Source of the DNA: Bilabrum cf. latius
Taxonomy: Eukaryota
Length of the DNA: 64,000 nt
Direction of reading: 5' to 3'
Assembly: GCA_965178125.1 (NCBI GenBank)
Contig: OZ237769.1
Location: forward strand, 558,001 to 622,000
Shown: positions 1 through 64,000 of the stretch, piece by piece
How the letters are laid out: every line of letters begins with the position of its first letter
How positions within the stretch are numbered: position 1 is the stretch's first letter
Translations under genes and position numbers: made by a program
Notes under the pieces: generated by a model
The model's database searches: none
What the model was told of the DNA's origin: nothing
Seen by the model: only the letters and a program-made list of their open reading frames with translations

Positions 1-78
1 GACGCTCTGCTACCTCCCGCACTTTATATTTGTAGTACTGGTGTTCATGTTTTACACGTTCTTACCTCTAAATCGCAG

Positions 79-857
79 AGGATGAATCCGGCCACACGTA
101 CCGCTTCAACATCTGCGGCGACGTCGGGCTCAAGTGCGCCCCCAAGGAGTGGGTGAGCCTCTACGACCACGGATCGGCCATGCAGACATGGGGAGACGTC
201 CCCGAGTGCGACCTGACGGACCCCACGACGTACTGCACCGACATCGAGGACGGGCAGGCGCAGTGCTGCTCGTCTCCCTGCCAGATCCTCGGGGTGGGCG
301 AGCCCTACTTTGAGCTACTCGACCGCAAGAACCCAGAGACCGGCGGGATCCGGGTGCTGCACCAGACCGTCCCCGCCCACGCGGACGACCCCTACAACTG
401 CCCCTATGACCCCGACACGGGGGGCTTCTACCAGCGCGAGATGAAGATCGAGATCAGGTGCAACCCAAAGGAGAAGGGCCTCCAGGTCCAGTCCGTGGTC
501 GAGAACCCCAACCGCCCCTGCTCGTACACGATTGCGGCCCAGTCCAAGTACGGCTGCGGCGCCAAGGTGACGAGCGCAAAGTCGGCAGGCAAGAGCGGCG
601 GCAAGGTGGCCGGGGCCTTCTTCGGGGGCGTCTTCGCGACCCTCATCGTGGGCGCCGTCGGGTTCTACGTGTACCAGAGGCAGCAGATGGGCCTGCCCCT
701 CCTCCCCTTCGACAACGCCCCCATCGGCAGCGGCGCGGCGGGCAGCGGCACCAGCAGCGGGTCCAGCGCAGGTGCCCCGGACGCCTCGTTCACCGGAGGG
801 GCCGGCTCGGGGAGCGGCGAGGGCGCGGCCCAGGCAGGCACCTACTCTTCCCTCTGA
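79..857 (+). CDS. Last exon of an MRH-domain (mannose-6-phosphate receptor/ATG27-like) type I membrane protein; 5' part lies upstream
   Basis: Acceptor cgcag ends at 78. Reads DESGHTYRFNICG, then a Cys-rich lumenal domain (IEIRC...CSYTIAAQSKYGC), one TM helix (GAFFGGVFATLIVGAVGFYVY) and a C-terminal YSSL sorting-type motif. TGA stop. Confidence 0.7.
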
Positions 858-1552
858 TCCGATCTCTGATCCGATCACGAGGAGTGTGACGAGTACGTGT
901 GTTGCGATGCGTGTGATGAGTGCGGTTGAGGCGATTCGCGTAGGAGGTGAGGTGAAGTGAAGTGAAGTGTGGTTCGCCCCTCCCCGCCCCCGATAGCAGC
1001 GTGCTGGGCCTTGTCTCTGGTTCCTCTCGCGGCCGCGCCCGGTCGCTCCCTTGCTCCGAGTTTTCTCCCGCGAGTCAGCCAGGCAGAGTCTTTGGGCGGG
1101 CCTCGTGCCCCCCGCCCTCTCCCCCCGCTTGCGTCCCGCCCCGCCGCGCACCCTGGAAACAGCGGTGCATCGGCGTGGCAGGGCACAGAAGGGGGATGGG
1201 GGGGCTGTACTCGCGGGCTGATCCGATCCTCTCTGCCCCCCTTGTGGGGTCAGGGGGGCGCTCGACCATGGGAGCGGAGGGGCTGCCGCAGGAGGAGACG
1301 GGGGTGTGCCTAGTGGGGGGCACGGGCAGGGTGCTGGAGGTGATTGTGGTGGCCGTGGTTGTTGGGGAGACGGTGGTGATGCAGTCTCATCCGTGACTGC
1401 GTAACCACTTGAGGCTGAGGTTGGGCTGCCCGTGCACTTGTCAGGTGGACCTGAGTTGAACACAGATTATAACGCAACAATGATCCGACCAATCTTGGCC
1501 CAGACTACATAAAGGTTAATTACCCCCTTCCCCCCCCCACTCCTTCTCCCCC

Positions 1553-3025
1553 TCACACGATCCCGTCGGGATCAACGTCGGGCAGACCAGGCGAGCTGTT
1601 GCCGTCCATGTCGGCTCCATCCGGATCCACTCCTGCACCACTGGACGCGTCCCCGTCGACCTCAGCCCCTTCGACCTCGACCTCACCCCCAGAAGCCTCA
1701 TCCCCAGAAGCCTCACCCTCACCAGCCCCCTGTGCCCCACCATCCGCACCAGGCCCAGCTGCACCCTCACCAGCCCCCTGTGCCCCACCATCCGCACCAG
1801 GCCCAGGCCCAGGCGCAGGCACCGGTCTCCACAGTCTCTTCGACTCCTCCTCGAGCATGCCCAACAGCTCGTGCTCCTTACACTCCGCAAGATCATCGAT
1901 GAACGCTCGATCCAGGACGGGCGCCGATGGCTCGTTGTCCTTGTCGTGCAGCTCGGCCAGGTAGGGGTGCGCCAGGGCCTCTTCTGCGGTGATGCGGCGG
2001 CTGGGATCAAACTGGAATATCTTGTCCAGCAGGTCCAGAGCCAGGGGATTGGCACCTGGGATGAGAGAACCCAGATTGGCTCGCTCGTGGCCGTGGGTGG
2101 ACTAGACCCGCTGGAGAAACCGCCTGGCGGCGTGGTTTGACACAAAGTCAAGCTCGCCGTCCGCCCCACTCGGACACCCCACGGCAGCCAAAATCTTCTC
2201 CAGCTGATCCACTGTGGAATGTCCGGCGAACATGGGCCGCTTCCCCAGTATCTCTGCCAGGATGCACCCGACGCTCCACACGTCCATGGCCCCGGACAGA
2301 GGCCCGCAGCTGATCATCGCTTCGGGCGAGTCGTAGTGGCGAGCGACCACGATTCTGCACCTGTCGGAGTCATCCTCAAGCTCGGAATGCTTCTCAATCA
2401 GATCAACGGGCTTGCCCCCGTCTCCGGTGGGGCGCCCCAGCGCCACTGCCTTGCCGAACTGACACATGGCCAAGTCGCAGTCGGCGTTGCAGTGGACGTT
2501 CCCGGGCTTCAGGTCGCGGTGCACCACACCGGCGCTGTGAATGTACTTGAGACCACGCATCAGTTGGTACGTGAAATACTTCGCGTGGTCGTCGGTGAGC
2601 TCCTGGCGGCTCCTGAGGATGGCGGCCATATCGACGTCCATCCGTGGCGACGCGAAGCACACCTCTCCGCGCTGGGAGGGCCCACCGAGGGAGCCACGGG
2701 GCACGGGTGGTGGTATTATTACATCCGATATGCCCACTATATTTTCATGGCCGCCTACGTGTCGGAGAATCGTGAGTTCTCGCAGACAGACCCGGGCCTT
2801 CCCAAGCCAAACCATTGATGAGTCCTTGGTAGACAGCTTGCTCGTTATCCTCACACGATGCCGAAGTGATGTATCTATGCAGGTGTAAGTGTCGCCGTAT
2901 GACGCAACCTTCACATCCTAGTACCTCTTGTCGACCATCGCAACGCTTCGTTTAGACTTGTGCAGGTAAAATTCTCGCTTGTAGTCGCAACCAGCGCATT
3001 CTGGAGCATGCCCCACCGCAGCCAT
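1553..3025 (-). CDS. MAP kinase family protein, probable pseudokinase (490 aa, 2 in-frame TAG)
   Basis: ATG at 3023-3025. VDKRY*DVK (TAG 2918-2920), HRDLKPGN, DVWSVGCILAE, QRV*STH (TAG 2102-2104), LDLLDKIFQFDPSRRITAEEALAHPYLAELHD. TGA at 1553-1555. One frame throughout. Confidence 0.88.
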
Positions 3026-3219
3026 TGGATAGATAAGCACTTAAGCAATTAGATTGGGTCGCGTACTTCGGCCATCGGATAGATGTGTGCATGTATCCGG
3101 ATGCTCGATCTTACCGCATAACGAACGTTCATGAAGGAGGAAATGTCTGTCCACGGTCGGTCCGTGCGGCGAGTGCAACTCGAACTGCAGCATATTTCCA
3201 GACAGCCACCGGAAGAATA

Positions 3220-4135
3220 ATGTTTACGGTTGCTGGAGTTGTCCTGGCTTGCACATTGTCTGGCGCACTTGCTGCGCCCAAGGTCCGCAGCTTTACCGTC
3301 AAGTCGTTCTTCGAGGGTAAGCTAGCCCTCAGCAAATGGTGCACGCAGAAAGGTGCTTACCCGGGGGCATCCCTTGGAATCTATGCACCACATGTTTTCT
3401 TCATTTTGCACAGGTCCCTGGAATGTCACCGTGCTAAACCCAGCGGTTGCGGATGAGGGCGCGGACGAGCTATTCAGTGACAGCGCAATCGATTCGGCCC
3501 TCACGTACAACTTCACGTATGACGATGCCACGGAGGAGCTGCAGAGCATTGTGTACGAGGGTGACGCCGCGGACCTGATCGTCGTCGGAGACGCCACTCT
3601 GCAGGTGAGTGAGAGCGACAACTCGACGGCCGTGTGGAGCGACGCATCGGACGAGGCGGAGGAGGGCGCGGGCGCCTCTGTTCGCTTCGAGCTCAAGTTC
3701 GAGCGAGCTTCGTCCTCCGTGTGGGTGGCGCAGGGTAGGGATTCGGAGAAAAAGGTGTCATACAGCGTCGTGGCAACCCTGCCCGACACGTTTGTGGCGA
3801 CCGAGACTGGCGACGACGGTGTGACGAGCGTGACGGTGGGCCAGCGGTACCACGCCCCTCAGGAGAAGTCCTTCTTTTAGAAATACGGCACCTATGGTAT
3901 GATGGGCGGGCTGTTCCTGCTGAACATCGGCATGAGGTATTTCACGGGGCAGGGGGGCATGGGCGGGGCGGCTCCTGCAGGCGAGGAGGGAGAGGGGCAG
4001 GTGGAGGGGGAGGCCCCTGCTGCGGTGGAGAACAGTGCGGAGCCCACACCCAGCAGTAAGGCTGGGAAGGGCAAGGGCGGGAAGCGTGGCAAGGGCGGGA
4101 AGAAGGCCTCTGGGCAGGAGAAGAAGACCCAGTGA
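3220..4135 (+). CDS. Signal-peptide protein with C-terminal TM helix; exons 3220-3316 and 3414-4135; 1 in-frame TAG
   Basis: Hydrophobic N-terminus MFTVAGVVLACTLSGALAA. GT-AG intron 3317-3413. QEKSFF*KYGTYGMMGGLFLLNIGMRYF (TAG 3878-3880) joins two track ORFs. Lys-rich tail, TGA stop. The SFFxKY motif before the TM helix is reminiscent of EMC10-type proteins (tentative). Confidence 0.7.
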
Positions 4136-4842
4136 GCAAGCAAGCAGCGAGTGAGCAGTGAGTGCTCCCGGCTTGCTCTCAATATTTCTTGGTCTTCGCC
4201 TTGGCGGGGTAGGGCATGATGCGGTGTCTAATGCAGTGGATGAATGAAGCTACACGGGGCGCTGATCGAACCGCCAACTGCAATGCAATGCTCGACCTAG
4301 GCAACACAACGAGCCGATGATCCTACTAGACTAGGAACATCACATCAAATCAAGCCGCGGCAACTCATTGGGCAGGTACAGTGCTAGTCGTGCGGTAGAT
4401 TTGGGTAGACCTGGTACAGTTGAATCGACACGGAATCCTGGATTGTTCGATTGCAAGTCGCGCCGGCCACTTCCGACCGACACTCATCACACACAGGAAC
4501 CGCCCCCGAATCCTACGCCCCTCTCTTCTCATCCACCTCCTCCCCCCTCCCAACCAGCTCAGCCCCAGCACCAGAGAACCACATGCTCACTGGCACCGGC
4601 CCCCCACAGCCCACGGCTGCACAGGGGGAATCGCCTCGCTCCACACCCCACCCACTACCAACATACTGGCCGGCGCTGGCAAGCGGCACTAGACCGCAAA
4701 GGACTGCCGATCACCAGCTCCAGCTTGCGACTAGAGGAGAGGCCCGCGCCACCACGCAGCCGTCCCCGCCGTCGCCGCTCCGCCCACACATCGCCACCCT
4801 CCATCTCCTACCTGCTTCCAACCGTGCACCAACTGGCACAGC

Positions 4843-5736
4843 TCAGAACTGCAGCTTCTTGAAGAAGAAAAGGGCGCCCTGGAACGCCTTCTGGCTGGCC
4901 TTGTCGGGCTTGTTCAGCTTGTCCACATTCAGCCAGCGGTCCTGCATGGCCTTCTTGACCTCGCCCTTGGCGGCGTCGAGCTTCTCCTTCTTCTTGAGGG
5001 TGGCAGTGTCCACGAGGCTGGCCAGGGACTCGGCGATGTCCAGGTTGTAGCGGGTGGGCATCACGTGGTTCAAGTTGACGTACTTGACGAAAGGCTTGAC
5101 GGCGAGGCGCTGAGACACCTTGGACTGCTCGTCCTGGTGCTCCTTGTCCCACTTCTGCATCTTGCGCGTCACCTTGCGGGGAGCGCGCTCCAAACCAGCC
5201 ACTGCGGCAGACAATTCAGGAATTAATGGCAATATCGGTACGGGGTACAAGGCAGCTGCTGCAGGGTGCTGGAACCGCAAGCGGCATCTGCTCGATTTGG
5301 GCTCACCGATGGCGTGGGGGAAAGGCCTGTCAGCCTGGCCGGACTCGGCGGCAGACAGTACCACGGCCTTCTTGCCAGCGTACCGGCCCCTAAGGATAAC
5401 AACAACGCGTCCCTTCTTGATCCTGCGACGAACAGAGCAATGCAGGCGAGCAAACCAAGACAGATTCTATTCCATCCTCTCGAGCACCTCCAAGCCTAGT
5501 CACAGGTCTTTTGGCTAGCTCAAGCTGAAGTTAATATAGTATTCACTGTACGGCAAGGCAGCATTCTCTGTAGGTGGCCTGTCAGCGATAGTTGAGGGCG
5601 ATGCATGCTTCCAACTGAAAGCCCAACGATGAAATAAGGCCCTGTGGGGATATCACTGTATCGAATTCGAAAATACCCTCAACAGATCCAGAACATCTCA
5701 ACAATACAAACTGTTGTAAACTTACACGCGCCCCAT
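4843..5736 (-). CDS. RPL27: 60S ribosomal protein L27 (eL27); exons 5726-5736, 5307-5422, 4843-5201
   Basis: Spliced product MGRVIKKGRVVVILRGRYAGKKAVV...PFPHAIVAGLERAPRKVT...KPFVKYVNLNHVMPTRY...FFFKKLQF. GT-AG introns 5423-5725 and 5202-5306. TGA stop, no TAG used. Confidence 0.95.
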
Positions 5737-5875
5737 ATTAATAGGATAGGTACCACCGGTTGATATACGGCTCGATCGGCTGAGTGGTGGCTGCCATTGA
5801 TCCGATCCTTGAGGATTAATCGGTTGCAACCTCTCGTCCGTTGGATGGGGCATCTTTCGCCGTCGGTATTGTGTC

Positions 5876-7034
5876 ATGGAAGATGCAGAAACCATTACTG
5901 GGTACGGTAGAAGACGAGGCAGACCATGTAAGTTCATATAACTCCCGACAAACTCCTATGAAGTTGTTAATTCGCTGTTTCCGTCCATGGAATGCTGTCC
6001 TACTTCATCCAGTGCCACTGTTTCTTACAGAGGGATCGCCTGATGATGATGGTAGTGGTGCAGCTGCAGGAGGATAGCCCTCAAGTGGTTGGGGATCAAG
6101 CGCACCCAGTGGCGCGTCCTCGTAGGAGCCAGGTGATCCGGTCGCAGGGTGGGGATCTTCTGCGGACGCCAGCAGAACCCGACAAATAGACGATACAACC
6201 GTTACTGAGGGTGAGATGTTTGCCAATCTCGTTCTCGTAACGCTGCGTGGTCTACGTTCGCATTCATTGCGCATGTGTCCGGCTCTCGATGCCCAACTCT
6301 TCCCCAATCGGACGTACACTCGTTTGCTCGCCCGCGCAGTGAACATGGAAGGCGTCCGGGATCTGGACGCAGAAGGGAACCCAGACATCACAGAATAGGT
6401 AGCGAATGCCCCCCGTTATGCGGGCCGGCAGGTGCAGACTCTTCGGGAGCTGGACGAGCAGGCGCGTGCGGCCGCGACGGGAGCGACCGAGGCGGGCCCC
6501 TCGGAGAGGGCAGACCTGACGTTGCTGACGAGTGTGCTCAGCGCGCCCAACGCGGTGGCGGAAAACAACGAGCCCTGGGAGTTCACGATGCTCCTCCAGT
6601 CAGTCGCCAGGGAACTGGAAGAGGCGGGGGAGTTGCAACCGGCGCAGGGGGCGGCCCTGAGCGGCGGCCCGGCGGCGAGCAGCTCTGGGCCGGGCGTGGC
6701 TGGAGGGTCCGCGGCTTCGTCTGCCTCTGCGGCGGGGGCCGGGAGCAGGGGCGTGGGTCGAAGGGCGGGTGCGAGCGCGCATGAGGGAGGTGGCGCCGGG
6801 GCGGGAGCGGGTGCTAGTGCTGGTGCTGCCAGCGGTGCGGTGGGAGCAGGGGCCCCGTCATCTAGCACTCCCTCCTGGGCGCGAGAGCTGCAAGGGGGTG
6901 GACAAAGTGGTGCTAGTGGTGGTCAAAGTGGCGGTGGGGATGGAGGGGATGTGTCTAGGAAGCTTGATCTCGGTCTGGACGGGGGGGAGGGCCAGGGGGC
7001 CACTGCTGGGCGAAGGGCGGGCAGGAGAGGGTGA
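5876..7034 (+). CDS. IFT43: Intraflagellar transport protein 43; exons 5876-5927, 6031-6210, 6340-7034; 4 in-frame TAG
   Basis: DLDAEGNPDITE*VANAP...VQTLRELD...DLTLLTSVL...ENNEPWEFTMLLQSV matches the IFT43 core. TAG at 6075, 6123 and 6396, plus one T|AG split by intron 1. TGA stop. Confidence 0.85.
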
Positions 7035-7197
7035 CGGAGGAAACTGACATACATTGATTTGTACGTTACATCGAATCAGTTCTAGAACCTCCGTACGGAG
7101 GGGTAGGGCAGCGTGCAAGGGGCGAAGAAAGGAACAAGTGTTGCGCCAGTTCAGAAGTATCCCTTTTGGTTCAGTGAGTCGCACTAGACGCCACTCG

Positions 7198-10100
7198 TCA
7201 CACGACCCGCCCCGCTGCCAGCCGCACCGCGAGCCCTGCCAGCTCCCGCACCTCCAGCGCCGCCCCCCAGGCCCACTCTTTGGCCCCTGCCATGGCCCCG
7301 CCCAGCAGACCAGCCCCCTTCCCCTCCTGTCCCCCGCCGAGCCCACCCCCGGCCCGCCCTGCTGCCGCTGCGGCTTTCAGACCCGCAGGGCCGGCATCTG
7401 CCCACAGCCCCCACGACTCGGAGCCAAACCACTGGGTCTCGGAGGGACGACCCGGAGTCGAAATGGACGGCCGGATCGTGCCCCCTCCAGTGCCATGGCC
7501 AGAGCCAGAGCGCTCAGGTGGCTCGGCCGCCTCATCGGCTTCTGCCTCATGCTGCTCCCAGGAGGGGTGTGACGAGCGAGCACTCGCCCCCCAGTGGCCG
7601 CTTCTAATCCCACTCTGGCCACCCCTCCCACCGGTGCCGCCACTTTGGCCACGGCCAGCGAACGTGCGCGAGGTTGGAGTGAGTGGCGGGACCCTTGCTG
7701 ACATGGCAGACCCGGCCATGCGGCTGCAAGCACTCGTCACACTGGCAGCGAAGCCGGAAGGCTACTCCTCAGCAGAGTCCCTCTCCAACCCCCGGGGCAC
7801 ACCCCCGCCCCTAGTGGGGACGCCCCCGCCCCCCCCCCCCCACACCTGAAACCGCGGCGGCTACACGCTCCTCTACCGAGAGACCCAGCCTTCGTGAGGC
7901 ATCGTCCAGCGCTGCTCCGATCGACTGAAGTTCCTCTCCCGTGCCCCCTCCCATCGGACCGTCGATCCAGGGAACAGGGGCAGGCCCAGAGGTGGTGCCT
8001 GCACCTGCACCCCCCGCCATCGGCACAGCTCCCGCAAAGACACCATCTCTCCCCTCCCCACTGCCGCCCAGCACCGAACCGATGCCACCATCATCACCCC
8101 CGCCATTGTCCTCCACTTGGGGATACCCCGTGGTGTGGACCACCGCCCTGTTCCCCTGCCCCCTGCCGCCGCCCGACAGAGTCACGCTCTCCTACCGACG
8201 CACCAGCGAGCCTTCCCTAGCACCCACCCCAGCCCCAGCCCCAGCCCCAGCCCCACCAGCCATGCCCCAGCCCTTGTTCCCCAGCCCCGCCGTGACCCAG
8301 GCAGGATCGCGGTCCCACGGGCACCCGAGCGCGTGCCCCAGCGGCCGCGACACACACGACGCGCACGGGGCGCGAGCGGTGCCCACCCATGCAGAACCGG
8401 TTCCGCAGATGGCGGCCGCGAAGCGCGGCGCCCCCACCTCCCGAGCACACAAGGAAGAAGCCCCCGCCGCCAGCCTGCACCCGCAGGTGCCAAAGTTGAC
8501 GCAGGAGCGGGCGCCGCGCCCCGCCAGCGGAACCGCCACTACCCTCAGGTGGTGCGCGGCAGACAGGGGCCAGTAGAGCGGCTGGGCCAGGCGGAAGAGC
8601 AGGTGCAGCGCACGACGGGCCAGCAGGCCTCTGGGGAACAGTGCGGCCTGAAGCGTGTCCGCCGCGCGGCGCACGGGGCGGGTGGGGTACAGGGGACCGC
8701 CCGGGGCGCTCAACGGCTATAACGCAGAGAGGAGCCTGTGCGCGGGGCGCCCCCGCACCCCGATGGAGCCCAGGCCCCTGAGGCCCCTGAGGACCCGGAG
8801 CAGTGCTGGTTGCGACCGGAGGGTCAGCAGCAGCGGGCACACCACGTCCACGAGGACGGCCGCGCGCCGGGCGAGGGGCGAGGCAGCGCCCGCGTTGGTG
8901 CTGTCGCTGGAAGTGTGACGAGTGCGCCAGGTGGTGGTGCTGCCCTAGTCGTCATCCACCAGCAGCGAGCTCTTGTCATCCCCCCACGGCCCCCCGTGAA
9001 GATGCCCGCGCTCCCTCCCCATTCCTGCCTCGCCCGCCTCCCCTGACGCAGTGGCTGTGGACATGGCCCCCGCGCTCGTCGTGCGGGCCACCAGGGAAGA
9101 CGACGACCCGGGGCCGGCAATCGCACTCGTCACACCGGTAGCACCACCGTCCTGCCATCCCCCAGCCTCCTCTCCTGCCCCCTCCTCCTCCAGCCACCTG
9201 CACCTGCGCAGGAACTCAACCAGCCCCTCACCACCGTCCCACCCCTTAGCTCCGCTTTCACCACCCTCCCCAGTGTCCTCGGAACGGCTTTGTCCACCCT
9301 ATGCACAGATCCGGATCCACAGCAGGCAGTACCGCGCCGCCACGCATGCCAGCACATGCCGCTGCTGCCAGTCACCCGCCACCAGACCCAGGGGCTCCAG
9401 GCTATAAAGTGATGTTCTCCGGTCAATTGTTCCCTGGGATGAAGTGTCGTGCTTCGTCATGCTGCTCGCCCCTGCAAGCCCGCTTGCCCCCGCCACATCG
9501 CCGCTCCCCATCGCCTGTCCCTGCGCCCCAGGGGCCACCGCACCTAGCAGGGAACAAGCGAGCGGCTGGGCCCATGCAGCCCCCCCTGAAGCAGCCCATC
9601 CCCCCCCATTCCCATCCCCATCCCCCTCCCCCCTCCCCCCCTGCATGCCCTCCGCCGCCAGCCACATGAGGTCTCCCATCCCCCTGGACAGCTGGTCCAC
9701 GTGCACAGACAGGCGCCTCCTGGCCGCATCCACGGACTCGGGGGAGGGATCGTCCACCGGTGGATCCGTCATGGTATGACCTACACTCTCCTTCCCCTCG
9801 GATACAGGGCCTGCCCCCTCCGCGTGTCTGGAAGGGACCGCCCGGCGGTGCCGCATCAGCACCACCACTGCCGCTGCGGCGCTCCTGCCCCTGGCCTCTC
9901 GTTGTTCCCTGGGACTCTCCCCTCCCATGCGCAGGGGGGTGCCCAGACCCTCCTAGTCCCGCCAGTCGTTACCCATCGCGTCGCTGTCTTCAACTTCACC
10001 GGTGGACTCGGCCCCGCCGGCCCCCAGAGCACCCGGGTGTCTGATTCCCCGCTTGCCGTCCCTGCACTCGTCATCCGCTTCGGTGCCACTCCCTCCCTGT

Positions 10101-11605
10101 GAGGACCGACCGTCACTCTCCGCAGTCGCCCCCTCCCGCCCCCACCCCAGCCACAGGCGATGCGTCAGGTGGGCAGCCACCCGAGGCGCCTCCGAGCTCG
10201 TCCCCAGGTCCTCCAGCAGGGCCAGCAGGCGGCCAACGGGCCCACCGTCCCGCTGCAGACCGCCCCCACTGACAGAACCCGAGCCGGAGTCCTGCCCGGA
10301 ACTCCCCCCATCCGTGCCACCTACATTTTCCTCGTCCTCGTCCTCGTCCTCGTCACCACCTCCCAGACCACCTCTCCGCCGCAAGGACCTCTCCAGGGAA
10401 CAAGCCTCCTCCCAGTAGTACAGTGCCAGCACGTCTCCGTAGTGATGCAGCCCACACACCGAGGAAGCCGCCTCCCGTCCTTCGCCATCGCCATCGCCAT
10501 CGCCATCCCCCTCCGCTTCCCCTGCCCCACCGTGCGATGCACCTCCGGACGAGCCGCGCGACCCCGCCGCCGCTCGCCCCCCAACCCCCCGCTCCTAGCA
10601 CTTTGACCACCCCCCCAGCAGCCTGCCCACCTGCGGGTCCAGCCTCGCCTCCAGCTCTCGCCGCAGCTGCCCCAGCACCCCCGCCCGGTCCACCGCGGTG
10701 ACCCCAGGCTCGGCGGCCTCCTCCAGCATACGCTCCACGTCGCGGGCCAGCACGCCCACGAGGGCGGGGCCCACGAGGGAGGACGCGACCGTGGAGGCGG
10801 GGCCCCCGCTGGCGCTGCCGTGCAGTGCACCCTGGTCCTCCACGGACCCGAGGCCCCCGCCCACCCTCCTGCCGTGACCCAACTACTGCTGCGACCCCTG
10901 CAGGGAGAAGGAGAACGAATCCTGGTCCCATTGAGCATGATCCTGCCACGCCCCTAGAGGGCCCAGCAGCCGGGGTGGTGGTGACCCCAGATCGAACCCC
11001 GCCCCGGGCCCCCCGACCCCGGCATCACCCTCCCGGCTCGGGCCGCGCCCGGCCTGGTGTCCACCCGCCAGGGCAGAGTGCGATGGGGCGGGGCAATTCG
11101 CTACATTCCTAGGCGAGTCGCCACGATCCGATCCCGAGATCGTGCCACCTTCGGCAGAGGGGGCGGGCCGCAGCCGGAGCGAGCTGGAGACCATACGGAC
11201 CGCTTCTGCGGTAGCACTGGCGCTGTCCATAGACATTGCACGGCGGGCTCGCCCCCTGGAGGTTGGTCTTCCTCGGTATGTGATATTATGGGTGCCGCCA
11301 TTTGCGCTAGCATCGGATATTTCATCTGTCTCGCTGGCAGGAGACATGCCATCTGTCTGCTCGAACGGCAACTGACGCGGAGAATGCAGCAGCTCATCAT
11401 TACTGGACCCGCCACGCTCCCTGCGTCTTGAATCGGCTCCAACTACACGTTGGGACATGGACTTTAGGCCATTGGATCCCATTCCAGATGAGCCTACGCG
11501 CTGCCGACTGCTCCATCCCTCATCATCACCGCCAGCTCGCCCGATCTGGCGGTGATGTCGCTAATCTTGCATGTCACTCAGGCTAGCAATCTTTCTAACA
11601 TCCAT
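7198..11605 (-). CDS. Large hypothetical Gly/Ala-rich protein (about 1470 aa), 9 in-frame TAG, apparent frameshift in the poly-C tract near 7822-7841
   Basis: Seven track ORFs lie in one frame from ATG 11603-11605, separated only by TAG (11561, 10883, 10595, 9953, 9299, 8945, 8717, 8192). The plausible tail (TAG 7762, TGA 7198-7200) is in another frame after the homopolymer. Ordered islands include VLALYYWEEA and LYPTRPVRRAADTLQAALFPRGLLARRALHLLFRLAQPLYW. Confidence 0.7.
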
Positions 11606-11764
11606 GGATTGAAATTTAGTCGTTTAGATGACAAGATGCACAGAAATTTGCTGTGATTACTGGTTGTACCGAATTTGATTTATTCTAGTCAAGTTACTGT
11701 GTACACTGTACAATAAATTCGAAAACGAGAACCAGTTCAATGCACTGTGCACAAACACGACGCC

Positions 11765-12567
11765 ATGCTGGTAGGAAAACGAAAGAATCCCTTTCAGTTT
11801 GAGCCTGTCCAGCCATCAATAGAGCACATATCTGTGACGAAGCAGTCAATGTCCCCTTTCGGTAAGTTGTGCGACTCGCTGAGATTCGCTCTTGTCCATT
11901 GGCCCAAATCCTATCCAGCACACGAGCTGAATCAGCATTGCTCCCCATTTGTATTGCAGAACGGACTGAGCAATGGATGCGATAGGGCTTGAAATCTGCG
12001 TATTCTTCTGGAGCTGCAAGGGAAGGAATCCGAGAAGTTCAGCATGGCGATTCCCAGGTCAGACTTGCATCGGGGATTGTGTGGACGCCAAAATGCAAGC
12101 CAAGCAGAACCAGAGATATGACAAGGTCAGAAGCATCCACAGTCAGCTCCGGGGCTGCTTCTCCCCACTTCTCACCGTTCGGCGATCGAGCCGGCGGCAT
12201 GGTGGATGGAGCACCCTCCTCAGCCGCATCCGGCCCCCAGGCTCGCTCCACTGGCACTGGCACTGGCAGCGCACATAGCTCACCATCGAGCCGGATGCCC
12301 TCTGGCAGTGGCACCTCCCCCTCCTGGGGGTACACAACGCCAGGGGGGGCGGCTCGCTCTCGGGCGGATCATCCGAGATCCCAACTATCCGCCAGCATGG
12401 GCGGCGACTGCCAGTGGGGGGACCGGAGCGGCAGCGGCAGAGGTAGCGGGGCCCGAGTCGGTGGGCAGGCCGGGGGTAGGCAAGGCAGTCTGATGGCCAT
12501 GTGGGGTGGGGGGAGAGCGGAGGCAGCAGGGGGTGCTGGAGCATCGGGTAGCGAGAGAATGGGTTGA
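11765..12567 (+). CDS. Hypothetical protein; exons 11765-11861 and 11960-12567; 1 in-frame TAG
   Basis: MLVGKRKNPFQFE..., gtaag...ttgcag intron 11862-11959 in phase, EQWMR*GLKSAY (TAG 11983-11985), TGA stop. Divergent from the previous gene. Confidence 0.55.
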
Positions 12568-12715
12568 TGCGATAGCATGCGATCAAGCCATGGAGCCGCT
12601 CAATAGGGTGCGATGCGCTTATGAGCCATGGAGCCACTAAATAGGGTGCGGTGCGCTTATGACCCGATAGATCTACATGTTCGCACGATGTGTCTCCTGG
12701 AGTCTTGCATACGTG

Positions 12716-12848
12716 CACTCGATCACTTCGGGCCACCGATCCACTCGATCACTTCGGGCCACCGATCCACTCGATCACTTCGGGCCACCGATCCACTCGA
12801 TCACTTCGGGCCACCGATCCACTCGATCACTTCGGGCCACCGATCCAC
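12716..12848. repeat. 26-bp tandem repeat x5 (CACTCGATCACTTCGGGCCACCGATC)
   Basis: Five identical head-to-tail units with no spacers, lying between two convergent genes. Confidence 0.95.
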
Positions 12849-12879
12849 CCACCGTCCCACATGCCGATAGTGCCTATCA

Positions 12880-14232
12880 TCAGCAGCACAGGAGTCTCCA
12901 GAACCCCTCGCAGGCCGCGCAGCAGCAGCACAGCAAGGAAGACCCGCACAGATTCCTCCTCCTCCTCACCCCCCTAGCTTCATCGTCATCACCGTCCCCG
13001 TCCCCGTCATGGTCCGCCCCTTCCTCGTCCCCCTCCCCCTCCCCCCCCCCCTCGCCGCGGACACCCTGCCAGCCGGACTCCCTGCCCCAGCCCCTGCTCC
13101 TGCTGGCGCTCCTCCGGCCCATCGCCCCCATGCTGCCGCCCATGGACACAGACCCAGCCAGGCTCTCCAAGTCCCCGTCCTCGCCATCGTCGCCCCCGCG
13201 CCTCCGCCCTCTCGAGCGAGACGACCGCCGGCCCCCCATCCGCAGGATCAAAGACGCGGCCTCGGACACGCCCGAGTCGCCGAGCCCGCCGCCAGCACTC
13301 GTCACGCCGCCTCCAGCACGCAAGGAGGCCCTACCCGCCCCGGAGGACGCCAACCCACCCAGCCCTCCCATTGTTCCCTGGCCAACGAGGCCCCGCCCGG
13401 CGAGGGACAGCAGCTGCTGCAACCTCCCAGGGTCCCTCACCGGGTTCAGGTTCACCGGCATGCCGCTGCCCAGCACGTCGGTTCCGCTCGCCGCGCACGC
13501 GGCCTGGGCCTGCCGCAGGGTGCGGAACCGGACGCACGCGAAGTTTGGCCCCGGCCTGATCTCCACGGCCTGCCCGAACCTGTCGCAGGCGGTCTGCAGC
13601 TGCCGCAGGTCCTCTGTTCCCTAGAGCGGGGCTCCCCACACCTCCACCCAGGTGGGCGGGAAATCCGTCGAGTTTTTCTGCTGCTTGCTGAAGGCCCCCG
13701 CAGGGCCGGAGCCCTCCATCCTGCGGGCGGCAGTGCTGGCTGCGGTCCCGCCGAGGGAGCGGCGCGCGGTGCCGGCCCCCGAGGGCAAACCCCCGGTCAT
13801 GAACGGGTCTTGCGCAGGGGTGCCCAGACCGTCGGTGCCCCGGCGGCTGGAGGCAGGTAGGCTCAGCTGCCCGGACGCGGCCAAAAAGTCGCCTTCCCCA
13901 CCGTTGGAGTGTCCGTGGAAGGAAGACCCGCCCTTGCCGAAGTCCTCTCCGATAGGTCCGGCTCCACCAATGCTATGTTGCGTCTCGTCCATCGTGTAAG
14001 GGATGTCTTCATCAAGCGCTTTCATCTGCAAGCAGTGGGATCGCCGGGGGTGCAGTGCTGATAGGTGGCTGCTAGTCGAGACGGTCGCTTACCATGCTGT
14101 CTGGGGACACTAACAGTATACCAGAGCGCGTATTGGCGCAGTTAAACCTGCTAGTCTCACCTGCATCTTGCCTCTGCGCCGCGACCGGCTTCTTGACCGA
14201 TTGCGGCGGGGTGTCCTTTGTACTCCTGCCAT
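12880..14232 (-). CDS. Nup35/Nup53-type RRM (MPPN) nucleoporin-like protein; 1 in-frame TAG; first exon uncertain (14161-14232, then 12880-14025)
   Basis: TWVEVWGAPL*GTEDLRQLQTACDRFGQAVEIRPGPNFACVRFRTLRQAQAACAASG...VNLNP resembles the Nup53 RRM (WVTVFGF...NWMHIRY...QARKAL). TAG at 13621-13623. Amphipathic, Cys-rich C-terminus. Ends TGA TGA. Confidence 0.65.
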
Positions 14233-14545
14233 CGCTCAGCTACTCTGAGTAAGCAGGGCTGCACAAGGCTGCTTGCGGAGTATTGCGCGAGTTTGATTTC
14301 AATTTAGCTGATACTGGCAGGATTTAGTCACTGCAGGTGCTCAATTCGATTGATCGCTGGATTTCGTGCATCTGCTTTATCGGCCGTTTGAAAGGTGTAC
14401 CTAAAAAAAGATGATGTCCAGCAGTGTGACGAGCAAGCGCTCGCCTCGCCAGCGCTCGCACGACTCGACCCCACTGGAGACACGTAAACAGCACTGCTCT
14501 GTCGTGAACGTAGAGAATAGCTAAGAATTTGCTGTCGACACTACC

Positions 14546-17500
14546 ATGGGAGATGAAGGACCGCTAGTCAACAGCGAGCTGGCTAGGCAGGTGCAGGCTG
14601 CGCTGAATCGCAAGCAAGGCGAGAGCAGTGCGATTGCTGACATCTAGCTGGCAGTGCGAGATGCAATTCGCAACACGCAGCTTGGGTTCTACATAAATAC
14701 AGCACAGACGGTCCTCTCGCTGCTGGCCTGCGTCATGTATGTCGTGTCGACGTACCTGGAGGACCTGGGACCTGTCCCGCTGGGGTTGGTCGTGTGGGAA
14801 TGGTTCCTCTTTATCGCGTTTGCGGGCGATTATGTGCTGCAACTATTCATTGCCGAGAATATCGTGTCGTACGTCATGTCGCGAGAAGCGATCATCGATT
14901 TCTTGTCTATCCTGCCGATTGTGACGGTTCAGGCGCAGGCGAGCATCGGGTTCTTGCGCGTGCTTCGCGTGTTTCGCATCGTCCGCATTCTGCGAGGGGC
15001 GCGAACATTTGCGCCGGGTGCATCGATGGACGACGACGAGAGCGTCAATCGGCAGCTCGGCCTGCTGGTGTTTATCCTGCTGAGCTTCATCTTTATGGGC
15101 GCGGGCTTCTTCCACGCGGTGGAGCTCATGAGGAGCGGGACGTTTCAGTGGTTCGGCTCCAGCGATTGCGACTGGGGAAGACTCGAGTGAGTTGGGTAGA
15201 AGGAGCTGTCCGAGCCTGTCGACCTGATCCTTTGCAATTGACCCGCCCCAGCCAACCAACCAACTAGCCAGCCAACCGCTTGCTCGGCGCTTCTTCTTCT
15301 TCTTCTTCTTCCGCTCGCAGCGACGTGCCGCGGTGGGACCTGGATCCTGTTTGCAGAATGGATTTCTTTTAGGCCGCGTGTGAGCAAAACCAATTGCGCC
15401 GAGCATAAGGCTGTCAGGCCCAGCAGTGCCTTTGAGACGTGCGCCTCCCCCTCCCCTGTTCCCCTCCCCGCCCCCCCCCCCCCCCCCCTCCTTGCGACTC
15501 AACATGGAAACATCCCCAAACCATCACGATGCTCACGTCCAACGCCTCGCCCCATTCGCAGACCTGGTCATCATCACCGTCACCACCGTGGGGTATGGCG
15601 ACATCTCTCCGACGGACAACGTGGGTCGCCTGTGCATCCTCGTAGTTCTGCTGCCCCTCTTCCTCATCGTGCCAAGGGAGGTGGGCAAGCTGACCGACCT
15701 CATGGACAAGGTGTCCCAGTTCGCGAAACCGTACGAGGACACCCGCAGCTCGCACGTGATCATTACGGGAGACATCGGGTTCAGCCTGGCGCTCTCTTTC
15801 CTGCGGGAGTTCTTCCATGCGGACCACGGGGAGCAGCAGATGAAGGTAGTCATGCTGGCCCCCAGGGAGCCATCGGCCGCGCTGGAGGCCATGGTCACCA
15901 ACCCTGTGTTCGCAGAAAAGGTGCAGTACATAAAGGGAAACCCGTTGAGCACAAAGGATCTCATCAAGGCGCGAGTCACGCACGCCCACGCAGTGTTTGT
16001 GACCACCTCTCAGCTGGCCCCCAACCCCACCCGCCAGGACGTAAGCGCCTCGCTCATCTCCAAGGCGATTCGGAAAGCGAGCCCGTGGAGTTCCGTGTAC
16101 GTGCAGGTGCTGCACCCTGGCACCAGGGCACACGGGCAGTGGGCCCAGTGGGACATCGTCCTCTGCCTGCAGGAGCTGCGCATGGGCGTGCTCGCCAAAT
16201 CGGCCCTGTGCCCAGGATTTTCGACCCTGGTGTCCAACCTCATCATGAGCTCCGCCGAGTTCGACACCAACAGGCTGGCCAAGCGAGACAAGAAGTGGAC
16301 CCAGGAATACGCGGACGGCTACGGGCAGGAGGTGTACTGCCTGGAGCTGTCCAAGTGCTTCGCGGGGCAGCTCTTCTCGGTCGCTGCCAACAAGGCATAC
16401 AACATGTTCGGGGTGTGCATCTTCGGAATCGAGACGCAGAAGAGGTACATCGGGCCGGGAGGCGCGGTTGCGATGGCCACTGACAGCTTCAAGAACGTGT
16501 TCGACGCGAGCTGCGTCAAGCTAGCCAACATCGCGGCGGGGGGGGGCGATGGCAGCAGGGCCGGCTCGGCGTCAGGGCGGAAAGCACGTCGCGCCGGCTC
16601 GTCCTCTGGTCCTAAACCCACCAACGGTCTGTCCGAGAGCCTAAATATGGGTATGGGTATGGGCATGGACATGGGCGGGGGCGTCCAGATCACCAAGGAG
16701 GACCTGCAGGGCGAGGAGGACGATGCCCTGCCCGGGGAGGACGCGCTGGACCGCGAGATCCGGAGGAAGGCCGAGCAGCAGCAGAAGCTCGGAGTCTCGG
16801 GGGACCAGATCGAGACTGACTACGAGCGGTGGATGAGGGAGAGGGCCGAGAGGAAGAACGCCGTGGTGCTCATCAACCCGAAGGACTTCATCATCCGGTC
16901 GGGGGACAAGGCCCTGCTGATCGCCGACGATGTAGAGTCGGCCCAGAAGGTGAGGGACTGGGACGGAAGGGCCATCATGGAGCTGGACCACCTGCTGGCC
17001 ATCACGCCCGCCATCAAGTCCACCTTCAGGAGGCTCAACAACGGCAGGGGCAGGCTTCTGCGGGGGGCGAGGGTGCGGTTCCTGTCCAACGACAAGCCCA
17101 AGGCAGCTGGGCTCCGGAGCCCGACCCGGCCGCAGCCCAGGCACCAGAGCCAGAGGCAGCGGGGGGAGAGCAAGGAGGAGGCAATGGAGCAGAAACAGTC
17201 GGCGGCGGGTGCAGCGGGGGTGCGTCCCGTTGCCATCCCGGCCGGGGCGGTGCCAGTCGTGGCCGTCGATGTCGAGGACATCCCCGCGCCCGGTGCACAG
17301 CAGCAGCAGCCAGCAATCGACAAAGACAGAGATAGTGACAAAAACAGCAGCGCCGAGCCTGAGGGGCCCTCCGCCACAGGAGACGTGGAAGAGGCCAAGT
17401 CGCACCCGCAAGCGGCAGACGCTCAGGCCAGCCTTAGCAGCGATGTGGGTGGTGCCGCTGGGGACACTGCCACCCCGAGTCAAGGAGACAGCGAGGATGC

Positions 17501-19304
17501 TGCTGCTGCTGCTGGGCGAGAGGGTGCAGAGGGAGCGCTAGAGGGCGGATCGCAGGAAGGGGGGAGGAGGGTCGTTGTACCCGCGGGGAGGTTTGCGGCC
17601 GCGAGACGAGCGGTGGCGGCGCTGAAGCAGCACCCAACTGCAGGGGCAACGGCAGGGACAGGGACAGTGGCAGGGGGGGCATCGGCACGAGCCAGCCAAG
17701 ACTCGGCTGCGACCACAACCGGTGGTGCTGCCGGGTAGGGTGCATCGCACTGCATCCCCCCCTCAGTCCCCTCGGCATCCATCGCGGACCTGGACCTGCC
17801 CCCAAGGGTGCTGGACAGGCTGGAGAAGGAGAGCAAATCTGGCGGGGCGAGGCAGAGCGGGGAATCGTCGGGCGATCTCGGGATGCTGGACGAGGCGGAA
17901 GGGGCCGCCGCGGGTGAGGATGTGCTGGACACGGGCATGGGCAGCGGCATGGACGCGCAGGAGGTCTTCAGGACCATGCGGGAGCCAGAGGACGGCGCCT
18001 TTGGGCTGGTGAGGGACGCGAGGTGCCTCTCGGGGCACATCGTGGTGTGCGGCAACACGGCCGAGAACCTGAGCCTGTTTGTCCACCCCCTGAGGAGGGA
18101 GAGCGCGGCGCCCGTCCTAGTCATGTTCGATGCGGAGGACGAGGAGCCCCCGGGGATTAAGCTGCCCGCCTCGATGCTGCGGAACGTCTTCTTCTTGAGG
18201 GGTTCCCACCTGAGCGTGAAGGACCTCCGGAGAGCGGGCATGCAGACGGCCGCGGTGGCCGTCATCCTGGCCAACCACGCAGGGAACAAGTCCTCCTCGG
18301 GCGGAGAGGAGGAGGACGCCGTGTCCGGGGCGGTGGCAGACCTGGAGGCGGTGTTCACCACGTGCATCATGGAAGAAAGGTTCAAGAGCTGCCGGCTGGT
18401 GGTGGAGATCCTCGAGCCTGAGAGCATGAAGTTCATGAGTGCATCGCCTGGCAGCGGGCTGCTACCCACGGCCCTGTGGCCCCAGTTTGCGTGCGGGCGC
18501 GTGTTCACCGCAGCGGCGATGGATACCCTGCTGTGCCAGGCCTTCTACAACCCCGCCCTCCTGCCGGTGATGCAGCGACTCATCACGGGGAGGTCTGCCT
18601 CGGAGCTGCAGAGGGAACAAGACGCCAGGGAACAAGAGATCCGGGCGGCCAACGCGGAGCCGGAGCCGTACCAGCGGCAGGTGATGGCAATGCGCTTGCG
18701 GCTGCTGCATCGCGGAAGGGAGAGGAGGGCGGCGCTGGCCAACCACCATGCGATGCAAGCTGCGGGTGCATTGCACGGTGGTGCAGCCAGGTCTGGCACG
18801 CCCCCCTCGGCCCCTCCTTCGGGCGCCCCTGCCAGCGAGGTGCTCAAGTGGTTCGGGGTGGACTACGACCACGAGCTGGTGACCGCGGCCGAGTTCGACG
18901 CTGCCAACGACCCCATCGCTCCACCTGGCTTCAAGGCCGAGCACTTTGACGAGAACTGCCAGGTGGTGCAGATGCAGGTGCCTGCCCCTTTCATCAACCG
19001 GTACTACAGGGACCTGTTCATGGAGCTTCTCCTGACCCAGGGCATCCTGCCCATCGGCATGTACCGCACGCAGCACGTCTTCCAGGCGCGACTGCCCTAC
19101 GTGGTGGCCAACCCGCCCCCTCTCACGGTGCTGCACGCAGACGACCGCCTCTTCATCCTCTGCTCCAAGTCGCTGGTGCAGAGGGCGGCGCACGTGAGCA
19201 AGACCAAGGCGCCCGAGCCCAACGGGGCGCGGCTCGGGAGGCTCAACTCGAACCTGGCAGATGCGGTGCTGCGGTCCATGGGGGGACGACGCAAGGGGCT
19301 GTGA
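14546..19304 (+). CDS. BK/Slo-family potassium channel (6TM plus two RCK domains); exons 14546-15186, 15321-15379, 15562-19304; 3 in-frame TAG
   Basis: S4 FLRVLRVFRIVRILR. Spliced pore MDFF*AAYLVIITVTTVGYGD. RCK1 HVIITG...GFSTLVSNL, RCK2 GHIVVCG...FACGRVF...CQAFYNP. TAG at 14645, 15370 and 17736. TGA stop. Confidence 0.92.
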
Positions 19305-19781
19305 CTGCTAGTAGCATAGCATAGCTATCATAGCATGGCATGGGGAGGGGAGGGGAGGGGGAGGGGAGGGAGACGGGAGTCGGTGCGTGCGGGCGCTGCA
19401 GTTACGTCTTGAAGCGGTGTTCTGGTATTTTCGTCTAGAACAATGTTACTGCGCTCAACGCTGTGCCTGTGCAGCGTAGATCTAGGCACTTGCCGGCTGC
19501 AGGTGCACTGCACTGGACTGTAGGATCGCTCGAGATCCATTTCATCAGATGCCAACATCTCAAAATAAACAAAACACGCAAGACTGTGGTGCCAAAGCAT
19601 GCTAGGCCACGACTGCCATCCGCTGATTAGACCTAAACTAGCACGCTGGCGACTAGTTGTCTACGCATCTGCAACCGGCGGCTCCATGGCCTCCAGGTCA
19701 TGCCACGCACCACCACGATGCACTTCAGGCAGTACTCTCAGCCAACTTGAAGGGTACTCATTTCGGCACGCTGAATCATCA

Positions 19782-22275
19782 TCACGGCAAGATGGTCTCG
19801 GTGTTGTTCTGCCAGAACGTCCACACTCCCCCGTGGTGCTGGGGGTCCCCCTTGGGGTCCATGGCGGGATACCTGCACGGCACTGCGGTGCTGTTGTACT
19901 CCTGGATTCTCTACTTGAGCCTCTGCACGATCTCCGGGTTCTGCCCTGAGACGTCATGCCACTCGTTGGGGTCGGTGGGCAGGTGGAACAGCTGGATGGT
20001 GTCTGGGCCGGGCTTGGGACCAGGGGGAGGGGGCACCTGCCCAGCAGGGGGGGTCCATCCCGGGGGCACGAACCAGTCGTTGTTCCCCACGGGCCCCATG
20101 AGCAGCTTCCACCCGTCCTGGATGATGCCGGCGGTCCCGTCCACCGGGTCAATGTTGATGAGAAGCTCCGTTCTCGCGTGGGTCGTGTTCTTGCCAGTCA
20201 CTGCCTCCCACTGGTTGTGCCCGTCCAGAGGCAGGTCCGAGAGATCTGCCCCCGCCACGCCCCCCGCCAGCGTGGGGAACAAGTCGGTTACGTGGAACAT
20301 CCCATCGAAGGACTACCCCCGGCGGGAGGCGGGGATGGCGTCCCCTCCCGACCAGAAGGCCGCGTTAGTGACGATGCCCCCTTCGAACAGAGTACCCTTC
20401 TCGCCCCTGCGGTTTGGAGGAGAACGAGTGAGGAAGAGGCGTGTAATATGAGCAAGTTGTCAGAGCGGACGGGTGGACACGAGACTGAAGTTGCGCTTCG
20501 ATATGCATCGATATCAATGCAGCATCCAGGATGATAGGCATCGGCATTACGGCGTGTGCCTGCCTGCCTCATGAATTCAGCTGCTCTCTTCTCACCTGCG
20601 GGGCCAGTTGTTGCCTCCTGCCTGCGGGGAAAAACAGACCCGGCCAATTGGGGAACAAATGAAGTGGATAGGGTGGAAGCAAACCAGAGGGCAAAAGGTG
20701 CCAATGAATGCAAGAGTGCTTCGGGGCTGGGCCATGACCCTCGGTGTACATGACCTCTATCCACCCGACGCCTATCTCTCATATTTCATCCATACCCTTC
20801 CTCACTTCCGATGCCTGTCCCCCGTTGTCCTGCATCACCGCCACCACAGTGTCCTTGGCCATGCCCGTCTCATCCAGGGCCTGCATCACGGTCGCGAGGT
20901 TGTCGTCCAGCTGTTCCAGCATAGCCAGGTACTTTTGCCTGGCCTTGCCCTTGGCGTCTTTGGCCAGGAACTCGAACCTGTCCAGGTACTTTTGGTCTGC
21001 CTGCAGGGGGGCATGCACGCACTGAGTGGCCAGGTAGAGGAACAACGGGGTGCCGTCGTTGCCGTGTTCCTTGGCGTGGGACCGGATGGCCTCAGCGGCC
21101 TTGCCAGAGAACAGCTCGGCCGTGTAGGTACCATTGGCGGAGAAATCGGGGCTGAAGTCCCTGGTGTTGGCGTACCCCGCGCCCCCGTCCCAGGAGCGGG
21201 AGTGGGTGTAGTGGTCCGAGGCACCGATGACCCTGCGGGGTAAAGAGAAAGGTGTGCAGCGACACATGAATTGTGCAGTTGAATCATTTCGGCAAGTGGC
21301 GGGTATTTGGTGCATGTGCATGTGCACGTGCATGGGCCCTGGCCCTGAGGTGCTGCAGGCAGGCGGTCGCAAGGCCACGCCCGCGTATCATTCGTTCTCA
21401 CATGCCGTAGTAGGAATCGAACCCGCGCTCATTGGGCCAGTACTGGGGCTGGTAGAACCCCACGTGCCCTGCATTGAAGGGGGAGGGGATCGAGAGGGGG
21501 TCGAGAGGGGGCGATCCAAAAAGCAAGGCAGTATCAACAGCTGAGATGGAGTGGGAGGGCGAGATACTTGTGCCAGGTTCTCACATTTTCCAACCATCTA
21601 CGTAGCGTATCCCTGGCGCTTGAATGCCTGTGCTATCGTCGTTTCGTTCTTGGGAAGCGCGTTGGGCTGGTTGGGACGGATGACGCCGTGCCTGCGAGTC
21701 GAGGACGCGAGCTGGGCCATGGAACAGGACTGACTGGCCATTGACCGGCTCTAGTGGTAGGTAGGTTACTATGGGGTTTGTAGTCTTACTGGAGTCCCGT
21801 GTGGATCTGGTAACGTCTGCGAAGAAAGCAGAGGAGGCAGCATACATCACAACTTGGCCTTGCGGCATAGAGACAGAACTGCTGGCACGAGTGCCGGAGC
21901 TTACCCAGAAATAAGCTGAGAACGTGTGGGTGAGCATATGTACTGCACATAGCTGTTGCTCATGTTTACGCCCTCGTTCCAGAACCGATCCAAGTTAGGA
22001 GTCTTTGCGAATTGCTCGACTTGCGTCTTGCCAAGATCATTTGACCCCCAGTCATCAACCACTGCGACTCAGTAGCATTTTAAATCATCATAAATGCAGG
22101 TGCTTACTTGACGATCCCACGAGTGCCATTCGGGCAGCTATAGCAGGCACTAGAATTGAGTCTCACGAAGGATCACTACGTGAGGGGTCTTGGGCGGTAC
22201 AGTCACATGGCTTACAGCCGCCCTCGAAGAAAGAGCAAGTATGGCAGCCGATAGAATGGTATTCGCCCCTCTCAT
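19782..22275 (-). CDS. Arylsulfatase B-like sulfatase, 8 exons, 3 in-frame TAG
   Basis: Signal peptide, PHVVILLVDDWG, CSPTRSQLISGRYQIHTGLQ, GYAT*MVGKWHVG, DNGG, GNNWPRRGEKGTLFEGG, RRG*SFDGMFHVTD, RLK*RIQEY. Introns 22062-22166, 21817-21904, 21692-21789, 21469-21584, 21233-21401, 20622-20805, 20407-20595. TAG at 21598, 20313 and 19911. Ends TGA TGA TGA. Confidence 0.93.
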
Positions 22276-22781
22276 GGCCGAAGAATACAAGAATGGCAGA
22301 ATTCGTAGATATTGCCTGCGCGATGTGATGTCTTCATCTTCGCCAATTGTCACTTGATAACTTCAACTTCTCCAGCGTCATAGTGGTTACCTGATTGCCC
22401 CATCACACAGGCGTAAGCCGAAACCAATCTAGCTATGATATCATGCCGGTAATTTTGCTGCTGTTGCTGCTGCGGTGATGCCACAGATTGCCCACTGCCG
22501 GACTAACCCTCCGCCTCCCCCCCCCCTTCGCCCTGGGCCACTCCACGCACCACCATCTTACCATGGAAGGGCCAATCTGCTTGCTCAAGTGCTGCCATAC
22601 ATCAATCAGTCAAAGGAGGGCAGTGGTCATAGCGGATGGGAAGTGCCACAGTGTTTTGTCCACCGCTTACTTCCGGTTCTGGCCACCAGGTTCAGCTTCA
22701 ATCCAGCAATTCAACGTCATCCATATCAGCAAGACAACAATAATCGTGTGCACTCGTGACACTCCCCATAACCATCCATCA

Positions 22782-24539
22782 TCACGATACCACACAGCAC
22801 TTGCAGCACGCATCGCTGTCTGGGTCGGTCGCTTGTTTCTCGGCTAGACCCCACTGTGCCATCGCCGCTCGCTGCTCCTCGCCGGACCCACTAGGACTCT
22901 CTCCCACGGCGCTGGTCAGCTGCCAATCGTCTCGCAGCCCCCCCGGGCCCCTCGCATCCGAAGCAGCGCTGTCTGAGTCGGAACCCGGGATAGACGAGCC
23001 CGTGATACTGAAATGTTCAATTCCGTGGGTCACCCTGGTGACTCTACGCGAGTGTAGCTTACGCAGCCTCTTCATACGTTGTTCCAAGGCACCCAGGATT
23101 GTGGCAGGTGTCGATGTTCCTCTGGCCATCCGGAGCCGGATCCCGAGTCGATCTCGCATGTGCCCAAGCTGCTTTTGAATTTCGCTCACCTACGTTACAG
23201 CGCAGAACCATATCCTTAGTTCGTTTTCTTTATCGAGATCCTTCGCTGCAGTCATTCGAATCGCCTATTCCCTTGTCAGCGAGCATCTTGCAAATGGTGA
23301 ATCGTCATAGAATGATAAGCAGCGTATCATTCCTATCAGTTCACGACGGTGGGTTGTGTGGCAGCATTGTAGTGGGTCAGAATCCTCAATTCGCTGCAAT
23401 ACATCGAGTCCTCCTTCTCTTTGGCCGGTAGCCACCTTGCAAGCGGCCTCGAGAAGTTCTGTAGGGTGCGTCACCGTAAGCATGCGTCGCAACTATTCCT
23501 GCGATTGATCTAGAAGCTTAATCGCCTCACCATACAAGTATCGTGCGTCGAACTCACGCTATCGCTGCATGTTTAGCTCCTCATTGGACAGAGCGCAGCA
23601 ATCGCTGTCAAGGTTCTAAAGAATTTGGCGCAGATCGGAAGACTATTTGCTGTTGGTTTGCTCCGGAAGTTCATAATGGCGGCTTTGCAAGTGGCCGAAG
23701 CGCTTATTGACCGCCGAGAGCAGCACCGATTGTCGCAGATCCGCGACGTGCGAGTCGTGAATCTGCTTACAGGCCTAGCCGTGCAATGATCCAGCGGCTC
23801 TCATGAGCGTGCTCCTGCACTCCTGCGCGGCAGCACGAAAGAAACGGCACACAGGCACCTACTTGTATAACTCTGAGAGGTCGCCTCGCTGCCTGTTTTT
23901 AGCGATGGATTCTGCGACCACTTGGTGCGACCTTGCCTCGAATTGGTCGCCAATGGTTTTGGTAGCACCAGGGCAGAACGAAAGACGTCTAGGACATCGT
24001 AGGAGGCACATGCAAAATTTACCGAGCCCGAATCCCGCTGCTTCAAGGTCTGCATCGCTCCAGCGCGGACCCTCGTTGACACTAGCGGCTGGCGGGCGAG
24101 AGGCCGTAGCATCGGCGGCCTCTTGCGCCGCGGCACCTCCTTGGGCTGCTCCCAAGTAATCGTGCGCAAGAAATGGAGCAACCATATCGTTTGGAGGTAA
24201 GTGTGGGAGCTTATTTGTCCTTTCTCTTCCTGTGGCCGGCCATCCACACGTTTGGCCAGACTGGTCAATATCAATTCCCAGCGAATCCCGGCTGGGAGAC
24301 TTGCCGGCACCAGTATTGGCCTAGCACCAGTCAATTCGTTTTCGCTGCTGATAGTTGGTAGCAGTCGCTTGCATTGCTCGAACGAATCCCTTCATAAATC
24401 CGGCAGATTTACTCGGAGACTTCCGTGCAATCTCGGCCAGCACATGGTACAGGTCGAGTGCTGCTATCGTCTGCGCCCCGTCGACGAAGTCTGTGGCACC
24501 AGCAGCAGTGGACCACTCCACTTGTTCATGGGCTGACAT
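22782..24539 (-). CDS. Hypothetical protein (at least 585 aa) ending in CCKCCVVS (CaaX); 9 in-frame TAG; start uncertain
   Basis: Four short track ORFs share one frame with no TAA or TGA across about 1.8 kb. TAG at 24321, 23859, 23775, 23643, 23616, 23559, 23493, 23265 and 23190. TGA at 22782-22784. The frame stays open about 100 bp further upstream, past a possible acceptor. Confidence 0.7.
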
Positions 24540-24749
24540 AGCCAGTGATTTTAAGAGGGCGAGATAGGAGAGCTTCCGCTCGAGTGTTTCGCTGACTGAT
24601 CGCGCGAAAGCACAAAGTGGGCTAATCCCGATTGTAACTACAAGTCACTGTGCGGACTGGGCAGCGTCTAAACCACGAAGATTGGTGCGTTCCCCGCTTA
24701 TTGAGCACGTACACGGGAATTACTCTTTTTCACGCAGTATTCACAAGTA

Positions 24750-27700
24750 TTGGGCGAACAAACCGAATTGGATTTGCCTGTTTTTTTTAGTTGTGATCCG
24801 GAATCCGAGTATAGCCAGGTGGAGAATGTCAGACTGTGGCAAAAAGTGCTACAACCAGCAAACAACCAGATATCAATTCCGACGATGCTCCACATGGGTC
24901 AGCTATCTCAGAGAGCAGAGCCTGTGGTTGTCATCTCTGTGCAAGCGCTGGCTCGAGTCGGCAAAAGCGCCATGCACGCCGTGCAAAGGTCATTGGTGCG
25001 GTGGCTGGCGAAGTCAATCACGGGCACAGACGCCCATAATATCGCTTCAACACAGCTTAGCGACCAACCGCCATCTTCTGCTACCTGGTCATGCACCGGG
25101 CCCGGATCTGGCAAGCCTAACCCTGTGGCCTCCGATGCTGCTACTAGTAGTGGCCGTGACGGGCAAGCGAGCCCCGGCAGCTCGGATGCGTGCTTCATCC
25201 GGGCTCCTGCTGGCGCGTTTGGTCGTAAAACTCCACTTGTGATTGCGATTCTAGAATGCCAGGGCATGGGTGACAAGGACAAGGACGAGGAGGATGGCGG
25301 GTAGCACGCTGCCTCAGTGCGCATGCCAGCGGCTGCAATGGCTATGTGCACCGGTGGAGTGATCCTATCGAACCACCAGTGGTTGACCGCGCCACCGAAA
25401 ATTCTTCAATCCATCCACAGACTGTCGCAAGTGATGCCGATCGGCAGGGACGGGGCAGGTGCGGCATGCGACCACGATCGCGGTCAACCTGCGAGCGAGA
25501 AGCGGTAGGCATCTGATTCTGATTCCGAGTCCATGCTCCCCACACTTGTCATCGTGGGACAGAGCCCCGACCATGCTATGCACCCCGCCGACCACACCGG
25601 GTTGGGGGAGAGGGAGAGGCAGCTCATGGCAGACGAACCAGAAGAGGAGAGGGAGAGGCAGCTCATGGCAGACGAACCAGAAGAGGAGAGGGAGAGGCAG
25701 CTCATGGCAGACGAACCAGAAGAGGAGAGGGAGAGGCAGCTCATGGCAGACGAACCAGAAGAGGAGAGGGAGAGGCAGCTCATGGCAGTCGAACCAGAAG
25801 AGGAGAGGGAGAGGCAGCTCATGGCAGACGAACCAGAAGAGGAGAGGGAGAGGCAGCTCATGGCAGACGAACCAGAAGAGGAGAGGGAGAGGCAGCTCAT
25901 GGCAGACGAACCAGAAGAGGAGAGGGAGAGGCAGCTCATGGCAGACGAACCAGAAGAGGAGAGGGAGAGGCAGCTCATGGCAGACGAACCAGAAGAGGAG
26001 AGGGAGAGGCAGCTCATGGCAGACGAACCAGAAGAGGAGAGGGAGAGGCAGCTCATGGCAGACGAACCAGAAGAGGAGAGGGAGAGGCAGCTCATGGCAG
26101 TCGAACCAGAAGAGGCACCACCTGCGGGGTCTGACACGAGCCCTGACGAACTGGACGCGAGTAATGTTGCCAGGGGCAGGAATCAAGCCCGTGATGCAAT
26201 CCGGAGGTGCTTTCGGTCGGTGCACATTGCAGCCATCCCCGCGCCTAGAGAGGGGCCTGCCGACCCAGCCGATTCTGACCACAAGGACCCGTCAGCCGCC
26301 GCCCTCGATCCGATCCACGAGTCGTTTGAACGCAGCATTCTGCCGGTGCTGCAGGACGAGCGGCCCCGCCATGTGCTGGGCATGTAGGGGGTGGAGCTGA
26401 GCACGCTCTCCTTCATGCCCGTGATGCAGGCGATCATCGAGCAGGTACAGCGGGGTGGTGGGGAACTGCGGCCCACTGACGTCATGGATCGGATCAAGGA
26501 AGCGACCCGAGACAGCGTCTCGCTCCATCTTGCCACCGCCGTGTCGCAAGCGGCGTGGTCCACAATCTCGAGTGCGGACCTGGATGCAGCGGCGGGTCGC
26601 CCGATCGCCATCTCGGCCGTGAACTCGCTGAAAGAACACCTGGAATCAGCTGCGCTGCCTCTACTGCGGCGAGTGTACCGCGGTGCCATGCGGGAAGACG
26701 CCACCTCCGTGGTGTGCACTGAAGGCGGTCCCGTATCTCGGGCTCTGGGCAGCCTGCGGGCGGCTCTGATCCGATCCTGCGACCGGGCCGAGGCAGAGTC
26801 TCGGGACAAGGTGCGGCGGGCCCTCGCGGTGCAGTCCACCGAGGCGCGGTTCGCGCAAATGCGGGGGCTGGAGGAGGGGCTGACCGATGCACTGAGGGCG
26901 GGTGCGGAGCGGATGAAGGCGCTGCATGATGCGGATCGAGATCGAGATCGAGATCGGGGCACGGGCGCTGACGGCGATACGGTTCATGTTCCAACGCGGG
27001 ACTCTATCGAGAGCGAAATACGCCATCTGCAAGCCAGTCTGACCGAGTATGAGGCCCTGCAGCGCGAGGCCGAGGCACAAGGACCGGATCCGGGCGCCAG
27101 GCTCCGTGCAACACTGGCCGATCTGTGGGCCGGTGAGCTCAAGGAGGGGGCAGCGGCGCTGGCAGGACCTGGGGGGCTGGCGCAGGTGCAGGAAAGCGCC
27201 ACGAGACAGCTGATGCATGCAACAGGTGTACGTATGGTGGACACATCTACAATTATTTCTTCTGAATCCGGTGAAACCGGTGAAGTTGAGGAGGCTTCAG
27301 GTGGGGCCGATGGCGGGGCCGAATCAGGCGCAGGCCATGCTGAACCCAACGGGTGTGACGATGAACTGCCCCAAGGAATCGCATCCAGGCTCTCGCTAGC
27401 ATGCCAAGTGCTGCTTTCGTCTGGTCTGGGTCCGAAATCGCCGCATGGAGCCGCTGGGCTGCCCGACGACGGAGCGTGCGCTCGATTGGCTGCATCCATC
27501 ACCGACACCAAGGACGTGGAGGAATCCGCTGAATCCGTCCGGAAAGATGTTCGTCGGTTCTAGCTGCGCATACAGTCGTTCATTGGTTCGACGCAAAGAA
27601 GTATCAAGAAGCACCAGGAGTACTTGCTCGAGCAGGAGCACTTGCTTGATGCAGAGGCCAAGGCCTATGCAATGGAAAGAGCCATTGCAAAGCGCAAAAA

Positions 27701-27848
27701 GGTGGAGCAAGAAGCCAAAAGACAGCAAGAGGTGAGAGAGCAAGAACGGCGGCGCATGCAACGCGAACTTTCCATCCTGCAGGCAAGGGTGCACGAGGTG
27801 TCTATGCGTGGCAAGGGTCACAAGGAGAGGAAGTGCGTGGTGAGCTAA
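24750..27848 (+). CDS. Divergent guanylate-binding protein (GBP/atlastin-like) with coiled-coil tail and CaaX box; 4 in-frame TAG; start uncertain
   Basis: EPVVVISVQALARVGKS (G1-like) and IAILECQGMGD (G3-like), E/K/R-rich helical tail, KERKCVVS then TAA at 27846-27848. TAG at 25302, 25506, 26385 and 27561 link five track ORFs in frame. Confidence 0.68.
25608..26114 (+). repeat. Coding 39-bp tandem repeat x13 (ERERQLMADEPEE)
   Basis: 507 bp = 13 x 39. Units are identical except GAC>GTC in units 5 and 13. Confidence 0.97.
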
Positions 27849-27966
27849 GAGCTGTGACATGATACTGTTCAATTTTGTCGACTGCTTTTCTTGCGCGCAC
27901 CATTGCTTGGCACCATCGCTTGAGTCGTGTTCCTCAAAGTGCCGCCCAGGCCGACCAAACACTCAA

Positions 27967-30900
27967 TCACTCCCTCGGAGGCCGCACCAGCGCCGCCCGC
28001 ACAGCCGACACGAACCGATGCCCCTGCGCCGCCCACGCCACGCCCAGCCGGCCATCCACCCGCACCGTCACGGGAGCTACCACCTAGTCCGTGGGCGCCC
28101 CGCCCGGACCCCGCACCCTGCGCGGCGCCCCCAGCACCGCCACCAGCGGAACCATGCCCTCCAGCCACGCCGCGCACAGACCGTCCGACCCCTCCGCGGC
28201 ACTCGTCACACCCGACGACCGCGCGTCCACCACCGCTGCCGATCCGAGCCCCAGTCGAACAAAGGCGCCACCCTTGCCCCCCTTCTTCCTGAGCTGCTCG
28301 CCCACCGCCCCCCTCGCCTCCACCGCAGCCCCCTGGGCCCCCATGCCCTTCTCCAGCCCCCGCCGCAAAACACCCTCGGCGCCCTCGGGCACCAGCGCCC
28401 GCATGCGCCCCTCCACTGTTCCCCAGCCCTGGGTCTCCGCCTAAGCCGAAAGAGCAGACAGCAGCGCCGGACCACTGCCCGCCTCCCAGGGCAGCCCGCT
28501 GTTCCCCAGCCCGCAGTCACCCAGGGGAAGGGCCTCCACCGGTGGACGCCCCGACCCCCGGATCCCCCTGGCTTCCTCCCCCGCGCGGGGACACGTCACC
28601 AGCCCCACGGCGGGGTCATGCACCGCCACGAGGGGCCCCCAGGGTGCGTCCGCCGCCGGGGCCGCACAGAGCCCGGGGGCTGCCTTGAGTCCTGCCGCCA
28701 CGGCGCGGGCCACCAGCACAGCCAGCGACGCGTGCGGGGCGTGGGCACCTGCAGTCCCATCCCCTGCCCGCGTGCCGGTGTTCATCTGCCTGGCCGCCTG
28801 GATTGCGGGCCCCACCTCCAGCTCGACCTGGAGAACAACGGGGGCGGGAGCAGAGAGCAGAGAGGTCCCCGCACCACCCAGGCCAACCGGCGGTGTGACG
28901 AGTGCACCCCTCAGCGCAGAGGCAGCCTAGAGGAAGGCCACATCCGCCTGGCACACCCCCGATGCCACGAGCGGGCTCGCCAAGGACACCCCCCTGCCCA
29001 CCACGAGGCTTGCCGCCCCTCCTGCTGCTGCTCCTGCACTGCTGCTGCTGCTGGTCCCTGCTCTCTTCTTCCCCTTGGCCGCTTTGGCCATCTCGGGCCC
29101 CATGATCCGGCCGGCCTCTCTGACCAGCATGACCCCCACCGAGAGAACAACCAGCGCCTCCATCCACCCAGACGGGCCCAGGGCAGGCGCGAGGCCAACC
29201 AATGCTGCGAGCCACGGGGCCGCAGTGGAAGGAACGACTGGCTCGATGGATTCATCCGCAGCACCGTGCAATGCACCCATGGCCGTACCACCGTCCAGCG
29301 CTCCTGCCAGCAACTCACCCGGGACTCGAGCGACTCCCGACACGAGCACGAGGGCAAGGAAAATGACACCGGCGGCCAAGCTGACTCCAAGCATGGCCAT
29401 GCTGGACGGACCCAGCGGTTTCTCGTCACCCCCCGATCCACCGGTGGATTGCTACCCATGCCCCTCCCCGGTCGGGTAGCTCTCGGGGCCCTCCCGCCTT
29501 AGCGGAGCGACGGACGCGCCACCAACGGCATATGTGCCCGCGCCCAGTACCGCGCCTGAACCCCCGGCTGGTGCCGCCTTGCTGCCGCTCCCGCCCGACG
29601 TGCCCACAGCCGAGTCAGCCGATTGCCCGCCCTAGGCAGATCCGGATCCAGAGGCCTTGGCCATGCCAGGGGCGGTGGGAGCGGGCGGCTACTGCGGGGC
29701 GTCAACCGCCGACCACAGCTCCTCTGCACCATCGTGCGCTGCACCCGAACTCCCAGCTCCACGCTTGGTCTGGCCTTTCGCCTCTCCCTCTTTTTCTACC
29801 CCATCGCCGTGTTCCCCGCCCATATCAGCGCCCGCCCCAGAGGCAGGGCCCCCCTGCTCTTTGTCCACCCTGGCCCTCTGTTCCCTGGCTTCCTCCTCGG
29901 CCTCATGCACCGTCCCTGGTGGGCTCCTCGCCTCAAACCGCTCCACGGCCTCCCTGTTGGCCCCTGTCTTGTTCCAGAGCAGTCCGTGCGGGCCCCGGGG
30001 CACCCCGTTGGGCAGCACCAGCTTCTGGATGGTCCTCGTCATAGAGCTTACCAGCTTGCCCTGGGCTGCCATGACCGTCCCCACCACCCACTGGGGAACA
30101 GAGCCCCCGGGGGTCATACGCACCAGGTAGGTCGCCCTGCAGCGGGGCGCACCCGGGCCCGGCAGCGGCTTGACGATCCAGCCCCCTATTTTGAGAGAGG
30201 CCCTGGACACTCCGCTGGCCGGAGGGATGGCGTCTCTCCACTTGGGGGGCGCGTCTGTGGAGGCGATGACGAGTGTGCCCCTGTCCGGTCCTTCGCTCAG
30301 GATGCGGTAGGTGGTCATCGTCACCATGTCGCGGTCCGCTGTGACGAGTGTCCCGTTGAAGGTGCGGTGCTGGATCGTCACGTGGTCCGCCGCAGCGACC
30401 TCCTCCACTGGCTCCTCCCCCTTCATCTGCGGGTCCAAGGCCATCCTCAGCTGCACATCCCTGAGGACCTGCAGGATCGCAGACTGGGGGTACTCCACGA
30501 TGCCGGTGCCCTTGGCCCCCGGGATGCCGTCCGCAGAGGAGGACAAGGTGACACCGCTGTCCGTCCCGTTGGACACCCAGTGGCCCTCGGGGGCCCCGTC
30601 TTGTTCCCTGGCAAGCGCCAGCATCTGCTGGATGGAGTCCTCCGAGTGACGAGCCACGGCTGGGTCGGCAGGCAAGGCGAACGGGCCAGGGTACACGGGC
30701 AGGAGGCGGGAGTAGTCGGCAGCTGCGGCTGCATTTGAGTCGCGCTCGGCTGACGCTGCCCCTGCTGCCGTGGCGGTCGCGGGGTCCGACTCGGAGTCGA
30801 CCGCTGAGGCAGATTTTCCATCCGCAGCCCCTGCCCCTGCCCCTGCCGCAGTTTCTGCCGCAGTCTCCTTGCCCTATGTCTCCACACCCACGCCCGCCCC

Positions 30901-32537
30901 CACCTCCTCCTCCCTCTCTCCTCCCTGCTCTGCTCCCTCCCCTTGCCCCTGTTCCACCCCCTGCTCCTCCTTGATGGCCACCCCCGGGAACGCTTGTCTG
31001 TACCTGCTCAGTGCGTGTTCCCTGACCATCCGATCCGCCTCCTTGTTCCCCAGCATCCGGCCCAGCCGTTTCTCGACCTGCGTGGGCGCCCGCTGCTCCT
31101 CCTTGTTCCCCAGCGCAGAGGCCGCCTGCACCCACAGTTTCCACTGGGAGCAGTCCTCCTGGGTGGGCGCCACCAGCCTGACCTTGGTCTTCTTGCCCTT
31201 GTTCCTCAGCCCCCTCAGCTCGAAGGGGAAGAAGGAATCGGGCCTCTTGGTCCTCTCCTTCTTGCCGAACTCGGGGGGCAGGTCCACCACCGCAGTCTCT
31301 CCCCTCACGATCTGCAGCACGCCGCGGGGAGTGCTCTGGTCCTTCTAATCGTAGTAGTACGCGATCTCCCACTTACCAGCGGCAGACTCGGTGCTGGCCT
31401 CCCCAGCCTTGCGACCGCCGCTCCGCCCCGCAGCGGCCTGCTGCCGCATGACGAAGAACCGGGGGTTGAACCCAGACAGAATGTCGCGCTCCTTCAGCAA
31501 AAACTGCTGCGGGGGTGAGACGGGCCGCAGGTACCGCCGGCGGTAAGTAGCGTGCCATTCCCGAAACGAAGGCCGTGCCCCTGGCCCGCTGCCACTGCCG
31601 CTGCCGGCGCCTGTGCCCCCATGCCCCTGGCCATGTGACGACTGCGACGGCGAGGGGGAGCCGGCCCCATGGCCCATCTCCGGGTCTGTCGAGCCGGACG
31701 CGGTTCCGCTGTCGTCCGCGGCGCCGCGGTCCGGCACCAGCCTGGGCTCCTTGCCAGCGGTGGCTGGGGAGGACGAGGACGAGGACGAGGAAGGGAGGTG
31801 CTGCCCGTCGCCGATCGGGAGGGATTTGGCGGCGGAAAACGAGCCTCTAGGGGATGCCACAGATAGCCCGAACGCGCCCGCCGCCCTGCTGAAGCCTCCG
31901 TCCGTCGAGGAGGCCTCGGAGGGAGCGGCGCTGCGGCCGCTGCGGCGAAGGCGGCTGTCGCGAGGCGCGTCGGAGCGCGGGCTGGCGGCTGCACTCCCGC
32001 GGCGATCAGGAGATGCGCTTGCAGGTTGCATGATTGGAGTGGAATACGTATTGCTCGATGCAGACGGCGTTGAGGGGGATCCCGAAGCAACGGCGGCGTC
32101 TGCGCCAAGGTCCACTCCCAGGCCTTCCAGCACCTGCCTGGCTTTACGCTCGTATCGAGTAAACGCCTCTTCTCTGGACATCCCTTGGAAGCCTCGCCAT
32201 GCGGCCCACGCCTTCTCCTTTTGCGGCTCTGCGGGAAGAGGAGCAAAGCGTGAGTGATGGGCAGGCAGACGGTCGCAGCCGCTCCCTGTCGCTGACCGTT
32301 CTGTACTGGCTGCATGCTTGCTGGGTGCCACAGACTAGTAGCACGCACACACATGATATGGTTGGGGCTCTCACCGGGCGGCTTTTCGATCTCGTTATCC
32401 CCACTTGACCACTGCTTCCAGAGACCATACAGAGTTAGATTCTCTGCTTCGGGCACGTCACGCCTGTGCTGCGCCAACGCTTTCGTGATTTGATTCGAGC
32501 TACGCTTCCATTCTGATAACTTTGCCTCGTCAGCCAT
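27967..32537 (-). CDS. ACBP-PH-START-TM-(2-oxoacid dehydrogenase E2-like) multidomain lipid-binding protein (about 1474 aa); intron 32229-32374; 8 in-frame TAG
   Basis: ACBP: LTLYGLWKQ...KAWAAW...MSREEA. PH: FNPRFFVM...AYYYD*KDQSTPRG...EDCSQWKLW. START: RMALDP...TADRDMV...VRMTPGGSVPQWV. Hydrophobic segment, then VLQVELEV...LVARAVAAGLKAAPGL...VTVRVDGRL. TAG at 31345, 30874, 29689, 29632, 29452, 28927, 28441 and 28084. TGA stop. Confidence 0.82.
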
Positions 32538-32703
32538 TCTGGCAGGCTATGCAAGATAGTGCAGTGCTATTGCCGCAAAGCGTGCGGATCGCGTTTCCTT
32601 TGGTGGCGCGCAGCGGGTGACGAGTGCTGCGATGGAACCACACCCGCCACCTTGTCATGAGGGCTACTTTCACTTCGGAATATATTTTATCCTCTTGTCT
32701 CGA

Positions 32704-34056
32704 TCAGGACATCACTCCCTAGCCCCCGCCGCTCCTCCCTCCCCCGCTCCTCGTGCTGCTTCCACCTCCCCCACCCCCTCCCCCGCCAGTGCCCCCGCGC
32801 CTCCTGCGGCCGTGCACCTCAACGCTCGTGTCCTCGCCAATCACGATGCGGGTCACACTCGCGCCTCCTCCCGACCGACCTGCGGAACTGGCGCCGCGCC
32901 GTGACCCGGACCCGGTCGAGGCGGACCCTGCCCCCGACCGTAACCCATGACTACGCACGCTCGGGCTGCCTGACGCACTCGTCACACCTCCCAAGCCCAA
33001 GCCACCGTCCCCGTTGCCGCCGCCTCCCGAACCAGATCCGACCGCACCAGCGCTCCCTGCCTGCGCCCACTCGTCATACCCCTGCCCCGCCTCGGCCCCA
33101 TCGACCTACCCCTCCCCGGGGTAGCCCCCCCCTTGCCCGTACTCGCCATACCCCTAGCCCCCCATCACCGCCTCTTGTTCCCTGGCCGCCATGACAAGCG
33201 CCTCCCGCAGCAGGGTCGCCTCCTCCCTGGCCTCCTCCGCGCGGCGCCGCTCCTTGTCCACGTCCTGTTCCGCAGCGGCGCGGGCTGCGGCCGCGTGCCT
33301 CCATCTGCTGGACGCGTCCTCCAGCTGTCTCTCCATGCGGCGCACGGCCATGGCGCTCGCCCTTGCTTGTTCCCTGAGCGCCTGCTCCGTGGCCCTGCTG
33401 GCCCCATCGGCGAGCATCACGGCGTCGAGGACTCGCCAGGCGCGGAGCAGGGCCAGGGCGGCGGCGGTCGAGGGACCTAGGGCCAGCGGGGCCGCATGTT
33501 CCGGTGGAAATTCAACCATGGACGCAATCGCAGTGAGCATGTCCTTCCGCATGACGAGCAGCGCAAACACGAGCAGCCCGTCGAGCAGGCAGATCGGCGA
33601 GGGCTGGCCATTGGAGGCGACCGAGAGAGCCTCGAGCACGGCGACAAGGCCGGATACCAAGAGTATGGGGAGCAAGAGCTTTTCGCTAAGCCACACATAC
33701 GAGCCGTTCTGTGATAGGCACCCTACAGCGACCAAGCAGTGGGCCCAGGCGAGCACCAGCCCAACCATTCGAACGGGGCGGCTCGCCAGCCAGCTGCCAA
33801 GCCTTTCCATCGTGCTTTCCTTGTCTGCATCGCCGCGAACAGATTCCTATGATGATTCAGTTATTCTGAGTTTTCCTTCTTTCACTTTCCCGGACGACTT
33901 CCCAGAGTTGCCCGTTTCGCTGCTCGCCTCTGCGAGCGACGCCGCCAGCTTTGCCTCGGCAGCTTCGGCCGAGTCGCGCAAATTGGCCTCTCGTTCCTAC
34001 GCGCTTTTCTGAGCGACCTAACGTTTCCGAACTGCCGCGGCAGTATTCACATCCAT
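32704..34056 (-). CDS. 4-TM voltage-sensor-like (Hv1/TMEM266-like) protein with coiled coil (450 aa); 6 in-frame TAG
   Basis: Four hydrophobic segments, S3-like CLLDGLLV, S4-like LALLRAWRVL, followed by a heptad coiled coil. TAG at 34018, 33997, 33847, 33154, 33106 and 32719. TGA at 32704-32706. Confidence 0.62.
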
Positions 34057-34151
34057 GCCGCGGTGGCGATATATTGTGGGCAACGCTCCGCAGGGTTTTT
34101 TAAGTCCGAGGAACGTTCGATTCAGTCCAAAACGATTCCCCGCGTTCTGTT

Positions 34152-35522
34152 TCACGGCAAGCCTTCGGGGCCATCTGAGTCGCTGTCACCCTCGTCGGCG
34201 GCAGCCGCAGCTCCGCCTCCGTCATCCGCCCATGCCACCCTACGGCCCACTGAGCTGCCCCTGCTGGCACCGGCACCAGCACCAGCACTGCCACTTGAGC
34301 GCGAGCCCTCCCCAAGCACACCAGGGGGTCCCAGTCCCATCCCCTTTTCCATCGCGCCCAGACCCCCCTCCAAAAGATCTCCGAACCCGCCCCCGCCCCC
34401 GCCCGGGGGCCCCTCCCCCTCCCCCTCCGCCTCCCGCACCTCTTGGTCCAGCTCCCCCTCGCTCTCGGAGAAACTCGCGTCCGAGTCATCGGGCCCGCAC
34501 AGCCCCAGCGGAAGAAGCTGCGCAGGGTCTCTCGTGCGACGGGGACCGGACATTCCAGCCAGCCCGGCTCCACCCCCTCCGCCCTTCCCCCCCCACTCCC
34601 CCGATGGATCAGACAGCCCCCCCGCAGCGGCCTGGAGGGACCTGAGCGCCTCCTCCGCCTTGTTCCGGTCTCTGGCGGCCACTGACAGCACGGCCCGCGC
34701 CTCCTTCTGCTTTTTCTTATCTTGCCTCGCCTGCTCCTCCTCGTCCTGCAGCCCCAGCGCCTTCTGCATGCTCCTTGCCCCCTCGGCCAGCTCCTTCTGC
34801 CTGCCCTTCTCGAGGCCCAGGATCCGAGACCGAACCTCTGAGATGGTGACCCGCAACTCGTAAATGCCGCCCTTCTTGCCCATGGTATTGCGGCGGGACT
34901 GCATCCCGCGCCAGAACTGCGCCCCGCCCAACCCGATTTGCATGTCAAGCTGGAGGTCGATGATCGGGCCTGCCGCGGCGGGGTACTCGAGCAAGAAGAG
35001 CTCAAAGCGCTCCCGGGATATGAACTCCTGCTCCTCGGCGTGCATCTCGCGGAGAAGTTTCTACAGGGCTGCCACGACCCGGTCGATCCCGTCGATGCGC
35101 CCCTGTCCCTTTTCGTCCTGGAACATGTCCTCGATGACCTGCCGGAGCTCCTGCTTTGACAGCTCCCCCGACTGGTCGTTGTCGTACAGCTCGAATGCGA
35201 ACATATTGATCGAAGCCGAGTCTAGTGTGTTGAAATTCCACACTGCCGCCACGAATTCCCCAAAGTCCATCGAGCCGTCGGAGTCCTCGTCGAACACGGT
35301 CATAACGCGGCGCAGAAACGGAGACGACTTGGTGTCCACAAAATCCACGAACTCGTCGTACGACAGCTATCCAGATCTATCAGTATCAATTTTCTAAAAT
35401 ATGTCAAACAGAACTCGGGTCTCTCCTTCCGTGAGACTAAGCACCGAAAGGAGAGGCGCCCAACGGTACCTGGCAGACTTGAACTCGCTACTGTTTGCTG
35501 TGCTGCTCGCTCCTGCCCCCAT
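34152..35522 (-). CDS. N-myristoylated calcineurin-B-like EF-hand protein with C-terminal extension (456 aa); 3 in-frame TAG
   Basis: Starts MGAGASS. EF loops IF*KIDTDRSG*LSYDEF, FDEDSDGSMDFGEF and YDNDQSGELSKQEL. TAG at 35394, 35367 and 35061. TGA stop. Confidence 0.88.
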
Positions 35523-35650
35523 CGGATTGTAGGATCGTAATGGTTTCTATCGGTCTTCAAGAACCAGTCATCATTATCCGTGTTAGTCTATCAAGCGGGT
35601 GCAAGGCTCAGGAAGCAAGCACTAGCATGGTGTATCAGCTCCGAATCCCT

Positions 35651-38600
35651 TCACGTTGCGCTGCCACTGCTGGCGGCCCCTCCGTTCTGTCCTGCCGGCT
35701 TCTGCCCCGCTTCTGCCAACACCGCGCCCCCGCCCCTACCCCCGCCCAGTCGGAAACGAGAGAACAAGCTGCGCGCCCCCGCCGCCAGCCGACCCGCCAT
35801 GCCAGGCCGCCCCGCTGGCACGCCCCCTCCAGCAGCAGCAGTAGCAGCAGCGACCCCCCCATCCCCACCCTCATCGCCCGCCCCACCGCTGGACTCCTCA
35901 CTCTCCTTTCGCAGCACCTTTCCCTTCTCCTTCCCGCTGCCACCCACCGCCATCACCCTCCTGGCATGCAGGGCGGCCACAGTCGCAGTCTTGAGATCCA
36001 CGTCCTCGTCCTCGTCCTCGTCCACATCAGCATCCTCGTCACTGCCTCCGTTCTCAGCACCTCTGTCCTGATTGTCATCGTTGCTACCGTCATTTCCCGC
36101 CATGGGACTGCCCTCGTCACACTCCTTATCCCCCTCCCCCTCATCTCCTCCTGCACCCGCACCGTCCCCCGCCCCTGCCCCAGTCCTTGGTCTTGGCCCT
36201 GCCTCCCCCTCCCCTTCCCCCTCACCCTGGCCCTGACCCCCCTGTGCGTGGTCTAGTTCCTCGGGAGCAGAGCACACGGAGGCCGCCGAGGAGGACGACG
36301 AGGAGCCGCCCATGCTGCCCTTCCCCTTCCCCTTCCCCTTCCCCTTCCCCGCCCCAGTGCCCCCGGCTGCCTCCACACTACCCCTCTCCCACACCCCCTC
36401 CATCCCATTTCCCTGCTTGCCCTTCCTTTCCTTGTTCCCCAGCCGCCGCAGCATACCCCTCGTCACCTTGAGGCGACAGGCCCGCCCCGCCAGTGCTCGT
36501 CCATCCCTCGGCAGCCCCCGCCTCACCGCCCCGGGCAGGGCCTGCAGCAGTGTCCCCATGTCGGGGTCACTCAGCAGCAGGGTACCCCTGGCCCCCTTCA
36601 GCAGTGACAGTGTCGTGCGATGCACCCCCTTCCAGCCCTGCTCCATGGCCAGGTCCATGGCGGCCTCCCCCAGCGGGCCAGGGAGGCTTTCCCCACTGGA
36701 GAACAGCGTCATGCAATGGCCGCTGGAGAACATGCCCGCCCCCACCCCCGCCTCCCCAAGGTGTCTCCCCAGGTCAGGGAACAGTCCCTGCACCAGCGAC
36801 TCGCATTCTGCGAAGTACCTCTGCACCCGCGGCAGCCCGCCGCAGTAGCACCCGTGCATTCGCAGGGCACTGCCCCGCACCATGCGCTGCACCAGGCACA
36901 CAGACAGGGCCATGTGACGAGTGCTGGCAGAAGCAGCAGTCGCCTCGTCTTTGCCGTTCTCCGCCGCGAGCACGGCTTCTAGAATCGCGCAAGCCACGTA
37001 GTTGAGACCCTGGCAGTAGGACAGCTGCGCCAGGGCGGAGGCAGGAGGCAGCGACAGGACCATCTCAGATGCACCACCGTGCATTGCACCCTATCCCTCG
37101 GACCCTATCCTCCCACTGCCCCCCTCTCCCTCTCCATCTCCCTCCAGCTCCATCCTCATCCTGGCCTCAAGAGCAGAAGCCGCCAGCCGCTGCACCTGCT
37201 GCAGGCCCCCCCTGAGTGCTCCCTGTGCCTGCCTGACCTGCAAGGGGCTCACATCCAGCTCCAGAGGGACGCTGGCACTGGCTGGGGATGCCGCCGGTTG
37301 CAGCCTATCGCTTGGTTGCGACCGGGGCATGGTCATGCTGACTGCCAGCACCAGCGCACGGACATCCTCGGGGGTGTGCCGCAGGGGCGGGCTCTTTGGC
37401 ACGGGTGGTGGAGGCCGTAAGGCCACACTGCTGGTGTCTCTGGCCCCAATTGATGCGTCTCGCTTTCTTCTTCTTCCGCTATCACCACCGTGTGCTGGCC
37501 CGTCGCAGTCACCCTCTCTATCCAGGCTTTCTTGCTGCTCGTCCTCGTCCTCGTCCTCTTCCTCCTCCTCCCCTTCCTCGATGGCCCCGGCGGTGGGTCC
37601 TCCCAGCCCCCGCTCCATCGTGCACTGCACCTGCAGCACGCCCCGCAGTGCAGTGCACAGCCATTCAGGCAGTGCATCTCGGCTGCGTGCAGCAATGGCA
37701 GCGGGCGAGTCCTCCCCTCGCCCTACCTGACTGCTGCTCCCTGCTGCTGCACCGCTGCCGCTGCTGCTGCTGCTACCGACCTTGCCACCACCATCATCGT
37801 CACTACCTGCAGTACTCTCACTCCCACCTGCAGCACCACCATCGTGCGATGCACCCGAGCCGGCGCTGCCCCCAACCGATGCTCCTCCGCTATCGACGTC
37901 GCCGGCTGCGGCACCGTGGGTCTCCTCCGTTGCACCTTTGGGGGCACTGGACCCGCCAGCACCGCCATGCACTGCACCTTCAATCACATTTGCGATAACC
38001 TCGCCGGGCACCTGTTCCAGGGCGGCCTCCAGCGCCATGTCCTCGATCGCGGTTGCAACCGCATCGCGAGAGGGCTCCGGCCGGGCCCGCGCCTCCACGG
38101 CCTGCACCAGCACAGCGGTGGGCGCCGCCGGGCCTGCACCTGCGATTGTGTCTGCGTCTGCATCTGGATCAATGCCCGACGTGGATCCACTTCCGTCTGA
38201 TGCTGGCACCGGAGAGGCGTCGGCTGGTGCGGCGGCGTCTCCTTGTTCCCTGGGAACTTGTTCCCTGGGAGTGTCCCTCCAACGGAACGTGCGGCGGAGA
38301 TCCGTGTCGATCTGCGAGTGTGACGAGTGCCATGGTGGCCGTACGGGCGGCCCCTCCACCTGCACGTCGGGCAGCCCTGCACCCCTGCACACGGAGGACG
38401 GGGACAGCCCTGCAGGTGGGGGAGAGGACCCGCTCCCAGGCCTTGGCCCCTCTTTTCCTTTGTCCCCTGCCCCTCCCAATCCCTCCTTAGGTCCCTGTAT
38501 CCGCCCCTTGCTTTGTCCCTTTCCTTGTCTCTGCTCTTCCCTCGCCCTGGATGCGTCTGCCTCGGCGAGTCGGAGCAGCTGGTCCAGCGAGCGGCGGGCA

Positions 38601-41488
38601 CCCGAGAGATCCACGCGCCATCGGCCAGATGCAGGTGCATCGCACTGCGGCGATGCACCACCACCTAGATCCTCGCAATACCACTCGTCACACCCCTGCA
38701 GCTGCTGCTTGCCCCTCCCCCTCCTCCTCTACACCCGAGTGGCCCGGTGCAGAGCCCCCCTGGCGCACAGGGCACACCCCACCAGCAGGGCAAGCCCTGT
38801 GCCTCGGTCCATCGAATGCCTCTATCCTGCTGCAGCTGCTCCTGCAGCACTGCTGGACTGACCCATTCCCCGGCCACTGCCACTGCCCTATCCCCCCTCA
38901 TGCCCCTCCCCCTCCCCCTCATGTCCCTCCCCCTCCCCCTCTCCCCCGTCAACCAGCGCACACACCTCCAGGGCCGCCCGTGCTTCCACTGACAGGCCCT
39001 CCCAACTCGCAGCACCTGCAGATCTTGCCAACCCAAGCCCAAGCCCAAGCCCGAGCCCGAGCCCGAGCACCAAACGAGCCGTGGCACGACACACAGCGGC
39101 CTGGGCAGGCGGCAGCAGGCAAGGCACGCCATCCGGGCCGGGAGCCACACACATGGGCCGCGGCAGGAGCGACGCATCGACCGCGTCCCCGGTACCGCAC
39201 TCGTCACACCACGCAAGCAGCCCTGCGTGCACCCTTGCCGCCGCCAGCGCGATGGTCGCATCCGCCACGGCCCCCGCCGCCCTGGCCCTGGCCCTGGCGT
39301 GCGCGGCCTCCTGCCCCAGCATGCGCACCTTCCTGGCCACGTCCTCCTCGGCCACCGCCAGCAGGCCCCACTGTTCCCTCTCGTCCTCGCTGAGGGAAGA
39401 GGCGTGTGCGGGGGGAGACACGGACTGCAGGAGACCGGGGGAGGGAGGCACGGGGGGGGACAGGGGGCCTCGGAGGGGGGAGGGAGGCGCCTTGACGGCG
39501 GGGACACCCTCCTCCTCGGTTGTTCCCTGGGAGTGGTGGTCCTCTTCCGTGCCCTGGGCGGACTGCTCCACACCAACGGGCCCGCTGCCTTCACCTGCAG
39601 GAGGATCCAGCGCCTGAGGGATGGGGGCAGCTGCCGTGTTCCCTGCCATCAGAGTGCCAATGCTGCTGCTGCTGCTGCTATCGTCCTATGCTTTGTGCGG
39701 CTTGATAAACTGGGAGAGCTGCAACCGAGTGTGACGAGTGGGTGTCGTAGCTACCGCGGTGCCTCCAGCAGAGGTCGCACGGCTGCCCTAGTCCTAGGCG
39801 TTCTTGCTGCCTGCAGCCTCTGCATTGCCGGATCCTGCAGCTGGACGACTTGTGACTTCGGGCGCCGCCTGTGTGCCTCCATCTGAGCCTGCTCGCCCAT
39901 CCTCGTCCTGATGCTCACTGCTGCCACTGCTTGCCTTGCCTTCAATGCTCGCGCCTTGTTCTTCCTCACTGGCACCTTGCTCCTCTTCCTCATCCTCCTC
40001 CTCCTGATCATCATCATCATCGTCATCATCGTCATCACCACGCCCCGATGCACCCCCCGCCCCCGGCTATCCCCCCCCCTTCAGCTCTTCGTTGGTCCTC
40101 TCGATGGCCCCCCTCAGCAGCGCCTCCCTGCGCCCCCTCAGCTTCAGCACAGCCGCACGGGCCTCCTCCAGCATGTCTGCGGGGACCTGCACTGCCTCGC
40201 AGCACGACGCGGCGTGCAGCAGTGCAGTGCACCAGCCGGGCAACACCCACGCTGCGCCTGGCACCCTGACCGGACCAGTATCCTCCACCCCACCTTGTGC
40301 TCCGGCGCTGGCCGGCCCTAGAGCTCCCCACGCACTCGTCACACCAGTACCGCCGCACGCTCCCAGCAGAGCAAGCCTCCTCACTTCTCCACTGCCCCTC
40401 GCACCCCCACGGGGGGCCATCCGCGCGCCGTCATTCCGCCCCGATGATGCACCAGTGACACTCCGGCTGGCGGCTCTCCCGCTCGCCGCTGCAGCCACGT
40501 CACTCAGCAGCCAGTGCATCCACGCCGCCATGCGATGCACCCTAGGAACACTCATCACACGCCTACTAGCTCCTGTCCTGTTCTTGCTCTCTGCTGCTGT
40601 GACAAGCAGCCCGCCCCTTGCCCATCCTCCCCACACGCGCTTCGATACCCACCCCTGGCGACCGAGCCAGCCCCGTGCACCACCGTGCAGTGCACCCGCA
40701 GGCTGCTCCCGCCCGCAGCAGGCCCAGTACCACGCACGACATGCAACCCGTGCTGCCCCCACTCCCTGTTCCCTGGGGCCCAGCCGCCCCAGCACCAGTT
40801 CCAGCACCTGCCGCAGCGCCCTCTGCCCCACCCCCACCCCTACCCGCACACTCACCCGCACAGCTCCGGGCCCGGGCCCGGAACTCGACTCGCAGTCAGC
40901 TGCCGCCCACGGCGCGGCGGGCTACCACGGATTACGATCAGCCTCGCGCAGCTCCGAGTCGCCAATGGTCCGCATGAGCGCCCCCCTCCGGCAGGCCCGC
41001 CGCAGCACGGCCCTGGCCCCGCCCCACCGCCGCCCGAAGCCGGCCCTGGCCAGCGAGTCCTCCCGCTTGGCCATCGCGGAGGTGCCGTCCTCGTCCAGTC
41101 TCGCGGTCAGTCGAGATCCGTAGGAAGAAGGTTCGTCGAAAGAGAATCCCCTGCCGCCGAAGCTGCTCGCCATGCTAGAAGCAGGGCTGTCGGACCGGCC
41201 CAAACCGGCAAGCTTCGATTGCCAGGCCGGCTTTGGAGTCAACGGCGATTGTGGGCTGGAACCGCCGTCTGCTGGGTTTGATATGAATTGTTTTACCCAG
41301 CCGGGCAACCTATCGAGCTCTTTCAGTCTTCGCTAAGCGCTGCGCAGCCTCGCACTCGTATTTGCCATTTCCGCCTCGGCACGGTGAGCTCGCTGCGCTT
41401 GCTCTTCGTGGTCCGTCCGGGCTTTCGCTAGCTGCATCTTCGATATGATAAGCTCCTCCTGGAGCTCATCTGACGTTAGGTCAGCCAT
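35651..41488 (-). CDS. TBC-domain Rab GTPase-activating protein with N-terminal coiled coil and F-box-like motif (1945 aa); 10 in-frame TAG
   Basis: Arginine finger SQIDTDLRRTF, glutamine finger SYCQGLNYVA, FPDLGRHL...MFSSGHCMTLFS...QGWKGVHRTTLSLL. TAG at 41333, 40922, 40067, 39794, 39788, 39686, 38888, 38822, 38729 and 37091. TGA stop. Confidence 0.85.
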
Positions 41489-41661
41489 CCTTTGGTGTGA
41501 TTCGGCATGTGGTCCGGCTCGACACCACCTTCGTCACATCTGCCAGTGGAGCGTGCATGCCAGTGGATTGCAACACTCGGTCGTTCGAGCCGAATGAGAT
41601 TTGTGGATGCAGACTAGCCCTAAGTGCGAAACGCTGTAGAACGGCGATCGGATCTTGTCGC

Positions 41662-44409
41662 ATGCAAGGCGGACTGGCTGGGCCATCCGAGACTTCGAGC
41701 CGACTGCAAGCTGCCTTGAACATCCTTCGATCCATATTGCGCGATGATGACGCGTTTGAGTCTACAATTATAAAGGATGGAGGCAGACCATTCTCGGTCG
41801 CGGGCGCAAACAAGCTGCTGCTGTCCCTGTCCGAGCCCGGACCTGGCCCACCGGGGACCGATCGGCCTTAGCTGCCACACATGTCGTTAGGCGGCCCATT
41901 TGCTCAAGAAGCTAGCGCAGGAGCCATTCGGCTCATTGCAGCATCCTTCAATCCTCTGGAGGCCCGCCATGGCAAGCGAGCATCTCGCCTCGCCACCCGG
42001 GCACTTGCTTGCCTGCTCGAGGCCGGCCTCCTTGGTGGGGCCAGCGACAAGCGTTCACAACAATACGCCTACCGGACCAGATCATCAGCTGGTTCTCTCG
42101 CGGGCTGGCCCGCTCTAGACCGGGGCGGGGCCTTGGCCCAGCGCTGCCTGCAGCAAGCTGCTCTGGGACCGACACCTGCGGCCGGCTCGTCTGCTGGAGC
42201 AGGGGTGCATCCCATTGCAGTACGCGCATCGTTTCGAGACAGTGGGGCGCTGCTTGGGGTTGCCCTCGGTCGGATCCAGGACTCGCTGTGGGGAGGCCGA
42301 TCGGGCGCGCGAGGGGCAGGGGAGGGCGGGCGGGGCTGGGCGAGGGGCCTGGCGCTGGAGGTGCTCCGCGGGTTTTTGGCGTGTGTGGATGCTGCCCCCG
42401 CGGAGGGGGGGCCGCCTAGGTGTGTGATGAGTGTGGTGGGGGTGGGGCCCGGGGTGGGCCCGCTGCTGGCAGAGGGTGCGCCCCTGCGTGAGCTGTGGAG
42501 GGATGAGGAGTGGGAGAGGGAGGAGGACCTGCAAGAGGAGCAAGAGGATGATGATGAACGTGAGGAGGAGGAGGAGGAAGAGGAGGAGGCAGTGGTGGAC
42601 CTTGATACTTTCCTATCGGGCAGTAAAGGCCAGACAAAACTTGAAGCGAAAGGGATAGCAGCAGCAGCGGCCGCAAGCCAGCAAAGGAAGATCAAGCATG
42701 GCAATGATGAAGAGGGCGATGCAGGTGCACTGCGCGGTGGCTCATATGACGCCGACTCAGCGCTGGCAAGCGCATTAGCTGGCGATTGGAACGACGACGA
42801 TGCCGGGGGTGAACATGGAGATGCTGCAGCGGGCAGCGGCACAGCACCTCGCCGCCCGCCCCTGCCTCCTCTCTGGGCCACCAGGCCGGCGTGTTCCCTG
42901 GAGCGGAGAGTGGTGGTCCTTGACACCCCTCCGCCCATCGTGTCGCCCCCCTGGGACTCAAGGGTCAGGCGCCAAGCGGGGTGGGCCCGGGTGCGGGTGT
43001 CCCCATGTGGGGGGTGGGCCATGGGGCCTTGCAGGGTGCTGGCGGTGCGGGAGTCGATCGATCTCGTGGAGGCGGTGCGGGGGCAGCTGGGCGAGGCGCG
43101 GCTGGCGGTGGATGTGGATCCAGGGAGCAAGGGGGCGCTGCACGGCGGTGCGTGGTCGGGGGTGGTTCGTGAGCGCGCACAGGCAGTTGCGGATCGCCTG
43201 GAGTGTGCGCTGGTGGAGAGGGTGGCGGGGGCGGTGCTGCGGTGCCTGGGGAGGGGTGCCCAGGGGAAATCCCCTGCGGATGAAGGGGGGGGCGCGTCGG
43301 GTTCCAAGGCTGCGCCAGCCCCCACCTCTAGTGGCATGGGTATAGGCAGGGGGAGGGGCGGCTTGCTTCTGGTGCAGAAGCGGTGCTCCCCCCTTGTGGC
43401 CAGGGCACTCGCCTCCAGGGGGGTGTTGGTGCTGCCCCGGCTGTCGGCGAGGTTCTTCGGGGCCGCGTGCAGTGCATGCGGGTGTGTGCCGCACGAGGAC
43501 TGGAGGGGGCTCGTTGCTGCTGCAGGTAGTGCGGGCGCAGGCGAGAGTGGGTTGGGCGACGATGGGGCAGCGAACGGGTCGGACACGGGGGCGGATGCGA
43601 CCGCGGGATGGCTGCAATGCATTGCAGTGCGCGCCCCCGGACTGCCTGGAGACGTATCAGTGGGAGAGGGGCGTGCGGTGGCTTCGGCGGGGCGCTGGAC
43701 AGCCGTACTGCGGGGGGGTATTCCGCAGGGGAATTCCCCTGGTCCTGTTGGGGGCATGCTAGGCCCCCGCAGGGCCTCCCTTCTTGTCCAGGGGTCCACG
43801 GAGAGCTCCACCGGGGGAGCGGTGCGTGCGGCGGAAGAGGGGCGGGCGGGGCTCCTGGGGCTGCTCGTGCGGCCGCAGTGCATTGCTGTGCCTGCCTGCG
43901 TGACGAGTGCGGGATGCGTGGGCGAGTGGGAGGCAGCGTGCTGCCTACTGGGCGCCGCGGCGCTGGTTCCGCTGTGGAGGGGGCTCCGGGGCCAGGGAAG
44001 AGGCCCCGAGGCAGCGGCTGTGTACTCCCTCGCCAAATCCATGGGAGCGGGTGCATTGCATGGCAGTGACGCAGGGGGCGATCGCCCATTGGAGGCACGG
44101 GCGGCCTGGGAGGATGCAAGGGGCAGGTGCCTGGTGGCGAGGAGGGCCTGGGAGCGAGCTCTGGAGGCCGGTGGGGCCGCTTGCAGCGGGTGCATGGGGC
44201 CGGAGGGGGGTGGTGACGGGGCGGAGGGGAGAGGGGAGGGTGCTGCGGATGCGAGTGCGGATGCGGAGCCGACCGGGTCGGTTCCGTGTGACGAGTGCGT
44301 CCGCGCGGGAGTGTCTCTGGTGCCGGTGCATGCCGTGCTGCAAGCCGTGGGCTCTGCTTGTTCCCTGGCGAGCGTGCTGTGCCGGGTGGATGGGGAGGAG
44401 GTAGGCTGA
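41662..44409 (+). CDS. Chaperonin-like BBS protein (MKKS/BBS6-like), divergent; 1 in-frame TAG
   Basis: LLLVQKRCSPLVARALASRGVLVLPRLSARFFGAACSACGCVP resembles the MKKS apical domain. The C-terminal AVGSACSLASVLCRVD resembles the chaperonin end. TAG 41869-41871 joins the upstream ORF. TGA stop. An alternative ATG lies at 41557. Confidence 0.62.
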
Positions 44410-44679
44410 CCCACCCACTACTTGGTGCAATGGAACTAAACGAAAGGTGTATATACTATCCGTGTACTGGATGCCTGCACCGCACAATCAAGCCATCTTG
44501 TTGAGTCCCTGCACGGCCGGTTGCAAGGCGTGGAGGGGGCTGCCATGGAGGCCAAACCGAGCACAATCACCCGATGTGGCACCACCATGACGCTCGCCCT
44601 CTCGCAAATTAGAATGAACGTTCTCGAGACACCGGCCAACGGGCACTCAATCCAACCCCAACCCGCAGATCACCCGCCA

Positions 44680-45656
44680 TCAGTCGTCAAAGTGCACCAG
44701 CAAATCCTCGTCCTATACGCCGCCGCCCCCCTCGCCGCCGCCCTCCCCCGCGTGTACTGCCCTGACCCCTGCCTGCACCAGCCTCTCATGCGCCTGCCTC
44801 GTCCTCGCGTCCCTATCCGAGGCCTGCTGGGCGGCCCTCCTGTCCCCGTCCCCGCCCCACCGCAGCGCCACATCCAGCAGCTCAAGGCTCTCGGCCGCGC
44901 CTGGCACCTACACACGCCTGCCCCTGGGCCCCGGCGCCCCCGGCGGTGCCCTTGCAACGGCCTGCACCAGCGCCCTGGCCACGTCCTCCTGAGGGTCTTC
45001 CAGCTGCGAGTCCACGGCCCGCTCCGTGACGTCCACCAAGTCGTCCCCCAGACCCTCCACCAGCGCCTCCAGGCGGTGGGCCTCGGCGTCAGAGGGAGAC
45101 GGAGCCGGGGGCTCTTCGTTCGCATTAGCTACGCTGCCCTAATTCCCGGTCCCTTGCGAGCTTGCAGCTTCCTCCCGATGACTGGCGGGGGCACCTGCAC
45201 TGCTGCCTCTTTGCAATGTGCCTTCCTCGGCTGCTTGCAGACTATCCCGGTCTTTTCGACCACCTCGACTTTGCGATTGCTACTTTGGATCCTATGCAAC
45301 GTGAACGGCGCTCGGCGGTGCCTAGTACGAATCTTGAGGAAGCCTGGAAGCGCCCGCACCGTTCGAGCCAACTCCGTTTTGTCGGTCCGGCAGCTACGAA
45401 TACCCTCCGTTTCGCTTTACCTCTTTCTGGTCCTCCGCTGCGACACAATAAACATCATTAACATATTTTGCGGAGATTTTTTTCCCAAAGATCGCACATC
45501 AGCAGGATGGATACCAGGATACACTATCGGTGAGGCAACTGGGATGCCAATAAACAAACTGGCGGACAAAGGTGCAATACAGCCGCCATACGACCCAATG
45601 ACATTACAAATAAACAGTTCCTTACGGTCATCACAGCACGAACACAAGCCTCCCAT
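44680..45656 (-). CDS. LAMTOR1/p18-like lipid-anchored Ragulator scaffold candidate (262 aa); exons 45626-45656 and 44680-45437; 7 in-frame TAG
   Basis: MGGLCSCCDD myristoyl/palmitoyl-type N-terminus. GT-AG intron 45438-45625 in phase. EAHRLEALVEGLGDDLVDVT and terminal DEDLLVHF resemble LAMTOR1 motifs. TAG at 45394, 45322, 45292, 45280, 45139, 44908 and 44713. TGA stop. Confidence 0.65.
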
Positions 45657-45934
45657 CTGATCAGGACTGATTTAAGTTTCGCTTTGCCGAGTCTGGAAGA
45701 ACACTGTACAACCCAGCGATAAATCGGATTTCGAAGCGAGCCCGGCAAAACGCCCATGCATGGACAGCATCGAGGATGGCTGAGACAGCGCAGCCCGTGC
45801 AACATGCATTGCAATTCAACCGGGGAGCGGGCGAGCACCGATGGCAGCCCTGGCCTCGATCTCGAAAAGACTACCGGTCAAGGACCTGGATTGATTGCCC
45901 TAGACTAGGGCCAACCAGCCTAGATCTGATCTAA

Positions 45935-48655
45935 TCAGCGGGACCGGCTGCCTGCCTTGGCCTTGCCCCTCTTGCCCTTGCCACTGGCTTTACCGCCCTT
46001 GCCCTTCTTGCCAGGGGCGGCCTCCTCTGCGGCGCCCCTCCCCTCCTCCCCCTCGTCCTCCCCCTCGTCCTTCTCCTGCTCTTGCTCTTGCATGCCCGCC
46101 CCTCCCTCCGTGGCCTCCTCCCCCTGCACCTCGGTGGTGACCCGCCGGATCTCCCAGTAGAAGAGCCCCAGCAACGAGGCGAAGAACCAAGCCGTGCACA
46201 CCCACCACAGCAGGAACGACAGCGCGCTCCGCAGAACCAGAGGGCTCATCAGCCCGCCCTCATCCTTGCCCAGCCCCTGGCCCTGGCCCTCCACCGCCCC
46301 CTCTCCCCCCACCGCTGCTGCGCTCTCTTCATCCTCCTCTAGCCCCAGCATGTAGGCAGGCACGCCCCTGGCCCAGTCCATGGCGTCCATCAGGAACGAC
46401 TGCTTGCCCCCCGCGGGCACCTCCCCGAATCCCCTCAGGGGACCCCTCCACCCCATCCCATCCTGACCCCACAGCGGGGACGCACCACCCCCCGAACCAT
46501 CTGCGCCCTCGCTCACAGAGCACAGCCTGGTATCCCCCAGCACACCCAGCCTGTCCACCCACCTACAGGCCCCCAGCACCAGGCCATTGGCCCAGCCCCC
46601 GGGCAGCAGAGGCACCCGCCCGTGCCGCGCCAGCATCAGCCCCAGCGCCAGCACCAGCGCCCCCGCCGCCACGTGCTGCAGGGCCAGCACCGCCAGGGTC
46701 AGCCGCTGCCTCACGGAGGCCAGGTTGCACGCGTTGTACACCCGGTCGAAGGAGGGGGGCCTGGGGGCCGCGGCGGTCACCCACAGAGAGTCTCGGATCT
46801 CACGGCGGGCCAGGATGAGGTGGTGCATCGCATGCACGCGCACAGTCACCAGGTGCGCGATGCCCCACGCGATGGCCGCCCACACGCGCAGGGCCAGCCA
46901 CTGCGACTCTGTGAGGAAGACCCTGGACCTGTCCCACGTCCATGGGGACAGCCAGCCGACGGCTGCGTCCGCGACGCTGGCGTACTCGGGTGCGGGGGTG
47001 CGCTGCAATGCGGTGCAGTCCCTGGCCAGCGACTGCGCATCGCACTTGACCAGGTCGGGCGCCAGCACCAGGTCGCCAATCACGGGCTTGATCCACGCGA
47101 GGGCCAGGAAGAGGGGCACGAAGAAGAGCACCATGAGGCACACGCGGCGCCACTGGGGGAGGGCCTCCTTGTCAGGGCCACGGGTGGCTGCAAAATACGT
47201 GCGGGCGCTCCACACGGCGGGCCGGAACAGCAGCGCCGCCACCATGGCGGCGACGAAGGCGGCAAACAGCCTGACGCCAGCAGCTGCAGCCATGTCCGAC
47301 AAGGACCCATCGCCCGGCGCATCCTCCCTGCCCCCCTCCTCCCCCACAGCCGCCCCCGGGACGATATCCAGGCCCCCTTCTGCCCCCGCCCAGTCCCCTG
47401 CCCCGCCATCCCCCTCCTGCTCCTCCTCGTCCCAGTCCCCGTCCAGGTCCAGGTCCCCGAACAGCCCGCCCCCCTCGGAGCCCTCCCCCTGCCCACCCCC
47501 CTGGGCAAGCACCTCGGTCTGGTTGACCCCCGGCAGTGGACCTTCCCCCCCACTGGCATCTCCATCGGCTGCACCTATTTCACCGACGACTTCCCCCTCC
47601 TCGCCCGCACCATCCCCCGAGCCCCACTCCGATGCAGAGGATCCTGCCCCTGCCCCTGCCCCTGCCCCTGCCCCTGCCCCTGCCCCTGCCCCACTGGTGC
47701 CCAGCGCCACTGCCGTCCGCAGTACCATCAGCTCGGCCCTGCCCTTGGCCTCCACCACCGCCTGCACCAGCCTGAAGTCAGCCACCCGGTCCGGCAGAGA
47801 CACGGCCCCCAGCGCCAGCAACAGCCCCAGCAGCCCGTACCCCAGTGCCAGCAGCGCCTCTGTGTTGAAGACTCCCGCGATCGAGTAGGGCAGCCCCTGG
47901 CTGACGAGACTGGCGAAGGCCACCACGGCCAGCACCACAGCGGAGAAGTCTCCCCTCTCTCCGTCACGCACCCACGCCCACAGCTCAGCAAAGGCAGTCA
48001 CGGCCGCGGCCCCCGCCAGGAGGTTCACGAAGAGCTGCAGGACCTGGAAGAGGTACATGCGGTCCCACTGGGTCGTGCGCTGGATGTTGTGAGACAGCGT
48101 GGCAACGGATGCCTCCGTGCTTCCGGGGGCGGCAAACACGCCCGCCTGAGTAGTCGCCGTCCAGTAGTCTGTGAGGCGGTCGAGTACCCGGCCGACGTGC
48201 TGCCGCTCTTTCGGGCCTGCGATGGCAGTCGGGGCCGCGGGGGGCTTCTTCGGCTGCTTCTTGCCTTTCTTTCCTTTCTTTCCACTGCTGCTCGACGTCG
48301 GCTTGTCCGGGACGGCTTCCTCGCCAAACTGCGATGAGCAACTGGGAATGGGCACGCCAACGGGCCGGAGCACATGCAGCTGTAATTGCGGCGCTGTGGC
48401 CTCGCGAGAGCTTCAAATCGCCCATAGTTTAAGAAATAGGTGGGAGATTATTGTATGACCTTTTTAACGTGCACCACTCACCAACACCTTGCGCTGCAGC
48501 AGCACAATTTCCTCCATATTATCTTTCGGTGCAGCTGCCCAGTACTTCAAGCCAGCCAGCATGTGCATCGCAAACGATCGAAATCGGAACACTCGCGACG
48601 CAATCATAAGAACTACAACAAACACTAAGAATTCAGGCGAGATGGCAAGCGCCAT
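45935..48655 (-). CDS. TMEM161-family multi-pass membrane protein; intron 48380-48481
   Basis: SFAMHMLAGLKYW, FVPLFLALAWIKP, LALQHVA and LRSALSFLLWWVCTAWFFASLLGLFY match TMEM161 motifs. TGA stop, no internal TAG. Confidence 0.8.
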
Positions 48656-48771
48656 GGCTCTATAATCACCGAAAAATGATTCCTTTGGCGTCCACGTTTT
48701 TGTAACGTGCTGATTGCTCCCTCTCTTCATCATCTTTGGACGTGGACCTAGTATAACCTACCAGGGCTGCA

Positions 48772-51700
48772 ATGGCCTCCTGGTTTTTTGGAAGACAGCC
48801 AGACAAGTTTAGTTTACAGAATTTACGGTAAGTGGGTGGTATATTGGTCCTTAGAAGTCGTTATCTCCAGTGATATGGGCACGGTTGCACACGTCGCAAA
48901 GGAAATGACTGGCCCATTCCGCCAGCTCCCGCCTTCGAAAAGCTTACCCGGCCTGGGCTTGCATAACCTTTGTAAATACATGCGCTCGTGCGTCTTGAGG
49001 GACGCAACGAGCCGCTTGGATCACTGGTCGGGCCATGACGATTCGCACCTACGATCCCTACCAAAGCCATTGGCACCGTAATTATTTATTTCCATGTCGC
49101 AGAAACTAGCATGATATCCTACTGAAGGCAGCGGTTGAGGCAGGGACTGCAACGGAGCAGCAAGTCGTTGAGGCATTGCGGGAGCTAGGCGAGCTGATGG
49201 TGTATGGCGACAAGCACAACGACCGCTTTTTTGAGTACTTTTGCGAGCGTACCATGATGAGAACGATGGAGAAGATCCTTCGCAACAAGGACTTTGGCGT
49301 GAACGTGCGCGTGCAGGTCATGCAGACCGTGATGATCCTGCTTCAGAACATCTCCAACGAGCGCTCGCTGCTGTACCTGCTGTCCAATCACCAGGTCACG
49401 AGCCTCATGCAGGCCGTGGAGGAGGACAGTGACGAGGAAATGGTCGCTTACTCCGTGTCTCTCCTCAAGCTCCTCTCCCTTAGGCTGGACGAAACCACTG
49501 TGCAGTTCTTCCTGGTCAGAGTGAGCATGGGCGCCATGCAGGGTGCATGCCCCACACACAGCCATGCACCAGGCAGGGCCACGCCGATCCATACGCCCTA
49601 TCGTTTGCTCTCCCATTGTATCACCCACCCCCCTTCTCCAACCCCGGTTTGGTCGCATGTACCCACCGCAGTCAGGCTCCGGTGTGCGATTCCCGCTCTT
49701 CTCCCGTGCCGCCGCCCTCCTCAAACATCCAGAGACCATGACCCGCACCTCTGCCCGCACCATTGTGCTCAACGTGCTCCGCCTCAGGGAACAAGACGTG
49801 GAGTCCTTCCTGGTGGAGGGTCCCTCGGGGGACCTCGTGCTGCACCTCACCAACGCGGCGAGGGCGGCTGCCATCGCGGTGCAGGACACGCTGGACGGGC
49901 GCAGGCTGCAGCAAGCCACGCTCAGGAACCCAGGGCCGGCGGGAGGTGCGGGGACAGGGGCAGGGGCCATGAGCCCCCGGGCAGGTGCGGGCATTCGCCC
50001 CGGGGTTGGTGCCCCTCTGCCCCTCTCCTCCCAGCCCTCCATGCGGCACCTGCCCGTCGGTGTGATGAGTGGCCCAGGGATGCCTCTGCCCCCGCCCTCC
50101 CCCCAGCGGTTGGAGTTCTCCTCTAGCGGACAGGCTCTGGTCCCCGGTAGGTCCTTCAGCTCCTCATCCTCGGGGGGGTCCGCTCCTGGAGCAGATCTGG
50201 TGCAGGGACCAGGACAAGGGCAAGGGCAAAGGGCAGGAGCAGGGGCAGGGGCAGGGATGGGGATGGGGATCCCCATGGTGCATGCCACTCGGGAGGCAGT
50301 GCAGCTCCCCGGCCCGCTGCCCTGGCAGGCCACTTGCGGGCTGCCCTCCCGCGCGGAGGGCGCCTTCGGGGAGGCCCTGGACCATCTGTTCTTCGTGTCG
50401 GACTGCTTGGAGAGCGCGCCCGCGAGACTGGCTGACGACCTGAGGACCTGTCTATGGGTGTCGGCTGCGGAGCCGCTCTTTATCGCGCCCGTGGCGGAGG
50501 CGGCAGGCTACCTGGAAATGGCCAGGGCGGCATGGATCCGGAGTGCGACGCGCGGGAGGAGGAGGGGGAGCGGAAGGCGCATCGCGGGCGCGCTTAGCGG
50601 GGGGTTGCAGCCCACTGCGGCACCCGGCAGTCCGGTGACCCCGCGGCCGTCCGCCCCCGGGGCACCTGCAGCAGATGAGGACAGCGGCGACGGTGGCGGC
50701 AGCAGCAGCAGGGCAGCCTCTGGCGATGGGAACCAGCCCCCCACCCCCATCCGCGCCCCGACCGTCGCGGGTTCCCCCAAAGCCGCGGCGCCTTCTCGCA
50801 CTAGGTCCCAGTCCTCTGTGGGCACGCACTCGCTGGGTGCATCGCACGGTGGCATGCGGCCAGGCGCGGCCCTGGTGCTCCTGGGCTCGGCACTGAGGGT
50901 GCAGACGGACGCCAGGCTGCTGCAGGCGCTGGCGGACCCTCTGCTCCCGCAGGAGGCACCCCCCGCAGATGTCCTGTGGGGGGGTGGGCCTGGAGCAGGG
51001 GCCGGGGCATAGGAGGGCAGCTCCAATGGAGGGTCAGTGCACTCGTCATCCTCGCCAATGGAAGCGTCTCAGCAGGTTGTTCCCCCGTCCCTGCCGCCCC
51101 CGTCTAATGGGAAGGCGCAAGGAACAGACGGTCAGCCGTCCTCTTCCTCGTCTGCAGCACCATCCTCGTCCTCCTCCTCCCCGCTGGCCCCCTTCGGGAG
51201 TCGCAGGGCCGCGGGAAGGTCTCTGCAGCTGGCGCTTGAAGGCGCGGGTGGCCCCCACCTGCGGGGCGCTGCGCTCGCCGCTCTGCACCAGGCCTGGGCG
51301 GCGAGGGACGTGCCTGCGGGTGTGAAGCACTGGCTGGGCATGAGGACGCGGCCATGGGCCAAAGGGGCGGGGCTGGGGGCGCCCCCCTCGGAGGATGCAT
51401 AGGCCTTGGCACAGGAGGATGCATAGGCCCTGGCACAGGAGGATGCATAGGCCCTGGCACAGGAGGATGCATAGGCCCTGGCACAGGAGGATGCATAGGC
51501 CCTGGCACAGGAGGCGAGAGAGGGGCACGCCAGGCAGTAGGGCAAGTTGCAGGCGGCTCTGGTGCGGGTGACATGTGCCAACCCGCCGCCCACCGAGGCC
51601 GAGATGGCGATGGCCCTCTCGTTACTGAGGAGGGTGGCGCCTCTGAGGTGGGCCAGCGGGGCGGCAGAGGCGGTTGCAACCGGTGGGGGTGCTGCGGGTG

Positions 51701-54267
51701 CGGCTGCCGGGAGTGGCACCGCGAGTGGTGGCAGCAGCAGCAATGGCGCGACTACCAATGCGAGAGCGAGTGCAAGCGGAGGGGAGGGCCGGCCTCGTGC
51801 CCGGAGCCGCGCTGGCTCGATGGCGGCTCCGTTCAACCCGGGAGAGGAGGCCCTCGGGCCCCCGCTGCTGCCTCCCGATGCAATGGACCTGATCGCCGAG
51901 GGGCTCCGGAGGGCGGGGCGGGAGCTGGAGGAGGCGCTGCGGCCCGGTGGGGCGGTTCTGCGTGCGCTGGGAGGGGAGGGGGCCGCGCTGGCAGCCATCG
52001 AGGCAGAGGTGCTGCGCGCCACGGGGGGGCCCTCGGGGCAGGGGGCGGGAGGGGCCCGAGTGGCGGTGCGGGAGGCGCAGGCCTGGGGCCTGGATGGGGG
52101 GCTGGAGCCCGGCCCCACTAGGGGGGCAGAGGACCCCCACCTGCTGGCCCGGTGTGTGGGGCTGGATGATGCAAGGTACTGGGGGATGGAGGGTGTGGGT
52201 GTGGGGCTGGATGATGATGAATAGGGAGATAAAGGGAAGGGTGAGGTGGAGGAAAGTACCGGGGGTGCAGTATCTGCGGGGCTGGGGGTCGGCGTAGGGA
52301 GTGCGGGCGAGAACGGCAAGAGGGGCGAGGAATCGAATTAGGAACTGGGCGAGGAAGACGAGGACGAGGAGGAGGAGGGTGGGCAGCAAGGGGGGGGAGC
52401 AGAGCAAGCGGGCGAGTCGGGCCCCACAGATGAGGCACCCTCACCGGATGCTGGTGACGGGCTGGAGAGCCCCAGGGCCCTGAGGCTGCCCCCACCTCTG
52501 CCCCGCAAGGGAGCCTCCTCTGTACCTGATTCGACATCCCATGAGATGGCAGGCACCATCTCCTCCTCCGCCGCTGCATCAACCGCAAGCCCAAGCGCAA
52601 GCACGCCCCGCCTGCTCTGGGCCGCTGCCCCCTGCCTGCTGCACGCGGCCCAGCGCGCGGCGTGGATGGCAGGCATGCCGCAGTGGGAGTGGACCGGGGA
52701 TGCGCTGCAGTGCGATGCACCTGTCCTGTACGCGCCTGACCCGCCCCTCCGCGGCCAGCAGCGGGAAGCCCTGTGGACCGCAGCCCAGCAGGCGGTCACT
52801 CGGGTGCTGGAGGTGCCTCTCGAGTGGAGGGGGCCGCTGGGACCCGCCGAGGCGCTGGCCAGGGCGGTGAGGAGGCTGCTGGCGCTGCGGCGCCTATGGT
52901 TCCGCTGCCACGGGGAACAAGTCGCGGATCGTGCGGTGCGCTCCCTGCGTCCCCCCCTTGGCTCGATCAAGCCGGGGATGGAGTTCACGATAGGCCGGTT
53001 CTCGCCCATCGGTGCCACGCACATGCTGCTGCCTCCCACGAGACAGGGGGCTGCCCTGGCGGGTGTCGACCCCTTGGCGGTGCGACCCCCCATGTCCCCC
53101 GGGTAGGGGTCACAGAGACAGGTGGGGGCGCGCCGGGGGTCGGGGCAGGGGCCGCTTCCCAACGGACACTCCCCGCTCGCGCAGGGGCAGGGGCAGGCAC
53201 CGACCTAGGCGCATGCACAGGGGCAGGGGCCAGGCCCCAGCGCGCTGAGGAGGTCCGTATCAATGCAGCCAGGGGCAGTGGTCCCGGGGGCCAAGGGGCA
53301 GGCGCCCCCGTAGGCCCCTGGACGAGGGGGGGTGCCTACCCCAGGTACCCCCGGGGGTTTGTTGGGATCGAGTGCCCTTGCCACCGACACCGACAGCGAC
53401 AGGTGGTGGGTGGACGCTGCCTCGGTCCTGAGGAAGAGGAGGGTGCCCTCGGAGACTGCCTTCTAGCGGAGGAGGCTTGCTGTGGTGCTCGGCAAGAACT
53501 TCCTCGTGCTGGCCAAGCCGCTGCCCGTGTAGCAGACCCAGACCCAGACCTAGACTCAGGGACAGGGGCAGGGGAGCACACCTTCCTCCCCTCGGGGCAA
53601 TGCCGCCCGGCGGCGCAAGGGAAGAGCCGTCCTGGTGGCCCCGCTCTCGGCGGTCGAGGCGCGGGTGGACCCGGATGGGGCCGCGGTGCTGCACGTGCGT
53701 GTGACGAGTACCAGGCCCTTGCCCCACACCCTGGACCTGGGACCCCCGGGTGTCCCCGAGGTGGGGGAAAGGGCACTCATCACAGCGCTGGAGCAGGAGA
53801 TGGCCGCCGAGGACCGGGCCAGGGAACACATGCGGGCCCTGGCTGGGGGAGGCGATTGGCCGCCGCCCGTGCCACCCCCGGCGCTGGAGGCGGTGCGTGC
53901 GGTGGCGCGGCATGCGGTCCGCAGGCAGGGCGGGGTGCGGCACTGCTCGTTTGTCCTGGTGTTGGACAGCGCCGAGACCGCGGCCAGAGTGGCGCAGGTG
54001 CTAAGCGAGAGGCGGGCGGGGCTCGAGGCGAGACGGTTGGCGGCGCTTAGGGCGCTCCTGTCCTTCGACCCGCAGCGGAGCAGCCCAGGGAGAGACGATG
54101 CGATCGAACTGCAGTCCAATGGCGGTGGCGGTAATTCTTCTCGTGCAGGTGCTTCGGAGACAAAGGTGTCAGCGGCGGCAGGCGATCCAGATCCAGGCCG
54201 CCAAGCGATCGAAGTTGCGGCCAAGATGAAAAGCGAAAGCGTCGGGAATGGCAGCAAGAGCCAGTAA
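48772..54267 (+). CDS. CLEC16A/TT9/GOP-1 family FPL-domain protein (about 1690 aa); introns 48828-49102 and 49521-49671; 16 in-frame TAG
   Basis: DKFSLQNLR, VVEALRELGELMVYGDKH...FFEYFCE, QVMQTVMILLQNI...LYLLSN, RFPLFSRA...HPETMTRTSARTIVLNV. TAG at 49107, 51010, 51400, 51424, 51448, 51472, 51496, 51538, 52222, 52339, 53104, 53206, 53311, 53464, 53530 and 53551. TAA at 54265-54267. Confidence 0.88.
51391..51510 (+). repeat. Coding 24-bp tandem repeat x5 (GAG GAT GCA TAG GCC CTG GCA CAG), EDAQALAQ if TAG=Gln
   Basis: Five units, each with an in-frame TAG. The first unit has TTG instead of CTG (synonymous). Confidence 0.95.
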
Positions 54268-54396
54268 TTGAGTAGTTTACTGTCGCAGGGATGGGCATCA
54301 TTGATTAAATGTGAAATGGCATTTTGACACGCATAAATCCAACGTATACAGAGCAAAATACGTGCATCCCGCAGCCAGGACCGATCAGTTCCACAG

Positions 54397-57300
54397 TCAC
54401 CCTTCGAGCATCTTGCTCACCCGCCCAGCCTCGGTCGCAGGCAGCAGCGCCGCCACGCGCTTCTCCGCCGCGGCAGTGCCCATCGCCTTGCCCACTTCCT
54501 GCAGCGCGCCCGCCAGCGGGGCCCGCAGGCTGGCGGGCACCCTCGCGGACGAGGCCGCCCGAGCGAGCGCCGGGAGCACCTGCCGGTCGACCACCTGCGC
54601 CGCGTGCTTTGGGTCCAGCCGGGGGATGGCCCTGGCCAGCGATGCAAGTGCCGCTGCTTTCACCCTCGCGCTACTGTGCGCCACCCCTCCCACGAGCGGG
54701 GCCAGCAGCGCCCTGGCAGAGGCCCGGTCCTCCAGCAGACGGAGCGCCCTTCCCGAGGCCTGTGCCACCGCTGGCTGGGTGGAGGCGATTCCCTTGGCCG
54801 CCGCTGCCACCACGATGGGGAGGGCCCCATCCAGCGGCTTCCCCTTGAGTGCGTTGCTCTCGATCACGTCTGCCAGCGACAGGGCCGCAGCAGCCGCCAC
54901 CTTGCTCTGCCCGTCTCCAACGTGCTGGGACACCACGTCCAGCACTCGCATCGAGTGGGCCCTCGCGGCGGCTGGCTCCCTCCTGGCGAACTGGGCCAGC
55001 GACTGCACGGCCCCCTGACGAGTGCGCCAGTCCGAGTCCCCCGCCTTGGTCAGGATCGTCTCCAGCTCCTCGGGCATAGGGCCGGATGAATTGCCCCCAC
55101 CGGACCCGCCGCGCCCGCGTCCGCTCCTGCTCTTGCTCCGGCTCATGCCGCGGCGGCCGCGGGGTCCCGTGCCTGCACCACCGTGCGATGCAGCCGCGCC
55201 CTCGGTAGCCCGCTTGCGCATGGCCAGCGCCCTCGACGCCCGCCGGTCCTTGGCCATGGCTGCACCACCGTGCGATGCAGCTGCGGGTCCACCGAGCGGG
55301 GACGCGTCGGCCCCGCTGCCTTCAGCCCCCGCCGTGGGGGTGCTCCTGTCCCCAGCAGGGGTGGGCGGGGGCAGCGACACCTCCGGAGTACCGACCTCGT
55401 CGCTCCCTTCTCCTCCCGCCCCTAGCATGTGACGAGTGCTCCCTGGCCCGAACTGAAAAGCGCCGCCTACTCCCCCGCCGCCTTGCTCGATGCTACCCGG
55501 GGCTCGGCTCCGACTGCTGCTGCGGGCGCTCCTCCGGCGGCTCCGGCTGCTGGCCAACCCGGTGTGACGAGTGAAAGTGCCCCTGCGCGACCCCACGATA
55601 GAGGCGGGGGTATCCCCTCCAGCACCCCCCTCCCCCGCGCCCCCCTCCAGGGGTCCATGCCGCAGGAAGTCGTTCAGCCGCAGAGCCGCCCTCTCCCCCA
55701 GCAGCGCCCTGAGCTCGCCCTCGCTGGCATGCCCCCCCGCCCGCAGCACTGCGAGCGTCCTCTTGCCCGCGTGCCGCACCCCCTCATTCCCGGCCTGCGT
55801 GAACTTGGCGGCCTGTCTGGTGACTGCCTCGACCTGGGCCCCCGAGAGGGCAGCGAGGTGCACCTGGGCCACCTTCTCCACCCATGGAGCGGAGGACAGC
55901 CGGACCAGAGGTTCCGCACTGCGCGCGGCGCCCAGCACCGCCCCAAGCGCGGCCTTGGCAGAGGCCCCCTGCACCACGGCGGACAGCGCCCGCCCTGCCT
56001 CGGCCTGCAAGAAGGCGTTGGAGGCGTCCCCCGCCCTCTTCAGCAGGGGGGGCATGCAGGCGGGCAGCGCGGGCTCAGCCGCCGCCCCCGCCGCGCCCAG
56101 GAGGTCTGCCACCGCCAGCAGCGCGCTCTTTGCGAGGGCCGACCGAGGGGAGCTGACGAGAGGGGCCACCAGTCGGAGGGCCCTGTTGGCGTGTTCCCTG
56201 GCCTGGGGTGGGTGGTGCGCTGCCATCCTCCTGAGCGCAAGCAGAGCCTGCACCTGCTTGCTCCAGGAGGCGGTCTTGCCCTTGGCCTGCGCCTCCACTA
56301 GGGCGTCTGCGGCGTGCTGCCAGGCGGACTGCGGGTTCTTGAGCGGCTGCAGCTGGTCCTTGGGCACATACAGCTGCTGGGTATCGGGGGCACCGGAGGG
56401 AACACCTCCCGATGCCACGCTGGACGCCCCCCCGAATGACCGGGTGGACCCCGCGGGTGACACCCCCCCACCGCCGTTGGGGACACGACCCGCGCCCGAT
56501 CCCCGGCCCCTGCTCCTGCTCCTGCTGCCTGCCCCGGGGGACCCCCTCGGCGCATGCCTGTGGGGGGAGGAAGCACCAGCACCAGCACCAGAGCTAGCGC
56601 TAGCACCCGCACCCGACGAGCGCGAAGGGGAAAGAGAAGGGGAAGGGGACCTTCCCGTTGACACGGGAGGCGGCTTGGATACGCGCCGCTGCAGCCCCCT
56701 GTGCCCTCGCACTGTTCCTTGGGACCCAAAAGGCTCCTAATTCGCCCCCGGTGGAAGCGCGTAGGTGGCTGACGGGTCCGCCATGGGGTGCAGGGGCCTG
56801 TCTGCCGGGTCGCTGGAGGCCTGTCCGAGCGAGTGGGGGGCCAGAGAGGCGGGGCCCATGGAGGGCGAGGCGGGGGGCACGTCCACGTCCATGCCCGCGC
56901 GAGAGCTGGCCCGGGAGCGGGTCCCCACGGAAGGAGAGGGCTGTAGGGGGGCCGTGCGTCTCGCGTCAAGAGGGCCAGCGATGCTGAAGCTGCTGCTGCC
57001 ACCACCGGCCGCTCCCTCTAAATGGCCGCTGGGAGCGTCCACGGAGTCCCGCAGCCAGCTGGGCACCGGCTCCTGCCCCCTCCCAGTACCAGTGGCTCCG
57101 AATCCCCCACCCCCGCGAGACCCCGGTGGCGGCCCCCTGCCCCCATACCCTCCTTGCCCACCTGCCTGCCCCTGCTCCCCGTAGTCGTCATAGTCGTCTT
57201 CCCCGTCATGCTCCCGCACACCGAGCGCAAGTCTCGTTGCCGATCGCTCCCGCGCTGCTCGTCGGCCAGGAGTCGCCCACGCGCTTGTTCCCTGGGCCCT

Positions 57301-60300
57301 CGTAGCCGCCAGGTCCATTCCATCACCATCGCCCCGCTGCTCCTGTCGCTGCCCCCCGCGCGCTGGTGTGGCCAACCCCAGGTCCACAGCAGATCCGCCG
57401 ATACGACCCAGCCCCTCCCTCTACCCGCCGTGCACTCCTCCTCCTCCTCCTCCTCCTCTCCCTCGCCCATCTAGCTGTTCCCCAGCACCCAGCTGCCCTG
57501 CATACGACCCCTGCCGCATGACGGGCGGCCTGGGCCCGCGCCGCAACGGCCCTGCAGACGCTGCAGAGCGGCGCCACGTGCCGCCCCCAGCCCCAGCCCC
57601 AGCGCGGCCCGCCGCAGCCGCCGCCGACACGCCGTCCCCGTGTCCATAGTCCCCCTCCCCGTCCCATCCATCCTCCCCCAGCAGCAGCCCCCGATGAGGT
57701 GCTTCCTCCCCCACCCCTGTCCGCCCCGCCGCCAGTCGCTCGTCCACCCGCTCGGCCAGCGACTGCCTCCGCCTCGCCCTGCCCCCCTCCATGATGCGCT
57801 CGTCCACTTCCTCCGAGATGGACTTGCGGCGGACACGGCCTCGGCTGTTCCCTGGGCCCTGCCCGCCCCTGCTCCTGCCCCCCACGTGTTTCATTTCCTC
57901 CTCGTCCATCCACGACGGCAGCTCCGGCTAGATGCGACCCACGGACGGGCTCCCACTCCTGCGGCCAACCGAGGCGCCCTATGTCTGTGCGCGGGGGCGG
58001 CCCCCTCCCCTTCCACGGGCCCCTCCAGCGCCCACCTCGCCCCCAGCACCCCCCATCCCCCGCAGCAGGTCCAGCTTGTGCTGCTCCAGCAGATCCCCGC
58101 CCCCTGACCCGCCCCGAGATCCCCGTCCCAGCGGCCCGGCCCCCGGCCCGCCGCCCCGCAGCGCCCTCCCTTCGAACCTTGGAGACACGGCCCCCGCCCC
58201 GCCGCCCCGCAGCGCCCTCCCTTCGAACCTTGGAGACACGGCCCCCGCCCCGCCGGCCATGCCCCCCCGCGCGTCATCTTCCTCGAACAGACCGCTGGCG
58301 TCGGCGTCCCGCAGCCAGGAGGGCGCAGCGGACCCCTCCATGGGGTCAACATCCCCAGCCCCGTATCCCCTAGGGGTGGCCAGGGGAGACGCACTCTGTC
58401 CCCTGCCCCTGGAGGGGGTCCCGCCCACGGGCCCAGGTGCCCGTCGCATCGCCTGCGCCGTGAGGTCGCTCGCCCCCGCGCTGCCCCTGCCCCCCTCGCT
58501 GTCAGACCACTGCACGCTGTGGCGACCCCCTGACGAATGCACGCCCCCCCTGTCCCTGTCCCTGTCCCTGTTCTCCGGGCCTCCATCTGCCTCCCTGCCC
58601 GCACCCAAGTTGCCCCCTCTCCCTCTCCCTCTCCCGCCCCCCCGCAGGGGACTCCCCGCCACCACCTGCACCCCGCCGTCCGCCGCACTCGCAGACTGCG
58701 CGCGGAGGGACCGGCGACCGTACCGCGGGCCCCTGCCTCTGCCCACACCCCCGGGGGCCCCTCCCGCAGCAGAGGGAACAGCGTCCAGATGCCTAGATGA
58801 GGGAACAAGTCCTGGTTTCGGCCGGGCCAGCGGGCCTCCCGCCCCCGGCCCTGCAGCAGCCGCAGAGAAGGCCCTTGTTCCCTGGGCCCGCTCCCCCCTC
58901 CTCCCGGCTCTATCGTCCGCTTCCTGCTCCCCTACAGGACGACTAGCGGCAGGACCCCGCCGGGGATCCAATGGACCCGGAGCCGATCCCTCGTGCAGCC
59001 AGGAAGGCACCGAGTCCAGAGAGGAGTCCAGCCCGTCCCTGCGCCCCCGTGCATCCAGCCCCCTCTCCCTCTCCCTCTCCCTCTCGCCCGCCGTAAGGCT
59101 GCTGGACCGGCTACCCGCCGCAGAGACAGGCACGCCCACGGACCCTCCACCCTCCCCCTCTCCTTTGTCCGTGGAAGGCGACCCGCGGCCGATTCCCAGT
59201 CCCAGTCCGATGCCTGCGGTCCCCTTCCACCCCCTCCCTTGTTCCCTGGCCCCGCCCCCCTCCACCTCGTGGCTCCTCGCCGCTCGCCTGAGCGACCCGG
59301 GCCCGCCCCTCCCGCCCCTCCCGGCCTGGTGCACCCCCGCACCCGATCCTCCCGGGCCGTCACCCACACCGACACCCGGCCCGAGCCTGACGTCTTGCGC
59401 GCTCTAGCCCCGAGGCCGTCTTGTTCCCTGGCCCTGGCCCTAGCCCTCGTGCGTGGTCAGGGCACTAGAGAGGGCTCCCCTGTGCCCGCGGCCCAACCCC
59501 GGGCCCCCACCTGACATCACCATCCCCATCTCCATCCCCATCCCGACACCCAGCCCGCCGCTGTGCTCGCTGGCCGCGGAGAGAAGGGTCTGTGCCGTGC
59601 CCAGGGCGCGAGGGGGCGCCTGTGCACCGCCATTCAATGCACTTCCAGACCCCAAGGCAGCCGCTCCGGCCCCCACAAGCGCTGACCCCCTCCTGGGCCC
59701 CTGCTCCTATGCTCCTGTGTCCGGCAACTCCATGCCCACGGTGGCGGGGGACCGACGGGAGGAAGCCATCGACAAACCCCCGCGGGATGCACCCCCGCCG
59801 TGGGGACGGGCAGACCCCGCAGAGGGGGGCACTGACCTGCCCCCTGGCCCGGTGCCATACGGCGCCAAGGACGAGGACCCGTAGCTCAGCTGAGAGCCGG
59901 CCCCGTGGGAAGACACGCTCCCAGCTGCAGCTGCATCCAGCCCGCCTGTGCCCAGCTCTCGCCTGGAGCTGGCCCTCCCCCTGGCCCCCGTTGTTCCCCG
60001 GGTGCTTCCCCCCGCCCCCGCATCGGAGGGCAGCACCACGAACCCCTCGCTCCCAACATAGGCCACCGGTGCTTCTCCACGGACTGCCTGCTGCAGCCTA
60101 TGGCCCAGTCCCCTGCGAGCCTTCTCATGGGCCACCTGCGCGTGCACCTTGCCCTGGTTCCCGTGAGCGCCCAGCAGCCGCTGCTGCTGCCCTTGCTCCG
60201 CCCCCCTCGGCAGCATAGCCCCCGCCGCCCACTCCTCCACGCGACCCGCCGCCATCTCGTCCGCCACCGGGGGTTCGCCCCCTGCTGCTCTTGCTTCACT

Positions 60301-61011
60301 CGTCACACTCCTAGGCCCCAGCACCACAGCCGCCGCCGCGCACACCTCCCTGGCCCCCGCCTGCACCCGGCCCACCGGGTCCGAGAGAGCGGGTGCCGCT
60401 GCCTCCACCACCCGCCGGAGCACCGCCTCCCTGCCCCTGCCGCTGACCGTGCCCTCCCCCGCGGCCAGGGCAGCGGCCGCCAACACCCGCACGGCCTGGT
60501 CCCGCACCCCGCTGCGACGGTGTGTGACGAGCGGGGCCACGGACGGCAGCACGCTCTCCGGGCCGGCTGCCCTGGCCACGGCGGCGAGAGCGCGCAGGTT
60601 AGCATGGCGAACCACCAGCTTGTTGTCCGAGATGCGACCCATGAGGGCGGGCATGAGGGCGTCACGGGCGCTGCTCGCGGAGCGGCTGTCGCCCCCGAGC
60701 GCGCGTTGCCCTCCCGATTCCGCAAGAGCATGGGCTGCATCCAACCCAGCCATCACGCTGCGAAATGATGGGTCCTGTACCGCGCTTGCTACTAGTTTTG
60801 CAATCTCTTCTGCGTGCTGACGAACCTATTCTGTGCCTTGGGCCCCACGAATGCGCTTTGCCAGCTGCTCTGCGGCTTGGGCCGTACCCATGCCGGCTCC
60901 TCGCGATGATCTTCTGCCACCAGCGTCCTTACTTCCTGAGAGCGACTGCAAAACATCATTTCCAACGAAGTCTGACAGCGAATTTTTGGCCTGGCTGCCA
61001 GTTGATGCCAT
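54397..61011 (-). CDS. TOG/HEAT-array microtubule regulator (TOGARAM/crescerin or CLASP-like; about 2200 aa); 8 in-frame TAG
   Basis: AVQDPSFRSV, LMGRISDNKLVVRHAN, WSKQVQALLALRR...VSSPRSALAKSA, SNAFLQAEA, DSDWRTRQGAV...GDGQSKV. TAG at 60826, 59707, 59440, 59404, 57979, 57928, 57421 and 56737. TGA stop. Confidence 0.85.
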
Positions 61012-61940
61012 TCTTGTATTCCGTTCCAACGAAGGGTTCCGTTGGACGCTTGCTCTCGACTACAGACGGTTCAGGGTCCGGTTCGATGCTTTGACGCTTT
61101 AATTAAGTGTGTGCGAAACAGCTTCCACGGCTCAGAAGCCTAGGTAGCGCTGAGCACTAGGCGCAGCCCAGCTGGAGCGGGTGGGTCTGCACACAAAATC
61201 CGTGAGATCGGGCCCGCTGGGGAAGCAAATTTACCTCTGAAATATATGTTGAATAGCGCCAAACAATATAAGTCGCTTCAATGTTTCACTGGGCGGTGTT
61301 TGCACCAATTTTCCCGACGTGTGCTGCCGGCGGCCGAAACCGCTGCTCATGCCAGTGGCCCGGCCCGGAGGGAGCCTTCGCTTCGGCGCCGGCGCCGGCA
61401 CTGGTGGTCATCACCAGCCTGGGCGATCACAGGCCCGATCGCTGGCATACTAGCGAGTGTAAGCACAATGTAATCTATCCATGTCTGCGAGGCATACCCG
61501 AATGCCTGGAGATCGCCAGAGGTCCGGTTCTCCCTCGCCGAGAGAGGGGCCTACTGCCAGTGTGCTTGCAACCAGCACGGCAATTGGATCGATCTACTTG
61601 GCGCCAGCGTGAAGGCTGTGAGACGCAAGATGGGGGCTAGCACGTCCCTCGCGTCTCCCTTATTGTTGCTGCACCTCGTCGCTGTATTGCTGGATCCTCA
61701 TGGAGTGCCACCTGGCCCCACAGCACGCCACCTGGTCCTTGGCGGGGACTCGCAGGTGCATTCGAGGCCCCCTGACCGCCAGTCGTGCAGTCACGTAGAA
61801 TCATCCATGCCCCACACTGTGGCACGTCACACTGACCCGCGCCGTGTCAAGATATGCCCCTTGATCGCTGGAGACTCGTGTCCTGGCACTACTGACCACC
61901 CCAAGCCATGCCATGCCATGCCATGCCAACTCCCCGTCCG

Positions 61941-62070
61941 ATCAGCTCCTGAACAGCACCACGGGCACGTTCTGTGTGACAGAGTAGTAGTCCTCGAACT
62001 GCACGATCAGCTCCTGAACAGCACCACGGGCACGTTCTGTGTGACAGAGTAGTAGTCCTCGAACTGCACG
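61941..62070. repeat. 65-bp perfect tandem duplication of the VPS26C 3' end including its stop codon
   Basis: 61941-62005 and 62006-62070 are identical. Confidence 0.93.
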
Positions 62071-63068
62071 ATCACGTTCACCTCGAACTGCACGCTCAGG
62101 GTCTTGGAGGAGAAGGAGGGGCAGGTGAACATCCGGGGGAGCACCATGTACAGAGGCAGCGCCACCCCGCGGGGGACGTCTCCCTCCCCCACCTGCAGGT
62201 TCTGGATCTCGGTGGCTTCCCGCTGGGTGCCAGAGGCGGTCGCAACCGATTCCACCCTGACGAGCTGCAGCTCCAGCGACCTGACCCTGGCCTCGGACTT
62301 GGCCAGCGTGAGGGTCCCCGTGAAGGGACGGGTGAGCGAGCAGCGGGTCTGGTCCAGCTTGGCGAGCACCTGGAAGTCCGGTATCTCGTGCACGCTGTCC
62401 TTCTTTATGTTGGCCAGAGTGGCGGGTGAGATGTCCACGGTCTTGGGGCCCGGCTCGAGGGCGGTTCGGGCGGGGACCTGCACCAGGAACTCGGCGCTGT
62501 GGGTGAGGTCCGAGGAGAACGCCCCGCTGGCCTTGAGCACCGCTGCCACGCGGTACACCACGGACAAATAAACTCCGTGGTAGGTTTCGATGAGCCGCCG
62601 CCCGCCCACGCCGTCGCACTCGAACTCGAAAGGAATCTCAACTGGCTTGGCAGGCAGCTTGCCCGCGGGCTCCAGCTCGATGGTTTCAGAGAGAAGCACG
62701 GAGCTGCCACCTGCCGCCCCGCCACTTGCACCGCCCCCTTCCGGGTCTAACTTTGCGATGACGCCGACTGCCTTGCCTTTCGGCAGAGCGATGATACCAC
62801 CATGAGCATCAACTACCAACCCCTTATGCGCCCAGCTGGGCGCGTTGACCAGTACAACGCCCGAGACCGTCTCCTGCAACGCAGTGGGCAGAGAATATCA
62901 TGCAATGGACACGCCTCGATCCGGACAAACAACGATACCATCATTCGCTACGCCTCGACAAGTGCAAGTCAGACCACTCCGAAATGTGTACGTGATATTC
63001 ACGGAATTCCACCTTACCCCTGCCTTATAAGTTCTATCTACTCTCTTCAACTTGACTGACAAGCTCAT
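62007..63068 (-). CDS. VPS26C: VPS26C/DSCR3 (Retriever subunit); exons 63018-63068 and 62007-62873
   Basis: MSLSVKLKRVDRTYKAG|ETVSG, EIPFEF...LIETYHGVY, ELQLVRVES...REATEIQNLQVGEGDVPRG...YMVLPRMFTCP. TGA stop. Confidence 0.93.
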
Positions 63069-63222
63069 CACGACCTGTTTGAGAGGCCTGTGTTGCACGG
63101 GCGGCGTATTTCGGATCCTCGCCGTCGGACTCAAAAGCACACGTTATAATTTCAATGTACTCTGCCAGATTCCGATGTTTGGAGGGAATCTCGCACTTTC
63201 CTCGACAGTAGTAGTCTCAAAC

Positions 63223-64000
63223 ATGGCTGCCGCCGGTGATGAGAGCGCACACAAGTTCCCCGAGGGGTTCGAGGTGTACGATGACGAGAAGTGCATGGCA
63301 GCGGAGGCTCCCTCGCTCGAGGGCCTCAAGGACACTTGGATCGCTGGCGAGTACGTGAGATATCGCGCGCATTTCTGTGGCTTTGTTCTCGTAGTAAAGT
63401 CTGATAAAGTATTGCCTCGTGTGTGGTGCTAGTTATGGTGTTGGTGCTGTGTGGGACTGCACAGGCTCGTTTTGCTGTGCCACGCAGTCGATATCGCGTC
63501 AGCGACCAATCAGCTATTTGGCACTGCACTAGCCGCAGTACGTCTGCAGTTTGTAGTATATTGTCGAGAAGTATTTGCTCGTACTGCGTGAATCGGTCAA
63601 CTGCGCTCAAGCATGCGTTGTTGCTCGAGCAAATGCCTCCGCCAATGAATGCCATGCAGGTTCCCGCGCTTCGATCTGCCCAATCTTTGATTCGCAGTTC
63701 AACCACGGCAACGGCAAGCCCACCATCCTGCTGTTTTGGGAGAAGTTTGCCACTGGTGATTACAAGGTGAACGAGCAGGTGGCCGACTGGGTAGCCACGC
63801 TCGGCGACAAGGTGAACGCCATCGGCGTGTCTGTGGACGCCACCAAGGCGGACGCCGAGAAGTACGTGTCCCGCCTGGGCAAGCACCTGGAGGAGCAGCG
63901 CGTGACCATGAAGATGGTGCCCAACGTTGCATGGGATGAGGACAAGAAGCTGTCCGAGGAATTCAAGAAGGTGTGCCGCCTGGCCGTGATGGGCCCCTCC
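63223..64000 (+). CDS. Thioredoxin-fold (redoxin/TlpA-like) protein lacking CxxC; intron 63355-63697; runs off the window
   Basis: APSLEGL...|FNHGNGKPTILLFWEKFATGDY...VNAIGVSVD...PNVAWDED. The exons join in phase 0. Confidence 0.7.

What the first reader, a model, noticed from the sequence alone, without database searches (positions are those of the whole stretch)
1553..61011. Non-standard nuclear genetic code: UAG is a sense codon (most likely Gln) while UGA and UAA remain stops
Seen: about 95 in-frame TAGs in 18 otherwise intact genes, with same-frame ORFs abutting exactly at TAG. I found no internal TAA or TGA, and the 22 visible gene ends are 20 TGA, 2 TAA and 0 TAG. Gln is indicated by IFT43 DITE*VANAP (family QVAAPP), MAPK KRY*DVK (RYQ), EF-hand IF*KIDTDRSG*LS, and TAG standing where CAG stands in QT and GQ repeats. 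Known: UAG and UAA normally share a meaning in nuclear codes, and UAG-only Gln is documented in few lineages (the fornicate Iotanema, some ciliates). Inference: this GC-rich, intron-bearing flagellate does not look like those, so this may be an independent reassignment needing a tRNA-Gln(CUA) and an eRF1 that ignores UAG. One site (CLEC16A LRN*HD, 49107) sits where homologues often have Leu.
Basis: partly seen in the sequence, partly recalled or inferred. Interest (0 to 1): 0.97.

Follow-up and report, generated by a model that had tools for sequence, protein, structure and literature searches.

The report
UAG read as sense codon
In this GC-rich eukaryotic DNA the stop codon TAG sits dozens of times inside otherwise intact genes while TGA and TAA never do, so the organism most likely reads UAG as an amino acid (probably glutamine), a rare but already known kind of nuclear genetic-code change.

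Summary
In 11 ORFs with Pfam support (11,298 codons) there are 53 in-frame TAG. These ORFs were delimited by TGA/TAA, so their lack of internal TGA/TAA is by construction. A test that ignores stops gives the same picture: frames with a strong GC3 coding signature hold 16 TAG, 0 TAA and 0 TGA in 4,922 codons. Pfam domains run straight across TAGs. Codon-phase GC continues after TAG and collapses after terminal TGA/TAA. Contigs of four runs from two studies show no other letter at the TAGs they cover.

TAA is not a sense codon here. No long ORFs fuse at TAA, whereas about 9.6 internal TAA would be expected if TAR meant Gln.

Gln is the best-supported meaning but is not settled. The one diagnostic column, in IFT43, has Q in 60 of 115 homologues, K in 23 and S in 0. 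Q is enriched around TAG just as it is around true Q sites, and S, K, E, L, Y and W fail this test. The other aligned sites are variable.

The tRNA, eRF1 and the lineage could not be examined. This is a new member of a known kind of code (UAG-only reassignment).

The parts
1553..3040 (-). MAP-kinase-like gene, one ORF of 495 aa if TAG is read. TAG codons at 2918-2920 (aa 41, 'KRYqDVK') and 2102-2104 (aa 313). Ends in TGA.
   Evidence: Pfam Pkinase E=2.5e-35 over aa 48-361, running across TAG 313.
5820..7034 (+). IFT43 gene. TAG at 6075, 6123 and 6396-6398. The last lies in the conserved motif D-I-T-x-[Q]-V-A-x-A-P.
   Evidence: Pfam IFT43 E=1.7e-19 over aa 175-268. The column at TAG 193 has Q 60, K 23, R 9, T 6, V 6, A 4 and S 0 among 115 homologues.
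14525..19304 (+). Slo/BK-type K+ channel gene. First exon ORF 14525-15190 (1 TAG), then ORF 15384-19304 (1306 aa) with TAG at 17736-17738 between the RCK1 and C-terminal domains. Ends in TGA.
   Evidence: Ion_trans in the first exon. Slo-like_RCK and BK_channel_a lie before the TAG and Slowpoke_C after it, in the same frame.
19782..22302 (-). Multi-exon arylsulfatase-B-like gene with 3 TAG in exons ('GYATqMVGK', 'RRGqSFDG', 'RLKqRIQ').
   Evidence: Pfam Sulfatase. PDB alignments to 1fsu and others run across the TAGs. Frames shown.
27967..32370 (-). START-domain protein ORF (1467 aa), 9 TAG, ends in TGA.
   Evidence: Pfam START, E=1.7e-4, just below the gathering score. Contigs of X5 cover 6 of its TAGs with no other letter.
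34152..35567 (-). EF-hand (calcineurin-B-like) protein. TAG at 35394-35396 and 35367-35369 inside the first EF-hand, at 35061-35063, and one upstream of the Met (35547-35549).
   Evidence: Pfam EF-hand_1 E=1.4e-16, best stretch aa 54-77. PDB alignment. Contigs of X5 and X6 cover these places with 0 differences.
35651..41533 (-). RabGAP-TBC protein ORF (1960 aa), 10 TAG, ends in TGA.
   Evidence: Pfam RabGAP-TBC E=4.2e-10 at aa 1503-1647, downstream of all ten TAGs in the same frame.
48999..54267 (+). CLEC16A-like gene, with FPL-domain exons in two frames joined by an intron. TAG at 49107. 15 TAG in ORF 49525-54267, five of them in a 24-nt tandem repeat (51390-51514) and two in 'qQTQTQTqTQGQGQG' (53530-53532, 53551-53553). 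Ends in TAA at 54265-54267.
   Evidence: Pfam FPL: profile 1-113 in one ORF, 117-148 in the next. Also.
54397..61098 (-). TOG/CLASP-like protein ORF (2233 aa), 9 TAG, one of them in the N-terminal TOG domain (aa 91) and one in 'EGqGQGQG' (59440-59442). Ends in TGA.
   Evidence: CEP104-like_TOG at aa 75-247 and CLASP_N at aa 1609-1781, in one frame separated by 8 TAG.
24705..27848 (+). ORF of 1047 aa with no known family, 4 TAG. Ends in TAA at 27846-27848, 119 nt from the end of the convergent START gene.
4843..5499 (-). Ribosomal protein L27e gene (control). No TAG in the part that matches the family. TGA directly follows the family's last position.
   Evidence: Pfam Ribosomal_L27e profile 6-85 of 85 ends at the last residue of the ORF.

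Best explanation
The organism reads UAG as a sense codon and terminates at UGA (mostly) and UAA.

The most likely meaning of UAG is glutamine. By inference from the known cases, it would be decoded by a tRNA with anticodon CUA, which pairs with UAG but not with UAA. An eRF1 with weakened recognition of UAG would accompany it.

Shown here:
- TAG is translated through inside genes.
- TAA and TGA are not translated through.
- The TAG letters are real in independent sequencing data.

Inferred: the amino acid (about three in four for Gln), the tRNA and the eRF1 change.
For: TAG is a sense codon:
- In 11 ORFs with Pfam support (11,298 codons, delimited by TGA/TAA) there are 53 in-frame TAG. The other two frames of the same DNA hold TAG 85, TAA 34 and TGA 272.
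- The stop-independent test gives TAG 16, TAA 0 and TGA 0 in 4,922 strongly coding codons.
- Pfam hits run across TAG or join domains on either side of it: Pkinase, IFT43, EF-hand, TOG plus CLASP_N, and RCK plus Slowpoke_C.
- GC by codon position is 0.69/0.56/0.68 before and 0.69/0.56/0.70 after the 84 TAGs. After the 17 terminal TGA/TAA it is 0.53/0.54/0.54, with 26 further TGA/TAA in the next 40 codons.
- The listed X1 contigs cover all 43 TAG places of the laid 20 kb. The listed X5 contigs (second study) cover 17 of the 43. No other letter is reported at any of them.

TAA is not a sense codon:
- ORFs delimited by TGA alone extend by at most 64 codons and fuse no long ORFs.
- About 9.6 internal TAA would be expected in the Pfam genes if TAR meant Gln at the CAA/CAG ratio of 0.18 (P0 = 6.5e-5).
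- The two in-frame TAA of CLEC16A and the 1047-aa ORF lie 20 and 3 codons before the next TGA, opposite the ends of convergent genes.

The meaning is Gln:
- The IFT43 column has Q 60/115, K 23 and S 0.
- Q is enriched 1.44-fold within 5 residues of TAG. The expectation if the sites were Q is 1.39+-0.20. S, K, E, L, Y and W are all below their own expectation at P<=0.01.
- TAG occupies the Q position of the QT and GQ repeats.

Mechanism: a CUA anticodon and eRF1 changes are argued in PMC5304391 (passages read).
Against: - Only one truly diagnostic column was obtained.
- At four other aligned sites the nearest solved homologues have K, S, V and S. At the 'GYATq' sulfatase site the five printed PDB alignments show W, A, A, H and I. 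These positions are variable but do not favour Q.
- A naive-Bayes test on flanking residues did not rank Q first. Q was 8 log units below the top.
- The enrichment and repeat arguments could equally reflect CAG-to-TAG mutation in unconstrained Q-rich stretches, whatever TAG means.
- Whether UAG ever terminates was not tested. ORF ends exclude TAG by construction, and 3 of 17 ORFs have a TAG within 40 codons of their end.
- No tRNA, eRF1, proteomic or confirmed RNA data were available.
Confidence: 0.72

Rival explanations
1. UAG is a sense codon but stands for another amino acid. Lys is the best second choice, then Ser as in Scotinosphaera, and Leu as in the rhizarian exLh is less likely.
For: - The IFT43 column has K in 23 of 115.
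- Calcineurin B has K and S at the two EF-hand TAG sites.
- Arylsulfatase B has S at one of two TAG sites.
- UAG=Ser with TAA/TGA as stops is documented in a green alga (PMC8271138, passages read).
Against: - S is 0 of 115 and L is 1 of 115 in the IFT43 column.
- S, K, L, E, Y and W are less enriched near TAG than near their own sites (P<=0.01).
- No chlorophyte is among the named organisms of the 30 best IFT43 hits.
Confidence: 0.2
2. Both UAG and UAA mean Gln, the common UAR=Gln code. TAA is simply too rare to be seen in a GC-rich genome.
For: TAA is the rarest stop triplet (297 of 2264). UAR=Gln is by far the commonest variant (PMC11687900, passages).
Against: - No internal TAA against about 9.6 expected in the Pfam genes, or 21 in all 17 ORFs.
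- No long ORFs fuse at TAA.
- The only in-frame TAA of two genes lie at their extreme 3' ends.
Confidence: 0.03
3. The TAGs are not translated. They lie in introns, in pseudogenes or in assembly or base-call errors, or they are edited to CAG in the mRNA.
For: The window does hold introns (RPL27, sulfatase, CLEC16A, BK). None of the runs is confirmed to be RNA.
Against: - Only TAG, never TGA or TAA, interrupts the frames.
- TAGs lie inside domain matches with no gap, for example in the IFT43 motif.
- Codon phase is unchanged across them.
- Contigs of two studies agree letter for letter, with no joint with intron-like ends among those listed.
Confidence: 0.03
4. UAG is ambiguous. It is sense inside genes but also a terminator near some 3' ends, as in Condylostoma-type codes.
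For: ORF ends cannot show TAG by construction. 3 of 17 ORFs have a TAG 4, 13 or 38 codons before the TGA.
Against: About 3.7 such TAGs are expected from a uniform spread of the 84 TAGs (computed from the counts). The one gene with a conserved C-terminus (RPL27) ends in TGA.
Confidence: 0.1

Closest known systems
Iotanema spirale (Fornicata): UAG=Gln, UAA and UGA stop (PMC5304391; abstract and passages read)
   Same: Only UAG is reassigned, probably to Gln. A CUA-anticodon tRNA is the expected decoder.
   Different: In Iotanema UAA is the primary stop. Here TGA ends 16 of the 19 ORFs listed and the DNA is about 65% GC. The named best IFT43 matches are mostly stramenopiles, not metamonads.
Phyllopharyngean ciliates and Protocruzia: UAG-only reassignment to Gln or Leu (PMC11687900; passages read)
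   Same: UAG is decoupled from UAA, and Gln is one of the meanings.
   Different: Nothing here suggests a ciliate. The sequence is a GC-rich 64-kb stretch with genes on both strands, introns and long low-complexity proteins. The contrast with typical ciliate genomes is from my own knowledge.
Scotinosphaera sp. (green alga): UAG=Ser, TAA/TGA stop (PMC8271138; passages read)
   Same: A non-ciliate eukaryote in which UAG alone is sense and TAA/TGA are stops.
   Different: The meaning there is Ser. Here the diagnostic IFT43 column has no Ser in 115 homologues, and no chlorophyte is among the named best hits.
UAR=Gln codes (many ciliates, Hexamita, Streblomastix, Ulvophyceae, Amoeboaphelidium; list in PMC11687900)
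   Same: A stop-to-Gln change at UAG.
   Different: UAA is not used as sense here.

Membership tests
UAG-only = Gln nuclear code (NCBI table 15 pattern; the table number is recalled) | In-frame UAG inside conserved, otherwise intact genes | tested here: met
   53 TAG in 11 ORFs with Pfam support. Domains run across them.
UAG-only = Gln nuclear code (NCBI table 15 pattern; the table number is recalled) | UAG aligns with Gln in homologues | tested here: inconclusive
   One conserved column is met (Q 60/115). About five other aligned sites are variable, with K, S, V, S and W/A/A/H/I.
UAG-only = Gln nuclear code (NCBI table 15 pattern; the table number is recalled) | UAA is not a sense codon | tested here: met
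   0 internal TAA against 9.6 expected, and no ORF fusion at TAA.
UAG-only = Gln nuclear code (NCBI table 15 pattern; the table number is recalled) | UGA is not a sense codon | tested here: met
   0 TGA in 4,922 strongly coding codons. RPL27 ends at TGA. Codon phase collapses after terminal stops.
UAG-only = Gln nuclear code (NCBI table 15 pattern; the table number is recalled) | tRNA-Gln with anticodon CUA | not testable with these tools
   No tRNA in the window and no genome held.
UAG-only = Gln nuclear code (NCBI table 15 pattern; the table number is recalled) | eRF1 N-domain altered so that UAG is not read | not testable with these tools
   eRF1 is not in the window and no genome is held.
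UAG = Ser code (Scotinosphaera type) | UAG at positions where homologues have Ser | tested here: not met
   S is 0 of 115 at the IFT43 site. S is less enriched near TAG than near real S sites (P=0.01). In the single nearest solved homologues S stands at 2 of 4 variable sites.
UAR = Gln code (table 6 pattern) | In-frame UAA used as sense alongside UAG | tested here: not met

The most novel reading that the evidence does not exclude
This would be an independent UAG-to-Gln reassignment in a GC-rich, intron-bearing flagellate that lies outside ciliates, metamonads, rhizarians and green algae, possibly a stramenopile. UGA would be its main terminator. No nuclear stop-codon reassignment in stramenopiles turned up in my literature searches. 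With a genome assembly it would allow direct study of the tRNA(CUA) and eRF1 changes.
Probability: 0.4. Interest if true: 0.75.

Novelty: new member of a known kind. Interest (0 to 1): 0.62.

Why it matters
Nuclear codes in which UAG and UAA have different meanings are few. Passages of PMC11687900 name a rhizarian, Iotanema, Scotinosphaera, Protocruzia, some phyllopharyngeans and one oligohymenophorean. Each new case tests why the two codons are usually coupled.

This case differs in being GC-rich, so TAG codons can arise readily from the abundant CAG, and in using UGA as its main stop.

It also matters practically. Any annotation of this genome made with the standard code will cut most long genes into pieces. 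Here 16 of the 17 long ORFs carry at least one TAG.

Tried and rejected
- Whole genome: not held. A genome-wide tRNA, eRF1 or rRNA search was therefore impossible.
- ARAGORN and Rfam on the window: nothing found.
Atlas searches with standard-code ORFs (BK, VPS26C) confirmed the families but gave no lineage.
- The search for homologous proteins: all 3 searches gave almost nothing (1, 0 and 2 hits), partly because low-complexity words filled the candidate lists. Only IFT43 got a deep alignment, through the representatives search.
- Metagenome scan with the BK N-terminus: no relative found.
- Sequencing runs: no RNA holder is listed. X5 and X6 are only guessed to be RNA. Their uneven depth, and two contigs that both end at 35586 where the DNA runs continue, are weak hints at most. 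No joint with intron-like ends was among those listed, but the genes in the laid stretch seem to have no introns.
- Flanking-residue naive Bayes: the first version overfitted. With held-out testing it recovered Q in only 18 of 30 trials and put I, T, S, A and K within 2 log units at the top for TAG. I judged it uninformative.
- PDB and pairwise alignments at the EF-hand and sulfatase TAG sites: the positions are variable. One search used a wrong frame and one search corrected it. The PDB search with IFT43 found no homologue.
- Literature: six searches found no paper on a GC-rich non-ciliate flagellate or a stramenopile with a reassigned nuclear UAG. Supplements are closed, so the eRF1 alignment and ortholog tables of PMC5304391 and the supplementary alignments of PMC8271138 were not seen.


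Full report
**What the window is.** It is 64 kb of 56-73% GC eukaryotic nuclear DNA. It holds no tRNA and no Rfam match. No whole genome is held for it.

Read with TAG as sense, it holds these genes:
- a MAP-kinase-like gene, IFT43, a Slo/BK potassium channel, a START-domain protein and an EF-hand protein;
- a RabGAP-TBC protein, TMEM161AB, a CLEC16A-like (FPL) gene and a TOG/CLASP-like protein;
- a multi-exon arylsulfatase, RPL27, VPS26C and an ATG27-like gene;
- several long ORFs with no known family.

Introns are present in RPL27, the sulfatase, CLEC16A and the BK gene. Many proteins carry long low-complexity stretches.

**Is TAG really in frame inside genes?** Yes.
- Under the standard code the longest ORF is 845 aa. 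With TAG read through, ORFs of 2233, 1960, 1580, 1467, 1306, 1284 and 1047 aa appear. Reading TAA through changes almost nothing.
- GC-rich DNA has long chance ORFs, and reading TGA through also lengthens ORFs (top 1175 aa). I therefore used a test that ignores stops.
- In all six frames I kept the codons whose 60-codon neighbourhood has GC3-GC2 of at least 0.35. These 4,922 codons hold 16 TAG, 0 TAA and 0 TGA. At a threshold of 0.25 the counts are 71, 5 and 17 in 12,627 codons. Overall, TGA is twice as common as TAG (1291 v 676).
- In 11 ORFs with Pfam support (11,298 codons) there are 53 TAG. The other two frames of the same DNA hold 85 TAG, 34 TAA and 272 TGA.
- Of the 31 stops flanked on both sides by ORFs of at least 150 codons, 19 are TAG.

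**Domains span the TAGs.**
- Pkinase covers aa 48-361 with a TAG at 313.
- IFT43 covers 175-268 with a TAG at 193.
- An EF-hand covers 54-77 with TAGs at 58 and 67.
- A TOG domain covers 75-247 with a TAG at 91.
- The N- and C-terminal domains of the BK channel, and those of the TOG/CLASP protein, lie in one frame on either side of TAGs.

**Codon phase continues across TAG.** GC by codon position is the same in the 40 codons before and after the 84 TAGs (0.69/0.56/0.68 and 0.69/0.56/0.70). After the 17 terminal TGA/TAA it goes flat (0.53/0.54/0.54), with 26 further TGA/TAA in the next 40 codons.

**Are the letters real?** I laid contigs of four runs from two studies on 22700-42699.
- The listed X1 pieces cover all 43 TAG places of that stretch.
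- The listed X5 pieces, from the second study, cover 17 of the 43.
- No other letter is reported at any TAG. The only substitution listed in the 20 kb is C>T at 25540 in one X5 contig.
- X1-X4 may be the data the window was assembled from, so they are not independent. X5 and X6 come from another study.
- Whether X5 and X6 are RNA is only a guess of the tool, so neither splicing-out nor editing is formally excluded by them. No joint with intron-like ends was among those listed.

**Do TAA and TGA remain stops?**
- ORFs delimited by TGA alone are at most 64 codons longer than those delimited by TGA plus TAA, and no long ORFs fuse at TAA.
- If TAA were Gln at the CAA/CAG ratio of these genes (0.18), about 9.6 internal TAA would be expected in the ORFs with Pfam support, and 21 in all 17 ORFs. 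None is seen.
- The only in-frame TAA of CLEC16A and of the 1047-aa ORF lie 20 and 3 codons before the next TGA. They are 130 and 119 nt from the ends of convergent genes, as expected of real terminators.
- RPL27's Pfam match ends at the last residue before a TGA.
Whether UAG ever terminates remains open. Three of 17 ORFs have a TAG within 40 codons of the end, and about 3.7 are expected from a uniform spread.

**Which amino acid?** This is the weak point.
- All three word-index protein searches returned next to nothing. A metagenome scan found no relative.
- The full HMMER search with IFT43 gave 120 homologues, the best at 43% identity.
- I re-aligned them to the query with X at the TAG. The column inside the motif D-I-T-x-?-V-A-x-A-P has Q 60, K 23, R 9, T 6, V 6, A 4, I 2, E 2, M 1, L 1, D 1 and S 0 among 115 homologues. 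This favours Gln, leaves Lys possible, and argues against Ser, Leu, Glu, Tyr and Trp.
- At the EF-hand and sulfatase sites the solved homologues show K, S, V, S and W/A/A/H/I. Three weak EF-hand homologues show many residues. These positions are variable and not diagnostic.
- A composition test helps somewhat. Tandem copies were collapsed first. Q is then 1.44-fold enriched within 5 residues of the 80 TAGs (P=0.014 against random sites). This matches the self-enrichment of true Q sites (1.39+-0.20).
- S (1.14 v 1.51), K (1.33 v 2.59), E, L, Y and W fall below their own self-enrichment at P<=0.01. Only Q, H, T and N are compatible.
- TAG also sits in the Q position of 'QTQTQTqTQGQGQG' and 'EGqGQGQG'.
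- These last arguments may reflect CAG-to-TAG mutation in unconstrained stretches as much as meaning.
- A flanking-residue classifier was uninformative and did not favour Q.
- I put Gln at roughly three in four.

**Lineage.**
- I looked up all 30 best IFT43 hits. Seven carry organism names: Cantina, Phaeothamnion, Pythium, Ectocarpus and Saprolegnia (stramenopiles), plus Cyanophora and Rhodelphis.
- None is a chlorophyte, ciliate or metamonad. From so short a protein this is only a weak hint.
- TGA is the dominant terminator. This differs from Iotanema and the rhizarian exLh, where UAA dominates (PMC5304391, abstract and passages).

**Comparison with what is known.**
- UAG-only reassignment is documented as Gln in Iotanema, Protocruzia and two phyllopharyngean lineages.
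- It is documented as Leu in a rhizarian and in a phyllopharyngean, and as Ser in Scotinosphaera (PMC11687900 passages; PMC8271138 passages).
- The expected mechanism is a tRNA with anticodon CUA, which cannot read UAA, plus changes in the eRF1 N-domain (PMC5304391 passages). Neither could be examined here.
- Six literature searches found no report that fits a GC-rich non-ciliate flagellate or a stramenopile. Supplements were closed.

**Verdict.**
UAG is a sense codon (about 0.95), and UAA and UGA are not.
- Gln is the best-supported meaning but is not proven.
- The kind of code is already known. The organism may be a new lineage with it.

Noticed in passing
window 51390-51514: A 24-nt tandem repeat (5.2 copies, 99% alike) inside CLEC16A encodes 'EDAqALAQ', and every copy carries the TAG. 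Five of this gene's 15 TAGs are therefore one event spread by repeat expansion.
   Followed up: partly
window 25607-26115: A 39-nt tandem repeat, 13.1 copies at 99% identity, encodes 'ERERQLMADEPEE' inside the 1047-aa ORF of no known family. Such near-perfect coding repeats suggest very recent expansion.
   Followed up: no
window 27848-27967 and 54267-54397: Convergent gene pairs end only 119 and 130 nt apart. The 3' UTRs must therefore be very short or must overlap, which points to a compact genome.
   Followed up: no
window 4843-5499 (-), 45935-48412 (-), 62007-62897 (-): RPL27 (in the part that matches the family), TMEM161AB and VPS26C have no TAG at all. TAG is concentrated in long proteins rich in low-complexity sequence, as expected of a rare, recently acquired codon.
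   Followed up: partly
window 12716-12848: A perfect 26-nt tandem repeat (5.1 copies) lies in an apparently intergenic stretch next to an RRM-like ORF (12880-14088, -).
   Followed up: no
window 19300-24700: The region that holds the multi-exon sulfatase and the 620-aa ORF is markedly less GC-rich (0.565 in 20001-24000) than the rest. The 620-aa ORF holds 9 TAG in 620 codons, the highest density in the window.
   Followed up: no
window 35586 and 34049-34055: Contigs of runs X5 and X6 both stop at 35586, and at 34049 and 34055, just upstream of the EF-hand ORF and the 493-aa ORF, while the DNA runs continue. These may be transcript 5' ends.
   Followed up: no

Follow-up and report, generated by a model that had tools for sequence, protein, structure and literature searches.

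In-frame TAG codons at glutamine slots of coding repeats in a GC-rich nuclear DNA where UAG most probably specifies glutamine

Genes of the window and the CLEC16A-like locus

The window, which is the whole 64-kb stretch of DNA analysed here, has a GC content of 65% (range 53–74%) and contains 14 homology-supported genes. Pfam matches comprise FPL/CLEC16A, TOG, BK channel, START, RabGAP-TBC, MAPK-like kinase, EF-hand, TMEM161AB, sulfatase, Vps26 and IFT43, and eL27 is represented by a KOW match of 21.5 bits, just below the cut-off of 22.3, together with a protein-atlas lead. The family identity of BK and eL27 was confirmed by the protein atlas. A search of the window against Rfam at gathering thresholds gave no matches, a tRNA scan of the 64 kb found no genes, eRF1 is not among the genes of the window, and the search of metagenome contigs for related loci with the BK protein returned 543 pattern matches with none confirmed.

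The large terminal exon of a CLEC16A-like gene occupies positions 49684–54267 of the forward strand, contains 15 in-frame TAG codons and ends at a TAA stop (54265–54267). Its start is approximate, having been set by the FPL match, and the enclosing stop-to-stop frame (49525–54267) comprises 1580 codons. The FPL domain (PF09758) is N-terminal: profile positions 1–113 match an upstream exon at 49176–49517 (forward strand, 119.9 bits), and positions 117–148 score 27.7 bits at the beginning of the TAG-bearing frame. Since the upstream and terminal exons lie in different frames, an intron of about 150 nt is placed between them. Past the stop, the GC content drops from 0.64 to 0.39. Under the standard code, the gene is split into frames of 495, 254 and 237 codons and more. 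The exon also contains a 24-nt tandem repeat encoding EDA-TAG-ALAQ (51390–51514, forward strand; 5.2 copies, 99% matches), five copies of which each carry an in-frame TAG. No homologue was found in a search with the C-terminal 260 residues of the protein. A single-sequence structure prediction for residues 1285–1545 was too poor for use (mean pLDDT of 49), and the strand–loop–strand that it places around the (QT)n(QG)n repeat carries no evidential weight.

On the reverse strand, a frame of 2233 codons free of TGA and TAA (54397–61098) contains nine in-frame TAG codons, ends at a TGA stop (54399–54397) and is followed by a fall in GC content from 0.74 to 0.43. It scores 29.2 bits with the CEP104-like_TOG profile, in agreement with the preliminary description of a TOG-domain gene, and 25 bits with CLASP_N, which is under the cut-off.

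Introns of the window are of the GT-AG type and 153–188 nt long. The 153-nt intron of the TMEM161AB-like gene (48329–48481, reverse strand; GTGAGT..CAG) is skipped in contigs of the X5, X6 and X7 runs, with X1 being colinear with the DNA, and a second junction (GTAAG..CAG) is present in X5 and X7 contigs. These two verified introns are AT-richer and contain TAA triplets. We infer from the spliced junctions that X5–X7 derive from RNA; the tool labels read 'RNA?' and, for X5, 'probably DNA'. The X5 contigs stop at 54291 and restart at 54375, between the convergent stops, and X1 is continuous there (one study), a pattern given no weight as to transcript ends. Within the CLEC16A-like gene, 49780–50278 and 51437–52371 are stretches with no listed X5–X7 piece.

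TAG in the glutamine slots of two repeat arrays

The terminal exon of the CLEC16A-like gene contains a (Gln-Thr)4(Gln-Gly)3 coding microsatellite at 53533–53574 of the forward strand, in which TAG takes the fourth Gln slot (53551–53553, codon 1343 of the frame). Another in-frame TAG (53530–53532, codon 1336) lies immediately 5' of the array and outside its repeat slots. From 53530, the forward strand reads TAG CAG ACC CAG ACC CAG ACC TAG ACT CAG GGA CAG GGG CAG GGG, exactly as first described. The reported counterpart on the reverse strand (GGC TAG GGC CAG GGC CAG GGA) was found at 59446–59426, where the TOG gene carries it as a (Gly-Gln)3 array with TAG in the first Gln slot (59443–59441). 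Tandem Repeats Finder recovers both arrays with a period of 6: 53533–53559 has the unit CAGACC (4.5 copies, 85% matches), and 59426–59447 has 3.7 copies (93% matches). The remaining imperfections of the two arrays are all synonymous third-base changes (ACC/ACT, GGA/GGG and GGC/GGA), and both array TAGs are in frame with the very long TGA- and TAA-free frames of 1580 and 2233 codons on the forward and reverse strands, respectively.

The forward array is coding, in the frame proposed for it. Its 1580-codon frame continues from the FPL domain without TGA or TAA, and the surrounding 450 nt show a coding signal, with GC3 of 0.83 versus GC2 of 0.61. The site is covered by an X5 contig (52372–54291) and an X6 contig (53163–53562) with zero differences and no gap; the array is therefore neither spliced out nor edited from TAG to CAG in these contigs, which come from runs with spliced junctions. 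Comparison of the runs showed no CAG/TAG polymorphism.

As bare DNA, the alternation of CAG and TAG is no more than chance would give, because a C-to-T change in a CAG microsatellite yields TAG whether or not the repeat is coding. As a coding pattern, it modestly exceeds chance. The proposed count of TAG against other codons in Gln slots was made for sites that, together with two Gln residues, make up a period-2 pattern, over 14 coding frames with 14,487 codons: TAG occupies 3 of the 87 sites against an expectation of 0.51, a 5.9-fold excess (P=0.014 in a one-sided binomial test). Every amino acid reaches at most 1.9-fold in the same test, with Lys at 1.8-fold and Ser depleted at 0.63-fold. 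A stricter rule, requiring an interior exception in a four-slot array, leaves TAG at one of six sites, the others being R, V, K, P and G. With two to three cases in 64 kb and P of about 0.01–0.03, the repeat by itself gives thin support for TAG = Gln; the weight for TAG as a sense codon comes mainly from frame statistics and homology. The arrays illustrate both the power and the limits of coding microsatellites for reading a reassigned codon.

TAG is a sense codon

In this DNA, TAG is evidently translated. Across eight frames of 620–2233 codons (11,497 in total), frame 0 contains 66 TAG, no TAA and no TGA. Read in frames 1 and 2, the same stretches contain 45 and 53 TAG, 14 and 30 TAA, and 137 and 154 TGA, respectively, which amounts to 291 TGA and 44 TAA for the two frames together. 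TAG is thus at least as frequent in the coding frames as out of frame, and TAA and TGA are excluded from the coding frames and used as gene ends. Under the standard code, the longest stop-to-stop frame has 845 codons, and this is unchanged when TAA is opened. Opening TAG gives longest frames of 2233, 1960, 1580, 1467, 1306, 1284 and 1047 codons, whereas opening TGA, which is twice as common as TAG, gives a longest frame of only 1175.

TAG sits within the IFT43, EF-hand, sulfatase, TOG and kinase matches, and the alignments place these sites within conserved domains opposite residues of homologues rather than gaps. In the IFT43 domain, the TAG at 6396–6398 (forward strand, DITE-TAG-VANAP) falls in the best-conserved column ('QVA.AP'), with Gln in two solved IFT43 chains (8bbe_F and 8fgw_F) and Lys in a third. 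The first EF-hand of the calcineurin-B-like protein (35369–35398, reverse strand) has two TAGs, at 35398–35396 and 35371–35369, and in EF-hand 4 of calmodulin a TAG is aligned with Gln. At the start of the MAPK-like kinase domain, a TAG follows the conserved 'RY' (2918–2920, reverse strand), and the corresponding residue is Gln in p38 and Thr in a fungal MAPK. A 103-residue homologue of the gene at 22782–24644 spans four TAGs without a gap, and the public prediction of a 103-residue protein from a relative stops exactly opposite a TAG of this window (23495–23493). An exhaustive search with the 620-residue protein of 22782–24644 gave one match, the EF-hand protein gave one distant match in a search swamped by low-complexity words, and the last exon of the sulfatase gave three matches to longer proteins at about 30% identity.

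Under the standard code, these TAGs would have to be intronic, untranslated or pseudogenic, and the array a mutated non-coding microsatellite. Long chance frames on both strands are expected at high GC, and many of the TAGs are followed by G and so resemble AG|G splice acceptors. However, this reading needs 66 TAG with no TGA or TAA in 11,497 codons, although the other frames predict about 168 there, and it needs dozens of in-frame, stop-free introns. The two verified introns are AT-richer and have TAA triplets. The standard code also conflicts with the TAGs inside contiguous Pfam domain matches and a gap-free homologue alignment, and with those retained in contigs of runs with spliced junctions. 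We consider it highly improbable.

Gene ends and the remaining stop codons

Among ten homology-supported genes with a defined end, a small sample, nine end with TGA, one with TAA and none with TAG, and the GC content falls after each stop. An AT-rich spacer follows the sole TAA-ended gene. With TGA and TAA absent from the coding frames and ending all ten genes checked, only TAG is reassigned.

A code of the type 6 kind, in which UAA and UAG both encode Gln, is used by many ciliates, Dasycladales, Trentepohliales, Cladophorales, hexamitid diplomonads, Streblomastix and Amoeboaphelidium (as reported in PMC11687900 and PMC8271138). It shares with the code proposed here the change of UAG from stop to Gln and the silence of a swap between CAG and TAG. 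It was rejected here, because TAA is not a sense codon: the 14 frames (14,487 codons) contain no in-frame TAA versus 112 CAA and 81 TAG, these being stop-to-stop frames in which some of the 81 TAGs belong to leaders or to introns that escaped recognition (in the EF-hand frame, codon 7 lies 5' of its ATG). When TAA is opened, no gene gains more than 105 codons and no frames are joined.

An ambiguous code, with TAG encoding Gln within genes and also acting as a context-dependent stop, as in Condylostoma, karyorelict ciliates and Blastocrithidia, is compatible with all of the window data. Because TAG was left open in drawing up the frames, a gene terminated by TAG would be overlooked unless homology marks its end. 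In the ten genes where homology does so, the ends are the TGA and TAA codons counted above, each with a fall in GC, and ambiguity accordingly appears improbable.

The residue encoded by TAG

Gln is the best-supported residue for TAG, as judged from sequence comparisons, although it is not proven. The preliminary description had taken TAG to be translated and Gln-like, and the frame statistics, homology and slot test uphold this, short of proof for the residue. Gln is enriched 1.67-fold within five residues of TAG (p=0.001), or 1.51-fold when tandem copies are collapsed (p=0.010). Tyr, at 1.74–1.88-fold, is as strong as Gln, and Lys is at about 1.4-fold. In a calibration of this measure on 57 codons, the residue encoded by the codon itself ranked first or second for 37, and Gln enrichment was 1.66 around TAG and 1.39 around CAG. 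In Pfam profiles, Q leads the residues scored: summed over EF-hand_1, Sulfatase, TOG and IFT43 (five columns, with nine of the 20 residues scored), the gain over X is 6.9 bits for Q, 5.7 for K, 4.5 for T, 4.3 for R, 3.3 for S, 2.6 for E, 0.9 for Y, −3.5 for L and −11.1 for W. In the Sulfatase and TOG columns, the scores hardly separate one residue from another. A likelihood profile of the immediate neighbours (±1 and ±2) lent Q no support, with no residue beating the background and Q ranking 16th of 20, and matching the flanks of TAG to other coding sites in search of a 'paralogous' codon gave only tandem copies and chance low-complexity matches.

The principal competitor is Lys or another polar residue (Arg, Thr or Glu), with UAA and UGA as stops and the TAGs of Gln slots being Gln-to-Lys changes in a tolerant, disordered loop. 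In homologues, Lys occurs at five of the 11 alignable TAG columns, Gln at three of the 11 and Ser at three of the 11, and a crude BLOSUM62 tally of these columns is headed by K (14.9), before Q (7.7), E (6.1), R (3.3) and S (2.5). When EF-hand_7 replaces EF-hand_1, R (58.6 bits) and K (57.7 bits) also rank above Q (56.2 bits). However, Lys falls below Gln in the summed Pfam gain, its enrichment of 1.37 around TAG is lower than the 1.92–2.25 seen around true Lys codons, its excess in Gln slots is far from that of TAG, and the best-conserved column, that of IFT43, holds Gln. Excerpts of PMC11687900 and PMC5304391 include no nuclear code with UAG = Lys, and one ciliate there has UAA = Lys. This assignment is unlikely, if less so than the other departures from an unambiguous Gln code considered here.

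Ser would follow the precedent of the green alga Scotinosphaera sp. (Ulvophyceae), in which TAG encodes Ser, TAA and TGA are stops and GC-ending Ser codons are preferred (as described in Li et al. 2021, PMC8271138). The architecture of that code is alike, with TAG alone reassigned, TAA and TGA as terminators and the same preference for GC-ending codons (PMC8271138), and the GC-rich, low-complexity proteins of the window may bear some resemblance to those of green algae. One of the columns with Ser is in calcineurin B, where 'SGSLS' stands opposite 'SG-TAG-LS'. The difference is in the residue: Ser ranks below Gln in the Pfam columns, and its enrichment near TAG is about 1.06–1.08, compared with 1.34–1.63 around the six Ser codons, for which S ranked first or second. 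It is also depleted in the slot test, and exactly at the repeat slots TAG is one transition from CAG. Ser is thus disfavoured and has a small probability, slightly below that of an ambiguous code.

Comparison with known codes

With Gln as the residue, the code matches that of Iotanema spirale and NCBI translation table 15, and not a TAA+TAG code. In Iotanema, a member of Fornicata, UAG encodes Gln and UAA and UGA are stops (according to Panek et al. 2017, PMC5304391); the likeness lies in the reassignment of UAG alone with UAA and UGA as terminators (PMC5304391). In both cases UAG would be a minor Gln codon, making up about 8% of Gln codons in Iotanema (PMC5304391) and about 13% here (81/636, 14 frames). 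Iotanema is an anaerobic endobiotic flagellate known from its transcriptome (PMC5304391), whereas the present data are GC-rich genomic DNA, and Gln was proven there by phylogeny-informed likelihood (PMC5304391), whereas here it is favoured.

The proposed codon table is identical to NCBI table 15 (TAG = Gln) and to the codes of Protocruzia and the phyllopharyngeans. Ciliate genomes are usually AT-rich. Protocruzia and the phyllopharyngeans are ciliates, whereas the window combines its high GC content with GT-AG introns of 153–188 nt and very long low-complexity proteins. Amoebophrya sp. ex Karlodinium was discarded as a candidate source, because neither its code nor its low GC content is found in the window. 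The ciliates in which UAG alone encodes Gln are Protocruzia tuzeti and two phyllopharyngean lineages (as given by McGowan et al. 2024, PMC11687900).

Discussion

The window probably comes from the nuclear genome of a flagellated eukaryote with introns and a high GC content, in which UAG is a sense codon, most probably for Gln, and UAA and UGA are the stops. Under such a code a CAG-to-TAG transition would be silent, so that TAG would build up as a minor Gln codon. TAG is most frequent where sequences evolve fast and are of low complexity and in coding microsatellites, the (QT)n(QG)n array at 53533–53574 among them, whereas conserved genes with a strong bias have few TAGs or none. The machinery would comprise a tRNA-Gln with the anticodon CUA and an eRF1 blind to UAG, and TAG would never serve as a terminator.

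Separate meanings of UAG and UAA are very rare in nuclear codes and have been described in Iotanema, one rhizarian, Scotinosphaera and a few ciliates (as covered in PMC5304391, PMC8271138 and PMC11687900). More tentatively, the window may represent a lineage hitherto unreported as code-deviant, a GC-rich, flagellated non-ciliate that independently split UAG from UAA and assigned UAG to Gln; we regard this as conceivable but rather doubtful. If true, it would be a genome-level addition to the few UAG-only reassignments, and high GC, with its rare TAA and common TGA, would be testable as an enabling condition. Gene prediction is affected as well, the standard code fragmenting every large gene here. 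A case in genomic DNA would let the suppressor tRNA and the changes in eRF1 be sought directly, and would make GC pressure testable as an aid to the uncoupling of UAG from UAA.

Repeat arrays and the genes that carry them

The preliminary description placed an in-frame TAG in a CAG slot of a (Gln-Thr)n(Gln-Gly)n array, and the plus strand from 53530 indeed reads TAG CAG ACC CAG ACC CAG ACC TAG ACT CAG GGA CAG GGG CAG GGG. The array proper spans 53533–53574; the first TAG (53530–53532) precedes it, outside any repeat slot, and the TAG at 53551–53553 occupies the fourth of seven Gln slots. The counterpart described on the minus strand is likewise present (59446–59426, GGC TAG GGC CAG GGC CAG GGA), with TAG in the first of three Gln slots. 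Tandem Repeats Finder recovers both arrays, as 4.5 copies of CAGACC and 3.7 copies of the complement of CCAGGG, and the remaining deviations from perfect repetition are all synonymous third-base differences.

The window is eukaryotic DNA with a GC content of 65% (local range 53%–74%). The plus-strand array lies in frame 49525..54267, which comprises 1,580 codons with TAG read through and contains 15 TAG and no TGA or TAA. This frame opens with the last 32 positions of an FPL domain, positions 1–113 of which are found in another frame in the exon just upstream (119.9 bits); because the two parts lie in different frames, an intron of approximately 150 nt is placed between them. By sequence, the gene is CLEC16A-like, with a predicted 4.6-kb last exon that holds the array. 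The same gene contains a 24-nt tandem repeat (51390–51514, plus strand; 5.2 copies, 99% identical) encoding EDAQALAQ with TAG as Q. An in-frame TAG is present in each of five copies; the repeat expanded recently, from a unit in which the reassigned codon was already present.

The minus-strand array lies in frame 54397..61098 (2,233 codons, nine TAG). Its attribution to a TOG gene holds: one end of the protein matches the CEP104-like TOG domain, and the other matches CLASP_N slightly below the cut-off. Only 129 nt (54268–54396) separate the stops of the convergent CLEC16A-like (TAA) and TOG (TGA) genes, which leaves room only for very short or overlapping 3′ UTRs; this spacer is AT-richer, with a GC content of 0.39–0.43 in the 100 nt past each stop.

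In the 450 nt around the plus-strand array, the three codon positions have GC contents of 0.69, 0.61 and 0.83, respectively, and TAG occurs five times in the coding frame and never in the other two. Contigs of the public sequencing runs X5 (52372–54291) and X6 (53163–53562) cross the array without gap or difference. Elsewhere, contigs of X5, X6 and X7 skip a 153-nt GTGAGT..CAG segment (minus strand), those of X5 and X7 skip a 188-nt GTAAG..CAG segment, and those of X1 are colinear with the window. Uninterrupted coverage in material with spliced junctions argues that the TAGs are neither removed nor edited, with the contig evidence supportive rather than decisive (X5–X7 are labelled 'RNA?' by the tool, and X5 'probably DNA').

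TAG is a sense codon

The sense reading of TAG is established by evidence other than the repeat, namely frame statistics and homology. Opening TAG replaces a longest stop-to-stop frame of 845 codons with frames of 2,233, 1,960, 1,580, 1,467, 1,306, 1,284 and 1,047 codons. Opening TGA, which is twice as common as TAG, gives a longest frame of at most 1,175 codons, and opening TAA leaves the longest frames unchanged, no frame gaining more than 105 codons. Eight long frames, 11,497 codons in total, contain 66 TAG and no TAA or TGA when read in the coding frame; the two other frames contain 45 and 53 TAG, 14 and 30 TAA, and 137 and 154 TGA. TAG is therefore equally common in frame and out, whereas TGA and TAA are excluded from the frame.

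Homology supports 14 genes in the window. Pfam matches comprise FPL/CLEC16A, TOG, a BK channel, START, RabGAP-TBC, a MAPK-like kinase, a calcineurin-B-like EF-hand protein, TMEM161AB, a multi-exon sulfatase, Vps26 and IFT43. The eL27 gene is supported by a KOW match slightly below the cut-off and a protein-atlas lead, and gene 22782–24644 (minus strand) by one 103-aa homologue, the alignment with which spans four of the gene's TAG without a gap. TAG falls within the IFT43, EF-hand, sulfatase, TOG and kinase matches.

Over 14 frames, TAG makes up approximately 13% of Gln codons (81/636). Its use peaks in genes that evolve fast or have a lower GC content (9 TAG versus 14 CAG in gene 22782–24644) and is lowest in conserved, high-GC3 genes (one in the 1,306 codons of the BK frame), with none in TMEM161AB, the Vps26 exon or eL27.

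On both strands of the whole window, the high GC content also yields many antisense or off-frame open frames of 300–900 codons over real genes, such as 45935..48337 (plus) over the minus-strand TMEM161AB gene. Frame length alone is thus a poor guide, and the GC2 < GC3 pattern and homology are needed.

Identity of the TAG residue

Six kinds of test were applied: slot, composition, profile columns, homologue residues, immediate neighbours and flank matching, the last two of which were uninformative on the residue. Gln is the sole residue that no informative test contradicts.

The count of Gln slots, proposed for the whole genome, was run on the coding frames of the window. At 87 sites a codon completes, together with two Gln, a pattern of period 2. 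TAG is that codon at 3 of them, where 0.51 would be expected (5.9-fold, P = 0.014); next comes L (1.9-fold), with K at 1.8-fold and S at 0.6-fold. Under a stricter interior rule TAG fills 1 of 6. Among residues within five of TAG, assessed by within-gene permutation, Gln is enriched 1.67-fold (p = 0.001), or 1.51-fold with tandem copies collapsed (p = 0.010), Tyr 1.74–1.80-fold (p = 0.05–0.06) and Lys approximately 1.4-fold. When this test was calibrated on 57 ordinary codons, 26 had their own residue in first place and 37 had it in one of the top two places. Gln enrichment is 1.66 around TAG, 1.39 around CAG and 1.09 around CAA. The values around TAG and around own codons are 1.37 and 1.92–2.25 for Lys, 1.76 and 2.45 (TAC) for Tyr, and approximately 1.06–1.08 and 1.34–1.63 (all six codons) for Ser.

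For the profile test, TAG was translated as X and as each of nine residues. Pfam scores for X, Q, K, R, T, S, E, Y, L and W, respectively, are 60.9, 64.5, 64.8, 64.7, 63.2, 62.7, 62.1, 61.7, 60.1 and 54.1 for EF-hand_1 (two columns); 89.9, 90.2, 89.9, 90.1, 90.9, 90.6, 89.6, 91.0, 89.3 and 87.9 for Sulfatase; 27.3, 28.1, 27.8, 26.8, 27.8, 27.4, 28.4, 26.9, 26.2 and 26.1 for TOG; and 71.9, 74.1, 73.2, 72.7, 72.6, 72.6, 72.5, 71.3, 70.9 and 70.8 for IFT43. Summed gains over X are Q 6.9, K 5.7, T 4.5, R 4.3, S 3.3, E 2.6, Y 0.9, L −3.5 and W −11.1; if EF-hand_7 is substituted for EF-hand_1, R and K overtake Q. An important rival is Ser, to which TAG is assigned in the green alga Scotinosphaera, with TAA and TGA kept as stops (PMC8271138); here the composition and slot tests go against Ser, which also trails Gln by 3.6 bits in profile scores.

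Homologues place residues at 11 alignable TAG columns: Q, Q and K in IFT43 (three solved chains); Q in p38 and T in a fungal MAPK at kinase codon 41; K, S, R and S, T, Q in the EF-hand protein; A/A/H, K/K/T/V and S/V/A/S/R in the sulfatase; and E, K, V and K in gene 22782–24644. The BLOSUM62 tally is K 14.9, Q 7.7, E 6.1, R 3.3 and S 2.5, with Y, L and W below −17. Leu, Trp and Tyr failed the homology tests, and Glu was weak in every test.

Gln is the usual fate of a reassigned UAG. Lys equals or exceeds Gln in the homology tests, but it failed the composition and slot tests, and the available sections of PMC11687900 and PMC5304391 describe no nuclear UAG = Lys code. Such precedent adds support for Gln, and, given that TAG is a sense codon, Gln can be assigned to it with fairly good confidence.

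In the most likely mechanism, a tRNA-Gln with its anticodon changed from CUG to CUA would read UAG, and eRF1 would no longer recognise UAG while still recognising UAA and UGA. The window itself contains no tRNA gene, and Rfam gives no match in it at gathering thresholds. With UAG so read and so ignored, CAG-to-TAG transitions would be silent; in a (Gln-X)n coding microsatellite under constraint, a silent C-to-T change would survive, giving the pattern seen in the array.

Other genes of the window

The MAPK-like kinase (1553–3040, minus strand; Pkinase 122.6 bits) keeps HRD. It has 'CQFG' where homologues have 'CDFG', its glycine loop is replaced by 'ASYGDTYTC', and in alignments it lacks Lys at the 'AIK' position; it looks catalytically degenerate and may be a pseudokinase. 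The eL27 gene (4846–5430, minus strand) has two exons, no TAG and, by eye, what we take to be an insertion after 'RKVTRKM' relative to the usual eL27. An arylsulfatase-B-like gene (19785–22068, minus strand) comprises five or more exons, which shift between frames, and carries three TAG in frame; among solved proteins its best relative is N-acetylgalactosamine-4-sulfatase (1fsu_A; E = 3.7e-21 for the last exon). Approximately 13 tandem copies of the 13-residue unit ERERQLMADEPEE (~25500–26200, plus strand) lie within frame 24705..27848; this repeat protein has no Pfam match, and V replaces D in one or two copies.

The sole homologue of gene 22782–24644 among 1.8 billion representatives is P0003, a protein predicted from a public assembly, at 54% identity. 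It is predicted to end exactly opposite the TAG at 23495–23493, which suggests that it comes from a relative sharing the same code, its gene call cut at a TAG.

Stop codons and known codes

TAG alone is reassigned, and the code is not the commoner one in which TAA and TAG both encode Gln: the 14 frames (14,487 codons) contain no TAA, alongside 81 TAG and 112 CAA. Ten homology-supported genes end in TGA (9/10) or TAA (1/10, the CLEC16A-like gene), and GC falls past each of the ten stops (from 0.64 to 0.39 in the CLEC16A-like gene). This architecture is that described for Iotanema spirale, in which, according to PMC5304391, UAG encodes Gln, UAA and UGA are stops, and UAG accounts for approximately 8% of Gln codons. 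It is also that of Protocruzia and some phyllopharyngean ciliates (PMC11687900). In the literature searched, no GC-rich non-ciliate eukaryote with UAG alone reassigned to Gln was found, Iotanema aside, whatever its GC content. The kind of code is already known, and this organism is probably a further carrier of it. The finding matters mainly in that it points to a variant code, under which genes called on this genome with the standard code come out truncated.
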